Below are positions 1 through 64,000 of a stretch of 64,000 nt of DNA, piece by piece (position 1 is the first letter of the stretch; each line of letters starts with the position of its first letter). The translations under genes and the position numbers were made by a program. The notes under the pieces are model-generated. The model had not been told where the DNA came from. It saw only the letters and a list, made by a program, of their open reading frames with translations, and did not search any database. The stretch comes from Stegostoma tigrinum (taxonomy: Eukaryota): positions 30,485,020-30,549,019 of the forward strand of contig NC_081386.1 in the NCBI RefSeq assembly GCF_030684315.1, given 5' to 3'.

Positions 1-2349
1 TTCAGGAAAGAAATATATAATATTGCATTTACCATCTGAAAACCACATTTTTTGATTCAAAGCGACAAGTGCGAACCATGCCACCTGCAACAGTGTGAAG
101 AGACAACAACATTGCAAAATAGAATCATGGGATTTTTATATCATATGGAAAACCACAGTATTAATGGACAGCACATACAAGCAACTGAATGAATTCTATA
201 GCTACAGGATGGTTACACAGAACAGAGAATAACACCACCAACATAGAAAGAAACTTAGAGGAATATGTTCCTGTGAAGACTCAAACAAAAACAATAAAAT
301 CTCTTATTTTTCTGATATTTTCAACAGTTGGCAAATAGTGGGCTTAATTTCACTGCTAATTATTCTGTACTGAATTTTAAAATGCTCTAGGTCTTTCCAA
401 ATTGGATGATGGCGTAGGCAGTGGAAGTAATGGATGCTAAATCTCACTCATTAACTTCACTCAAACTTGTTGAATACCTGATGAAATAAAACTAAAATCC
501 AGCTTGAAAAATGTGCTGCCTCCCAGTGCACACCAACAAATACCATTTCTGCACGTCCTTCCTGGTGCTGTCTTTTGAATAGATAAAAGAAAACAGTACT
601 TGCTAGCTCATTTCTTACATAAGGCAGAATGAAGGGTCTGGCTCTAGAGAAAGAAACAAGTTGATGGCACGGGGTAACAAAGAAAAACATTTATCTCCAA
701 ACCCCACTCTTCCAGTCATAAAAGTGATAATCACTAATTAAACCAAAAACAACTTTGAGAAACTGATAGAAAATTCAAACCTAAAAAGATAATGTCCAAG
801 TCCAAGAGCTGAAAACTGGGGAAATAACTGAAGCCTTGTTTCAACTTGCTTCAAATCACAATTTCAGAATTGCTTTTCTGGCTACTACTGAAGTCCACAC
901 TGAATCGCCAACAGACAAGATAAGGATTTTTTTCGGGGGGGGGGGTGGAGAGAAGGGGTGTGAGGAGGTTTTTTTCTAACTAGTACTTTTGATTTCATTC
1001 CCTTTATTGGTTTAATATTCCAAAATATCGCACACTCGCTAGTAAAATAGCTGAGAGTTACACTGCAGAATAATGCATAAAGCAGCCTACACGTCAACAT
1101 AATAACATACCAGACCCTTCACAGTTCCCTAAATTACAAGTGACTAAACACCTTAAGTATTTCATTAGCTGCAAACATGGAAGTAGTATAAAAATGCAAG
1201 TTCATTCTTTATGAGTCAGTAGAACCTGGAGAGTCGATTACAGCATTGAAATAACTCCTTGGAATTCATTCCAACTCTCAGATTTTTTATTGTATAGATT
1301 TTAGTCTGTTTTAAGTCAATTAATGTGCCATCTGGGTCCATGATGAAAATTTTGCAAACTTCAAAAGAATGATAACATGCAATAATTTTCAGTACACCCA
1401 TGTCCAACACATATGAATTAAGCACAGTAGAATATTAAACATTATTCAATGCATAACCATACATTGTCAGTTTAATTTTAGTTTCATTGACAGAATTTCA
1501 AATAATATATTTCACAGATTACTGTAACACTAAATTACGGAATAAATATATTCTAAAAATTAAAACAAGAGTACTTCAGCATCAGTGAAAACATTCAATC
1601 CTTCCTTTAGATATAAGACCCATATTTCTTCTTTAGTGCCTGCATTAAAATGATCGCCTACTATCAGCATGTCCCCATCAGAGAAATAATGGGCTTGAGT
1701 ATCCTATAAGGAATACAAGCTATTAAAATAATTCATAATGCGTTTATCACAAGGCTGGAGTACTCACTGTCCATTGCTCTGGGAATACCAGAGCACTGTT
1801 CAATGATGTAGATGATGAACAAAGCCCTACAATAAGCAAGATGAGAATCAGCTGATCCATAAAAAACCAGAACAGGGCAGATAAACCATAGAAGACATTA
1901 TTCGTTTAACTGCTGTAAGCAATTTATTAAGCAGTCTTTAGCAAAGATGTCAGAAATATACATTGAGAAAGCAGGTCTATTTCTTGCTTAAAGAAGGATA
2001 CTTAGCTTGACACAACAGCAGAAGAAAGGTGATGAGTGTACAATACCATCAGAATTGACTGAGTTTTTAAGGCCATTTGCCTCTTGCGGCTATTGACTAC
2101 AGGAAACTCAGCAAAACTGCAAATATTATGAAGGTTTCTTAAAATACTTCATCCGTGATGCTGGAGGTAGAGTGAAATTTGCATCTAACATCCAAAAATA
2201 TCCATACCAAAAAATTTACAGTGCAAGACCATAAAAGATATGATAAAAAAAGTTTGACCACATGTACAGATTCAAGAACAGCTTCTTCCCTACTGTTACC
2301 ATACTTCTGAACGGACCTCTCAAATGTTAATTCTGAACTCTCTCTCTGC

Positions 2350-2485
2350 ACCTTCTCTACAGTTGAAACGCTATGTTCTTCACTCCATTCTGCTACCCTG
2401 ATGTAGTTTGTATCATACTATTTGTATAGCATGCAAAACAACACTTTTCACTGTATCTTGGTACGTGACAATAAGTAAATCTAAT
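2350..2485 (+). mobile_element. Non-LTR retrotransposon 3' tail fragment
   Basis: Ends in CTTTTCACTGTATCTTGGTACGTGACAATAAGTAAATCTAAT. A related tail occurs at ~3340-3392. Family not assigned. Confidence 0.45.
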
Positions 2486-2721
2486 GGATCAATCATACTA
2501 TGGTCAATGCACCATTAAAAGGATGTGGGTAATGACAGCTGTCTCTTAGTAAGCTACCACTGTAAATGACTTCAAGGTGCAACAATCCAGTTGTTATTTG
2601 AAAATATCATGAAAGGTGGAAGTGAAACTTGAATTTGTATATGTTAAGATAAAAGTGTTGAAGTGGTTAACATAGCTCACTTCTAGCTTAAAAATATGAC
2701 ATTATTATAAAGATGCTTCAT

Positions 2722-2838
2722 GTTGAGGTTGGTTGGCTCGCCGAGCTGATTTGTTGCTCTGTAGACGTTTCTTTACTGTGCTTGGTAACATCGTCAGTAC
2801 AGACCCACAACCCGAGCTACAAATCTACTCCAAAACCT
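2722..2838. mobile_element. Short Penelope-like insertion with internal inversion
   Basis: 14-bp TSD TAAAGATGCTTCAT (2708-2721) / TAAAGGTGCTTCAT (2839-2852). ~2730-2800 matches ~47925-47995 directly, and ~2805-2836 is the reverse complement of ~47882-47912. Confidence 0.85.
2758..2803 (-). ncRNA. Minimal hammerhead ribozyme motif (PLE-associated)
   Basis: UCUGUA-CUGACGA-U-GUUAC(CAAGCACA)GUAAA-GAAAC-GUC-UACAGA. Perfect 6-bp stem I, intact core, palindromic ACGU stem III, GUC site. The closing pair of stem II is mismatched. Confidence 0.7.
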
Positions 2839-3464
2839 TAAAGGTGCTTCATTCTTACTACCTATTTGAAAAATAAGGCATTGAAGAATTGTGGAAAGAT
2901 ATATCTACTTCAAGTTTTGTGGGAAAAACCTGGTGTAATTTCTTTAAAAATGGTTGTTTCCTTAAAAATGGAGGCATGTCTCAGTGGTGAGTCCTGGACC
3001 AGAGACCGGTACAGGTGACGAGCCCCGGACCGGAGGCCATTGTGGTTTGGTCAGTCTCAGACTGGAAGCTGCCATGGCAGAGGCAAGGCCCTTGTGGACT
3101 GGAAGCAAGGTCTCAAGTTTTGAAGCCAAGAGTGGTATGGAGACTTGGCCTAGTGCTGTCTGGAAGCTAGGTGCTGGCATAGACTTGGTGAAAAGGACTG
3201 TAATTCAAGTACTTTTTAAAAAAACTTTTTATTCTTACGTTGGACTTTTATTTATAGCTCTTTCAATTCTGAAACAAACATTCAAGTGCCTGGAACTAGG
3301 TGCCCTGTACCCAAGACGACATCATGAGCAGTGACGTTCCAAACTTTTTACTGCACTCACTCGAGTCCATGCGACAATCTAATTCTATTCTATAAAAACA
3401 GTTTTCATACAGATATTTAGGTTAAGTTAAATGGGAAAAAGATTTGGACAGGAAAACCGACACA

Positions 3465-3745
3465 GAGGTTAGCACTGCTGCCTCATAGCACCAGGGACCT
3501 GGGTTCAATCCCATCTTCGGGTGACTGTCTGTGTGGAGTTTGCACATTCTCCCCGTATCTGTGGGGGTTTCCTCCGGGTGCTCCTGTTTTCTTCCACAGT
3601 CCAAAAATGTGCAGGCTAGGTGGACTGGCCATGCTAAATTGCCATCAGTGATCAGGAATGTGTAGATTAGGGGATGGGTCTGGGTGGGATGCTCTGAGGG
3701 TTGGTGGCCTGTTTCCACACTGCACGAAATCTAATCTAATCTAAC
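3465..3745 (+). mobile_element. HE1-type V-SINE (5' truncated)
   Basis: B box GGTTCAATCCC, V-domain GTGTGGAGTTTGCACATTCTCCCCGT..., and ATCTA-repeat tail. Homologous to 60917-61230. Confidence 0.9.
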
Positions 3746-3803
3746 ATTATTTAAATAAAGAAAGGCTGTAACAGAAAAAGGGATTTAGGCGTGATTGTGA
3801 TCA

Positions 3804-3865
3804 GAGATAATGGGAACTGCAGATGCTGGAGAATCCAAGATAATCCAGCCCCACACTTTGTTATC
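3804..3865. mobile_element. Tiny Penelope-like remnant with inversion, inside CR1
   Basis: GATAATGGGAACTGCAGATGCTGGAGAATCCAAGATAA (same as ~22430-22467) joined to inverted ATCCAGCCCCACACTTTGTTATC. Confidence 0.75.
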
Positions 3866-3952
3866 AGGGACTTTGGAGTACTTGTGCATGAAACACAGAA
3901 AGTTAGCACACAAATGCAACAAGTAGTTAGAAAGGTGAATGGAATGTTGGCT

Positions 3953-6900
3953 TGTAACGACTGTAATGAGGTCAATTAATAACCCCACTCAAGGAACCCT
4001 GGCTGACAGATATCAGAGGAGTGTCAGAAGTTCTTTTCAATCTGAGAGCTGGCTCTGAGAAAGCAGGGCCAGTGTCAAGTGCCATGCACGTGCAAATACA
4101 TTCCTGAAGAAATTCCCTCACAACTGTTGTCTTTGAGTGGAGGTAAACATTTTGGCCATCATGTCATTTTTTGGGAAGCTTGGTTCATTCAATCCTGCCA
4201 AAGACTGTGCCCAATATGTGGAAAGAACGTGTTATTTTCCCTGGGATCATGTCACTGGGACAGATGAAAAGCAATGAAGAATTCTCGTGACAACTTGTAG
4301 ATGCACAGCTTTTTTCCATTAGGAACCTACCGTTTCCTGAGGCACCTGAAAAACCTTTCAAGAGTTGAGGGATTTAGTTCATGAATGTTATGAGCCCAAG
4401 CTTCCTATCATTCTGAGATGTTATCGGTTATACTAAGCAGTTGAGAATCGGGGAATCCTTGTTGAGATTTTTGACGAGGTTAAGACAACTGGCAGAGGCA
4501 AGAGGCTTTAGTTTAATCCTTAATGAGATGCTAGGAGACCATTTGGTATGTGGGATTAATAATGTAGCCATGCAAAAACACATACTAGCTGAAGCTCAAC
4601 TGATTTCAAACTGGCTTTGTCATTAGAAAATGTATCAAGAGTTACGGGTTATGTTGAAGCAAGTGGATACCCTCACCGGGTTGACTGAACTTGGGGGGCA
4701 CCACTTGAATGAAGGCAATTGCATCGCCTCAATCAAGATATATCCTGACAGAGATAATCTAGGTCAGCCCATAGCAAAACCCCAAAACAAAGCAAAGTCT
4801 CGGCCAAACAGTTAACATTTTCTTCAGGATGCGAGTTCGCAAGCCATTGTGATTGCTGCCAATACGCAAGGCAGCAAAGAGAATCGCACTAAGCATGAAC
4901 TAAGAGAACACAGACTGGTATACAGGAGACTGCGCACCCTGGAAAGCACACCTGCAATTGGTTTGAAATACTTAAAGTGCTTGGCAATATCTAAATCAGA
5001 ACCAAAATAAATGTCTAGTAATTGCTCACCCAGTTATAATGGGCGTTGACACTGGCGTAGCTGTATCAGCGATTGGAAAACTAGTTTTTAAACAAAATTG
5101 AGCCTCGATTCCAAACCTTAATTCGGATAGACTGAGAACCTAGACCTGGGAACTTTACAGATTAAGGGTACAACTTCGATTCCAGTCTCATACAAGAAGT
5201 AACTGGTTCAGTTACCACTGACTGCAGCAAAGGACTTGGGCTGAAGCTAGATAGGACAAAATTGGTTGAGAAACATTCACTTTGATCGGCTTAATGATTT
5301 TTGATAAGAAAATGGCTGACAGAGTGAAGTCCTAATAAAATAGTCCAAAAGCTTTTCAAGAAGGTCCAGTGACAGCCAAAGGAACCAAGGCCACCTTGCA
5401 TATTGATTAAGAAGCAATTCCACGATCATGCAAGGCCCGCCCAGTACAAAGCTAGCGTGTGTGCGTGTGTGTCTGCGGGGGGACATTGCTGTCCTTCATG
5501 AAGCTAGACAGGGATGATTCAGTGAAGTATGCTAAACTTAATATCCATGAGGGTTTGTAGCAATTTACCAGACTGCCATTTGGGGTATCATCAGCCTGTG
5601 CCACATTTCAGCGGATAAAGGAGAACATTTTACATGGTTACCATTTATCTGGATGATGTGCTAATAATAGGGAATAGCACTTCGAGAACATTGACATACT
5701 CTTCAGACATTTCTCCAAAGGTGGGCATACACCTTAGAAGTGAAAAAATGCATTCCGAGCACCCTATGAGAGCGACTTGGGCTAGAATTGACAAGACCAG
5801 GTTACACCCATTGAAAGAAAAAGTGAGTAAGATCAAAGGTGTCCCAAATTCCATGTCTGTACCAGAGCTTAGGTCTTTCTTTGGGTTGGAGAGCTATTAT
5901 AGAAAGTTCATACTAACCTGGCTTCCATCACTGGCACCCATAGATCGGTTATTGAAGAAGGGCAGCCACAGAAGTGGCCTTGAAGTCAGGACTTAGCCTT
6001 TAGGGAAGTCAAGAAGCAGTTATCATTGCCTAAAGTGTTGGCACACTATGATCCCAAGGGAGATCGAGTGTTGATATGATGCCTCCCCATATGGTTGGCT
6101 CACAGGTGGCCCAAAAGAGAGGAACGCCTGGTAGTGTATACTTCCCAGACTTTGACTGATGCAGAGCACCAATACGCCAAGGTAGAGAAAGATGGTTTGG
6201 TGTGATCAAATTCCACCAATGCCTATATGGATGTAAATCTGTAACAGACCACAAACCCCTTCCACAGTCACTCAAAAAGGCTAGGCCATGCCGCCCAGAG
6301 TTTCAGGATGAATTCAGTGGTGGGTTTAAATTCTAAGTGCATACAAGTTAAAACACCTTCCTGAAGGCCAAGTAGCAACTGTGGATGTCTGAAGCCAACT
6401 CCTGCTGGCAGATATCACTGGTGCTGCCGCCACTGGAAGAGTCCATTCAGGTTTTAAACTTTCTGTACACCCTTCTGGTCACTGCTGACAATAATTAGAC
6501 TGTGAACATAAAAACATCCAGTCTTGGCAAATCTAAAATAGCTGGTGGCAATGGGGGACACGTAAGGGCCATCACAACCTTTCTGGGCCAGTGAGATCAA
6601 ATCACCCTTATTATGACGAGCAAGAGAGATTGTGCTGGGCAAAGGTCACCACCCAATACTGGCTGAATTCCACCAGGATGATCCAGGAGTTTCCAAAATG
6701 AAGATGTTAGTGAGAGGTTATATCTGGTGGCCAGGGCTGGTTGCCAACATAACCACTTTAGTGAGGTAATACATACAGTGCCATCAAGGATAAAAATTGT
6801 TGCAAGCACTCCCTCACATTTATGGGAATGGCTAGATAAACCTCTGATTCGGTTACAAGTCAACTATGCCGGACCTTTCATGGGCTGATCGTTCTTAATC

Positions 6901-8063
6901 ATTGTGGATGCCCACTCAAAGTCGTTGGACTTGCATAGAGCTCATTCATCAAACTCAAGGACGATGATAGAAAAGCTGAACATTTTTTGCAATACACAGG
7001 CTATTGAAAGTGCTGGTCAGAAACAACAGGCCATCATTTACCAGCAGTAGAATAGGGTATTTCCTGAAATTGAATGGTATTTGGCAATATAAAGGACTGC
7101 TCCATACCAGCTATCATTCAATGGTCTGGCAGAAAGAGCAGTCCAAACTTTGAAGGGAGGCTTAAAGAAACAGCCTACTGCTTCACTTGATATCAGTCTA
7201 TTCCGGTTCCTATTTGATTATTGGACCAACCCTCATGCCACTTCAGGGACTGCTCAAGCCAGAGTTGCTAATGGTTAAATCTGATCTTCCTGGATCTGGG
7301 AGACTGGATGAAGTGGTATGAGGAACGTCAACATTGGACACAAGACTCCTCCAATTGAAAGGGAAAGTTTACTTCAGGGTACAAAGTTTGGTGCTGATAC
7401 CAGGGAAATGGCCTTGCATGGGTAAGAGGTATGGTCAAAGCAAGACAGGTCAAGCGATGTACAAAGTTTCCGTAGGTGAGGCAGTCCTGAAGAAGCACAT
7501 GGACCACATGAAAGCTGCAACCTCGGAAATGGGGTAAGAGCAAAACACAACTGGACCCTCAGAACACCCAAAAAGGCTGTCAGAATCTGTGGGTTCTCCC
7601 CCTCCATCTAGCGTCAAAGAAACCTCGGAATCGGAGATAGAAAAGGCCGATTTTGCAGCCTTGATGTTTTTACAGCTTTAACAGGAGAAAATTTTTTTCC
7701 AAGATGCTTTATTGCAAAAGGCAGGCTACAATCTTGTCCACACTGCCCATATCCAAGGCTGAGTGGGAGGAACTGGAACAACATGAAAAAGCCCAGAAGA
7801 AGCTACAAGAAAAAAGACATTTAGTGCCTGATTTAGTGTTTGTAACAAGGTCAGCAAGATGGGCCTCGCAGGAGTTCCCTGATTGGACCAGCTTAACAGC
7901 CTCAATCAGGGAACCCCGGCTGATAGATAGAAATAGGAGTGTCAGAGGTTCTGTCCACCCTGAGAGCTGGCTTTAAGGAAGCTGGTTCAGTGGCAACACT
8001 GTGCACGTGTAAATAAGGTGTAACTTGATGATGTGAAGTTACTGTCACTGTTAAGTTATTTCA
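3953..8063 (+). mobile_element. Decayed Ty3/Gypsy LTR retrotransposon (gag-PR-RT-RH-IN)
   Basis: TG...CA ends and TSD TGGCT/TGGCC (3948-3952, 8064-8068). Related LTRs at 3953-~4100 and ~7837-8063. gag-like DHLVCGI; protease VDTGVAVS (~5046); RT LPFGVSSA and YLDD; integrase YAGPFMG, IVDAHSK, NGLAERAVQTLK. Many frameshifts and stops. Confidence 0.92.
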
Positions 8064-8587
8064 TGGCCCTTATTTCAAAGGGATTACAGTATAAAAGTAG
8101 GGAAGTTTTATTGCAAATGTACAAAATGCTGGTGAGACCATTTCTGGAGCACAGAGCAATTTTGGGTCCCTTATTTATGGCAATATTCCATTCAAGGCAG
8201 TCCAGAGAAATTTAACTGGGATGATCCCTGGTACAATTGTCAACTGAGCAAAAGCTGAACACGTTGGGCCTCCACCAATTCAAGTTTAGAAGAATGAGAG
8301 GTGATCTCATTGAAACACAGAGGATTCTTAAGGGTCTTGACAGGGTTAATGCTGAGAGGATGCTTCCTCTCAAGGGAGAGTCTAGGACCAGGCGTCATCA
8401 TTCCAGAATGAAGTGGCACCAATTTCAGAATGAGAAAAGGAGGCATTTCTTTGCTCAGAGGGTCGCGTCTTTGGAACTTCTTACCACAGAGAGTCCTTAT
8501 ACATATTTAGGCTGAGATAGACAGGTTCTTGAACAGTAGGGGAATTAAAGGGCAGCAAAGCGGATGTGAGGAATGTCAGATCAGCCA

Positions 8588-9505
8588 TGTATGGCAGTAA
8601 TGTGCCTTTAAGAGAAATTTGTTGTGTACGGTTTCTCTTGCAAAGAGGTGCTACTGCAGTGGTGCCAGAATGTTTGCTTCAGAAGCAGCAGGTAAACAGG
8701 TGAATTCAGATTTTACACTGTCTACCTGCAACCTCCCACCTCACTGACCAATCCCCACCACTGCCTACCTGCACTCACCTATCACTATCCCAACTACCTT
8801 CCCTGCCCCACCCCTTCTCTCTCTATTTATTTCTGAGCTCCCTTCCCCTTCCCCTTCCCCATTTCTGAAGGGTCCTGACCTGGAACATCAGCTTTCCTGC
8901 TCGGCCTGCTGTGTTCCTTCAGCTCCACACTATGTTATCTCTGACTCCAGCATCGGGCAGTTCTTACTACCTCTGAGTGAATTCAGAGTGTTTTTTTTGT
9001 TTAAATTAGACTCAAGAAGCATGAGTGGGTCCACAGATCCAGGCTTTAGTTTGCTTTCAGCTGGGGTTTGCATTATCTGATAGATACTCTGTCTCTGCTG
9101 CAGTAAACAGCTTGAGTCCTGTCTACGCCGCTAGATTATTTCTTTTGGCGTTCCTTTCTCCTGGACTGAAAAGGAGATAGCAAGTGAGGAAAATCTGTTT
9201 TGCTGAATATGCCTTTTCCAAGGCTGTATTTAAGGGATGATGCTACATTAGGACGGTTGATGACTAGCAGTTAAATAGTATCTTACTTGTTATGTATTTC
9301 AATCGAGTTGAAGTTATACCAATTGTTCTTTTTTAGTTTGTATTTTAACTGTATTTAAGAATAAAGTGTTTTTTGCCTAATGTCTAGTAGTAGACCAATT
9401 GAATCACATCTGAACACAACACCTTACACTTGCCTTTAAATAAAAATTTAGGGTGTAGATGATCTTCTTGATATATTTTGAGGGGATTTGGTCTGATCCA
9501 TAACT
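8588..9505 (+). mobile_element. Probable solo LTR inserted in the CR1 3'UTR
   Basis: Interrupts the CR1 tail, starts TGT, ends ...CCATAAC, AATAAA near 9360, no coding remnant. Ends are imperfect. Confidence 0.5.
8711..8976 (+). mobile_element. Penelope-like 3' end fragment
   Basis: 11-bp TSD GTGAATTCAGA (8700-8710, 8977-8987). Homologous to ~23350-23600. Hammerhead region is eroded (CTGAAGGGTCCTGACCTGGAACATC). Confidence 0.85.
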
Positions 9506-9784
9506 CGTGATCCAATTCAATGGTAGAGTAGGTAGACAGGCCGAACAGCCCACTCCTGTTTTTGTTTCTTATGGCCTTATAGCTGAAGTAGGGAAGAGCA
9601 GATGATGCTGTATGGGATGGGAAGAAGACTGAACAGAAACAAAATTTGTGTTTTCAGCATTGGTGTCTGCAGTTATTAGTGATCTGTTCAAACAAAATAT
9701 TCCAATTGATGTTGTTATGCTAATGTTTGCTGCAATAATGCCAACAGTACAGTTCAACATACAACACCACTGAGTTATAAAGTC

Positions 9785-10112
9785 AAAGTTATAAGGGAAA
9801 CAGACCCTTCAGTCCAACAAATCCAGGCTGACCAGCTCTCCTAAGCTGATCTAGTCCCACTTTCCAGTATTTGCCCCATATCCGTCTAAACCCTTCCTAT
9901 TCATGTACACATCCAGATGCCTTTTAAATGTTGTAATTGTACCCATCTCCACAATTTCCTTTGGCAGTTTATTTTATACACACACCACCCACTACGTGAA
10001 AATGTTGCCCCTCAGCCCCCTTTTAAATCTTTCCCAATTCACCTTAAACCTATGCCCTCTAGTTTTGAGCTCCCCTGCTCTGGGAAAAAACCTTGGCTAT
10101 TCACCCTATCCA
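9785..10112 (-). mobile_element. CR1 (HER1-like) LINE 3' end
   Basis: Homologous to ~42650-42900 and to the reverse complement of ~47180-47510. Confidence 0.8.
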
Positions 10113-12624
10113 CAATCAAAGTAAAATTCACAATCACTGTATAAAAGTAGAACTCCTAAGGAACAGAATACAATAGGATGTCTCCTATATAACCATTCAA
10201 AATACTTGGTGAAAATCATTTTTAAATTACAATCATTTAGTGTTGGCTTCTGGATACTTTCTTTGATGTACTTAACTGAAATGGTTATCTTTGGCTACTT
10301 ATTGCAACAATTCTCAGGTTAAAGAGTTATTAGTCGTTCCAAGACCAACCACTACAGAGGTATTATTAACTGTCTCAAAGGAGAATGAATGGTATTTTGA
10401 ACAAAGGTGTTTGAAGGATATAGCAACAAGATTGACCATTTTGTTTGATTTAAGGGACGAGGCCACTTGAGACTAATGGTCTTTACTTGTATTCAAAATT
10501 TTTTTTTTCAACCCTCATCATTCAAGGACTTAATCCCATAATAATTTAACAAAATAATCATGTATATGATTTATAATTTTGCTTGGATCTACTACGTAAA
10601 GAGAGTACAAAGAATCTAATGCATGTCAATAACTAGTCCACATTATTCTTATAGTCATATGAATTAGGAAGGTATACTGACATGGATGTGCATTGTAGTA
10701 TCCTTCTAGCATTCCACTAAAAACAAAACAAAAATAAAGGCACAATTAAAGTGATTTCCACATTTTAACACCTTTACACAGAAATTCCACATAACAGCAG
10801 AGAAGATCTGGCAAATGCAACTCTAATACTGCACCCATTTTTTTAAAATTAACAAAGCAAAGAGGTCATTCTACTCAAGGTTTTAAATGAGTTTTCTCCC
10901 CACAAAAATATTCTTTCTTCACGAAATTTGTAAACTTACATTCTAAAACATTTTGACTTGAATATCAACAAAATTCAACTGATCTCCATATAGCACATCC
11001 ACTCCTTTCTACTCAATACAGTTGTAATAGTCTTAATATTTGTTACTACCGCTTATCCCACAGAGTAATGTTGGCTAATTTTACAATACTCTTAAGGGTT
11101 AACATCATCTCTGGTAGAAAGTGTTATTTAAAAAAGCCCAGGGGCTCATTTTTAATGAGCTGTAACTATTAAGTAATGCATAAAGGATACTAAAATTTAT
11201 GGTGCATATAGCTATTATATAATGGTAAAAATCATTAAAAACTATTTTTCTTAATGTTCATGATGATCTGATCAGTAACTATGGAATTACTTCTGGAAAT
11301 ATCAAAAACAACTTTGTCCCATTTTGTCTGGATAACTATTTCAGAACTCTTTATTCGTGAGCATTTGGGTTCGAAGTACAAAGGACATCAAATACACACA
11401 TACTGCATATGCAATTTTCAATCCACTAGTCAGTGCATTTTCACCAACTGGCAGTGTTGTTACAACCAACTGTTGCCACACTCCCATGTCCAGTGTGATG
11501 ACCCTCCTAGGGACACAACTGGGCTCAATATTTATATTTAAATAGCCAAATGTGCCAGCAATACCAAGTTACACTATGTCAGAATTTTTTTAATCAACTT
11601 TGGGAACATTTGCCAACCTTGTTGAACTGTGATATATTCACGTGAGGATGGGAAATCTGTGGTCCACGGAAACCTTTGATTTGGCCCGTAGTCACAGTGG
11701 ATAATCCAGTAGAAATAGTTCAATGTAAATTGTCCTGTAATCTGTGGCTGCAGGAGAGAGTTTCTCTAGGAATGCAGCCACCACACAAGCACGTGAGGGA
11801 GACTTAAGAACAACACTAACCTAAGAACAGCACAAGGCTAGTGTATATTCAAAATTACTTACTAGATTATTAGAAATTTTGATTTGCATGTTGATTTCCC
11901 AAGCATATACATGGGAATTGTAAAACTTCAATGTATTTTTCATTTCAAAAATCTTTTTAAAACCGTACATTCAAGTTAATAAATAAACAATCTTACTTCT
12001 GCATTTTTCCCACTTCCTCATCTGCAAGTGCCAATTCTTGCTGGTATCTTGCCCCAAGCAGCCTTTCTTCATATGCAGAGGTGCACACAATGAATATTGG
12101 CAGATTGTTTGGCGCTGTGGCCAGGCCCTCTCCTATCTAGGGCCAATATGCTTTCAAGGAAATATAACAAAATTCATTTTTTCCCCTGTTCCTCTCATGA
12201 CATAGCAGTGCAGCAGTAGCTGCTGTCTTGGTTTAGAGGAAATAAAGCCCAGACCTGAATTTTATGCTGGGACCTTCAAGTCTGTATTGGCACAGTACTA
12301 GACTGAAGAGTGCCCTGAACTACTACAATGGTTATGTACCTTTACTCTTCTACAAAATTTAACGTCTATGCCTGTAGTTTACCAACGTTCTACATTATAA
12401 GTGCCTAAAAGCCATATTTATAATATTACCAGACAGGAGGAACTTCAGTGGGGAAACGAGAGTACCTAAGGTAGTCATCCTTTGGGTAGGGAAGGTTAAG
12501 TGTAAATTTAATAAATATGTTCAAAATCAAGCAGGTTACTGATTGGACAGATGATGGTTTCTTTAGGCAGATCAGCCGATAATTGGTAAAAGTGTCAGTG
12601 AATATTAGATTTGAACAGCAAGCA

Positions 12625-12960
12625 AAAAACTCTTTTTCCTTTATTCTTTCCTGAGGTGTGGGTATCACTGGCAAGGCCAGCATTTATTGTCCATCTCTAA
12701 ATGCACTCAAACTCACTAGCTCATTAGGCCATTTTGGACGGCGGTTAAAAGTCAGCTACATTGCTGTGGATCTTGAGTCACATTTAGGCCAAATTAGGTA
12801 AGGTTGGCAGATCACCCTTCATTAAAGGAAATCTGTGAACCAGATGAGTTCATAAGAATCAATGATCGTTTTATCATCAAGATTCCAGACTATCTATCAA
12901 TTTCACACTAATGAATTTAAATTCCACCAGCCTCCATGGAGGGATGTAAAATCATGCCAG
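12625..12960 (-). mobile_element. SINE with LINE-derived tail
   Basis: Reverse complement of the family at 51835-52030 and 53735-53915 (CCTACATGTGACTCCAG..., GGGCAATAAATGCTGGCC). Confidence 0.75.
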
Positions 12961-12974
12961 CACAGCATTGCAGT

Positions 12975-13075
12975 GTTACCAAATTGTTGGAGAAACTTAG
13001 CAGGTCTGGTAGCATCTGGAGTGAAAGCAGGGTTGACATTGTGTCTAGTGAATTTTTTTCAGAACTGGAAGAACT
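12975..13075 (-). mobile_element. Old Penelope-like 3' remnant
   Basis: Homologous to ~25600-25690 and ~44530-44615 (CAGGTCTGGCAGCATCTG...CAGAACT). Ribozyme core is eroded. Confidence 0.6.
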
Positions 13076-13669
13076 ATCAGTTGTGACCTTACCAATACAC
13101 CACCACCTCCCCTCAACTTACGTATTATTCAGTGGTTGATAAGGGGTTGAAATATAGAAGCAAAACTATAACATCTGCAGCAATACCCTACCTATGACTG
13201 AAGATCTCAACAAGCAATCTTGAATAGCCTTTAACAAGTCTTTCCCTCAAAGGATGGATTCAGTCAAACTATGCATTTTTAAACAGTTACGTAAATTCAA
13301 GGGTAAATCGAAAAACTGAAAACCCATGGTAGGTGTAGCTCAATGGTGGCATTCTTGCCTTTGAGTAAGACAGTTATACAGATTCAACATTAAATGCCGT
13401 GTGGCTGTAATAAAGAGACTGACTATACCTTTCGATATCAATTTTCTGGATTTGTTCTTTGCTTCAGTTAATTTTCTCCACCTGCAACAAACTATACTGA
13501 AATCATGAAAAAGAGGCAAATTTTACATAAAGCATTGATCGGTATAATGCTGCAAAGCCAAAGAATGCAAGAAAATAACGTAAAATTTTCTAAGATGAAG
13601 ATATAACTTGCAAGGAAAAGCACATCCAAAAAAAGTGAATGGGTTTTAAGCTTTCTTGAGTGAACCTAA

Positions 13670-13925
13670 GTTCTCACCACAATCTAGAAGGACAAGGACA
13701 TCACGTAAATGGGAACACCACAACTTACAAGTTGCCATCCAAGCTAATCACCTTCCTGACTTGGAACTATATTTCAGTTCCTTAGTGTCACTAGGTCATG
13801 GAACTCCCTTCCTCATGGCATTGTGGGTCTAACCCCACACCAGAAGAAGACAGCTTACCACCTCCATCAAGCACAACTAGAGATGGACAATAAATATTCA
13901 CATCCCATGAACTTTTTTTTTCAAT
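13670..13925 (+). mobile_element. LINE 3' end (CR1/L2-type)
   Basis: Tail GATGGACAATAAAT...CATCCCATGAA is shared with the SINE family at 51835. Confidence 0.6.
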
Positions 13926-16124
13926 AAGATATCAAATCTTAATTTTACATGGCTCCACCTCTAGTCGCAAACATGTGTGGTGCCAACATGCAAAAGTCTC
14001 ACAACAGATCACATCTGATCAGAGTTCAATTCCTTCTTGCAGGCTTAAACAACAAGAACAATACTGACTTTGAAACCATTATAAACAGGAGTGACCAACT
14101 GCAAGGTTCATATTCGGCTCAGAGGGCATGAAAAAAAGGGACCATGTTTAGTTCAATTTATATAATGTATCACTACGATGATATAATATTCACAAAAATG
14201 GACTTTAACATTTAGTTATTTCAAAGTTCATCTTTTCCTGAGCATTTAAAATGCCCCATTACAATTTCCATACCCAAATGTTGTCCACCATCATAAGTGT
14301 TTGAACACCCTGATTTACATGCTAATAAATTCAATGCTTGCAGGGTTACTGGCATCACTTTCAAATGCCTACTTTTTTCTAGCAGTATGATATAATTTTT
14401 TACGACTATCCTTTTTTTAACCAGACTGCAACATGCACATTTGTGTTGAAATTTATCTGCTAGTTACAATACTGATTGTATAACCATATCAAAACCAGTA
14501 TACTATGTTTAAACAATTTTTCCAAAATTTATAATTTAAATTTTCTTTTCACATTCATTTGTTAAATAAAAAATGGTTTCCTGTTTAAAGGTGGCAGTCT
14601 AAAATCTCAAAAAAGAGTTGTTAAAGACATGGATTGATCTGTTCTGGAAACAGCACCTTGCCAAAAGAAATTACATCACTCATGAGAAGCAATTTTAAAA
14701 GAGGAAACGTTCTGCCTTTGGCTTTTTAAAGGAATAGACAAAGACATGTTGCACAAATAGGTTTATTTCGCCTTCTACACTGTGTAACACCTAGGTGGCA
14801 AAAGAAAATCTAATATGCTTGACATCAATTTCCTGAAGAAGACCTCAAAGCTAATCTTTTAATCTAGAGGCACCAGAGTCCAACAAATACAATTTTAAAA
14901 GGCAAGTTACAATGTTGTTGCTGCCAAGCCACACCTGTAAGATCACATCTTATTGCAAGCCAAGCCATTTGTAATGATGGTTTAATTAAATTCTGAACTA
15001 TCTGCTCCTTTCAGAGATAGTCAAAGATTATTTGAGCATCTCTCCAATTAAACCAAACTCAAAGAAAAAATTATTTCCAAATGTTAGTAAATCATAAGCA
15101 CACAATCTTGATGCAAGAAAATCCCCGCAATCTCCAACTCTGAGTGATTTGTAACCCTAGATTCAAGTTGCATGCGCTCAATGCTGTTGCAGAGACACAA
15201 GAAATGCAGAAATTAGAAGCAAAAAATGACTTCAGTGAGAATATTTTTGACCTAAAGTTTAATAGTCTTGGGCAAAGTTAACAGCATAACTTAAGAACTA
15301 CGCTGAAAAGGGAAATTTTAATATGATGATTTCTGAATGTGTTGAATCTAATAAAATTTCTATTCCTAGAATTACGTTTCAAATGTTAACTATAAGGTTT
15401 TGTAGCTCAAGTCTATTCCAAGCCAGTAACAAATCTGAGACAAAAGGAGTTACACCTTGAAAGATTAATGCTTGGTTGGTTTATTAGCAACAATTTAACC
15501 ACAAATCTAGCAATACTTACTCTGTAAAAATCTTACAAAGCTTTAAAACAGAATAAAAACACTCTTCCATTATTATGTCATATGGTTTATCTCGCAATGC
15601 TATCCAAATTTATTTAATTGAATAATGCAGATTTTAATGGCTTATATATTCTAAGATCTTTCCAAATGCATCAAAAGTAGTGAACTGTAGCTAACATTAT
15701 GCCAGGGATATAAAATGTCACAAGAGGACTGGAGATACTAGGATAGCTTTTTTGCTCCCGTGGAAATAAAGAAAAGATTTAATTTTTTAAAAATATTATG
15801 CAGTGTTTTATAAAGGTGAATAAAGTAAGACTGTTTATTTTGGTTTGGGACCGGTTTTAAGGAGGCGCCAAATCAAAATCGTTACTAAAAAAAGAGGCAT
15901 AGTTTTCCAAAGTTAAAACACAGGCCACAGCACCTGTTAAAAAAAAAGGATAAATATTTGAAGTAGACAATGACAGCACTTGGGGAATTCAGTTTGTCTG
16001 GTTCTACCGAAACGGTAAGTGATGGAATGTGCCAAATTATCGCCTCCTTGATGTACAAACAATTGTAATAGTATTTAAAACTGATACATCATTTTGATTT
16101 CAAACAAACTTAAAGCTTTTACAA

Positions 16125-16450
16125 TTAAAGTTGGCAATGCTGGCATTTATTTGCCCATTAATAGTCCCCTAATTGCCCATTAATAGTCATACAAAATTGC
16201 TGCGGCTCTGGAGTCACATGTAGGTAAGACCAGGTAACGATAACATTTTCCTTTCCTAATGGACATTAGTGAACCAGATAGATTTTTCCTGATAATCAGC
16301 AATAGATTTATGTTCAATATTACACTTTTAATTCCAGATATTTATTGAATTCAAACTCCACCACCTCCTGTGGCAGGACTCAAACCCAGAATATTATCTG
16401 GGTCTCTGGATTAACAATCCAATGATAATACCACTAGGCCATTGCCTCTC
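16125..16450 (-). mobile_element. SINE with LINE-derived tail
   Basis: CTGGAGTCACATGTAGG...GGACATTAGTGAACCAGAT is the reverse complement of the 51850-51925 family. A tRNA-like head remnant lies near 16370-16445. Confidence 0.75.
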
Positions 16451-17160
16451 TTCACAGTACTACATCCTATAAAGCAAAAGTACTCTAGGTTTCATTCCTC
16501 TGCCAAATTTGTTGGTCTCAGCTTGTTGACCTGTCTCAGCAGTACCAGAGTTCAGAATTTTTTTAAAAAGTCAAATGACGGTCCTGCTCGAATAGTTAAC
16601 CTGATATTTCTTCTGGAAAGTGCAACAATTCAAAGGAATCAGGGTTGAGCTCTAACTTTGAAAACATGAAAGAAGGACAGTGACTACTTTGAGTATTACT
16701 GTTCTCATCTTAGTTAACCTTTCAATTAAAATTGCACCTTTACCCTTGCTATCTCAAGCCATAATCAATAATTTGTTTACTAGATGTTTTTATTGAATGC
16801 TCCTCAACAAAATAAAAATTCTTTTGCTTCTGGATTTCACTTTTGAAAACCACTTCTTGGCAAACGTGCATATACAACTTCTGTTTGCAGATAAGACTAA
16901 TAAGAAAAGGAAAATCTAGAGAATTATTCAACCTATTTGCACAGTAGCAGCAATCATTACATCAATGAAGATTCAAGTGAAATGATCACTTCTGATCCAA
17001 ATACAAAACAAAAGAACTGTCTCTTCCATAAAGCTGTATTGTATCATGGTAATTTAATAATGTACATAAAAGTCACACAGTATTCTACAGGCAGAAGGGG
17101 TCCTTTCAAACGTTCATGTTTGGAAAGGTTTATAAAAGGCTCTGATTAAAATGTACCTAC

Positions 17161-17228
17161 ATATGATAACATGGCTTTCATTTCTTCATCACTGCGTACT
17201 GTGATTCGATCGCCATCTTCATCTTCAT
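17161..17228 (-). CDS. MAP2K5: MAP2K5 coding exon 3 (68 bp), PB1 acidic OPCA motif
   Basis: aag|AT GAA GAT GAA GAT GGC GAT CGA ATC ACA GTA CGC AGT GAT GAA GAA ATG AAA GCC ATG TTA TCA TAT|gtagg = (Y)EDEDGDRITVRSDEEMKAMLSY, same as the MEK5 motif. Phase continues exon 2. Confidence 0.97.
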
Positions 17229-18599
17229 CTTTAGAAATAAAATGTATAGTAAACATTATTTTGTTAATCAACGCTAATAGTGTGATACAGAGAATAACAC
17301 TTTAGAATAGATAATTAAACAGAAATTGGAAAGACATAGCCGACTCCAACTTGCATTACATTATATGAATTTTACAGAGCTTTATTTGATTAAAAATAAC
17401 CTATTTTCCCCAGGCAGTTATCATGGAAAACAGTAGGCTCTCATGAATCCACAAAAGAATCTGAACTAACATGTATGTTTGGTTTGTAAAATGTTTTCAT
17501 TCCATTGCCAACTGCAACCAAATCTGGTCTGTCTAATATAGTTGGTACACACTGTATTTTTGTAATAGATTTAATCATTTACCATCTTAAGTAACTATTC
17601 TACAATTCTATATTTACATTTACATTCAAATCAATACTTGCAAGTGTTAAAGCTTCAAAGGAGAGATTTCACGATCTGTTTTCATGATATATAATAGTTA
17701 TTAGCACACAGTTACAACCATGAACTTGTATCCAACTCACTAAAACATCACAACACAATAAATGTGATTAAGTCCCATCAGAATTAACTTACTCCAATAT
17801 GTACATACAGAACATAAAACAGCACAGCACAGGAACAGGCCATGAATTTTATGCTGGAAGTCGACATCAACAAATGAAAAAAGGAAACTAGAATATCCGT
17901 TCTCAACTTATATTACAAATATTTCAAAGGGAAGGAAATCCAGCAGTAATTTAATAGAATTTTCACCATTTCAATGCCAATCTAAAGTAAAATTACACAG
18001 CAAAGAGTCATTCACTGTGGTTCACACTGTATTTGCAATTAACTACAGCGTTCACAGTGCGGAAAAATCCTTCACTCCTCAGTTAAGATGATGTCACTAG
18101 TTCAAAATTATAGGGAACCATACAGTAGAATCAAGGTTCAGGTAAATGCATAAAACTTCCATAATTAAGCTTATGTGGTCAATCATCAAAATTCATGACT
18201 ACAGCCCTTAATTCTCCAGCACCAACTCAGCAGTCAATTCATATATTGTCAACAGATTTTCCAAAATGCTGCTATATCCAACATATAATGCAATACACTG
18301 TATGATATTTAAGTTGTTATCCATTATTGTAAGAATGTTAGGAGTAGGGTAAATGCTTCAAAATGCAGATATAGCCCATAGGTGTGGGGTTTATCCACTC
18401 AACTTGTCCCAATGCAGTATTCAGGAGTGGATATGTCATTTACTCAAAGTGTATTCTGAGGGCGGCCTTGAGATCCATCCCTTTCTTTTAGCTTTACTTA
18501 TGGCATTCTCTGTCACCATGTCCTGTTACCCCTCCCCACACTCCAGTGGGACTGTCCAATTTGGCGGTTAGACACATCACTGTGCTGCCATTCTTGCAT

Positions 18600-18850
18600 T
18601 CTGATCACCTAAGCTGCTAATACTACAGATTTTCTCACCCAATACTCCACTGTGCACTTCCCCCCTGCTGCTGCGACTGTTGCATAAATGCTGTCCCCCG
18701 CAACACTTGATGTCAACTCTGAAGAGTCATCTACAATCGAAGCGTTAAGTTTTCTCTCTCTCCATGGATGCTGCCTGGCTCGCTGCAATTTCCAGAGTTT
18801 TTTTGTTTTCAGTACAGATTCCAGCATCTGTATTAAATTGCTCCTACTGG
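18600..18850 (+). mobile_element. Old Penelope-like 3' remnant
   Basis: CTGAAGAGTCATCTACAATCGAAGCGTT...CCATGGATGCTGCCTG...TTCCAGCATCTG, related to 30751-30835. Ribozyme core is degenerate. Confidence 0.65.
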
Positions 18851-20665
18851 CCTGGAGATTTAGTTGCAGTTTTGTGAGGTAGTGTGGTGAGAAAGTTGTG
18901 GTGGAGTATATTTACAGAAAGTGGGGGTACCGTACAGTTTTATGGCATTTGGAGGGCAATATTGGTACGTGAAAGCACTAAGATGAAGTTACTGCGATAC
19001 TAAAGCCCTTGGGGGAATAAATGTTCAGTAGCAAATAGTGGAAAGAGACACCCCATAATTTAAGCAATGTGTTGGAACAGGATTGAAATTCTGAATTAAT
19101 GGGACAATGATACCAGAAACCTGATTTAGTGTACTGGGAAAGGTTCCTGAGTATGGTAGCAGTAGTGATAACAAGATTATTTCAGGAGATGGGAAGAATG
19201 GGTCAAAGTTAGGTATAGGAGTCTGTTCAGTTTTAACATCTCAGAATAATGTACAGGGATAAGGCAGTGATGAAAGACCAATATCAGAGAATAAAGTAAA
19301 GATGTTGTATGTGAGATAAGAAACCTTCTGTTTAAACAATGTCACAGAGGAAAGCCACAGAAGCAAGTCAATAAGTGTTCTGCAGAATCAAAAATTCTTG
19401 CCTTGAGGAAACAGTACCAAGAGATACAAAAAGTATGAAAATATTTAGTAACTTCAAGGATTAATCTCAATGGGAATTGGTTTTTGTACTACAGTTCAAA
19501 AATGACAACGTGCATAAGCATCCTTATATCACCTGCTCGGAAGACATAAGAAGCCAGACTCAAATAAAATCAAGGAAAGTTCAATATTTTTAGAAAATAG
19601 AAACAGAAAATAGTAACTCATCATTGTTACAGAAAATGATACACAAGGTGTTTCATACATAAAGCTTTAATTCATCCCTCTCTGGACACATGTACTTTTG
19701 TTTAAGTGGCCAAATCAGTGCTGTCCTATCCCCAAGCCCTCTCAACCATCCCAACTCATAAATGCATTGATAACAAAGGTAGTTGGGCTTCCCACAGCAG
19801 AGCTTTCCAAATATTTTCCCACTGTGACCTCAAATTGAGGCTTGAAAACTGCCGCAAGTCCTCAGGGAATGAGGTAGAGGATACCGGAGATCCGTGGCTG
19901 CTTCACAGTTGCAACCCAAAAATTTATGCTTGTGACCCCACCAGGATCTAGAGCCCAACTTTGGGAGGTCTGGTACTACAGTTTAATTTTCTAAAATTCC
20001 ATAAATTACAAAATGTCAAACAATCACAAAGTAGTATTCAAATAACAGATACTTCCTAACCTTTAAAATTCTTAAATCTTACACGGTAGGTTGAAATGAC
20101 ATTTTGATGGCATGTTGCATAATCAAGAACAATTATTTAAGCAACCAAAACAAACAGCATTCTTTGCCAATAAGTGTATTTTTAGAAGAAATTTTCATAG
20201 GTGTGGACTTGCTGGTAACACCAGAATTTTCTTGTCCATCTTTATTTCCTGAACCACTATAGCCCATCCTCTATATGTATACCCACAGTGTTACTAGGGA
20301 GGGAGTTCCAGGATTTTCTCCAGGGCAGTGAAGTTTGATTAAGGTTTGAAATCAGGTTGGTGCATAACAGAGTTATCAGATTTTGAAGATGCTGAAAATG
20401 CCTTGGGGGGAGTTGCTACAGTGTATCTTGCACGTGGTACAAACTGCTGTCCTGCATCATTGGTCGAAGGTGTGAATTTTTAGACCAGAGGTTGGACTGT
20501 TTGTTAAGCAGGATGTTTTGTCCTATAACTTCTCCATTGAATGCATTTCGATAAAGCCTAAAGAATACTAGACATTAGATCAAAGTCAACTAAAATAAAA
20601 TCAGAAACTAGTTAATATGTATATAATTTCAGTTCATTTTACATATTAAGCACTAATTTACTTAC

Positions 20666-20714
20666 ACTCAAAGGCTGTGGTTGTTGTATCTGGCAACACC
20701 TGACCAATAACATC
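20666..20714 (-). CDS. MAP2K5: MAP2K5 coding exon 2 (49 bp)
   Basis: ttttag|GAT GTT ATT GGT CAG GTG TTG CCA GAT ACA ACA ACC ACA GCC TTT GAG T|gtaag = DVIGQVLPDTTTTAFE, matching MEK5 DVIGQVLPEATTTAFE. Phase 0/1 fits exons 1 and 3. Too short to appear in the ORF track. Confidence 0.96.
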
Positions 20715-21224
20715 CTAAAAACAAGAAACAAAATTGATCATTCTAAAGCAGACCTGGGACGATTTTACATTCAAAGACGAAGTAAAATATATTTTAAAAA
20801 CTGGATAAATAATTTGTTGCCTTGTTCCCTGCATAAATGTTGACTGTTTACTCCCAACTTGTATCAGAGCAACCTGTAGGTGACTTCACATCTAACTCTC
20901 GCCTTCTTTAAGTAACATGTGACTCCTGCTCCCACTCCCACCTCCCTAACCCCTAGAGCCATGACTGAGATCAGTGACTCAGCATACAAAGCAAAGACCC
21001 AAACTTGCATCACATAATGGCTTACTGCATCGGTTCTAGAATGGAGCTTTAATTGGAAATCCCACAGCTTGTCTTGAGATAGCAGGAGCTGTGTTTTATA
21101 TAAATATAATTAAATACTGGATCAATGCAGCAGTTTGAGAGTAAAACCTTTTTTGCTTTTTCATTAGGGTCACTCTGTTCCTGAACCACTATAGCCCATC
21201 ACTGGGCCTTACCACTCCTGACAT

Positions 21225-22124
21225 TGCCACAAAAGTTAGTGAATTAATCAAAGTACGTAACATCCCCAATTTACCTGTCCAATAGAATCGGTTAACAGAT
21301 AACGCTGACCAGGTTCTCACAATTATTGAGAACTATAGTTTGATACAACTAAGTCGGTTCTAGCCACAGGTGAAAAAAAAGTTATGAACTATCAACATAT
21401 AACTCTACTTGTTGAAACTGAAACCAGAAACCTGAAACCCATTAATCCCTACATGCACACACACGCACGCACACACAGGCAAACAAATCATTAGCGTTAT
21501 GGTTGGAGGCAAAAGAACAACTGGGAAACACTGTTCAATAGCACCAGCCCACAGGGTTTAATGATATGTTCCTTTTACTTTCCAACACCCTCTATTCTTT
21601 CCACCAGGTTCTGTCACTTCTTGCAGGAGGAACATGGCAATTTGAACACTAACTAGAAAGTCTTTTAATTACTGGTTAAGAGCAACAGTTTACAGCAATG
21701 GTGGAAGAAAATAGCTGGCTTTATTCAGGCTTCAGGTACTTGTAATTCTGAATACTTGTAATACTGAACCTGCTCTTCCAGTATTCTGGAGACTTCTCAT
21801 CCCCTACTGTAAACCTACAAGCTGGCTCCTGGGCAGGTGAACTCTCATAGATCTGTCATTCAGCTGATTATTTCTGGTAGCCACAGCTGGTCACATCTGC
21901 ACAAAACAGTTACTTATTGCCAACCAAATCTCTCACTGTGCACATTCACTACAGCGCCATGCTATTTTATCTTGCCTCCCCAACTCCTTGCAAAGCAACA
22001 GTGTAAACAACTCACAATGAATTCCAGTAGCTTGTTTGAAAACTTCAATAGTTCCTTCCTAAAAACAGCAAGATCCCATTTTAATTTGCAAACAAAAAAT
22101 AAATAAAAAGATGTCATCTTACAA
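21225..22124. mobile_element. Possible solo LTR
   Basis: ~0.9 kb non-coding block with TG...CA ends abutting a CR1 fragment. No TSD confirmed. Confidence 0.3.
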
Positions 22125-22526
22125 GTTCCATGTGGCATCCTTTTTATTTTGTGCCCCTGGCTCTAAACTCTCAGACAGGGGAATCATTTTACTTGCATTA
22201 TCCAGTCTATCCCTTTAAATATTTTATCGGTTTTAATGAGATCACTACCCATTCATCAACATTCGACAGAATACAGGATCAGTTTCCCCAACTACTCTCC
22301 ATAGTTGTGGCATCCCAAAACAAGTTTGGTGAACTTCCATCCCTGTATTGCAATATTTTCCTTCCTTAGGTAAGGAAACAAAAGCTGCAAAGTACTTCAC
22401 GTGCAGTCTAACCAAAGATCTACACAGTTGATAATGGGAACTGCAGATGCTGGAGAATCGAAGATAATAAAATGTGAGGCTGGATGAACACAGCAGGCCC
22501 AGCAGCATCTCAGGAGCACAAAAGCT

Positions 22527-22554
22527 GACATTTCAGGCCTAGACCCTTCATCAG
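22527..22554 (-). ncRNA. Minimal hammerhead ribozyme motif (left arm)
   Basis: CUGAUGA-A-GGGU(CUAG)GCCU-GAAAU-GUC. Two substitutions versus the right-arm copy. Confidence 0.55.
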
Positions 22555-22766
22555 AGAGGGGGATGGGGTGAGGGTTCTGGAATAAATAGGGAGAGAGGGG
22601 GAGGCGGACCGAAGATGGAGAGAAAAGAAGATAGGTGGAGAGGAGAGTATAGGTGGGGAGGTAGGGAGGGGATAGGTCAGTCCAGGGAAGACGGACAGGT
22701 CCAGGAGGTGGGATGAGGTTAGTAGGTAGGAGATGGAGGTGCGGCTTGGGGTGGGAGGAAGGGATG

Positions 22767-23276
22767 CCCCACACCACCTCCCTCATCCCTATCCCAGGCC
22801 CCAAGATGACTTTCCATATTAAGCAGAGGTTCACCTGCACATCTGCCAATGTGGTATACTGCATCCACTGTACCCGGTGTGGCTTCCACTACATTGGGGA
22901 AACCAAGCGGAGGCTTGGGGACCGCTTTGCAGAACACCTCCACTCGGTTCGCAATAAACAACTGCACCTCCCAGTCGTAAACCATTTCCACTACCCCTCC
23001 CATTCTTTAGATGGCATGTCCATCATGGGCCTCCTGCAGTGCCACAATGATGCCACCCGAAGGTTGCAGGAACAGCAACTCATATTCCGCTTGGGAACCC
23101 TGCAGCCCAATGGTATCAATGTGGACTTCACCACCTTCAAAATCTCCCCTTCCCCCACCGCATCCCAAAACCAGCCCAGTTCGTCCCCTCCCCCCACTGC
23201 ACCTCACAACCAGCCCAGCTCTTCCCCTCCACCCACTGCATCCCAAAACCAGTCCAACCTGTCTCTGCCTCCCTAA
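22767..23276 (+). pseudogene. PLE GIY-YIG endonuclease domain (5'-truncated ORF)
   Basis: FTCTSANVVYCIHCTRCGFHYIGETKRRLGDRFAEH...QEQQLIFRLGTLQPNGINVDF contains the VVY/YIG motifs, CxxC and the conserved R, E and N. There is no RT. The ATG at 22713 lies in the inverted arm. Confidence 0.9.
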
Positions 23277-23505
23277 CCTGTTTTTCCTCTCACCCATCCC
23301 TCCCTCCCACCCCAAGCCACACCTGCATCTCCTACCTACTAACCTCATCCCACCTCCTTGACCTGTCCGTCTTCCCTGGACTGACCTATCCCCTCCCTAC
23401 CTCCCCACCTATACTCTCCTCTCCACCTATCTTCTTTTCTCTCCATCTTCGGTCCGCCTCCCCCCTCTCCCTATTTATTCCAGAACCCTCACCCCATCCC
23501 CCTCT

Positions 23506-23533
23506 CTGATGAAGGGTCTAGGCCCGAAACGTC
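23506..23533 (+). ncRNA. Minimal hammerhead ribozyme motif (right arm)
   Basis: CUGAUGA-A-GGGU(CUAG)GCCC-GAAAC-GUC. Intact core, 4-bp stem II, palindromic ACGU stem III. Stem I is very short. Confidence 0.7.
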
Positions 23534-24806
23534 AGCTTTTGTGCCCCTGAGATGCTGCTGGGCCTGCTGTGTTCATCCAGCCTCACATTTTATTATCTAC
23601 ACAGTTGAAGAAAGATTTCAGTACTACTGTACTCAAATCATCTTCCAATGAAAACTAACACATACTATTAGTCTTCCTAATTGTTTGCTGCACCTCTATG
23701 CGAGTCTTCAGTGACTTATTGACAAGGACATTCAAGTCTCTTTATACGTCTGCACTTTCTCATTTCTTACCATTTGGATAACCACACCTTTCCCCATATT
23801 ATATTCTATTTGCTATATTCTGTAAGTCTGTCAAAATCCCCTTGAAGCTTGTTCATGTTCACCTCAGACCATGCATTCGCACCTAGGTTTGTGTCATCAG
23901 CAAACTTTGAAATGTTACATTGAGTCCTTGTATCCAAATTCATTGTTACATTTTGTGAACAACTGGGACTCCAAGTAATGATTCTTGCAGAGCCTATTAC
24001 TAGTTACAGCTTGCCAACGTAAGAATGACCTGTTTATTCCTATTCTTCATTTTATGTCCATATGCGCATCCTTAATTTAGGCCAGTGTATTAACATCTGT
24101 CCCAGGTGGCTTTAATTTTGCGAATCAACCTTCTGTGAGGGACTTTGTCCACTAATTCCACTTCATCAATTCCGTTATTAATATCCTTCAAAAGCTCCAA
24201 CAGATTTGTCAAAGCACAATTTCCCATTCACCAGTCTATGCTGACTATGCTCAATCAGATTGCAACCAGGAGCAATCTCCTGGACTACAAAGTGGGACTA
24301 CAAACATTGGTGTTGTGCATACTTATCGGTATACTTGAACTGTAACTGTTTGGTACAAGTGCCAAAGTCTTTTGGTAAGTTCCAAGTTAAAAGCATGAAG
24401 CTCCAGAGAAAACTAACACTTTTGTTTCAGGATTGAGATAATGACATGCTCACTAACTACCCGATTTTATTAATGTTCACAAGAGCACTTTAAAGCACTT
24501 CTGTCCGAAACTTTTGCTCACCTAGAACACCAATACATAATTTTGTAGGGAACAACAGGTAAAATTGTAAAATGTCATTGTTGAGCATCACAGTGCTGTC
24601 CCACACAAAGTCATCCCATTTTCAACAATCAATTTTGGAATTTCTTCACACTTTTCAGAGTTGTTCATTGTTGGATGGTAATAAATATAGAATTGAAGAC
24701 TGTTACAGAGATAATAGGAATTGCAGATGCAGGAGGATCTGAGATAACACAATGTAGATCTGGATGAACACAGCAGGCCAAGCAGCATCAGAGGAGCATG
24801 AAAGCT

Positions 24807-24834
24807 GGCGTTTCAGGTTGAGACCCTTCCTCAG
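24807..24834 (-). ncRNA. Degenerate hammerhead motif, back-to-back with 24836-24863
   Basis: CUGAGGA-A-GGGU(CUCA)ACCU-GAAAC-GCC. The cleavage triplet is mutated. Confidence 0.45.
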
Positions 24835-24835
24835 G

Positions 24836-24863
24836 CTGAAGAAGGGTCTCGACCCGAAACGTC
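24836..24863 (+). ncRNA. Minimal hammerhead ribozyme motif
   Basis: CUGAAGA-A-GGGU(CUCG)ACCC-GAAAC-GUC with an intact core. Upstream stem I sequence was lost at the inversion junction. Confidence 0.6.
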
Positions 24864-25584
24864 AGCTTTCCTGCTCCTGTGATGCTGCTTGGCCTGTTGT
24901 ATTCATCCAGCTCTACACCATGTTATCTAGAATTGAAGACTGACAGCTTCTGAAAATGCCAATGAAGATCTCAGGTCAACCAAAGGACCTTGGAACAAAG
25001 AGGTTTTCAACATTCGTCAGTTTTCCTACAAAAAGTGTCTTTTCATTCAAGTCAGACTCTACCAAATGTTGTGGTTGCAAAATAAATCCCAATATCTAGT
25101 TTTTAAAAATAGAATCGAGAATGTTTGATATAGAGAGGTACAGCATCAAAATCTGCAGCACTGACCCAACAATGGATGGGTAGAAAATAACATTTTTTAA
25201 TGGCTACTGCAACTAATGTCTTAAAGAGAACCTGTTCCTTTAGCTCTCACTTTCTTTGACGATGGATTTCATTTCCCAAGAATGATAAATAAATGAGGAA
25301 AATTATTTAACCCTTGATGATGACTATTGCACTTTCACAGCTCAGACTCCACCGCCATCAGCAACCAGCTGTTGTAAGTTGGCATGCCTTACACTATTCA
25401 TTTGCCAACTCGTTGGATAACAGCTAAGCAGCAATTAGAATCAAGTGTTAGGACTTTCAAGAACAGACCATTACTGCACTAACATGTATTGCCAAATTAA
25501 TGCAGCATGCACTTTGCCACTGTGGCTCACAAAAATATAGTCTACAATTCCAGGATCCATTACTTTGTGCATAAAAACAATATT

Positions 25585-26925
25585 TTACAATACAAAAACA
25601 AAGTTGCTGGAAAAGCTCAGCTGGTCTGACAGTATCTGTAAAGGAGGAAAACAGTTACCATTTTAGACCCGGTGACCCTTCCTCAGAACTGATGGTAGCT
25701 CGGAAAATGTCAGTTTATATGCAGAAAAAGGAAGAGGCATGGGGTGTGGACTAAACGATAGGATAGAGCTGAAAGAGACAGAAGAACAGTTGGAAAGACA
25801 AAGTGTTGATATCGATCAGGCTCAGAGGGTGAATAGTTGTTAATGTGGACTATTAGTGACTAACAACAGGTGGTGTGTGATGGCAGGCTATGTTGTAACA
25901 GGGCCCTGTGTGTGGGGTAGGGGGCTGGGACATGGGAGAGTTTAGGCCCTAAAATTGTTGAACTTGATGTTGAGTCCGGAGGGCTGCAGGGTCCTCAAGC
26001 AGAAAATGAAATCTTTTGGAACGTGGGAGGAAACCGGAGCACCCAGAGGAAACCCTCGCAGACATGGGGAGAATGTGCAAACTCCAAACAGTCGCCCCAG
26101 GCTGCAATCGAACCCAGGTCCCTAGTGCTGTGAGGCTGCAGTGCTAACCACTGAGCCACCGTGCCGCCACACTGTGAGCAGCAAATGCAGTAGACTAGAT
26201 TCTGACAAAGACCTGAGCCATCCCCATCCACCACCATCCTCCTCTGCTTGACTGAGCTCATCCTCACCCTCAACTTCTCCTCTCATTTTCTTTGGGTAAC
26301 AGGGGTGGCTATGGGTACCTGCATGGCCCTAGTTATGCCTGTCTCTTCATGGGTTAATGGAACAATCCTTGTTCCAGTCCTATTTTGGCCCTCACCCACA
26401 ACTCTTCCTCCAATACATTGATGATATCATCGGCGCTGGTTCCCTCTCTCGTCTGAAATTGGAAAACTTCATCAATTTTGCCTCCAATTTCCACCCTGCC
26501 CTCACTTTCATGTGGTCTATCTCTAACTCCTCCCTTTCCTTCCTTGACATTTCTGTTTCCATTTGTAGGGATAGACTGGCCACTAATATCCACTACAAGC
26601 CCATTAACACCCACAGCTACCTGGAACTATGCATCCTCACACCCCACATCCCATAAAAACTCCATCCCGTTCTCTCAGTTCCTCTGTCTCTGTCGCATAT
26701 GTTCACATGAAGCCAACCCTGTCAAGGAAGCCTCCAAAATGTCCACCCTCGTCCTCAAACCTAGGATTCCCCAGTTCCATTGTCAACAGGGCCCTCAATC
26801 AGGTCCGACCCATCTCCAGCACTTCTACCCTCACCTCTTCTCTTCCCTCCTGCAACAGCAATGGATTCCCCCAGCATCCACATCCAGAAGATCATTAGAC
26901 GCTATTTCTGCCACCATAAAGAAGG
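25585..26925. mobile_element. Penelope-like element with inversion: 3' end and GIY-YIG remnant on - (~25585-26200), RT fragment on + (~26205-26925)
   Basis: RT motifs GVAMGT, PSYACLFMG, FLQYIDDI, FLDISV, IHYKP..HSYL, SIPFSQFL. On the - strand NLVYCICCSQCG and a degenerate hammerhead at 25652-25691 with a CAGUU/AACUG stem I. Confidence 0.88.
26015..26170 (-). mobile_element. HE1-type V-SINE (5' half) nested in the PLE
   Basis: Reverse complement reads GGCGGCACGGTGGCTCAGTGGTTAGCACTG...GGTTCGATTGC...GAGTTTGCACATTCTCCCC. Confidence 0.9.
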
Positions 26926-27234
26926 TGCGACCTAATGGAATACGATCAAGGGGCTGAATGATCAACTTCTGCTGTTGAATTGTGTATATATGATTATCCA
27001 CAGAGGCTCCTTCTATGTTGTATGCAACAATAAAAAAAGCGTGCATTAATGTAGGATCTTTACCTTGATGAAACATCCCAGCGTACTTCACCTTGAATGT
27101 TTGTTCTCAAGCAGAATATGACAGGCGGTCACTTAAAAGAATTCAGAAATGTCTTAAAAGAGGAACGACAGATACAGGGACAGAGAGGTTCAGAGATTGT
27201 ATTCCAGAGCTTAAAGCCTTCATAGTATAAAGAT

Positions 27235-28612
27235 CTCTCTGTAGCATAGCAAAGGAGAAGTTGCAAGGGAAGCTGAAAGGTGTGAAGGTGGATTATTCAC
27301 CCTGACTGGATTGTCTAAATCCCAGGGCTCTGAAGGATATAGCCAAGGAGATTGTGGAGGCTCAAGTAGTGATCTTTCAGGAATCACTGGAGTCACAGAA
27401 GTCCCATAGAACTGGAAAATATCAAATGTAACACCCCTGTTTAAGAAGGGAAGTGAGGCAGAAGACAAGAAATCATAGGCCAATGAGCCTGGCCTCAATC
27501 ATTGGCAAGATTTTAGGGTCCATTATTAAGGAAGAGATTGCAGAATACTTTGAAGTGCATGGTAAAATACAGCTGAGTCATACATTGTTTCATCCAGGGG
27601 TGGTCATGCCTGACAAATCTACTGGAATTCTTTGAAGAGGTAACAAGTTAGACAAAGGAGAGGCATGGGATATGATCTATTTGGAAGTCCAGAAAACCTT
27701 CAACAAGGTGTAACACAGAAGGTTGCTAAATAAGGTAAGAGCCCATGGTGTTAGGGACAAGGTGTTGGCATGGATTGTCTGAACTGGCAGAAACAAAGTG
27801 GGGAGAAGGGGATCTTTTTCAGAATGGTAGCCATGACGAATGGAATTCCACATAGGTCAGTGTCGGGAACTATAATTATTCACGTCGTACGTTAACAATC
27901 TCGAAGAAGGAACGAAGGGCATTATTGCTATATTCACATTTGACACAAAGATTGGTGAGGGACAGGTAATATCGACAAAATGGGGGGCTGTGGAACGACT
28001 TGGACAGGCTAACTGAGAGGGCAAAGGAGTGGCAGGTGGAAAACAATGTGAGGAAGTGTGAGGTTATTCACTTTTGTTGGGAAGAGTAAAGGTGTACACT
28101 GTTTTCTAAATGGGGAAAGGCTTTGGAAATCTGAACCACAGAGGAACTTGGAAGTCGTAATTCAAGATTCTCTTAAGGTTAACATGAGGTTCAGTTGGCA
28201 GTTAGGTACGCAAATGCAATGTTAGCATTCATTTTAAAAGCCTTGCAGGGATGCAGATGGTTCACAAGAATGATCCTGGCGATGGAGCACTTGTCAAATG
28301 AGGAGCAGTTGAGGACTCTGGGTCTGTACTCGATGGAGTTTAGAAGGATGAGGAAAGATCTCATTGAAACCTACAGAAGTCGAGGAGGCCTGGATGGAGT
28401 GGGCATGGAGAAGGTGTTTCCACTAGTAGGAAAGACTATGGCCTGAGGGCACTGCCTAAGAGTGAAGTACAACACTTTACAACTGAGATGAGGAGGAATT
28501 TCTTCAGTCAGAGGGTGGTGAATCTGTGGAACCTTTTGCTGCAGAAGGCTGTGGAGGTCAAGACACAGAGATAGATAGCTTCTTGTTTGAAAGGAACAAG
28601 GGTTACAAAGAG
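27235..28612 (+). mobile_element. CR1 LINE ORF2 (RT) fragment; its 3'UTR resumes at ~31770-31860
   Basis: NHRPMSLASIIGKILGSII; PHRSVSG; RRMRKDLIETY. Interrupted by an antisense CR1. Confidence 0.88.
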
Positions 28613-28619
28613 AAAGGTC

Positions 28620-31600
28620 CCAGAGTTATACAGCACAGAAACAGACCCTTCAGCCCAAGTGGTCCTTGCTGACCAGATCTCCTGAACTGAACTAGTCTCA
28701 CTTGACGGTGTGTTTGGTGCATATCCCTGTACTCTAGGGAAAAGACCTTGGCTATTCACTTTATCTATGCCGTCATGATTTTATAAACCTTTACAAAGGT
28801 CACCCCTCAAACTCCTACATTCCGGAATAAAAAGTCCAAGCCTATCCAGCCTCTCCTTATAACTCAAACATTCCAGTCTCAGTAACATTCTTGTAAATCT
28901 TCTTTACACCCTTTTCTGGTTTAATAACATCCTTCCTATAGCAGGACTACCAGAATTGTACACAGTACTTGAAATGTGGTCCTACCAAAGTCTTATACAG
29001 CCATAACATGACGTCTCAACTCCTGCACTCAAATGTTCTGACCAATGAAGGCTAATGAGCCAAACACCTTCTTCACCATCCTATCTATCTGTGACACCTC
29101 TTTCAAGGAACTATGTACCTGCAACCTTAAGTCCCTCTGTTCGACAATATTGTCTAGGGCCCTACCATTAACTGTTTAAGTCCTGCTCTGTTCATCTTAC
29201 CAAAATGCAACGCTTCACAGTTATCTGCATTAAACTCTATCTGCCATTCCTCAGCCCACTGGTTCAGTTGATCAAGATTCCGTTATCCTCTTACATAACC
29301 TTCTTCACTATCAACTACACCACCAAGTTTGATGTCATCTGCACATTTACTAACTGCACTGCCTATATTCTCATCCAAATTGTTTATATTGCTGACAAAC
29401 AACAATAAACATGATTTCCCACACACAAAGCCCTGCTGACTATCCCTAAACAGTCCTTGCCTTTTCAAATGCATAGATCCTGTCTCTCAGATTCCCCTCT
29501 AACAACTTACCCACCATGACAATAGGCTCACCAGTCTGTAGCTCCCTGGGTTTTACTTGCATCCTTTCCTAAGGAATAGCACAACTTTAGCCACCTCCAT
29601 TCATCCAGCCCTTCACTGTCAATGATTCATTTTTTTTGTTAGGCACTCTGCAATTTCTTCCCCGGCTTCCCACAACGTCCTGGGATACACTTCATCAGGT
29701 CCCAGGACATATCTACCTTTAGTGTGTGCTAAGACCTTCACCATTTCCTCTTCTGTAACATGGACTCTTTTCAAAACATCACAATGTATTTCCCCAAGTT
29801 TCCTAGCTTTCATGTCATTCTCCACAGTAAACACTGACATGAAACATTTGTTTAGGATCAACCCATCTCCTGTGCTTCCACACATAGATGGACTGGTTGA
29901 TCTTTAAGGGCCCCTTTATTTTCCCTAGTTACTCTTTTGCCCTTAATATATGAGAAGAATTTCTGGATTCTCCTTTAACCAAGGCCATCCCAAATCCGCT
30001 TTTTGCCCTCAAGATTTCCCTCTAAGTGTACGCCTACACCTGTTATACTCCTCAAGGGATTCACTTGATCCCATCTATCTATACCCAACATATGCCTCCT
30101 TTTTTCTCTTGACCAGAGTCTCAATATCTCTAGTCACCCAATGTTCCCAACACCTCCCAGCTTTGCCCTCCACACTAACGGGAGCATGCTGCCCCAGAAC
30201 TCTTGTTTTCTCACTTGTGAAAGCCTCCCACTTTCCAGACATCCCCTCCCAATCAACCTCTGAAAGTTCCTGTGAAATACTGTGAAAATTGGCCTTTAGA
30301 ACTTTAACTTTTGAAAGAGGACTATCCTTTTCCATAACTATTTTAAAACAAATAGAATGATGATTACTGGTCCCAAAGTGCTCTCTTACCAACAACTCAG
30401 TCACTTGCCCTGCCTTACTTCCCAATAGGAAGTTGAATTTTGCCTTTTCTCTGGGAGGGCAATCTACATATTGATACAGAACGTTTTCTTGAACATACTT
30501 AAATTCCTCCCCATCCAAGCATTAGCAATATGGCAGTCCCAGTCTAAGGCTGGAAGCTTAAAATCCCCTTCTATTATAACCCTACTATTCTCACAGCTAC
30601 TTGCAATCTCCCTATATATTTGCTCCTCAATTTCCTGTGACTAGCAAGGGCTCATAGTACCAAAGAGATCACCACCTTCTTATTAGGATCAAAAACTGCA
30701 GATGCTGGGAGACCACATCCATGGGGAGACAACAAGCTAACGTTTCAACTCTGATGAAGAGTCAGACTCAAAACATTAGCTTGCTGTTGCTCCATGGATG
30801 CTATCTGACCTGCTATAAGCTCCAGCATTTGTTGTCTTCATCCCCAAGTTATTTCTCAGTTCCGCCCACATAGATTCATCCTTCAGGAATGTCCTACTTA
30901 CTGCCGTGACATTTTCTGCAATCAAAAATGCCACTCCATCTCCTCTTTTGCCTCCCCTTCAACCATTCCTACAGCATCTATGTCCTAGAACCTTGAGATG
31001 CCAGTCCTGTCTCTCCTTCAATGTTTCTGTAATAGCTATGATATCCCAGATTCATGTTCCCATTCATTCCCTGAGTTGACATGTCTTTCATATCAGGCAT
31101 CTTACATTGAAATAAATATAGTTTAATTCATCAGTCTTCCTTCATTCCCTGGTGTGCTCTTGCCTGCCCTGTCTATTTAATTTGCTCTCTAAGTTCTGCA
31201 CCAACCTCAACCTTCTCTCTTGTCTCATTATTGCTTAGGGTCCCACCCTACTGCCAAATTGGTTTAAACCCTCCTAAGTAGCTTCAGCAGATCTCCCCAC
31301 CAAGATATTGATCTCTCTCCAGTTTAGGTGCTACCTGTACCTTTTGTACAGGCCACTTCTGCTCCAGAAGTGATACTAATGAACCAAAAATCTGAATCCA
31401 TGCCCCCATGCCAGGTCCTCCGTCATGCATTCATCTGCCCTATCCTCCTGTTCCTACTCTCAGCAGCACGTGGCACTGGGAGTAATCCAGAGATTACTGT
31501 CCTTGAGGTCCTGCTTTTTAGTCTCCTGCCTAACTCCCTATTTTCACTCTGTAGGACCTCATTCCATTTTCTTTCTATGCCCTTGGTACCAATGTGTACA

Positions 31601-31765
31601 ATGACCTCTGGCTACTTACTCTCCCCTGCAACTGCTCCAAGACATCCTTGAGCCTGGTACCAGAAAGACAACACGCCACCCTGGAGTCCTGCTCATGGGT
31701 GCAAAAATGCCTCTGTGGCCCTGACTAGAGAGTACCGCATCACAATTGCTCACTTGGACTTTGCC
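28620..31765 (-). mobile_element. Long decayed CR1 LINE (ORF1 esterase remnant, endonuclease, RT, 3'UTR)
   Basis: VVISGLLPVPRA..RNRRIGQMNA near 31420-31500; EHFGTSNHHSICFKI (endonuclease); SQQGFVCGKSCL and SKCADDIKLGG (RT). Confidence 0.88.
30685..30840. mobile_element. Penelope-like fold-back remnant nested in CR1
   Basis: Inverted segments CATCCATGG..CAAGCTAA / TTAGCTTG..CCATGGATG. Degenerate hammerhead CUGAUGA-A-GAGU(CAG)ACUC-AAAAC-AUU at 30751-30777. Confidence 0.75.
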
Positions 31766-33009
31766 ATAAGGGTTGAAAGACATATCAGCCTAATTGAATG
31801 GTAGAACAGACTCAATGGGCCAAATGGGCTAATTCTGCTCCTATATATTATGGTCTTATAGAAAATATGGACACCAATGTGTAAACAACTAAAGTCAGGA
31901 ACTCACAAGAATTGGAGGAGCTGTAAACTAAAGTAAATGTTCATTTCTGACAGATTAGTATATCTCAAGAAATACCAATATTTTCATGTTGCTTAACTAT
32001 TTTATGTAGCAACTGAATATTCTAAATTTGAGGGAATTCAGTATGAGGCCGTAATTTGATTAACATATTCAAGACATTAAGGGAAATAGATAAGATAGAG
32101 AGAAGCTATTAATAATTGTTGGAGTGCATAGGATTAGAAATGATGGCATAAAAATTGGCTGGAATTTCTGCAATAAAGTCAGGAAACACTTCTACACATG
32201 AAGGATCATAGAAGTCGGAACTCTCTTCTGAAAACAGTTGATGATGATATCAGATCAATTATTAATTTTAAAAGCAAGTTTAATAGTTTTGTTAAATAAA
32301 GGAATGAATTAAGGTAAGCGGTTAATTTGAAGATCACCCATGATATCACAGTGTTGTAAAAGGCTCAAAGCACTAAATGGTCTACTCATGTAACACCAAC
32401 CGAATTGAATTAGGAAAATACCGTAGCTGAATCTCATGGGAAACAATGACTAACATGCAGTTTAATGATGCACTAAGACCACGACAATGACAATTAGCAA
32501 CACATCAATAACAGCAAGAACCCTTAAGAGATTTAAATTCTCTGTTTTCAACAAACAAACATGTATTTGCCTTCCAATTCTGAGTGCAATCATTTCTGCT
32601 GGGATATCCACTGGTGCAAGCATCCCCACTGATTCTTCACCAGATGTCCATTTTTCATGCATTTACACAGAAAGCAAATTTTGTAAGATGGCTAGCATTA
32701 TAACGCAACCTGATCTACTCATCAACCAAAGCCATACTTCTGCACCTCCCTTCACAGCTTATTGTAGATTCTGTGCGAAATCCTGCAGCTCTGTTGATTG
32801 TGTGGACAATCTCAGCTTTGAACCTACATCCCATAAGTGACTGTTAACTCCAAAAAAAAAGGTATTTCATTATATGCATTATATGTTCCAATCTATGCCT
32901 TATTTTAAGTTTTCATCTGAAAACATCAAATCAACATCAAACAATCTCCATGTCTCTAAACAAAAAGTATTCACAGAAAAGGACAAAGATAAACCAGAAA
33001 TAAACGTTT

Positions 33010-35100
33010 TGAATTAGAGGAATGATATTCTTAATGTAAGAAAGGGCATGGACAAAGTGAATTAGGACCAGTTTCTTCTGAGAAAGTCTACATCAATCCA
33101 GTTGGAGTCTTTCAAGAAGGAAATAGTGCAAGTGCAGGCCATCTTAGTGTAAAATATGAATTCCAAGGAATTCTTGATATCTAGGAAAGTACAACATTGG
33201 ATAAAAAAAAACATGGAAGGTTAAAACAGATGTCAGAACACCAGAAACCCTAAAGGTATACAGAAAATGCATGGGTTTGCTGAAGTAATAAATTAGGAAA
33301 GCAAAGGGAGGTGTGCATAAAAAAGGGGCAGGTGGGGTGCATAAAAAAGGGGCAGGTAAAATGGAGGAAAATCTGAAGGTATCAAGTACATTAGGAGCAA
33401 GAGGATAACTCAGAAAAGAATCGAGTCTATTAGGTACCCAGGTGGCAAATTATGGGTGGAGCCAGAAGATCTTGTTAAGTCTTTAAATCAGTACTTTATA
33501 ACTCTATTCATGATAGAGAAGAACAAGGTAGTTATAGAATTAAGGGAAGAGAATTGGTGTACTCAAACAAATTACAAAAGAGCAGGTGGAGGTGTTAGTA
33601 TTAGCAGACTTAAAACTGGAAATGTCCCCAGGCCCAGATAGAATGCATTCTAGGCTACTGTAGAAGGTAAGGGAGAAAATTGCAGGGCCCCTGATATTAG
33701 CTTTCAGGACACTAAACATTTGCATCTCTAGACACCGAAACTTAACCTGCTGCCGGTTTTGGGAGTCAGCCAGAGGGGTGCCAAGGACTGTAGGACAGCT
33801 AATATGATACCGTTATTCAAGAAGGGTGACAAGAATAAACCGGGGTTTATAATCCAGTGAGTCCAAAACTAACTGAAGGGAAACTCTGGAAAAGATCCTA
33901 AAGGACAGAGTTAATCTCTACTTGGAGAAGCAAGAATTAATCAAGCAAATGAGAGGGAGATCATGTCTGTCAGGTTTGATTAGCCTTTTGAGACTAGACA
34001 TGCAGAGGAGATAAAACAAATATACACTACATGGGCTTTGAGATGGTTTTTGACAATGACTTGCTGGGCCACTGATCAAGAAGGTAAGAGCCCATGTGAT
34101 CCAGAGAAATTTGCCAAATTGGATCCAAAACTGGATTAATGGCAGGAGTCAGAGTGTGACAGTCAAAGGCTGTTTTTGTGACTGGAAGTATGTGTCCAGT
34201 GGCATTCCAGAGGTGTAGGATCCTCTGCTGATTGTAGTGTACATTAATGGTCTAGGCATGAATCTAAGATTTGATCAGTAAGCTTGTACATGACACAGAA
34301 ACTGGTGTGGTAAACAGTGAAGAGGAAAGCCTTAAACCTCAAGATGATATAGGCAGGGTAGTCAGATGGGCAGAACAATGGAATTTTATCCTGAAAAGTG
34401 TCTGATGATGTATTTTGGGAGGACAAACAAGGTAAGGAAAGGCTTTAAATTGCTGGACCCTAGGAAGGACAGAAGATCAGACATATGTTGGTGTGCTTGT
34501 CCACAGATCCTTGAAGGCAATATGGTGGATTTGTTAAGGTAGTTAAGGCATCATATGGGACATCTGCCTTTATTAGTCAAGGCACAAAATAAGACAGCAG
34601 GGAGATTATGATGCAGCTGTATACACTGTTAGTTAGGCCATGGCTGGGATAGTGTGCGCTGTTTTGGTCATCACGCTATAGCACAATTTAACTGAAGCAG
34701 AGAGGGTGGAAGAGATTTATCAGGATGTTGCCTGGACTGGAGTGATTCAATTATGAAGACAGACTAGATATTTTGGGGCTGTTTTCCTTACAGAGATGCC
34801 CAAGGCAGGAACTGACTGAAGAATACAAAATTATATAAAGTATTGACAGCAAGAAACTTTTCTCCTAATGCAGGAATCAATAACCAGGGATAGAGATGTC
34901 ACAGGCATAGAAAGCAAAAGGTGGTGTTACCTAGAATTTAGTGCTTGAAACGGTGGTAGACACGGGAAAGGTCACAATATTTTAGTAGAATTTAGATGAT
35001 TACTTGAAGTGTCATAGCATACAAGGCTATAAAGCAAATACTGGAACATGGGGCCTCGAGTAGATAGATGCTTGATGACCCAAGTGGACACGACTGAACC
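33010..35100 (+). mobile_element. CR1 LINE ORF2 fragment
   Basis: Decayed RT: PGPDRMHSRLL, ANMIPLFKKGDK, LYTLLVRP. CR1-like 3' end. Confidence 0.82.
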
Positions 35101-35530
35101 AAAAACACATCAGATCCTCATTCCGGAAACTAACAAAAGGTCAGAGCCTCAGCCAGAAAAACAGCAGTCAATCAAGTGCTCATTCGTGAAACCATAAACC
35201 TGTCAGGGCCACAATCCCAAAATTAATCATTTCAGAAGTTAGTATCCAAATCCGTGGCCTGTCATGTCTTCTGCATACTAACTGCCCTGCCTGTCAGGAC
35301 CTCACTCCCAAAAGTAGCTGCCTAAGGGCTGCTCGGTCTAAAAAACCAGCAGCTCGTCGTCAGGTGTCAGCATCCAAACCAGTAGCCCGTCAGATCCTAT
35401 GCTCACTAATTCCGCAATCTGTCAGATCCTATTCAGGAAACTAGATTTGTCAAGCCTCCATTGCCATAATCAGTAGGCCCAGAGGTGCCCGCAACAGAAA
35501 CCAGCAGCCTGCCAACCGTACCCATCTTAC

Positions 35531-35671
35531 CAACATATCCCTGAAGAGCAGCGGCGAGCCTAGCGGGATGCTCCAGTCCACATCGCCGCCGTCCGGGACC
35601 TTGATGCGGATGACCAGCTGCTGCTGGGGCGGCGGCTGCGCCTTGGACTCCATCTCACGGGGCACGAGCAT
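35531..35671 (-). CDS. MAP2K5: MAP2K5 (MEK5) coding exon 1, N-terminus and start of PB1 domain
   Basis: Translates MLVPREMESKAQPPPQQQLVIRIKVPDGGDVDWSIPLGSPLLFRDML, matching vertebrate MEK5 'VLVIRIKIPNSGAVDW...LLFRDVL'. Ends in phase 0 at a GTAAG donor (35526-35530). A second in-frame ATG is at 35651-35653. Confidence 0.95.
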
Positions 35672-35690
35672 CGCTCGCGCGGGTCCTCAT
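35655..35690 (-). promoter_or_regulatory. Upstream ORF (MRTRASDARAP*) overlapping the first MAP2K5 ATG
   Basis: ATG at 35688-35690 with A at -3, out of frame with the CDS. TGA at 35655-35657 lies 1 nt before the second in-frame ATG (35651-35653). Confidence 0.6.
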
Positions 35691-35708
35691 GCTCCACCAC
35701 GCGACCGA

Positions 35709-35781
35709 CCGCGAGCCCCGGACCAACGGCCAACGGCTGCCCGCGAGCCCCGGACCAACGGCCAACGGCTGCCCGCGAGCC
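35709..35781. repeat. 32-bp GC-rich tandem repeat (~2.3 copies) in the MAP2K5 5' leader
   Basis: CCGCGAGCCCCGGACCAACGGCCAACGGCTGC at 35709-35740 and 35741-35772 (identical), plus a partial third copy. Confidence 0.95.
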
Positions 35782-36839
35782 TGGGCTAACGCTCGCCTCG
35801 ATCACGGACTAACAGCTTTCACTCCAGGGTAAGGCCTCAATCTCTCGTATGTGTCTCTCCTGCACTTCCTCCTGCACCGACAACCTGCGTTTGCGCGCCG
35901 GCTGGCCTATTAGCTTCGACCAATAACGTGTATTTTGTCCTCCCTTCTCAAGATGCTTCAAATGTCTCTCTATTTTGTTTCCTTTTCCCAGCAGTTATCC
36001 GCCGCTGTTGTTTTGATACCGTGGCCCTTATTCCATCGTGACAGTTCCACTTTCTTTTTACTCGTGTGTTTTTGTTGGTTTTTCTCCCTCCTCCCCCCAC
36101 CGCCTCCTTCGGTTTGTAAATAGAGGAGGAATAGCAACTGAGGCTTTTGTATTACAATCCGGAACAAAAATGATGGGAGGTGGAGATCGCCGGATGCGTG
36201 TTCGAAAACACATCCCAGAGCCAGCGGACGTCTTTCCTGCCTGCTGCAGACTGGGGAGGAGCCCAGAAGCCAGCGCCCCCAAGAATGATTGATTATTCAC
36301 ACCCCTGGTCCCTACCCAAGCAATCCAGAAGTAAAATCACAGTAACGTAAAATGAAAAAAAGTGTACCTTTTGTTATTGATCTCATTAGTTATAAAAGGA
36401 TTGAAAATGGGCGTTCCGAATTCCATAGACTGATTCTGGGAGATGGGTCAAGCAGGGTTGGCAAACCTCCTAAAAGACAAGGTAGATTTTTTTTTAAAAA
36501 TGGAATCCTACACCACTGATTTATTAATTATAACTTTTGAATTTGTAGATAAAGACAGTTTCAAATATGAATAAAACAGACTTAGCAAATTCAACATTTT
36601 TCAGCATTTTTCTCTTTATTCTTATCAGAATTCATTGGTAAAGCCAAGTTTGTATTTTAAAGTGTACAAGGTACAGAAGGAAGAATTGTGAAGCCAGTAT
36701 AACATGCAACCAGTACGTTGCTGAATATAAAGAAATTCAGTAAGTTTCTGTTTCATCCACCCAAACTTCAATAGCATCTCCTCATAGTAACGGACCACAA
36801 ATTTGTATGTAGTTAGCTAGTTTTAGGAGACTTTTCTAA

Positions 36840-37300
36840 GTGGGTAGCACTGCTGCCTCACAGCGCAAGGAACCGGGGTTTGAATCCACTCGAACGACTG
36901 TCTTGGTGGAGTTTGCACGTTCTCACTATGTCTGTATGGATTTTTTTCCCCACGGTGCAAAAGTGTCCAGGTTAGGTGGTTGGCCATGCTGAATTGCCCA
37001 GAGTGGCCAGAGATCTGTAGGTTAGGTGGATTAGCAATCAGAAATGCAGGATTACAGGGATAGGGTAGGCGGGATGAATCTAGGTGAAGTTTTTTTCCGA
37101 AGAAGGGTCCTGACCCGAAACGTCAAATTTCCTGCTCCTGGCTTGCTGTGTTCCTCCAGCTCCACACTGTGTTATCTCAGACTCCAGCTTTGGTAGTTCT
37201 TACTATCTTTGAGTGAGTCTATGTGAGATGTTCTTCAAAGTGTCAATGTGGACTTGTTGGCCTGAATGGCCTGTTTCCACACTGTATGGATTCTATGGAT
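36840..37300 (+). mobile_element. HE1-type V-SINE interrupted by a PLE fragment (~37088-37212)
   Basis: TAGCACTGCTGCCTCACAGCGC...GGAGTTTGCACGTTCTC and tail GGCCTGTTTCCACACTGTA. The insert has a degenerate TSD TGAATCTAGGTGA/TGAGTCTATGTGA. Confidence 0.85.
37097..37124 (+). ncRNA. Hammerhead motif variant
   Basis: CCGAAGA-A-GGGU(CCUG)ACCC-GAAAC-GUC with a U4C change. Short U/A stem I. Confidence 0.5.
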
Positions 37301-37334
37301 TGTCTTGATCCTGACATCAATTAGTCTATTACGT

Positions 37335-38369
37335 ATAAGGACAGGAGGAGTTAAGAACAATTTCTAGCATGTCTTACTGAAAGAAATATCCCAAGGCAAT
37401 TCAAAGGAACATGATAAAACTGAGTATGACACCAAGTTACAAAAGCTGATATTGAAAGCAGCTTCATGTTGCACCGGAAAAATTCATTAAATCCTACAAA
37501 TTTAGGAACAGACATAAGAAGGGCCCAAAATTTACAAGGCCTGCTGGTATATCAGTTTTCTGACCCTCTTTGTCAATGTGTATTCATGGCCTAGTACGTT
37601 CACCCATGTTTCAGGTAATGTGTTTAATTTCTGCCACACACTAAACACACAGGTGGCCATAGGTAGCAGTCACATGACTACAGTAAGCCACTCATTGTAG
37701 TAAGGATACAATTGGATTTCTCCAAACATCCCCTGTAAGAATTCGCACGCACTATCATTTGCAAGTTGTGTAAGTTATCCAATATATGGGGTTATAAGAA
37801 AATTATCATTCACTAATAAAAATGTTAACTTTAGTCAGTTCCACTTTTGTCAATCTCTACAAGTGCATTATTCAATCAATAAAGCACACAGTTCTCCAAG
37901 TGACATATGCACACTGTCATTGGTTGTCCATCTGGTATGTGGTCATTTCTAGGATGAGGTCTTGATCAGGGCATTGTTATTCCCAAAGCGAGCACTGTTG
38001 CCATGGTAACAGCTGATGCTGATCCACTTCTGTTGCTGTGGAGCAGTGGAGCTCTAGGACTGATGGTCATTCTGTAGTCTGTACATGCAATGAGATCACG
38101 TTCCTGATCCACTGCCTTCAATGAAGGAACAGCTTCTCTACTAGCATAAGGACAGGAGGAGTTAAGAACAATTTCTCGCATGTCTTACTGAAAGAAATAT
38201 CCCAAGGCAATTCAAAGGAACATGATAAAACTGAGTATGACACCAAGTTACAAAAGCTGATATTGAAAGCAGCTTCATGTTGCACTGAAAAAATTCATTA
38301 AATACTACAAAGTTAGGAACAGACATAAGAAGGGCCCAGAATTTACAAGGCCTGCTGGTATATCAGTTT
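37335..38369. repeat. 224-bp direct duplication (37335-37558 / 38146-38369)
   Basis: About 6 mismatches by eye. The second copy is flanked by a 27-bp duplication (38120-38146, 38375-38401). Confidence 0.95.
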
Positions 38370-39245
38370 CCTTAAATGAAGAAACAGCTTCTCTACTAGC
38401 ACTGCATCTGCAGTTGCAATGATATATCTGGTTGTTCATATTCATCTGTGTTACTGAAGTGACTACTGCCCTTTGCAAGTCTCAAGTTGCCTCATAAATT
38501 GACTTGTATTGAGAGTGCTGCAGATTTACACTCTGACTCCAATGCTGTATTCTGGCAGCGAATTAATAGTCTTATCAAAGTGAAGTTTAGCTTTCTGCTG
38601 TTTTACCTTGATTTTGTCCCTCATGCCTATTACTACGTCTGGATTCAATAGTATTTTTCACTATTTGAAGAGTAGTTAGTAGTTGTACTTCCCATTCAAC
38701 GACTGCCTTGTCCAAGTCTGTACTGGATTTGCCTGATTTCTTTATGCTTCCTTTGGAAATTTTCATTACAGTTTCAGCCTTTGCATTTTACTGGGGATAG
38801 TGTGGATGATATTTGATATTGAATTTCCAATCTTTTAGGAAACAACTCAGCTCCTGAATTAAGACCTGTTGTCATTCATCACAATGTTTGGAATACCATT
38901 ACACCTGAAGTATGCTCTCAAAAACTCTACAATCTCCCTGGTAGTTTTTGACATCAGCTGGTCTAACTCCTGGTCATCAGAATAGTTCTCGAGGTTGACA
39001 AGGTATTCACTTACAGCAAGAAATGAAGAGGTCTACTTTAAGCTTCATGTCTGGGTGTCATGTGTCATAAAAGCCTCTTCAGCGTTCTTACTTTGGTATT
39101 CACTACAAATACTGCACTGGCTGATGCGGTCCTTAATCTCATTGCCTATGTTTGGCCAGTAGAGCACTTCTTTGCCTTCTTCAGATGACATTCAATTCCT
39201 TGATGGCTGGTATGGATCTCTTTTCTCATCTCCTTACAAGAACTA
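37930..39245 (-). mobile_element. Gypsy pol integrase fragment
   Basis: Integrase zinc finger RKEIHTSHQGIE...WPN...QCSIC, followed by decayed core (GIPNIVMNDN.., HYPQ*NAKAETV). Distinct from the two LTR-bounded copies. Confidence 0.75.
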
Positions 39246-40271
39246 AGTCCAAGGCAATAATTTGTAATGCAGCAGAAAGTATTGCAGTAATTTAATAGCT
39301 TAATTGATGTGAAGCAGAATGTCTGAAACCTTTGACTAACTTTACCAATCACGCATACGAAAACAAAGAAAGGTAGGGTTCAGAGCTATGTATGAAAACA
39401 ATCCGATTCCAATCTGAAGGAAGAAGATGCAGAACTACAGCAGTTTCACAGAGCAACTATTGTTTCATTTTCTTTTGTTGCTGTTACAAAATATATAGGT
39501 AGAACTTGTGGATGGCTAAAAAAAAAGTAAATGTAGCCAATTGCAAAGGAGAGTTTGTGGACGTTTAACGTGGGAAAATTTGAGGCAAAATGTTTGGGAT
39601 GGTAAATAAAGAGAGAACATATTCACTAAATTACTAAACTGTAAGAGGATAAGATAAGTAAATATAATTGGCCTCACATTGTTTTTAATATATATTTAGA
39701 GGAAACATTTTTAAATAAGTTTTTTTTTAAAAGATTAGTTTAAAAGGACAGATCATAGGGTTAGGGTATGCTCCAGTTGAATATTCTGTCTAATGTGTGG
39801 TGTTACTTTAGGAAGATGCCAAGATCAGGGCATCTACCAAGATGGTAGAAAGGATTCACCAAGACAAAAGCAGAGAAGCAAATATAATTAGGATATGGAA
39901 TGACCTACTGAAAATGTCAGTTGAAATGCTGATCATATTGCCAAAAAATGCATATAAATGTCAAAATATGAGAGATAACTATTGATCTAAAGTAGAAGGA
40001 TTTTTGAGTTCGGACTGATACCACTCAGCATGTAACCGTAGAATTTTGGTCATTTAGTACATAATCATTACAGTTTCAGCCTTTGCATTTTACTGGGGAT
40101 AGTGTGGATGATATTTGATATTGAATTTCCAATCTTTTAGGAAACAACTCAGCTCCTGAATTAAGACCTGTTGTCATTCATCACAATGTTTGGAATACCA
40201 TTACACCTGAAGTATGCTCTCAAAAACTCTACAATCTCCCTGGTAGTTTTTGACATCGGCTGGTCTAACTC
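38763..40271. repeat. 207-bp direct duplication (38763-38969 / 40065-40271)
   Basis: One mismatch seen (CATCAGC vs CATCGGC). The copied segment is integrase-core DNA. Confidence 0.95.
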
Positions 40272-42319
40272 TCTGTCTCTGCAAAGAACTATCCACTTCA
40301 TTTAATTTGGTTGTACTTTTTCTGGAACCTTTACAATTTTTCTTCAAATATTATCCATCTTCCTTTTAAAAAATCATTGTAGATTCTCTAATGTTCAACT
40401 CCATGTGGGCGAGTGCCTTTGCCAATCTGCCTGCTGCTCCTGTGCTGCTTGTGTATTTCAGTGAAGTCACAAATTGCTGACACCCTGGAGTCCTATCATG
40501 CCTACAACTGAGAGCCAGCAACCATTGATGCTCTTTCTTTGGACAGCCATGGACACATGGCAGTGACATGCTCACTAGCATGTGTACTCGACCGTAATCT
40601 AGCTAAAATAGCCACCAAATATCTGAGTTGTTGGAGGGTACAGAAGTCAGCCTTGCTGGTACAGCCTGCAAGGGATCTATGGCTTTTTCCTCAGAGGTGG
40701 AAGAAGTGGTATCTTGATGGACTATACCACTTGCTGTCAAGTCTTTACCGATGCTATTCATATGACAGAAGACAAAAGAGAGAATGTGAAATAAGTGGTA
40801 GAAGTTGATCCACATTAAGAATACTTTCAGAACGGCAATAATGGGAAAGCAGCAGCACAGTGGCCGATGCTTGGTTGTCAGAACATTGGGCACACAAGCA
40901 GCCATGATCCTCATCAGCAAGGGCAAGCATTCTTTCCTCAAAGTGAATTAGGATCCATATGTTGGGCACCACAGCACCCGTCTTAGCTCTCCACCCTTAT
41001 TATGGGCTGTATTTTTTTTCTCGGAATAAGATATAGGGAGGGATTGAGTGAGATGAAACTAGAGGGCACAGCTGTTAGTGCTAATAAAGGTGGGAATGGT
41101 GTTGAGGTGTCACAGGCAAGTAGGCAATGCAGAGGGTCGGGGTATTGGGTGTAAGAGCAATCAAGAGGAGTTGTTGCAAGCAACAGTGAGAGTGGTAGAC
41201 CTTGACCCTTGTTGGGAACTGGTTGCAGTAGCAGAGATAAAGTGAATACGAGGTATCAGAGACAGATGATGGTGGCACTTAACCTTATGGAGTGCAGAAT
41301 GTCTTTGAACACTGGGCGTTCCTCCAGTCTGTGGAACTAGGAACCATGGACTGACCCAGGTGACTACCTTAGACAAGGCTGGTGACATGGACTCCTGTGC
41401 TGGTCCTGCTGATTGAGCATGAGCCTCCACTGCACCACACCATCCACCAGGACATCTACATCCCTGTCTACCAAGTGGGATACTAATTTTCCTCTGTACA
41501 TTGTATCTGAAACAATTCACAATAACCAAGCAAGGCAAATCCAGACTGATATCATTTGACCTAGTACTCAACTGCATTTTATATAGAGAGTACTTCCATA
41601 TGCAGCAAGATATGTGGTGTATAAATAATAAGGCAAGTTTAGGAAGATAATGTAAGAAAATTCATTATGCCCCACAGAAACTCATCATGAAGCTCAACAA
41701 AATTGACACTTGAGCCGCCTACTGGTAAAATTCAGCCCTCCAAGATCATTTTGTGTGTAATGCTCTATATTGCTGTCTAATGATGAACTCTACACTCTGA
41801 ACACATAATAAATCAGGAAGAAAATTGTTGAAATATTTCAAACAAAAAGAAATTACTTCACTGGGGTGGGCTGTGTTTTTGAATGTAATAGATCTGTACA
41901 GTGGATAATTTAAGTTGTATTAGATCCCATCAATATTCACAGCTCTTTATGTTTTTATAGAACATGACAAGGTAAAGGATGCATTTGACAGTGCTATCTG
42001 GTATGATAAAAAAACGTTCAATTTCTGTATAATTATAATACGTCCATAACTTTGCTTCTTTCCTATGGAAGGATCTCATTTGCTGTAAAATATTGGCTGT
42101 TTATATTGTGAAACTTGTAATGTTTGGACGGGTACTTATCAATATGAAATTACATCATATTGGATTTTCTTCAAAATAAATTAAAAACTTATGCATACCC
42201 ACTGAGCCACAGCTAACATCTACACATGAAACAGGAGCAGGAATAGCCATGTGATCCTCTCAAACCAGCTCCAAAGTTAATGTGACAGAGTCACAGAGTT
42301 ATACAGCACAGGAACAGTC

Positions 42320-42640
42320 CACACTGACGCGCAGCTTAATGTTCCAGAGAATAGATACTAAAGGAAGGATAGAAAAGGAGGAAATAGAGGAGGGGGAGAG
42401 GTGTTTATGGTTAGAGATAATATTATGGCTGTACTTGGAGAAGATATTTTTGGGAGATGGTCTCATGAAGTTATATGGGTGAAATTGAAAAATAAGAAAG
42501 GGGTGATCACCTTGTTGGGATTGTATTGTAGGTCCCCCAATTATCAGTTGGATATGGAGAATCAAATATCTAAGGAGATCTCAGATATTTGTAACAATAA
42601 TAGGCTTGTAATGGTAGGGGATTTTAACTTTCCAACATAG
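42320..42640 (+). mobile_element. CR1 endonuclease fragment
   Basis: EVIWVKLKNKKGVITLLGLYCRSPN...VMVGDFNFP, an APE motif. Confidence 0.85.
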
Positions 42641-42644
42641 AATA

Positions 42645-44850
42645 ATATTTGGTCCATATCCCTCTAAATGCTTCCTATTTGTATATCCATCCAGATACCT
42701 TTTAAATGTTGGAATTGTACCTGTCCACCACTTCCTTTGGTAGCTCATTCCATATGTGCACCATGTCTGTGTGGAAAAAGTTACCCCTCAGGTCCTTTTC
42801 TAAGTCTTTCTCTTCTCTAAACCTATGCCCTATAATTTTTGACTCTCCAACCCTTGGAAAAAGACCTTGGCTATTCACCCTATCCGTGGCCATCATGATT
42901 TTGTAAACCTCTATAAGGTCACCACTCAGGCTTCAGTGTTCCAGGGAAAAAGCCCCAGCCTATTCAGCCTCTCCCTGTAACTCAAACCCTCCAGTCCCAG
43001 CAACACCCTTGTAAATCATTTCTGCTTCCTCTCAGAATTAACAGCATCTTTACTCCAGAGGGACAACCAGAATTATATGCAGCATTCTAAAAGTGGCATC
43101 ATCAATGTCCTGTACAGCCACAACATGATGCCCCAACTCCTGTACTCACTGTTCTGACTAATGAAGGCAAGTGTGCCAAATACCTTGAACACCCTGTCTA
43201 CCTGAAACTCCACTTTCAAGGAATTATGCACCTCTTTGTTTGGCAACACTCCCCAGGGAGTATACTATTAATTGTACAAGTCCTGCTCTGGTTTGCCTGA
43301 CAAAAATGCAACACATCACATTTATCTAAATTAACCACCATCTGTCATTTCTCGGCCCATTGGCCCATCTGATCAAATTCCCATTGTACTCTGAGATAAT
43401 CTTCTTCATTGCCCACTACACCACCAATTTTGGTGCTATCCACAGACTTATGAACCATACCTCCTATATTCATATTCAAATTATTTGTATACACGATGAA
43501 AAGCAGTGGGCCCAGCATCGATCCTTGTGGAGCACTGCTAGTTACAGGCCTCCAATCTAAAAAGTAACCTCAACCACCACCCTCTGTCTCCTACCTTCAA
43601 AGCAGTTTTGTATCCAATTGGCTAGCTCCCCCTGGATCCCATGTAATCTAATCTTACCAACCAGTCTACCATGCGGGACCTTGTTGAATGGTTATGAAGT
43701 TCATATAGACCACGTTTACTGGTCTGCCTTCATCAATTTTCTTTGTCACCTCTTCAGAAACTCAATACAACTAGTGACACATGATTTTCCACATACAAAG
43801 TCATGTTGACTATGCCTAATCGATCCTTGCCTTTCCAAATGCTTGTAAAGAATTTCTTCCAACAACTTACCCACCAGTGACATAAGGCTCACCAGTCTAT
43901 AGTTCCCTGGCTTTTTCCCTACAGTCTTCCTCAAATAGAGGCATCCCACATGAGCCAGTCTTCTGGCTCCTTACCTGTGGCTGTCAATGATACAAATATC
44001 TCAGCAAGGGGACTGGCAATCTCTTCCCTAGCTTCTCTCAAGGTTCTGGGAAACTTGATTCTACCTCTCCACCTTTTAGAACCCTCAGCACCTCATCTTC
44101 CGTAATATGAACTCTTTTCAAGACATCACTTTTTATTTCTCCAAGTTCCCTAGCTTTCATGTCCTTCTCCATAGTAAATATTGGAAATATTCATTTAGTA
44201 TCTCACCCGTCTCCTGTAGTTCCACATAGAGATGGCCTCATTGATCTTTAAGGGATCCTATTCTCTCCCTAGTTATTCTCTTGATTTTAATGTACTGATT
44301 CTGTTTGTGTTCTCCTTAACTCTGTTTGTCAAAGCTATCTCATGCTCCCTTTTTGCCCTCCTGATTTCCCTCTTAAAATATTCTCCTATTGCCCTTATAC
44401 TCCTCCAGGGATTCACTTGGTCACAGCTGTCTATACCTGATAAATGCCTCCTTTTTCTTGACCAGTGTCTTAATTTCATTACTAAAAACCAAAAGAACTG
44501 TGATGCTATAAATCAGGAACAAAAACAAAGTTGCTGGAAAAGCTCAGCAGGTCTGGCAGCATCTGTGAAAGAAAAAACACAGTTAATGTTTCGGGTCTGG
44601 TAACCCTTCCTCAAAATTCTCTAGTTGTCCAGCATCCCTGACGCTTACCAGACTTGCTGTCCACACTAACAGTAATATACTTTCCCTGAATTCTTGTAAT
44701 TTCATTTTTAAAGGACTCCCACTTCCCAACTGTCCCTATCGAAATTTAACTTTTTGATTAGTTCTATAATTTTCCGTAACAACTTTAAAATTAATATAGT
44801 CATGATCACTTGTCTCAAAGTGCTTCAACACTGACACCTCAGTCATTTGC
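42645..44850 (-). mobile_element. CR1 LINE ORF2 and 3' end
   Basis: KPGNYRLVSLMSLVGKLLE, SQHDFVCGKSC, KREIRRAKREHEIAL, DLRGNFF...VHIWNELP. Confidence 0.9.
44490..44618 (-). mobile_element. Penelope-like 3' remnant with hammerhead variant, nested in CR1
   Basis: Homologous to ~25590-25690. The - strand reads UUGAGGA-A-GGGUU(ACCA)GACCC-GAAAC-AUU-AACU. Confidence 0.8.
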
Positions 44851-45496
44851 CTACAACCAAAGGTAAGTAAGAAATATGAATTTATGTCATAATTCTACAT
44901 CTCTGCTATTCCTTCTTAACTGTTCCACTTGACAAAGATACAAGATGTGGATATTAAGGATAGAAAAAGAAGAAAAAGTGATATGCAAAAAACATTTTGA
45001 TAGAACAGGCTGAACCATAGAATTTGAGTTGTGTTCTTTCTCTTCCGTTCAGTTCCTTTTCAGTTCTTTACTGTTGACACATGGTTTTTGCACACATGCC
45101 TTTTTTTATTCACTAGTTAAAAATTTGTCCTTTCATGGTATTTAATGGCATTTTATTCCTCCTTCAATAGCAAATTTGCAAAGAACACTGAAAAGTGTCT
45201 AGATGTTACTAGAGACATGCTAGTACCTCCACACAGAAGAGGGTGACACAGGTTTGTTTTTGATGCTTTCTTTTTGTAGTCTCTGATATTAATATGACAC
45301 TGGCTCCAAAAAGCCCTGGTCGCCTGGTCAGGAGCCAATCAGAATATTGTTGCCAAGAGGTGTCCTTTGGGTCAGAATCCAGGTGACTCTGTGGTATCTG
45401 CCCCTGTTCCCAGGAAAATGCACATGATATAAAATTCATACAAAAAAACGTGCTCCCGTGAATATGACTTTTAAAATAACAGACATCTCTATGTAC

Positions 45497-45567
45497 CAGA
45501 GACAGTAGGAACTGCGGATGCTGGAGAATCTGAGATAACAAGGTGTAGAGCTGGATGTACACAGCAC
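45497..45567 (-). mobile_element. Penelope-like terminal remnant
   Basis: GGAACTGCGGATGCTGGAGAATCTGAGATAACAAGGTGTAGAGCTGGATG matches ~24717-24770. Confidence 0.75.
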
Positions 45568-46544
45568 CATCTGTTTGATTTAAAGGAGTATCTTTTTTAT
45601 TGCCCACAGTTGTAAATAAAGGAAATAAAAAGATGTGGTTGTACACATTCACTTCCATCATTCTCAATACTGCCCCCCCTCCCCCATTGTCTTATTGCAG
45701 GAAAAATTGGCCAACCTCTTGGACTGGTGTCTCCACAGTACCCCAACTGACCGACCTGTAATTCACACAGATTACTTTAGACCCATCCTAGTTTGCAAGG
45801 AAACAGTTCCCCTGACTCTGGTAGGACTAATTGCCTGACTGACTGCAGTCAATCCTTTGGACTGGAATCTGATGAGCCCTTTGACAGACTGTGGGAGTAC
45901 CCCCGATTGACTGTAATCCCCTGAGGACTGTTGCCCTTTGACTTTCACATATCGTATAGTGACGGGTCCACCCCATTGATGGCTGAGTGCTCCCGATTCT
46001 GACAAGCTGCCACTCTCCCTCCTTTTCATGACAAGCTTTTAACTGAGCACTAAAAACCCTATGTGTTAAAGCAGTATGACCCATGCGGAGGTGGCAGCCT
46101 GTAAATCAATGCTGAAGTCAGTAATTAAGAAAGCAATATGAAGTGGACAGAGTCAGCCTTCAACTAAGTGCAAAGTTGTGAGTGTGCTAAGAATCAAAGT
46201 TAGAACTGTGAGATGCATCCTGTATAATGTGTTAGATGCAAGTGGGTCCCCGGATGCAAAGGAAAGCATGGCAAAAGCATGAGGTCCTAGGTGTCCCTGA
46301 GCTCTAAAGTTGAAATTGATGGGTTGAAGTGGTGTAAAAATGATCCAAGGCATGATGATATGGTGATATGGCCTGCTGATGCCAAATTGAGTGAACAAAG
46401 GTTCAAGGAGGATGGTAGCCATGGAGCTTGCAGGGACTTCATTTTGAACAAGCATGATGGTCAGGTCAAGCATTCAGTGAGCTGCAGTTGTCAGGCACAA
46501 TTTCTGGTTTATATATCAGGAATTATGCTAATTTGTTTCTCAGT

Positions 46545-47515
46545 AGAGGACTTTTGTTTGTGATTTATTTAAATGATTTGGATGAGAATAGAGGAGCCAT
46601 GGGTAGTAAGTTTGTAGATGACACTGACATTGGTTGTATAGTGGACAGTGATGGAGGTTATTTAAGATTAAAAAGAGATCTTAATTAATTGGGCCAATGG
46701 GCTGAGGAATGGCAGATGGAATTTGATTTGGATAAATGCAAGTAATGGCATTTTGGTAAAACAAACAAAGGCAGGACATATACAAATAATGGTAGGGCTA
46801 TTAGCGTTGTAGAATGGAGAGACCTAAGGCTTCAGATACATAATTCTTTAAAATTTGTGTAATAGGTAGACAGGGTGGTTAAGAAGGCATTTAGCATGTT
46901 TGCCGTCATTGCTCATATTTTTGAGTATAAGGTTGGGACGTCATGTTGAGGTTGCATATGGAGTTGGTGAGATCTCTTTTGGAATGCTTTGTGCAGTTCT
47001 GATCTCCCTGTTATGGGAAGGATATTTTTAAACTGAAGAAGGTTCAGAAAAGATTTTCCAGGATGTTGCCAGAAATGGAGGGTTTGAGTTATAAAAATAG
47101 GCTGGGATGTCTGAGACTTCTTTCCCTATAGTGTATAAGTTTGAGGGCTGACTTTATACAGGTTTATAACATTATGAGAGACATAGATAAAATGAATAGT
47201 AAAGGTTTTTGTTCCCTGAGGTGGGGGAGTTCAAAATTAGGGGGCTTATTTTTAAGGTGAGAGGAGAAAGATTTTAAAAGGACATGAGGGACAGCTTTTT
47301 TATGCAGAGTGGTTAATGTGTAGAATGGACCACCAGAGGAAATAGTGGATGCAGGTACAGTTACAATGTTTAAAGACATTTGAATAAGTACATGAATAGG
47401 AAAGGTTTTGAGGGATGTGGGTCAAATGCAGGTAGGTGGAACTAGTTTAGTTTGGGAACATGATCAGCATGGACTATTTGGACCAAAGAGTCTGTTTCCA
47501 TGAGGTACGACTCGG
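46545..47515 (+). mobile_element. CR1 LINE RT C-terminus and 3'UTR
   Basis: LFVIYLNDLDE...SKFVDDT, WAEEWQMEF, and a typical CR1 tail. Confidence 0.9.
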
Positions 47516-47881
47516 TGAGAGAAGGATTGGAAATGACATATAACTGAGACAAGTTGGTGCTTTAATGAAATGTGCAAATACATAGAAATAAGCTTTTCAC
47601 CGCCCAAGGTGAAAGCATTTAAGACTTGAGGGGAAAATGATGAAAGTTTTCTGAACATCAAAAGTCTGACTTTCATTTTTCATACTCACCTTTCCCACCA
47701 TTGCTCCCATCACACCAGAGAGAGAGAGACAAATTCCACCTTATGTATCTTAAAGTCATTACATTGCAGAAGGAAGTCATTCAACTTGTCAAGTCATTTT
47801 TTTTTTACACAATAAGAGTACACTGCCTGAAAGCATCCTGAAAACAGATTCAGTACTCACATTTTAAAAGAATTGGATAAT

Positions 47882-48618
47882 GTTTTGGAGTAGATCTGTA
47901 GCTCGGGTTGTGAGTGTTGACATTGGTTGGCTCGCCAAGCTGGTTTGTTGTTCGCAGCCGTTTTGTTACAGTGCTTGGTAACATCCTCAGTGCAGCCTCT
48001 GATGAAGCATTGGTGTGTTTTCCTGCCTGGTTTTTAAACCTGGGGTCCGTTGCGATGGATTGCCTCACTTCCGGGTTTTCTCTGTAGTGGAATGTATACG
48101 GGGTTGAGTTCAATGTGTATTAATAGTCTGCTTCATGGAGTGCCATGCTTCCAGGAATCCTCGTGCTTGTCTCTGCCTAGCCTGTCCCAGGATCTTGGTG
48201 TTTTCCCAGTTGAAGTCATGGTTCTCCTTGTCCATGTGGATTGAGATGAGTGAGTATTGGTCGTGTCCTTTTGTGGCCACATGCAAACAGACACGACCAG
48301 TACTCACTCATCTCAATCCACATGGACAAGGAGAACCACGACTTCGACTGGGACAACACCAAGATCCTGGTACAGGCTAGGCAGAGACAAGCACGAGGAT
48401 TCCTGGAAGCATGGCACTCCACGAAGCAGACTATTAATACACATTGAACTCAACCCCGTATACATTCCACTACAGAGAAAACCCGGAAGTGAGGCAATCC
48501 ATAGCAACGGACCCCAGAGTTTAAAAACCAGGCAGGTAAACACACCGACGCTTCTTCAGAGGCTGCTACCAAGCGCGGTAACGAAACGTCTGCCCAACAA
48601 CAAACCAGCTCGGCAACC
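47882..48618. mobile_element. Penelope-like fold-back (second family) with ~330-bp inverted arms
   Basis: Arms ~47934-48267 and 48290-48614 with a 22-nt loop. Encodes a GIY-YIG C-terminus (SLISIHMDKENHDFDWDNTKIL...RGFLEAWH) on both strands. Confidence 0.92.
47954..47993 (-). ncRNA. Degenerate hammerhead motif
   Basis: GCA-CUGAGGA-U-GUUAC(CAAGCACU)GUAAC-AAAAC-GGC-UGC. Stems I and II are intact; G12 and the cleavage triplet are mutated. Confidence 0.5.
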
Positions 48619-51600
48619 TCAAGAACTGGATAAATATATGAAGGGGAAAAATTGCACAATGATCGGGAATGGCAGAAGAAGTGGGACTCTTTGGACAGTA
48701 CTACCAAAGAGCTGGCACAGCCAGAATGCATAGCCTCCTTTGCTGTAGAATTCATGATTCAACCATGACATAACTGGTGCACCATTATTTGGTAAATAAT
48801 GAGCAGGAACAAATAAATTGTTGAAAATATTGTAACTCTTTAATAGGATTCCACTCTTAGATAAAAATACAACCAGACATAACTACAGGTAATGAAATCC
48901 ATTTAATATATTCTTACAGGAACTGCTTTTGGTGTTTTTTATCTGATAACTTGCCAGGAATTAACTGAAATGCCATGAATATAATTCTCTGACTTAATTT
49001 TAAATATTTTAACTCAGAGGATGTTGTCAAACAAATTATTTTTGCTCTAGGCTTTAAACTTGATACGGTTTTGGCATTTGTAAACAATCAAATTCATACA
49101 ATGTTTTGCACAATTAGCTGTGTTGTTAATGATCACCCTATTCCATCGTACTCACTGTTTAGATCAAGATTTGTGAGTTACCTGCCCTAACCTAATCTGT
49201 GGGCTTTTAAGGGTGTATTTACAACACAAATACATTTTGCTGCAATGCAGTTTCACTTCACAATAACGTCACAGTTGCTGTATAAAAACAGACTGAAACA
49301 GGTGTCAGCGCACTAATTTACACTCAAAGTTTAAAATTGTGCAAAGCGCACATCATGCCACTGCTAAACCTGTAAAGTCTGAATGTACTTTGAAGTCCAA
49401 GGTTGGTATCACCTGATAGCAAGGTCATGATTTATTTTCTTTCCTCTCTTGTTCTCTTTAACCACACTGCTGTCCTGCTGAAATAAGCCTTGACCTTGCA
49501 GCTTCAGTCTTCAAGAATAAACCACTTTGACAGATGCAAGTCAGTTGTAGATGATACTGAAAACTGCTTTAGTTTAAGAAAGTTATTTCCTTTGATGATT
49601 TGAATTACAATGCAATATAATATTGTTTGCAATATTTTTCTGGTATTTGTAGTTCCTGATTATTTGAACACTGTCGCCAGACTATTACCACAAAGTGGAC
49701 ACAATTAATGCACTCTGTAACTTCCCCGTGCTCTGTGTACAGAAATACCTGATATGACTTCTTTCAAAGCATTTAGCCAATCGGTTTGGTAATATGATCT
49801 ACAAGAGAGAGGATGTGGTCTAACTGAATTAGCTGATTCATGGAGTTAACATTCTCAAGGTCATATTTTTCTTAAATGGTCTCTTCCTGTGCAACAACCA
49901 TTCCATAATTTTACGTAAAACAGCATTGTCAGATAAATTGTAAAACTATTTTAGATTTCATTTGTTACTGATATCAAAAGTCATTCAGAAACAGATAAAC
50001 ATTTTTTCCTCAACCTAAGTTGGTAACCTTTCCAGTTTTGACAATTTCTCAAAACTATTTCTATGGATATACTTGCTGGGAATATAATTCTAACTTTGTG
50101 CCAAAATTTGCAATTTCACTTAAGGGAGCCATTTTTCATCTGTGCTTTAAGTAGTTTCAATTGAATATTAAACTGTTGGAGATATCACGGCTGAAGCCCA
50201 ACCTGAAGTTAATTCTGCTACTCCAACCACATGCCCCAGCTAACTGAGCTGAGGCTGGCAATTGACTCAGGGTCATTGCTGTATCTGGATGGGGCAGTTC
50301 CACAGTATGCAGCGTATTAATCAATCTGTTGTTGCGCAGCTATGTTGCAAACATAAAAATAGTGCTGGCAGGAAACTACTTTCTACTTCATCCAGTCATA
50401 TAAGACCATAACACATAGATTTTTCAGTCCATTGAGTTTGCTGCATCATTCAGTGTAACTATGACTGATCAGATAACGCTTAGCTTCACTTTTCCTGCTT
50501 TACCTCATAACCGTTGGTTCTGTTACAGATTAAAAATCTGCCTATCTATCTATTTCAGCCTTCAATATACTTAATAATCTGGTCCTTACAGTGTTCTGCA
50601 GTAAAGAATTCTACAGCTTGACTACATTCTGAGAGAAGAAATTCCTCCTAATCTCTGTCCTAACTCGTGTTATTCCTTAATCAGAGATTATGCTCTCTGG
50701 TTCTAGATTTTCCCACAAGGGGAAACATTTTCTCCACCTCTACTCTGTCAAGCTCCCAAAGAGTTTTATATGTTTCAATAAGGATGCGCCACATTCTTCT
50801 GAACACTTACGAGTGCAGGTAAACCTAAGAAAATACCAATATATCAGGTGAAATAACTCCACAGAGGCCTGTATCCCATCACCAAGTCACTCTATTTACA
50901 CATGCATAGCAGTTGACACTGGTCTGGCTTCCTCAGAGCCGGCAGTGAGAACCTCTGACATTCCTGTTTATATCTTTCAGCCAGGGGTCTCTGATTGGAC
51001 CAGGTTAACAGCCCCAGTTAGAGAACACATATTCTATAAGGTCCATCTGGCTGACCTTGTCACAATCAGTACAGAATGCCACCTCTAAATCTGGGGATAT
51101 ATGCCTGTTCTTTTTCTTGTAGCCTCTCCTGGGGCATTTACGCACCTGGGTCTGGTTCCTCCAACTCAGTTTTAGATACAGGCAGCACACGCCAGAATGT
51201 AACCTGCCTCCTGCACCTGGAGCAACTCGGAAAAAATTCATCCTCTTCTTCAGGTGTCAAGGCTGCAACATCTACCATGTGCCTCTCAGGCTCCAAGATT
51301 TCTTTGACGCTAGATGAAGGGAAGCACGCATGGGTTCTGACAGTCTTTTCAAAGGTTCTGAGGGGTCAAGTATGTTTTGCATCTGCCCCGTTTAAAAGGT
51401 TGCAGCTTTCATGTGGTCCAGGTGCTTGTTAAGGACCGCCTCACCTACCCCAATTTTATACATCACAGCATCGTGTGAAGCAGTAGGCTATTTCTTTAAG
51501 CCTGCCTTCAAAGTTTGGATTGCTCTTTCCACGAGATTATTGGACGATGGATGATATGGAACTTTTCTTATATGACAAATGTCGTTTGACATCAGGAAAT

Positions 51601-51834
51601 ACTCAAATTCCCTCCTGGTAAATGATGGCCTGTTGTCAGTAATCAACACTTCTGGGAGAGTGTGTGTTAAAAAGACGCATGCAGCTTTCCATCATCAGCC
51701 CCTTGTTTGAAGAATGAATTCTATGCACGCCCAGCCACTTTGAGTGGGCATCCACAGTGAATGAGAACATTGAGCCCATAAAAGGGCCAGCATAGTCAAC
51801 ATGTACCGAGTCCAGGGTTTACCCAGCCATGCCG

Positions 51835-52030
51835 ATTGTCAGAAAAACCCGTCTGGTTCACTAATGTCCTTTAGGGAAGGAAACTGCCATCTTTACCTGG
51901 TCTGGCCTACATGTGATTCCAGACTGACAGCAATGTGGTTGAGTGTGAACTGCGCTCTAGGCTATTAGGGATGGGCAATAAATACTGTCTAGCCAGCGAC
52001 GCCCTCATCCCAGTAATGAATAAAGAAAAA
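51835..52030 (+). mobile_element. SINE 3' portion nested in Gypsy
   Basis: GGTTCACTAATGTCCTTTAGGGAAGGAAA...GGGCAATAAAT...A-rich tail. A second copy is at 53735-53915. Confidence 0.8.
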
Positions 52031-52959
52031 GAATTCCCATGAATGTGAAAGTATTTTTTATCCTTGTTTGAATTCTGGTGACTGCCCCACCAATGTGGCG
52101 ATGTTCTGGGTGAACCTGGTGGAGTTTAGCCAGTATCTGGAAGTGACCATTGCTGGGAACAATCACTCTTGCTCTCTATAATGAAATGCCATCCTATACA
52201 GTGAAATGGTCTCATGAGGTGCAAAAAGACTTCAATTCCTGGTTATTATGGCCGGATCCTTTTGTGTCCACAGTGTGATATTGTCAACAGTGACCAGAAG
52301 GGTGTCCGGAAGGTTTAAAACCAGAATGGAGGGACCACCAATGATGTATCTGCCATCAGGAGGTGGCTCAAGGCAACCACTGTTGCTACTTGGCTCCAGA
52401 ATGGTGTTGCAACTTGTACGCACTTAGAATGAGAGCCCACTACTGAATTCAGTGTGAAGCTATCGGCGGCACGGCCTTATCCTCTTCGAGTAGCCCCACC
52501 ATGGGTTTGTGGCCTGTTATGATTACAAATTTACATCCATAACGTATTGGTGGAACTTCCTCAAAGCAAAGATGAACTCCAAACCTTCCTTCTCTATTTG
52601 GGTGTATTTGCATCACGTGTAAGCCAAGATATGGGCATTCTTCTTCATTGGGCCATCTGTGAGTTAACACTACCCTGATACCGTAGGGGAGGCATCGCAT
52701 GTCAGCAGCAGATCTTGACTGGGGTCATAGTGTGCTAACACTTTAGACGATGATAACTGCTTCTTGACTTCCCAAACTGCTATGTCTTGCTACTAGACAT
52801 TTCCAAGGCTGCCCCTTTATCAATAGCAGATGTAAGGGTACCAGGATAGAGGCCAGGTTATGTATGAACTTTCTGTAATAATTCACCAACCCAAGGAAAG
52901 ACCTAATCTCTGTAGGGAGCCAGGTCACCTTTGATTGTCCTCACTTTATCTTCCATCAA

Positions 52960-53237
52960 AACTGAGCATATTTCTAGAGAGAGAGGAGAAAGACTTTAAA
53001 GATACATGAGGAGCAACATTTTTACAGAGAATAGTTAGTGTGTGGAATGATCTACCAGAGGAAGTGGTGGTTGCAGGTATAGCCACAACATTTAAAAGAC
53101 ATTTGAATAAGTACAAGAATAGGAAAGGCTATGGGGGATAATGGGCTAAATGCAGGCAGGTGGAACTAGATTAGTTTGGGAACATTGTTGACGTGGACTA
53201 ATTGTCCAAAGGTTCTGTTTCCATGCTGTATGACTAA
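52960..53237 (+). mobile_element. CR1 3' end nested in Gypsy
   Basis: Homologous to ~47255-47510. Confidence 0.8.
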
Positions 53238-53734
53238 TGAGAGGAGGACTGAAGGTAACATGGTCTTGCCAACTCCGTAGCCCAAATAGGTTACTTGGGC
53301 TGCCTGAAACACACATTTTACCTTTCTAAGATGTATGCCTGCCTTCTGGAAATGTCTAAAGACTATACCAACTTCTCTATGTATTTTTTATTGGTCTTCC
53401 CCTTTATTAGCACATCATCCAGATAAATGGCGACCTGGGGTCGACCTTGTAAAATGTTCTCAATTGTCTGCCGAAAAATGGCACAGGTTGATGATACCCC
53501 AAATAGCAGTCTTGTGTCTTGGTACAAACCATTATAATTATTAATTGGAGCATACTTCTGGAAATCCTCATCTTAACTGCACTTACGGGTACACATGACT
53601 TATGTCCAACTTTGTGAAAGACAGCTCACTACCAGCTTTGCATTTATATCCTCAATGCGAGGGATTGGGTGTTTATCCACCTGCGAGAAGCAGTTTACCA
53701 TTTGTTAAAATTCCTCACAAATGAATCCATTGTT

Positions 53735-53915
53735 GATTGTTGGAAAAAGCCATCTGGTTCGCTTATGTGCTTCAGAGAAAGAAACTGCCATCCTTACCTG
53801 GTCTGGCCTACATGTGATTCCAAACCCACAGTGATTTCTGCTCTGAGCAATTAGGGACGGGCAATAAATGCTGGCCTAGTCAGCGATGCCCTCATCCCGT
53901 CAATTAATAAAAAAC
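53735..53915 (+). mobile_element. SINE 3' portion nested in Gypsy
   Basis: Same family as 51835-52030. Confidence 0.8.
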
Positions 53916-56900
53916 AAAATTTCCAACCTCCTGATTTCTGTCTCTACTTTTGCATATAAGGCAAATAGCACTGGGCAGGCCTTATACAATCATGGAATTT
54001 CTTCCTTACCAACATGCAAGATGCCCTTGATTCCTCTGAGAGTCCCTAGACCTTCCTGAAAAATGTATGTGTTTTTAATTAGGACTTCACTCAGGCAGCC
54101 ATTTTCTAATCAAAACATGTTGAGCTAATCTGAATCTTTCTCAACCAATTTTGCCCCATCAGCTTGAACCTGAGCTTTTTACTACAATCAGTGGTAACTA
54201 AATCAACTGTTTCTCATGTGAGACCCAAACCAAAATTGTATCCTTAATCTGTAAAGGTTCCCTGATATAGGTTCTCAGTATCGTCAAGGTCTTGTGCAAA
54301 TTTAAGGGTTGGAGTCCAGAGCAAATTATGTTAAAGACTGGTTCTGCCATCGCTGATACAGCTGGACCAATATTAACTCCCATTAGAACCAGGTGACCAG
54401 ATGTTTATTTTGATTAGTTCTGATTCGGATATTGCTAAGCAATTTAACTGTTCCAAGTCAGCTGTAGATGGGCTTTCTAGGGAATACACTCTCTTCTAGA
54501 TACCAGCCTATGAATTCTATTACTCAGTTCAGACCTAGTGGGACTCTTTTGCTGTCTTGAAACCGCATATCAACAGCAACTGCAATGGCTTGCCAGCCTG
54601 GATCCTGAAGAAAATTTTAACCATTTGTCCAAGGTTTGGTTTTGGTTTGGTGTTTTGCTGTGGGCTGACCTAGAGTTCCTCCAATCAGGCCAAGTAAAAC
54701 TGATTGCATCTCAAAATTAGAAATGACCTGTGGTCAGAATATTTCTTAACTAAATCTGTCAGCTGTTGAAAGATTTTAATATTTGGTGCCTCCAGTAAGG
54801 TTAGGCTCCTAATTATCAACAAAGCTGCTGCTCCACATGTTGTTAGGAGAATTAGGCTTTTCATTTGCCTCAATGTCATTTGCCCAGAAAAAGCAACGCA
54901 TTTTTTTCCATATACTGGGACCAGTCTTTGACAGCAGGATTGAACAAATCAAGCTTCCCAGATCAGCTTCTAGCATGATGCCAGAAATGTTTATCCCAAC
55001 TAAAACATGACTGTTAACAAGCAAATTTCTTTAGGACTGTATTATTTCTCTCGTTGCCACTAAAGTAACTTCACAGATGCTGGTATCCCATCACCAAATC
55101 CCCTTTTATTTTCATGTAACAGTATTTGACACCAGTCCAGCTGCTTCACAACCAGGTTTTACAGTGAGCAGAACCCCTGACACACTTGTTTATATCTCCC
55201 GGCCTGGGCTTCCTGATTGGACCAGATTAACGGCCCTAATCAGGGAATTCTATTCTATGATGTATACTTGGCTAACCTCATTACAATCACTGCACCAGGT
55301 ATCAACATGCCTAGTGAACCTTCTCTGACTACCAATAGTTTTGGATATATAAGGGGACCAAAACTGTTCACAGTAATCCAGGCATGTTCTGACTTGTGTC
55401 TTGCATAGTTTTAGCAAGACTTCGCTAGTTTTACACTCCATTCCCTTTGAAATAAATGCCAACATTTAATTTGCCTTCCTGATTACTGCTGAACTTCAGT
55501 GCTTTTTATAATTCATACATGATGATCCCCAAATCCCTCTGTGCTGCAGCTTTCATTTATGATACCTGTTGCATTATAATACAAACCCTGATCCTACTGC
55601 AAACCTTGTGATTTCCAAAGGAGCAAGAAAACATTAAAACACAGCATTTTGTGTCAAAAATAAATCTCTGAAACTCCTCTCATCCATGAGACCACGCAGA
55701 CTCTGATAAGTCTACACTTCCAACTTTTGCCACAAGAAAACCTCTACCCCAGTTGCTTTTGTTTGAAAGAATTCACAGGCCAGAAACCTGTTCCATAGGT
55801 CTGCTATTTTCTTGGTAAAGACCCAGTTTCTGACTCCTAGTCTAGAGTTTAATTTATTCAACTTAAATTTGCACCCTTCCCCGTACCATCCCACAATATT
55901 CCCTAATTATTAGTTTTCTGTTATATGCAAGATATCTCTGCAAAGGACTTCCAGTTTCTTAAAGTCAACATCAGCACAATCCATGTAGCTAAGTGAAAAC
56001 ACAAGTAAAATATTAGTAATGCATAGAAATAAAGTGTAATTTTCAGTGCATTATTTCTGAAAGCATTAAAAAGATATAGTGTTACAAACAGAAAAACACC
56101 CTGCCCACCCATCACCAAAAACCTGAAGCAATTATTTAAATTATTTATGTATTACAGTGAGCTTTTTTTGTTTTAATCATTTACTGAAAAACTACATAAT
56201 TAAAATTACAAATGTTCTATTTAAAAGTGACAGAAATAAAATACATCCCTGGATAAGTACTCATTCTGTGATTAGTGATTCATGAGGTACTTATGCATTG
56301 TAAAGCATAAATTATTTAGGAAGAAAAATCACATTAATTTTATTGTTACTCAGATATTTATAGGGGTGGCAGAAACAATTATATAACCCCCGAAGCATTT
56401 ATTTTCAAGTCCAAACATTAACATAGGCCAAACCAATTTTGTTTTGTGCACTGGCCTAACCTCCTGTGTGCTGGTGTTTTTCAAATCCTTTTCTAGCATC
56501 TATTTGAAAGGTATCTTCTGGGAAAATTCTTGACACATCCTTTTCATATATATATATATATAATATATGCTTCTACATAGGACAAAATGCCTTGAGTACA
56601 AAAGACTGAAAACTAATGCAAAAAAAATCCCCATGCATTTAGGAACTTATTTTAATTGCTGTTGTAACATGCAATGAGCTTTAATAAACAATGTCCTTGA
56701 ACAGGACACTAAGCTCTGTGAATGCTAGGTCTGATTTTCTGGCCACTGAGTATGAATGGACTGAATCTACACCAAATGTCATTTTAATACGTATTTTAAG
56801 ACTGCTTCATTTGTGGGCAAATGTTTGATTCCTTGGCAATAAGGACCATGAAGGTCACAGACATGTTTGGCAGTCTATTCTGTCAGCTGATCACTATGAG

Positions 56901-57814
56901 GGTGGGCATAATAAATGGCTTTCATGTTCTGTATTTGGAAGTATGAATGCTAATGAATCATATAATGGATTTTTGCAGCTCTCACTATCTCATCAAGTTG
57001 GCTGTTTTTCACATATAGGCTTAGAAAGAGTATCAGAAAACTGCAGAAACATTACAGTTAACCCCCGTTTCTTCCACAATTATCATCTACATGGTGCTTT
57101 CTCTTTCTAGTTAATACCATATTTACAGCAGAGAAACGGGTAATTGACCTAATTGGTTCATGTCAGTATTTATGCTTCAGTTCAACCTCCCCTCATACTG
57201 CTTCATTTTATCCTATCAGCTTATTCCCATCCTTTTTAGCTCATGTATTTATCTAGCTTCTCCTTATTTCCCCACTGCTCAATATAGTAGGGTGGTCCAA
57301 ATTCTAACCACTCTCTAGATAAAAACATTTCCCTGGAATTTCCTGTTTAATTTACTTCATTAAATAGATATTAGGATCAAGAACTTTAGATAAGATGGAA
57401 TTGAGTGCAACTCTGGTTTAATGTCCCAATTGATTTTTATTCTCTAGTGAAATGAATGAAGAGTAATATCAAGTGAGGTGTAAATCTAGCTGTGGAAGAC
57501 ATGCAGGTTTGGGAGAGGGAGACTCTGAGCTGGGGTAGGCTTAATTGTAGTATCCGGAGATGCCGGTGCATTGCAGCAAGTGTGTATTTCAGGAGTCACA
57601 GGGAGAAACTCTTCTGTAGGATAAATCTAGCCGATCTTGTTTGTTTCCTCCTGGTGAGTTACATTAAATTGGTCCCATTATGCCTGTCTTGGTTCAGTTG
57701 TGGCATTTTACATTGGAATCAAATGGGTTCAAAACTGGTCGACCTTAGCATATGTTTTAGATTGGCATTTCAGTACACTACTGCAAAAGTTTTGCATTGT
57801 CTGTGATGGCATTT

Positions 57815-58200
57815 TCATATGAGATGTTAAATTGAGGCCCACTTGCCTGTTCAGCTGGGTAGAAAGATCCCATGGAACCACTCAAAGAAAGAATTCACAT
57901 GACACCGGGTTGTAGTTCAACAGGTTTATTTGAAACCACAAGCTTTCTGAGTGCTGCTCCTTCGTTAGGTGAAGTGGAGGGAAGTGCACAGGCACAGACT
58001 GTGTCCACCCCAGTCCAATACTGGCACCGCCATATCATATGCAAAGAAAAGCAGAGGAGCTCACCCAGCACATAGAACATTTGTTCTTCAACCAACACCA
58101 CCAATACAGATTAACTGGTCATCTAGTATATCACCTTGTTGTGTCTAGATTAGTATACATATTTCTCTACAAAAATAATAGTGTCTGTTCATTAAGAATA
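57815..58200 (+). mobile_element. Deu-domain SINE (AmnSINE1/SacSINE1-like) interrupted by a PLE fragment
   Basis: GAGATGTTAAATTGAGGCCC...AAAGATCCCATGG...GCAGAGGAG...TCAACCAACACCAC resembles the Deu-domain consensus, recalled from memory. Confidence 0.65.
57893..58040. mobile_element. Short Penelope-like insertion (third family) with degenerate hammerhead
   Basis: The - strand 57937-57971 reads CAC-CUAACGA-A-GGAGC(AGC)ACUCA-GAAAG-CUU-GUG, with palindromic AGCU stem III. CAAAGAAA is repeated on both flanks. Confidence 0.7.
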
Positions 58201-59589
58201 ATTTAATGATTGCAAAGTATATTAGAAGAAGGTCCAGCCTATTTGTTTGCCTCTTTAATCATGTATTCTTTCCACAGAGGGACCAATGATCCTGTATTTA
58301 TTTTAAACCAGATTTTATATCCCATGTTGATTTTGCCAGTGTGAGATATGGTCTCTAATTGTTTTTATCATTTGGGAATAGTTGATAGCTTATGTTTTTA
58401 TTTCCTCCTTTATTGTCTAGATTGCATTCTCTATTATTTACACAAATCCATAACAAAAGGTTATTAAAAATATCTCAGTGTACCAGTTTACTATAACTTT
58501 TGTTCTTGGACACAGACATAGCAATTAACAGTTTCTGTTATTCACGACTGAAATGTTAAATTAAAAGTACTGCGTACCTCAACTAGTGCTAGAAAAAGTA
58601 AATAAACTCAGATGACTCAATTTAATTATTATCCTTATTATTGTGACTGGGACTTGGGGAAGTCTCTTGTGCAGCAAGATCAGAAAATATAAAGCAGAAA
58701 TATAGTGATTAAGGCCCCAGTTCTATCGATTGTCTGGCTTAAGTAATTTTTCATTACTTACATAAGATTTAATCAGGAATAGTATTTAAAGATCTCTGCT
58801 TGGCACAAGTCATTAGCATGTAATTGAACTCAGAAGAAAGACTGTTAAACCTATGTTGATTACCACCTTATCTTTGAAAGGCAATTTAGACTTTCAATCA
58901 GAGCGACAAGTTTGATTGTGTAGCCCTTATTGGACATTGATCTTTTAGCAAAGTGCAGTTACATTTTCCATTAATTTACAGTTACATGATTTCAGCTCCG
59001 ATACCCAATACATTTGACCCAGGCAATGTGTAATACTAAGCAGCTGTCTAGTTTAAAGTTCTGTGGCAGTCATGCCTATTAAACTAGAATGCTGAAACAA
59101 GCTGCAACATGATCGTCCAGGACAGGTTAGGTTTAAGCACCTTGGGACAATTTTTCCATGTTAAACGAGCTATATGAATGCAAGTTGTTATAGTTTGTGA
59201 ACTTTGTAACACGAGGAATCTGTGTGGTTCTCACTATTGGCACAGAGTGCATTTTAAAATACAACGTGAGAATAAAAATAACTCAGCAATAACTATTTCT
59301 TATTCAAACTTACCCCTTCAAAATTGTAAAAACAAAGCCAGTGTTAGCCTATTAAAACAGTCGTGTCTGCTCCTGTCTACATCTGATGTCTGTATACATA
59401 TAATTTGCAGGAGGAAAATCAGAAAAATATGCAAAAATATGGCCTCTATGCGAAGAGGCCATTCAGCCATTCAAACGTTCTTTGCCATTGGATCACATCA
59501 TGGTTGATGTGAATCTTAACTGTCTAACCAACTTGATTTTATAACGCTTAAATACCCTTGCCCAATAAAAATCCATCAATTTTATAGCA

Positions 59590-59745
59590 TCATAATCATA
59601 CAGCATGGAAACAGACCTTCAGTTCAACTCGTCCATGCCGAACAGCTATCCAAAACTTAACTAGTCCCATTTGCTTGCATTTCATCCATTTGCCTCTAAA
59701 CCTTACCTATTCGTGTACCTGTCCAGTTGTCTTTTAAATGTTGTA
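59590..59745 (-). mobile_element. CR1 3' end
   Basis: CAGCATGGAAACAGACCTTCAG...CTAGTCCCATTTGC, same family as 9785-10112. Confidence 0.75.
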
Positions 59746-59814
59746 ATTTAGTTTTAAATTTTCAAATTGTTCTGAACTCAATAACTTTCTTCAGAAGAAG
59801 TTTCCAATTTCTAC

Positions 59815-60030
59815 TATCAGTTCAGTGGCTGGGCAAATGGTTTGTGAAGCAGTGTGATCCGGACAGTGTGGGTTCAATTCCCACACCAGCTGAGGTTACC
59901 ATGAAGGACTCTCCTTCTCAACCTCTCACCTTGGCTGAGGTGTGGTGGCCCTCAGGTTAAATCACCACCAGTCATCTCTCTTCAATGAGACAGCAGCTCT
60001 ATGGTCTGATAAGACTATGGTGACATACCT
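59815..60030 (+). mobile_element. tRNA-derived SINE (other family)
   Basis: A-box-like TCAGTTCAGTGG and B box GGTTCAATTCC, followed by a non-tRNA body. Confidence 0.6.
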
Positions 60031-60916
60031 ACATCCAAGAATTTCTTGCTTTAATTGTTCCATGGACAAAAAATATTTCTCTTTATCTACTCCATCAATT
60101 TTATTTGGTCACTGGACAGTGATTAGGAACACTCCGAACAAATTCCTCAACTGTTGATATGGCTAAAATTAATCAAACCCATGAAGAGTCAAATCTGGTA
60201 CTTTTTTGAACCAGGTGACTGAGACTGCTGCTGGACAGTCAATTTAAGTACTGAACAGATGAGAGAATAGCGGTACCATTAGTTCACAAATAATCTGAAT
60301 CTTAATCTTAGATGATAAATCAAATCATTTTGACATTCCTGTTAAAAGATATTTAATACTGACCTCCAAACGAAGTTATTATTAGACTCCAGGAAATGTA
60401 ATCTAGCACAAAGTTACTTCCATCATCTCATATAGCTTACTCTAGTTTCAGTAATTTGAAATTACTTGTGACTGTACACTGGAGAGTATGAAGCAATGAA
60501 TATAGGGTATCTCACCAGTCACACAGTCCCAATGTTCCTTCATGGATATAAAAGATCTTTTAGTTCAACTGCACCAAAAATTATGAAACCCTTTTACTTA
60601 AGGAAAGAATTATTATCTGTTCTTGTCCTATTTCTTTTTTCTACCCATTTCGTGTTTCTTCATCACCTCTTTATCTAATACACCTCCAGCTGAGATCAAC
60701 TAACGAGCCATGGAATGGGGATCAAACTTGAAACCTTCCTGGTCTAGCCACATTGATAACAGTGAATTTGCATTGTCCTAGTTTTCTGTAGTGAGTTGCT
60801 GGTTTGTATTAGTACTTAGACATTTATGCAAGCATTTGTTGAATATGTACTGTCTGACAAGAATTCACATTTAAGTAGCACCTTTTTATAGAATTATAGA
60901 ATATCTACATAACGCG

Positions 60917-61230
60917 GGGTGGCACGGTGGCTCAATGGTTAGCACTGCAGCCTCACAGCGCCAGGGACCCAGGTTCGATTCCAGCCTCTGGCAACTGTCT
61001 GTGTGGAGTTTGCACGTTCTCTCCGTGTCTGCATGGGTTTCATCCGAGTGCTCCGGTTTCCTCCCACAGTCCAAAGATGTGCAGGCTAGGTGGGTTGGCC
61101 AGGCTAAATTGCCCGTAGTGTTCAGAGGTGTGTGGGTTATAGGGGGATGGGTCTGGGTGGGATGCTTCAAGGGGTGGTGTGGACTTGTTGGACCAAAGGG
61201 CCTGTTTCCACACTGTAGGGAATCTAATCT
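60917..61230 (+). mobile_element. Full-length HE1-type V-SINE
   Basis: A box TGGCTCAATGG, B box GGTTCGATTCC, V domain, CR1-like tail GGCCTGTTTCCACACTGTAGGGAATCTAATCT. Confidence 0.93.
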
Positions 61231-61782
61231 TTAAAAAAAACCTAGAAACTTCAAAGGCAGAAGGAAAGAAAAAGATCTAAGCCCAAATTAGTTATTAGCA
61301 TAACCTTCAGATAGCAAGACAAACCTCCTTTGAATAATTATAGATAGCAGTATGCTATTATTGGCATGACATTAAAAATACAACATTAACCCATGGATAC
61401 AGAATTTGCCTATACTAATGGGATCTTATATTTTACAGAAAATAGGACATGTCCATGGATTAAGAAAGGAAAACAAACAGGCAAATGAATCTCATAGCAG
61501 CCTTACAGAATCCTAGTGATCTCTGATGGCATTGCTTGGGGCAAGACAGGGGCCATTATTTTGAAGCACAGTGACTAATGTAAGCTCTTCAGGAGAGAGG
61601 GGAGTCAAAAACATCTGATCCAATGATGAAGATTGCACAAATTGTCATCGTTGGGTGATTGGTTAAAGGGTGAATGGTTTGGATCTACAATCTGCTGGTT
61701 GTAGGACAACAGTACCACACACACTGAAAACCAAATAGATGTATGGATTCAAAACAAATCAAGCAAATTCCTATGGAAAAGT

Positions 61783-61941
61783 TAATAAAATGTGAGGCTG
61801 GATGAACACAGCAGGCCAAGCAGCATCTCAGGAGCACAAAAGCTGACGTTTCGGGCCTAGACCCTTCATCAGAGAGGGGGATGGGGGGAGGGAACTGGGA
61901 GGAACTCTGGAATCTCCAGCATCTGCAGTTCCCATTATCTC
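61783..61941. mobile_element. Young short Penelope-like insertion with inversion
   Basis: 14-bp TSD TCCTATGGAAAAGT (61769-61782, 61942-61955). 61783-~61900 is nearly identical to ~22465-22580. ~61910-61941 is the inverted terminal segment. Confidence 0.93.
61845..61872 (-). ncRNA. Minimal hammerhead ribozyme motif
   Basis: CUGAUGA-A-GGGU(CUAG)GCCC-GAAAC-GUC, identical to 23506-23533. Confidence 0.7.
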
Positions 61942-64000
61942 TCCTATGGAAAAGTATCTGGCATCATCAAACCAGCAGTTTTCAATGAAAGGAGCCTGTT
62001 ATGGAAATTGGCTTGTCAATCAATTTGGCATTTATGTGTCAATGAGACTCGCCAATCTCAATCAAGTGGAACTGTCACTACTTTCTAGAATTGTTTAATT
62101 TTTGGAGTGATTGTACAGGTGGGAAAAGGTACAGGTCAATTATCGAGACAAAATATGGGGACAATTGCAGAGAATGCTGTAAATTATTACAGTGGTCTGA
62201 GAACACTGCACTGCTGTGCCCGAGTGATAATTTCATTTACAGTACGAGCCTAATGGGATGTGGTCACAGTTGACAGGTGAATTTCAATGTAAGTAATACT
62301 GTAGAGACTGAGTTGTGATCTCAATTACAGCAGACAGGTGGTGAGCAGGTTAGTTTTCAGACACTTACGTTATGTTGTTGTTGAAACAGACACCGGAAAC
62401 CATGATCAACGGCTTTATTTTATTTTCTTGCTAACTGTTTAAAAGTGCAATATTGTTTTGATAAATTGCAATGCTGGTAGACTTGGGTGATATCATTGTG
62501 TCCACCGATCATGAACATAATGCAAAATATTTCATTCCAAACTCATCATTAGAGTTCCTGTTTCTGGCAATGAGATTATATTCAGAATTAATGCACCAGA
62601 AATAACACATCAATGTCTAGTGCAGAAAAGGAGTACAAAGCAATATGCAATTAAGAATGAGCACCTTGACTCAATCTACAAGCTTGTTCTTCGATTAAGC
62701 TTATTTGCCCTCAATTACAACTTATTATATGATGGTGCCTCCATTATTCTTTAATTCCCCAGACTCCCAGAATTAGATCCTTCCTTTATAATAGTCAGTC
62801 TTCTAACAGTACATAAATCTCTTCCACGTAGCAATCTTTATAATGGATTGTCTGAAAAGTATTAGAAAAACTTGTGATTATGGGAATAATTTATGATTCA
62901 TTTTGGGTATTAATTATAATTTTTCAGGTACTACTTTTACAAGCTCCCAGTTAATGTCTTTCTGACTAAAAGCTAAATTAAAGGACAGTATAGATGTGTC
63001 ATAATTTCTACATTATGGAAAAATTATAGCATTTAGTAGAGAACATTTTACTTTCTTAATGGTAATTCCAATAGAAAAAAATTAACCCCTTAGTTATTTC
63101 TATATGAAGACACTACTTGTTCTAGCATAACCCTCTTAACAGTGACTAACAAACCTTACTAGAAATGATTACTGTGATATCTTCTATTTTCATTTCCTTT
63201 CTTCCAGTATTTGTAATAAATTTTCTACCTTTATCTATTTTCTTCTGATACAGTAATTCATATTGTTTTAATATATGATTGCCAGTAACCCTTTGCTAAT
63301 TCACTAAGTAGAATTGTTCCACCTGTGTCTTTGGACAAAACATTCCACAGTTAAATCCAGTCCTTCCTTGATCCCTACTTCTGTGCTTTCCAGTAGGGGA
63401 TCACTGAACAATTACCAAAAGCTGAGAGACAAGCTAATTGTTCTCAATCAGTCTCCAAATCAGATGGCGGTCAATTGTGGAATTCTATTGCTGACTTTTT
63501 TGCTCATGCTATAAGGGGGAAGCTGTTTTCTATTTCTGTCATCTACTTCGAGGTACCAGAGTTAAGTATCATGAAATTGCTAATGGGTCCAGATGGGCTA
63601 GATATTATGTCTGCCAGCCAGGCATGTTTTCATGGTGGAGAAGGCATATTAAATATGATGGGTGGCTAACCTACTGTCTTCCTGCCCATTCTCAAATCAA
63701 AATTAGGATCCCGTTGCTATGTTGCAAAAAAATTAACAAGCAATTGAGCTTGTTAACAAACCAATTAACTCAAATAATGCAGAGCTCACATTATAAAACA
63801 TTTGACTAGAGCAGTTGGGTAAAACTTGACATTATCTGAGTCTGGAGTCAAGAGCTGTCTTCATTCTGGTGCTTACTTGCATTCCTAGTAATGCTTACTG
63901 CTCATTGTGTTTTTCTGGGACTGATTGGGAGCAATTCTTAAGCTTGAGACTTCCAATGAGGATTATGAATCTAACTCTTCTCCTTAAGGCCACCCACAGC

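Follow-up and report, generated by a model that had tools for sequence, protein, structure and literature searches.

The hammerhead-type motifs scattered over the 64,000 nucleotides of Stegostoma tigrinum DNA analyzed here (the window) are very probably minimal hammerhead ribozymes (min-HHR) of retroelement pLTRs. They would derive from no fewer than five families, Penelope-like (PLE) where tested, and survive in truncated insertions that decay neutrally. Ribozyme activity is predicted for the RNA of tandem source elements alone, where the motif would probably work as a dimer and probably be assisted by the element's protein.

A motif or its remnant was found at all 14 sites of the original prediction, whose coordinates for minus-strand motifs are the low end on the plus strand. 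These 14 motifs stem from 12 PLE insertions; two pairs are the head-to-head arms of one insertion each. The "about a dozen" motifs announced there are real as sites, but a dozen intact ones do not exist, the conserved core bases being complete in five of the 14 (2797-, 22554-, 23506+, 24836+ and 61872-). Every structural feature is kept only in 23506(+) and 61872(-), and most others are broken cores. The palindromic tetramer, predicted as ACGU or AGCU, was also found, but AGCU is present in one window copy only, itself broken. The motifs and the features around them are:

2764..2797, minus strand: family C2 min-HHR; core intact, 6-bp helix I, G10.1-C11.1 pair closing helix II lost
8865..8890, plus strand: eroded family A2 motif with a core deletion, inside a pLTR fragment at ~8743-8976
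18719..18747, plus strand: eroded family B motif
22418..23608: whole PLE insertion, flanked by a 14-bp target-site duplication
22430..22766, minus strand: inverted pLTR arm with tail of the truncated PLE; 97% identity to 23295-23598
22527..22554, minus strand: family A1 motif with an intact core, its palindrome decayed to AUGU
22767..23276, plus strand: 3' end of the PLE ORF, GIY-YIG endonuclease; 91% identity to residues 892-1060 of the full element L049
23506..23533, plus strand: family A1 min-HHR with all features of its family: helix I of 2 bp, helix II of 4 bp, ACGU and GUC; cleavage predicted 3' of 23533
24807..24834, minus strand: family A2 motif; core broken, U16.1 substituted
24836..24863, plus strand: family A2 motif; core intact, 5' strand of helix I lost at the inversion junction
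25657..25686, minus strand: family E motif; core (G12) and tetramer broken
30751..30777, plus strand: family B motif, right arm of a foldback; core broken (G12)
35531..35671, minus strand: first coding exon of MAP2K5, start codon at 35671
37097..37124, plus strand: family A2 motif, upstream of MAP2K5; core broken (U4), copy begins at the core
44585..44614, minus strand: family E motif; core broken (C3), copy begins at the core
47957..47990, minus strand: family C2 motif, left arm of a 680-bp foldback; core broken (G12 and U16.1)
57940..57968, minus strand: family D motif with the AGCU tetramer; core broken (G5)
61845..61872, minus strand: family A1 min-HHR, complete for its family

The prediction had placed the motifs across the MAP2K5 locus. 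This minus-strand gene was confirmed, with further exons at 20714-20661 and 17226-17161, and nine of the 14 motifs are intronic, but five lie upstream. The copies, described as short and non-coding, are mostly stubs, except that 22430-23600 holds a PLE lacking its 5' part, which has a GIY-YIG frame (Pfam E 0.004, under the gathering score) besides an inverted arm and a tail, a layout that agrees with the one described for PLEs (PMC8557442). The motif at 2797 is carried by an insertion of ~120 bp (2721-2840) with a short inverted arm and a 14-nt target duplication at 2708/2839 (1 mismatch), and that at 61872 by one of ~165 bp (61782-61941) with a short inverted tail and a 14-bp target duplication. 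The 24834/24836 pair belongs to a head-to-head insertion at ~24700-24930 with a target duplication of at least 15 bp. The foldback at 47934-48614 has arms 90% identical, a PLE endonuclease end and a target duplication, its right arm being without the 5' half of the motif core; in the 30751 foldback the left arm (30730-30750, minus) retains only the 3' half of the motif. DNA upstream of the 25686 motif, to ~26010, encodes an endonuclease end resembling that of L049.

A full pLTR-RT-EN-pLTR copy, L049, was found elsewhere in the genome and supports the predicted identity of the motifs as minimal type I hammerheads of PLE terminal repeats. Its motif lies 130 nt ahead of a single 1060-aa ORF, and a second pLTR after the ORF carries a mutated motif. 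The ORF combines an RT (RVT_1, E 1.8e-5) having YIDD with a C-terminal GIY-YIG, both Pfam matches being below gathering scores, and between RT and EN the linker CNRRKCYTC at residue 883 fits CX2-5CxxC. Such a linker is common to Neptune and Nematis, and the element may belong to either. Partial tandems, a truncated inverted arm and an optional tail were seen in L049, L053, L057 and at 22430-23600 of the window. A position of the motif within a PLE pLTR was demonstrated for family A, and in families C and E a PLE endonuclease end lies upstream of the motif. Family D, with one distant PLE ORF match among 25 loci chosen by the AGCU pattern, has no firm link.

The pattern of core, stem II, palindromic tetramer and NUH occurs three times in the window and never in 100 dinucleotide shuffles, while a looser scan of the window gave six matches against a shuffle mean of 0.29 and a maximum of 2. 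The genome-wide search proposed with the prediction was run and gave 206,827 core matches against 5,197 in the control, one exact 31-mer making up 89,060 of them; the AGCU family gave 6,820 against 209. A motif sample contained 132 against 0, 2 and 5 in three shuffles. These counts refute chance matching, whose probability is practically nil, even if about 2.5% of the genome-wide matches are expected by chance and one of the six loose matches, at 59794, looks like it. Motifs passing a published descriptor number ~51,000 by extrapolation. Within 1.5 kb, 13 of the 132 sampled motifs have a same-strand partner, 20 an opposite-strand one only and 99 neither. By methods that differ, ~200,000 core matches here compare with ~9,000 in Xenopus tropicalis and ~4,000 in the coelacanth. 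The total of Lunse et al. is reportedly about 150,000 motifs.

As predicted, there are several families with covarying stems: helices I and II, neither constrained by the search pattern, pair with different bases in each family. The first pair of helix I is U-A in A1 (63/67) and E (19/23), A-U in C1 (27/27) and C-G in D (17/22). In the covariation check, which had also been proposed, 75.8% of cells were paired versus 52.8+-3.9 when shuffled (0/500) and 28-48% when slid; the representatives used were the sequences nearest each family's majority, three D rows being misaligned by one column. Pairs with a change on both sides were not in excess of shuffles (107/500). The covariation is between source families, not among dispersed copies. 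Helix II is closed predominantly by G10.1-C11.1, or by its CpG-decay form G-U, in A1, A2, C1, D and E, and all families have one extra base, A or U, after A9. With the tetramer left unconstrained, the 132 motifs had ACGU in 83, ACAU in 31, AUGU in 11 and others in 7, ACAU and AUGU being CpG-decay forms; a palindromic helix III of this kind implies dimers, as was predicted.

With its helix I of 2 bp, the main family goes undetected by the published descriptor, which demands at least 3 bp (3-7 bp; PMC4209133). The third pair forms in 1 of 67 A1 motifs, and the descriptor was passed by 1 of 64 in A1 (2-bp helix I in 56), 23 of 27 in C1, 9 of 23 in E, 7 of 22 in D and by none of the four window motifs with core and stem II. 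No hammerhead was matched in an Rfam scan of the window at E<=5. That scan returned five weak miRNA matches on foldback hairpins, which were discarded. Monomer folding of six stretches gave z-scores from -2.28 to +0.83, no thermodynamic support for a monomeric ribozyme, and the 61872 monomer, in which a predicted CUGAUG/CGUCAG pairing buries the core, may not cut at all. The pyrimidine tract upstream of the motif might belong to a splice acceptor that would remodel helix I, as happens in D. virilis.

In 57 of 103 young copies the 5' end coincides with the ribozyme's 5' edge, and an inverted arm is present in roughly half of the copies that stop there. The 3' ends fall in two groups, +85..+99 and +120..+134. 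The predicted cut site shows no excess of copy starts in family A. Six of 322 copies start at +28, but five of these sit at inversion junctions, where AGCU is itself palindromic. Among non-inverted copies, 0 of 82 young ones and 1 of 228 in all start at +27/+28, where 0.31 and 1.66 were expected. Over all junctions, the same starts give P=0.02 (young) and 0.06 (all). A cut-site footprint in family A is not supported by these start counts, with which one of 1-2% stays compatible. Contigs from 4 of 21 archived sequence runs contain related pLTR sequence from other organisms, three of presumed RNA origin, the fourth run giving one contig only, which ends short of the motif. Immediately ahead of 23505 many of the contigs part ways, as the start pile-up would have it, but divergence of subfamilies would look the same. 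That many copies begin at the motif's first letters and not at the cut site suggests that they were likely copied from uncut RNA. Tentatively, and with rather less than even confidence, we propose that transcription starts a few bases before CUGAUGA and that RT primed in the tail of the first pLTR runs off the uncut 5' end, yielding hammerhead stubs of 100-140 bp in mass. If true, the genome would be a fossil map of the PLE RNA start site, the template being uncut before copying. It would also hold the largest single-genome hammerhead set among the cited publications, mostly invisible to the published descriptor.

In the mechanism that we favor, the source element is a pLTR(HHR)-ORF(RT, CxxC linker, GIY-YIG)-pLTR(HHR), as seen in L049. 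It would be transcribed from its own pLTR, and its endonuclease would nick the target (PMC2377424, PMC11167929). Reverse transcription would begin at an internal point of the RNA, 90-130 nt past the core, where copies are indeed found to end. It often halts at the ribozyme's 5' edge, about half of the time with an inverted arm, leaving stubs of 100-250 bp. The palindromic ACGU/AGCU would form helix III between two motifs, with a cut 3' of GUC, GUU or CUU. Helices I and II would be held paired by selection on source lineages, and the inserted copies show no detectable selection.

Decay amounts to 1.7% in the core and 1.9% in the flanks, counted outside CpG as 11 of 645 bases in the core and 115 of 6103 elsewhere (p=0.88); G12, which lies in a CpG, has disappeared from 15 of 76. 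Because of this neutral decay, the lack of strand bias and the few same-strand partners, the dispersed copies are retroelement debris and not a host ribozyme family, and the "dense dispersed ribozyme family" of the prediction was overstated. It is highly improbable that the host uses them by dimerizing in trans to cut or regulate pre-mRNAs such as that of MAP2K5. Core-intact copies are very many, including 41 of 59 young copies spanning the core, and many are intronic on the sense strand, as host use would have it, but the core decays as fast as its flanks and core matches in 245 kb of MAP2K5 show no bias (10 sense versus 11 antisense, a small sample). Furthermore, the sense-strand intronic motifs of the window are damaged (2797, 22554, 24834, 25686), both complete ones are antisense to, or outside, MAP2K5, and head-to-head arms would pair together as double-stranded RNA. 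MAP2K5 itself shows no sign of relevance.

Two other readings concern the element. The short stubs might be an independent non-autonomous element, retrozyme or SINE-like, given their sharp common 5' start, their two 3' ends and the family E copies, which almost never share more than 5 nt upstream of the core. This is improbable, the stubs having 90-98% identity to the pLTR of the coding element and grading into longer copies. In addition, no tandem motif array was found in the window, and a retrozyme is by definition made of tandem units whose type I motifs are canonical (10.64898/2026.07.22.740005). A family A motif that no longer cuts, kept as RNA structure or as a start-site signal for the element's protein, is unlikely but deserves more weight. 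The 2-bp helix I and the 0 of 82 starts favor it, as does the anole PLE, whose ribozyme mutants still insert in vitro and for which RNA-seq ends at the cut site were not found (PMC11167929). Against it, the catalytic bases are kept in all families despite variable loop II, N7 and stems, the anole motif cuts with protein present (PMC11167929), and an extended construct of the D. virilis PLE, also with a 2-bp helix I, cuts weakly (PMC4209133). A young family of more than 100,000 copies leaves traces of the copying step that can be read statistically, namely the start pile-up, the two 3' ends and the lack of a cut-site excess. L049 and L057 are natural tandem substrates for cleavage by a motif with a 2-bp helix I, whether dimerization suffices or the element's protein is needed. 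Whole families are overlooked when motifs are counted with a descriptor.

Min-HHR in PLE terminal repeats are already published (Cervera 2014), as are single min-HHRs dispersed genome-wide (PMC4209133) and a dimer result (Lunse et al. 2016/17, via the review PMC6765202), and the literature assigns the PLE hammerhead no settled role (PMC8557442, PMC11167929). The fresher points are the 5'-edge ends, the absence of a cut-site excess and the descriptor-escaping main family. Our literature search for shark, elasmobranch or Callorhinchus hammerheads found no relevant report, and one on truncated PLEs with pLTRs and hammerheads led only to publications already known; the main text of one shark genome paper mentions neither Penelope nor ribozyme, and PMC4209133, as drawn on here, does not name shark as a host, its supplementary listings possibly holding shark motifs. 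Published PLE min-HHR and the shark motifs agree in their type I topology, the single extra base ahead of helix II, the G10.1-C11.1 pair and the palindromic 15/16 positions that lack loop 3. In both, a genome has several covarying families, most motifs are single and dispersed, and opposite-strand pairs lie 100-700 bp apart. The shark main family differs in its 2-bp helix I, a variant accepted as PLE min-HHR in D. virilis (PMC4209133). Non-LTR retrozymes (Li et al. 2026, 10.64898/2026.07.22.740005), reported from one chondrichthyan, are like the shark stubs pLTR-derived, hammerhead-bearing and non-coding, but form tandem arrays with a hammerhead per unit, whereas the shark copies are dispersed single or head-to-head stubs. 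The Neptune-type EN+ PLEs (Craig et al. 2021, PMC8557442) resemble family A in the single ORF with RT and C-terminal GIY-YIG, the CX2-5CxxC linker, partial tandems, inverted 5'-truncated arm and optional tail, while a 5'-end pile-up at the ribozyme edge is not part of their description as drawn on here. Finally, Poseidon PAc of Anolis carolinensis (Frangieh et al. 2024, PMC11167929) is of a different clade from family A, which has the linker motif, and its ORF starts inside helix II of the ribozyme, whereas the family A frame begins ~130 nt past the core; like the shark copies, it has two internal 3' ends ~35 nt apart downstream of the ribozyme and templates that appear uncut.

All 14 positions listed in the original prediction hold a hammerhead-type motif or its remnant, and a strict motif scan of the window found 3 against 0 in 100 shuffles. 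The estimate of about a dozen motifs stands in that every site is real, but base-by-base reading found the conserved core bases complete in only 5/14 (2797-, 22554-, 23506+, 24836+ and 61872-; minus-strand motifs are named by their high end), with a core substitution in 7/14 and erosion in 2/14. Only in 23506 and 61872 are the helix II closing pair, the palindromic tetramer and the motif's own helix I strand preserved along with the core. Since the pairs 22554/23506 and 24834/24836 are each arms of one insertion, the 14 motifs represent 12 insertions, 6 of them flanked by target duplications of 12-17 matching bases. The Rfam scan of the window detected 0 of the motifs. The window motifs are a real feature of an already published kind; a literature search on shark hammerheads found no report for this lineage. 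The only same-strand core-intact pair in the window is 23506 and 24836 (plus strand, separated by 1,330 bases and antisense to MAP2K5), and 24836 is missing its helix I strand. Tail fragments of family A terminal repeats (pLTRs) that have no ribozyme core lie at 3802-3844 and 45497-45566.

Judged by sequence, the copies are retroelement relics with a predicted ribozyme motif. Their description as short and non-coding does not hold for insertion 22418-23608, which runs from an inverted pLTR arm and tail through an ORF 3' end with a GIY-YIG match to the motif-bearing pLTR, enclosed by 14-bp target duplications. When the genome was searched with this endonuclease, 150 of 232,428 candidates were scored as matches; the window's own apart, these have 93-96% identity. 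Nine long Penelope-like element (PLE) copies from elsewhere in the genome were examined. One of them, L049, has a motif-bearing pLTR, a 1060-aa ORF and a second pLTR, in that order; the ORF has an RVT_1 match, YIDD, a CX4CxxC linker, which points to a putative Neptune or Nematis membership, and a GIY-YIG end. Another, L057, carries an inverted arm together with three head-to-tail units at a spacing of 1,133 bp. This natural triplet (L057:2980-5985), with three intact same-strand motifs, is a ready-made substrate for dimer-cleavage testing. In families C and E, a related endonuclease end precedes the motif, and the link of family D to a PLE is weak.

Other repeats are present in the window. A broken RT fragment of another PLE (26206-26771, plus strand) is 44-62% identical to the L049 protein, and no hammerhead motif was found beside it. 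An N-terminal fragment of the family A ORF (74%) lies at 57503-57619 on the minus strand. A family C element forms a 680-bp foldback (47934-48614, arms 90% identical) whose centre gives a weak Rfam MIR7486 match (48233-48325); such foldbacks, if transcribed, would give long double-stranded RNA. An old repeat has two long copies in opposite orientation (4095-8178 and 50849-55461, ~70% identical). Another long repeat has several diverged copies (28628-30635, 42550-44851 and 46554-47529; 68-78%), the first containing a 148-aa frame (30075-30521) with no Pfam match.

The following exons of the host gene were mapped:

35671-35531, minus strand, MAP2K5 exon, matching MAP2K5 in PDB, with an identical sequence in a record titled Stegostoma tigrinum MAP2K5
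20714-20661, minus strand, further MAP2K5 exon, mapped with stored homologs
17226-17161, minus strand, further MAP2K5 exon, mapped with stored homologs

All 30 hits of the search with exon 35671-35531 were shark records, and stored homologs place further exons as far as 204 kb or more to the left of the window. The motifs had been placed across the MAP2K5 locus; nine are intronic, but the other five precede the start codon. Immediately upstream of this codon is a GC-rich 32-bp unit repeated 2.3 times with 0 mismatches (35709-35781), and farther upstream are two direct-repeat pairs, 37325-37561/38137-38372 (~240 bp, 96%) and 38763-38969/40065-40271 (207 bp, 99.5%).

Decay was measured in 113 young copies, columns with more than 20% variation being set aside as subfamily markers. 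Non-CpG core bases were changed in 11/645 cases vs 115/6103 elsewhere (p=0.88), and G12 was lost in 15/76. The MAP2K5 span has 10 sense vs 11 antisense core matches, and a same-strand partner within 1.5 kb was found for 13/132 motifs, stretch edges slightly inflating the class with none. Core decay equal to flank decay, the even strands and the few partners therefore place selection on the source elements and not on inserted copies. The idea of a dense dispersed ribozyme family is overstated, as these relics have cores that decay like other bases and no strand bias in MAP2K5.

Helices were analyzed in 162 core matches from pattern-chosen and unselected loci (152 in families; 10 "other" excluded), found with a pattern that left helices I and II unconstrained. 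Both helices pair in all families compared, with bases differing by family, which bears out the covariation proposed between stem families. Helix I pair 1 is U-A in A1 (63/67) and E (19/23), A-U in C1 (27/27) and C-G in D (17/22), while pair 2 is C-G, U-G, A-U or U-A by family. Helix II pairs 2-4 vary among G-C, U-A, U-G and A-U; pair 1 is constantly G-C or its decay form. In 16 copies picked as family-typical, three rows being misaligned, 75.8% of cells paired vs 52.8% shuffled (0/500) and 28-48% slid, and one pairing measure fell within the shuffles (107/500). The main family, A1, has two helix I pairs only, the third being present in 1/67; since the descriptor of Cervera and de la Pena requires three, 1/64 of A1 pass. 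Monomer folds were mostly no better than shuffles, and in monomer 61872 the core is predicted to pair with the cut-site strand, a pattern that may fit a ribozyme needing a partner or protein.

What gives the finding its worth is how numerous the copies are, the family whose helix I has 2 bp, and the footprint at the start site. A single exact 31-mer is found 89,060 times genome-wide (control 0), and the general core pattern has 206,827 matches in 3.2 Gb vs 5,197 for the reversed control. Sub-patterns gave 6,820 vs 209 (AGCU), 16,586 vs 565 (ACGUU) and 17,485 vs 308 (ACGUC without a following A). In a motif-unselected 1.554 Mb (150 stretches at round coordinates, including the window and 23 adjoining stretches), core plus helix II was found at 132 sites vs 0, 2 and 5 in three shuffles; 25/132 pass the published descriptor as re-implemented here, which extrapolates to ~51,000 genome-wide. 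The accessible part of Cervera and de la Pena (PMC4209133) gives ~9,000 such motifs for X. tropicalis and 4,000 for coelacanth, and that of 10.1101/443036 notes PLE expansion in whale shark introns.

Ends were mapped in 322 family A copies reaching the 3' part of the pLTR, 151 with identity of at least 90%. The 3' ends of the 322 form two groups ~35 nt apart. Among young copies reaching the zone, 57/103 have 5' ends between -8 and +9 relative to the first core base (0.031 per base vs 0.0009-0.0059 in six other zones); 28 of these 57 lie directly against an inverted arm, 9 against an exact duplication of at least 8 bases, and 20 are unclassed. The upstream sequences inspected are unrelated or inverted, not diverged pLTR. 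With inversion junctions set aside, 5' ends of family A are not enriched at the predicted cut site. Most simply, the copying template would be uncut and would either start at the 5' edge of the ribozyme or halt the enzyme there. The C-rich upstream tract of family A favours an enzyme stop. In family E (26 copies), too, shared sequence gives out a few bases before the core, as it does by eye in ~14/22 family D copies; this speaks for a start there, or for the folded motif blocking the enzyme. The 28 family C1 copies, in contrast, have at least 16 upstream bases in common. This pile-up was not found in the accessible parts of the literature on Penelope pLTR truncation and hammerheads. In D. virilis Penelope, the transcription start lies within the pLTR and 46 bp ahead of an intron (PMC2377424, in part); the end of that intron adjoins helix I (PMC4209133, in part). 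The two 3'-end groups are what the pair of internal priming sites reported for the anole PLE would produce, and the architecture of L049 and L057 is the PLE layout, as described in the available portions of PMC11167929 and PMC8557442, respectively.
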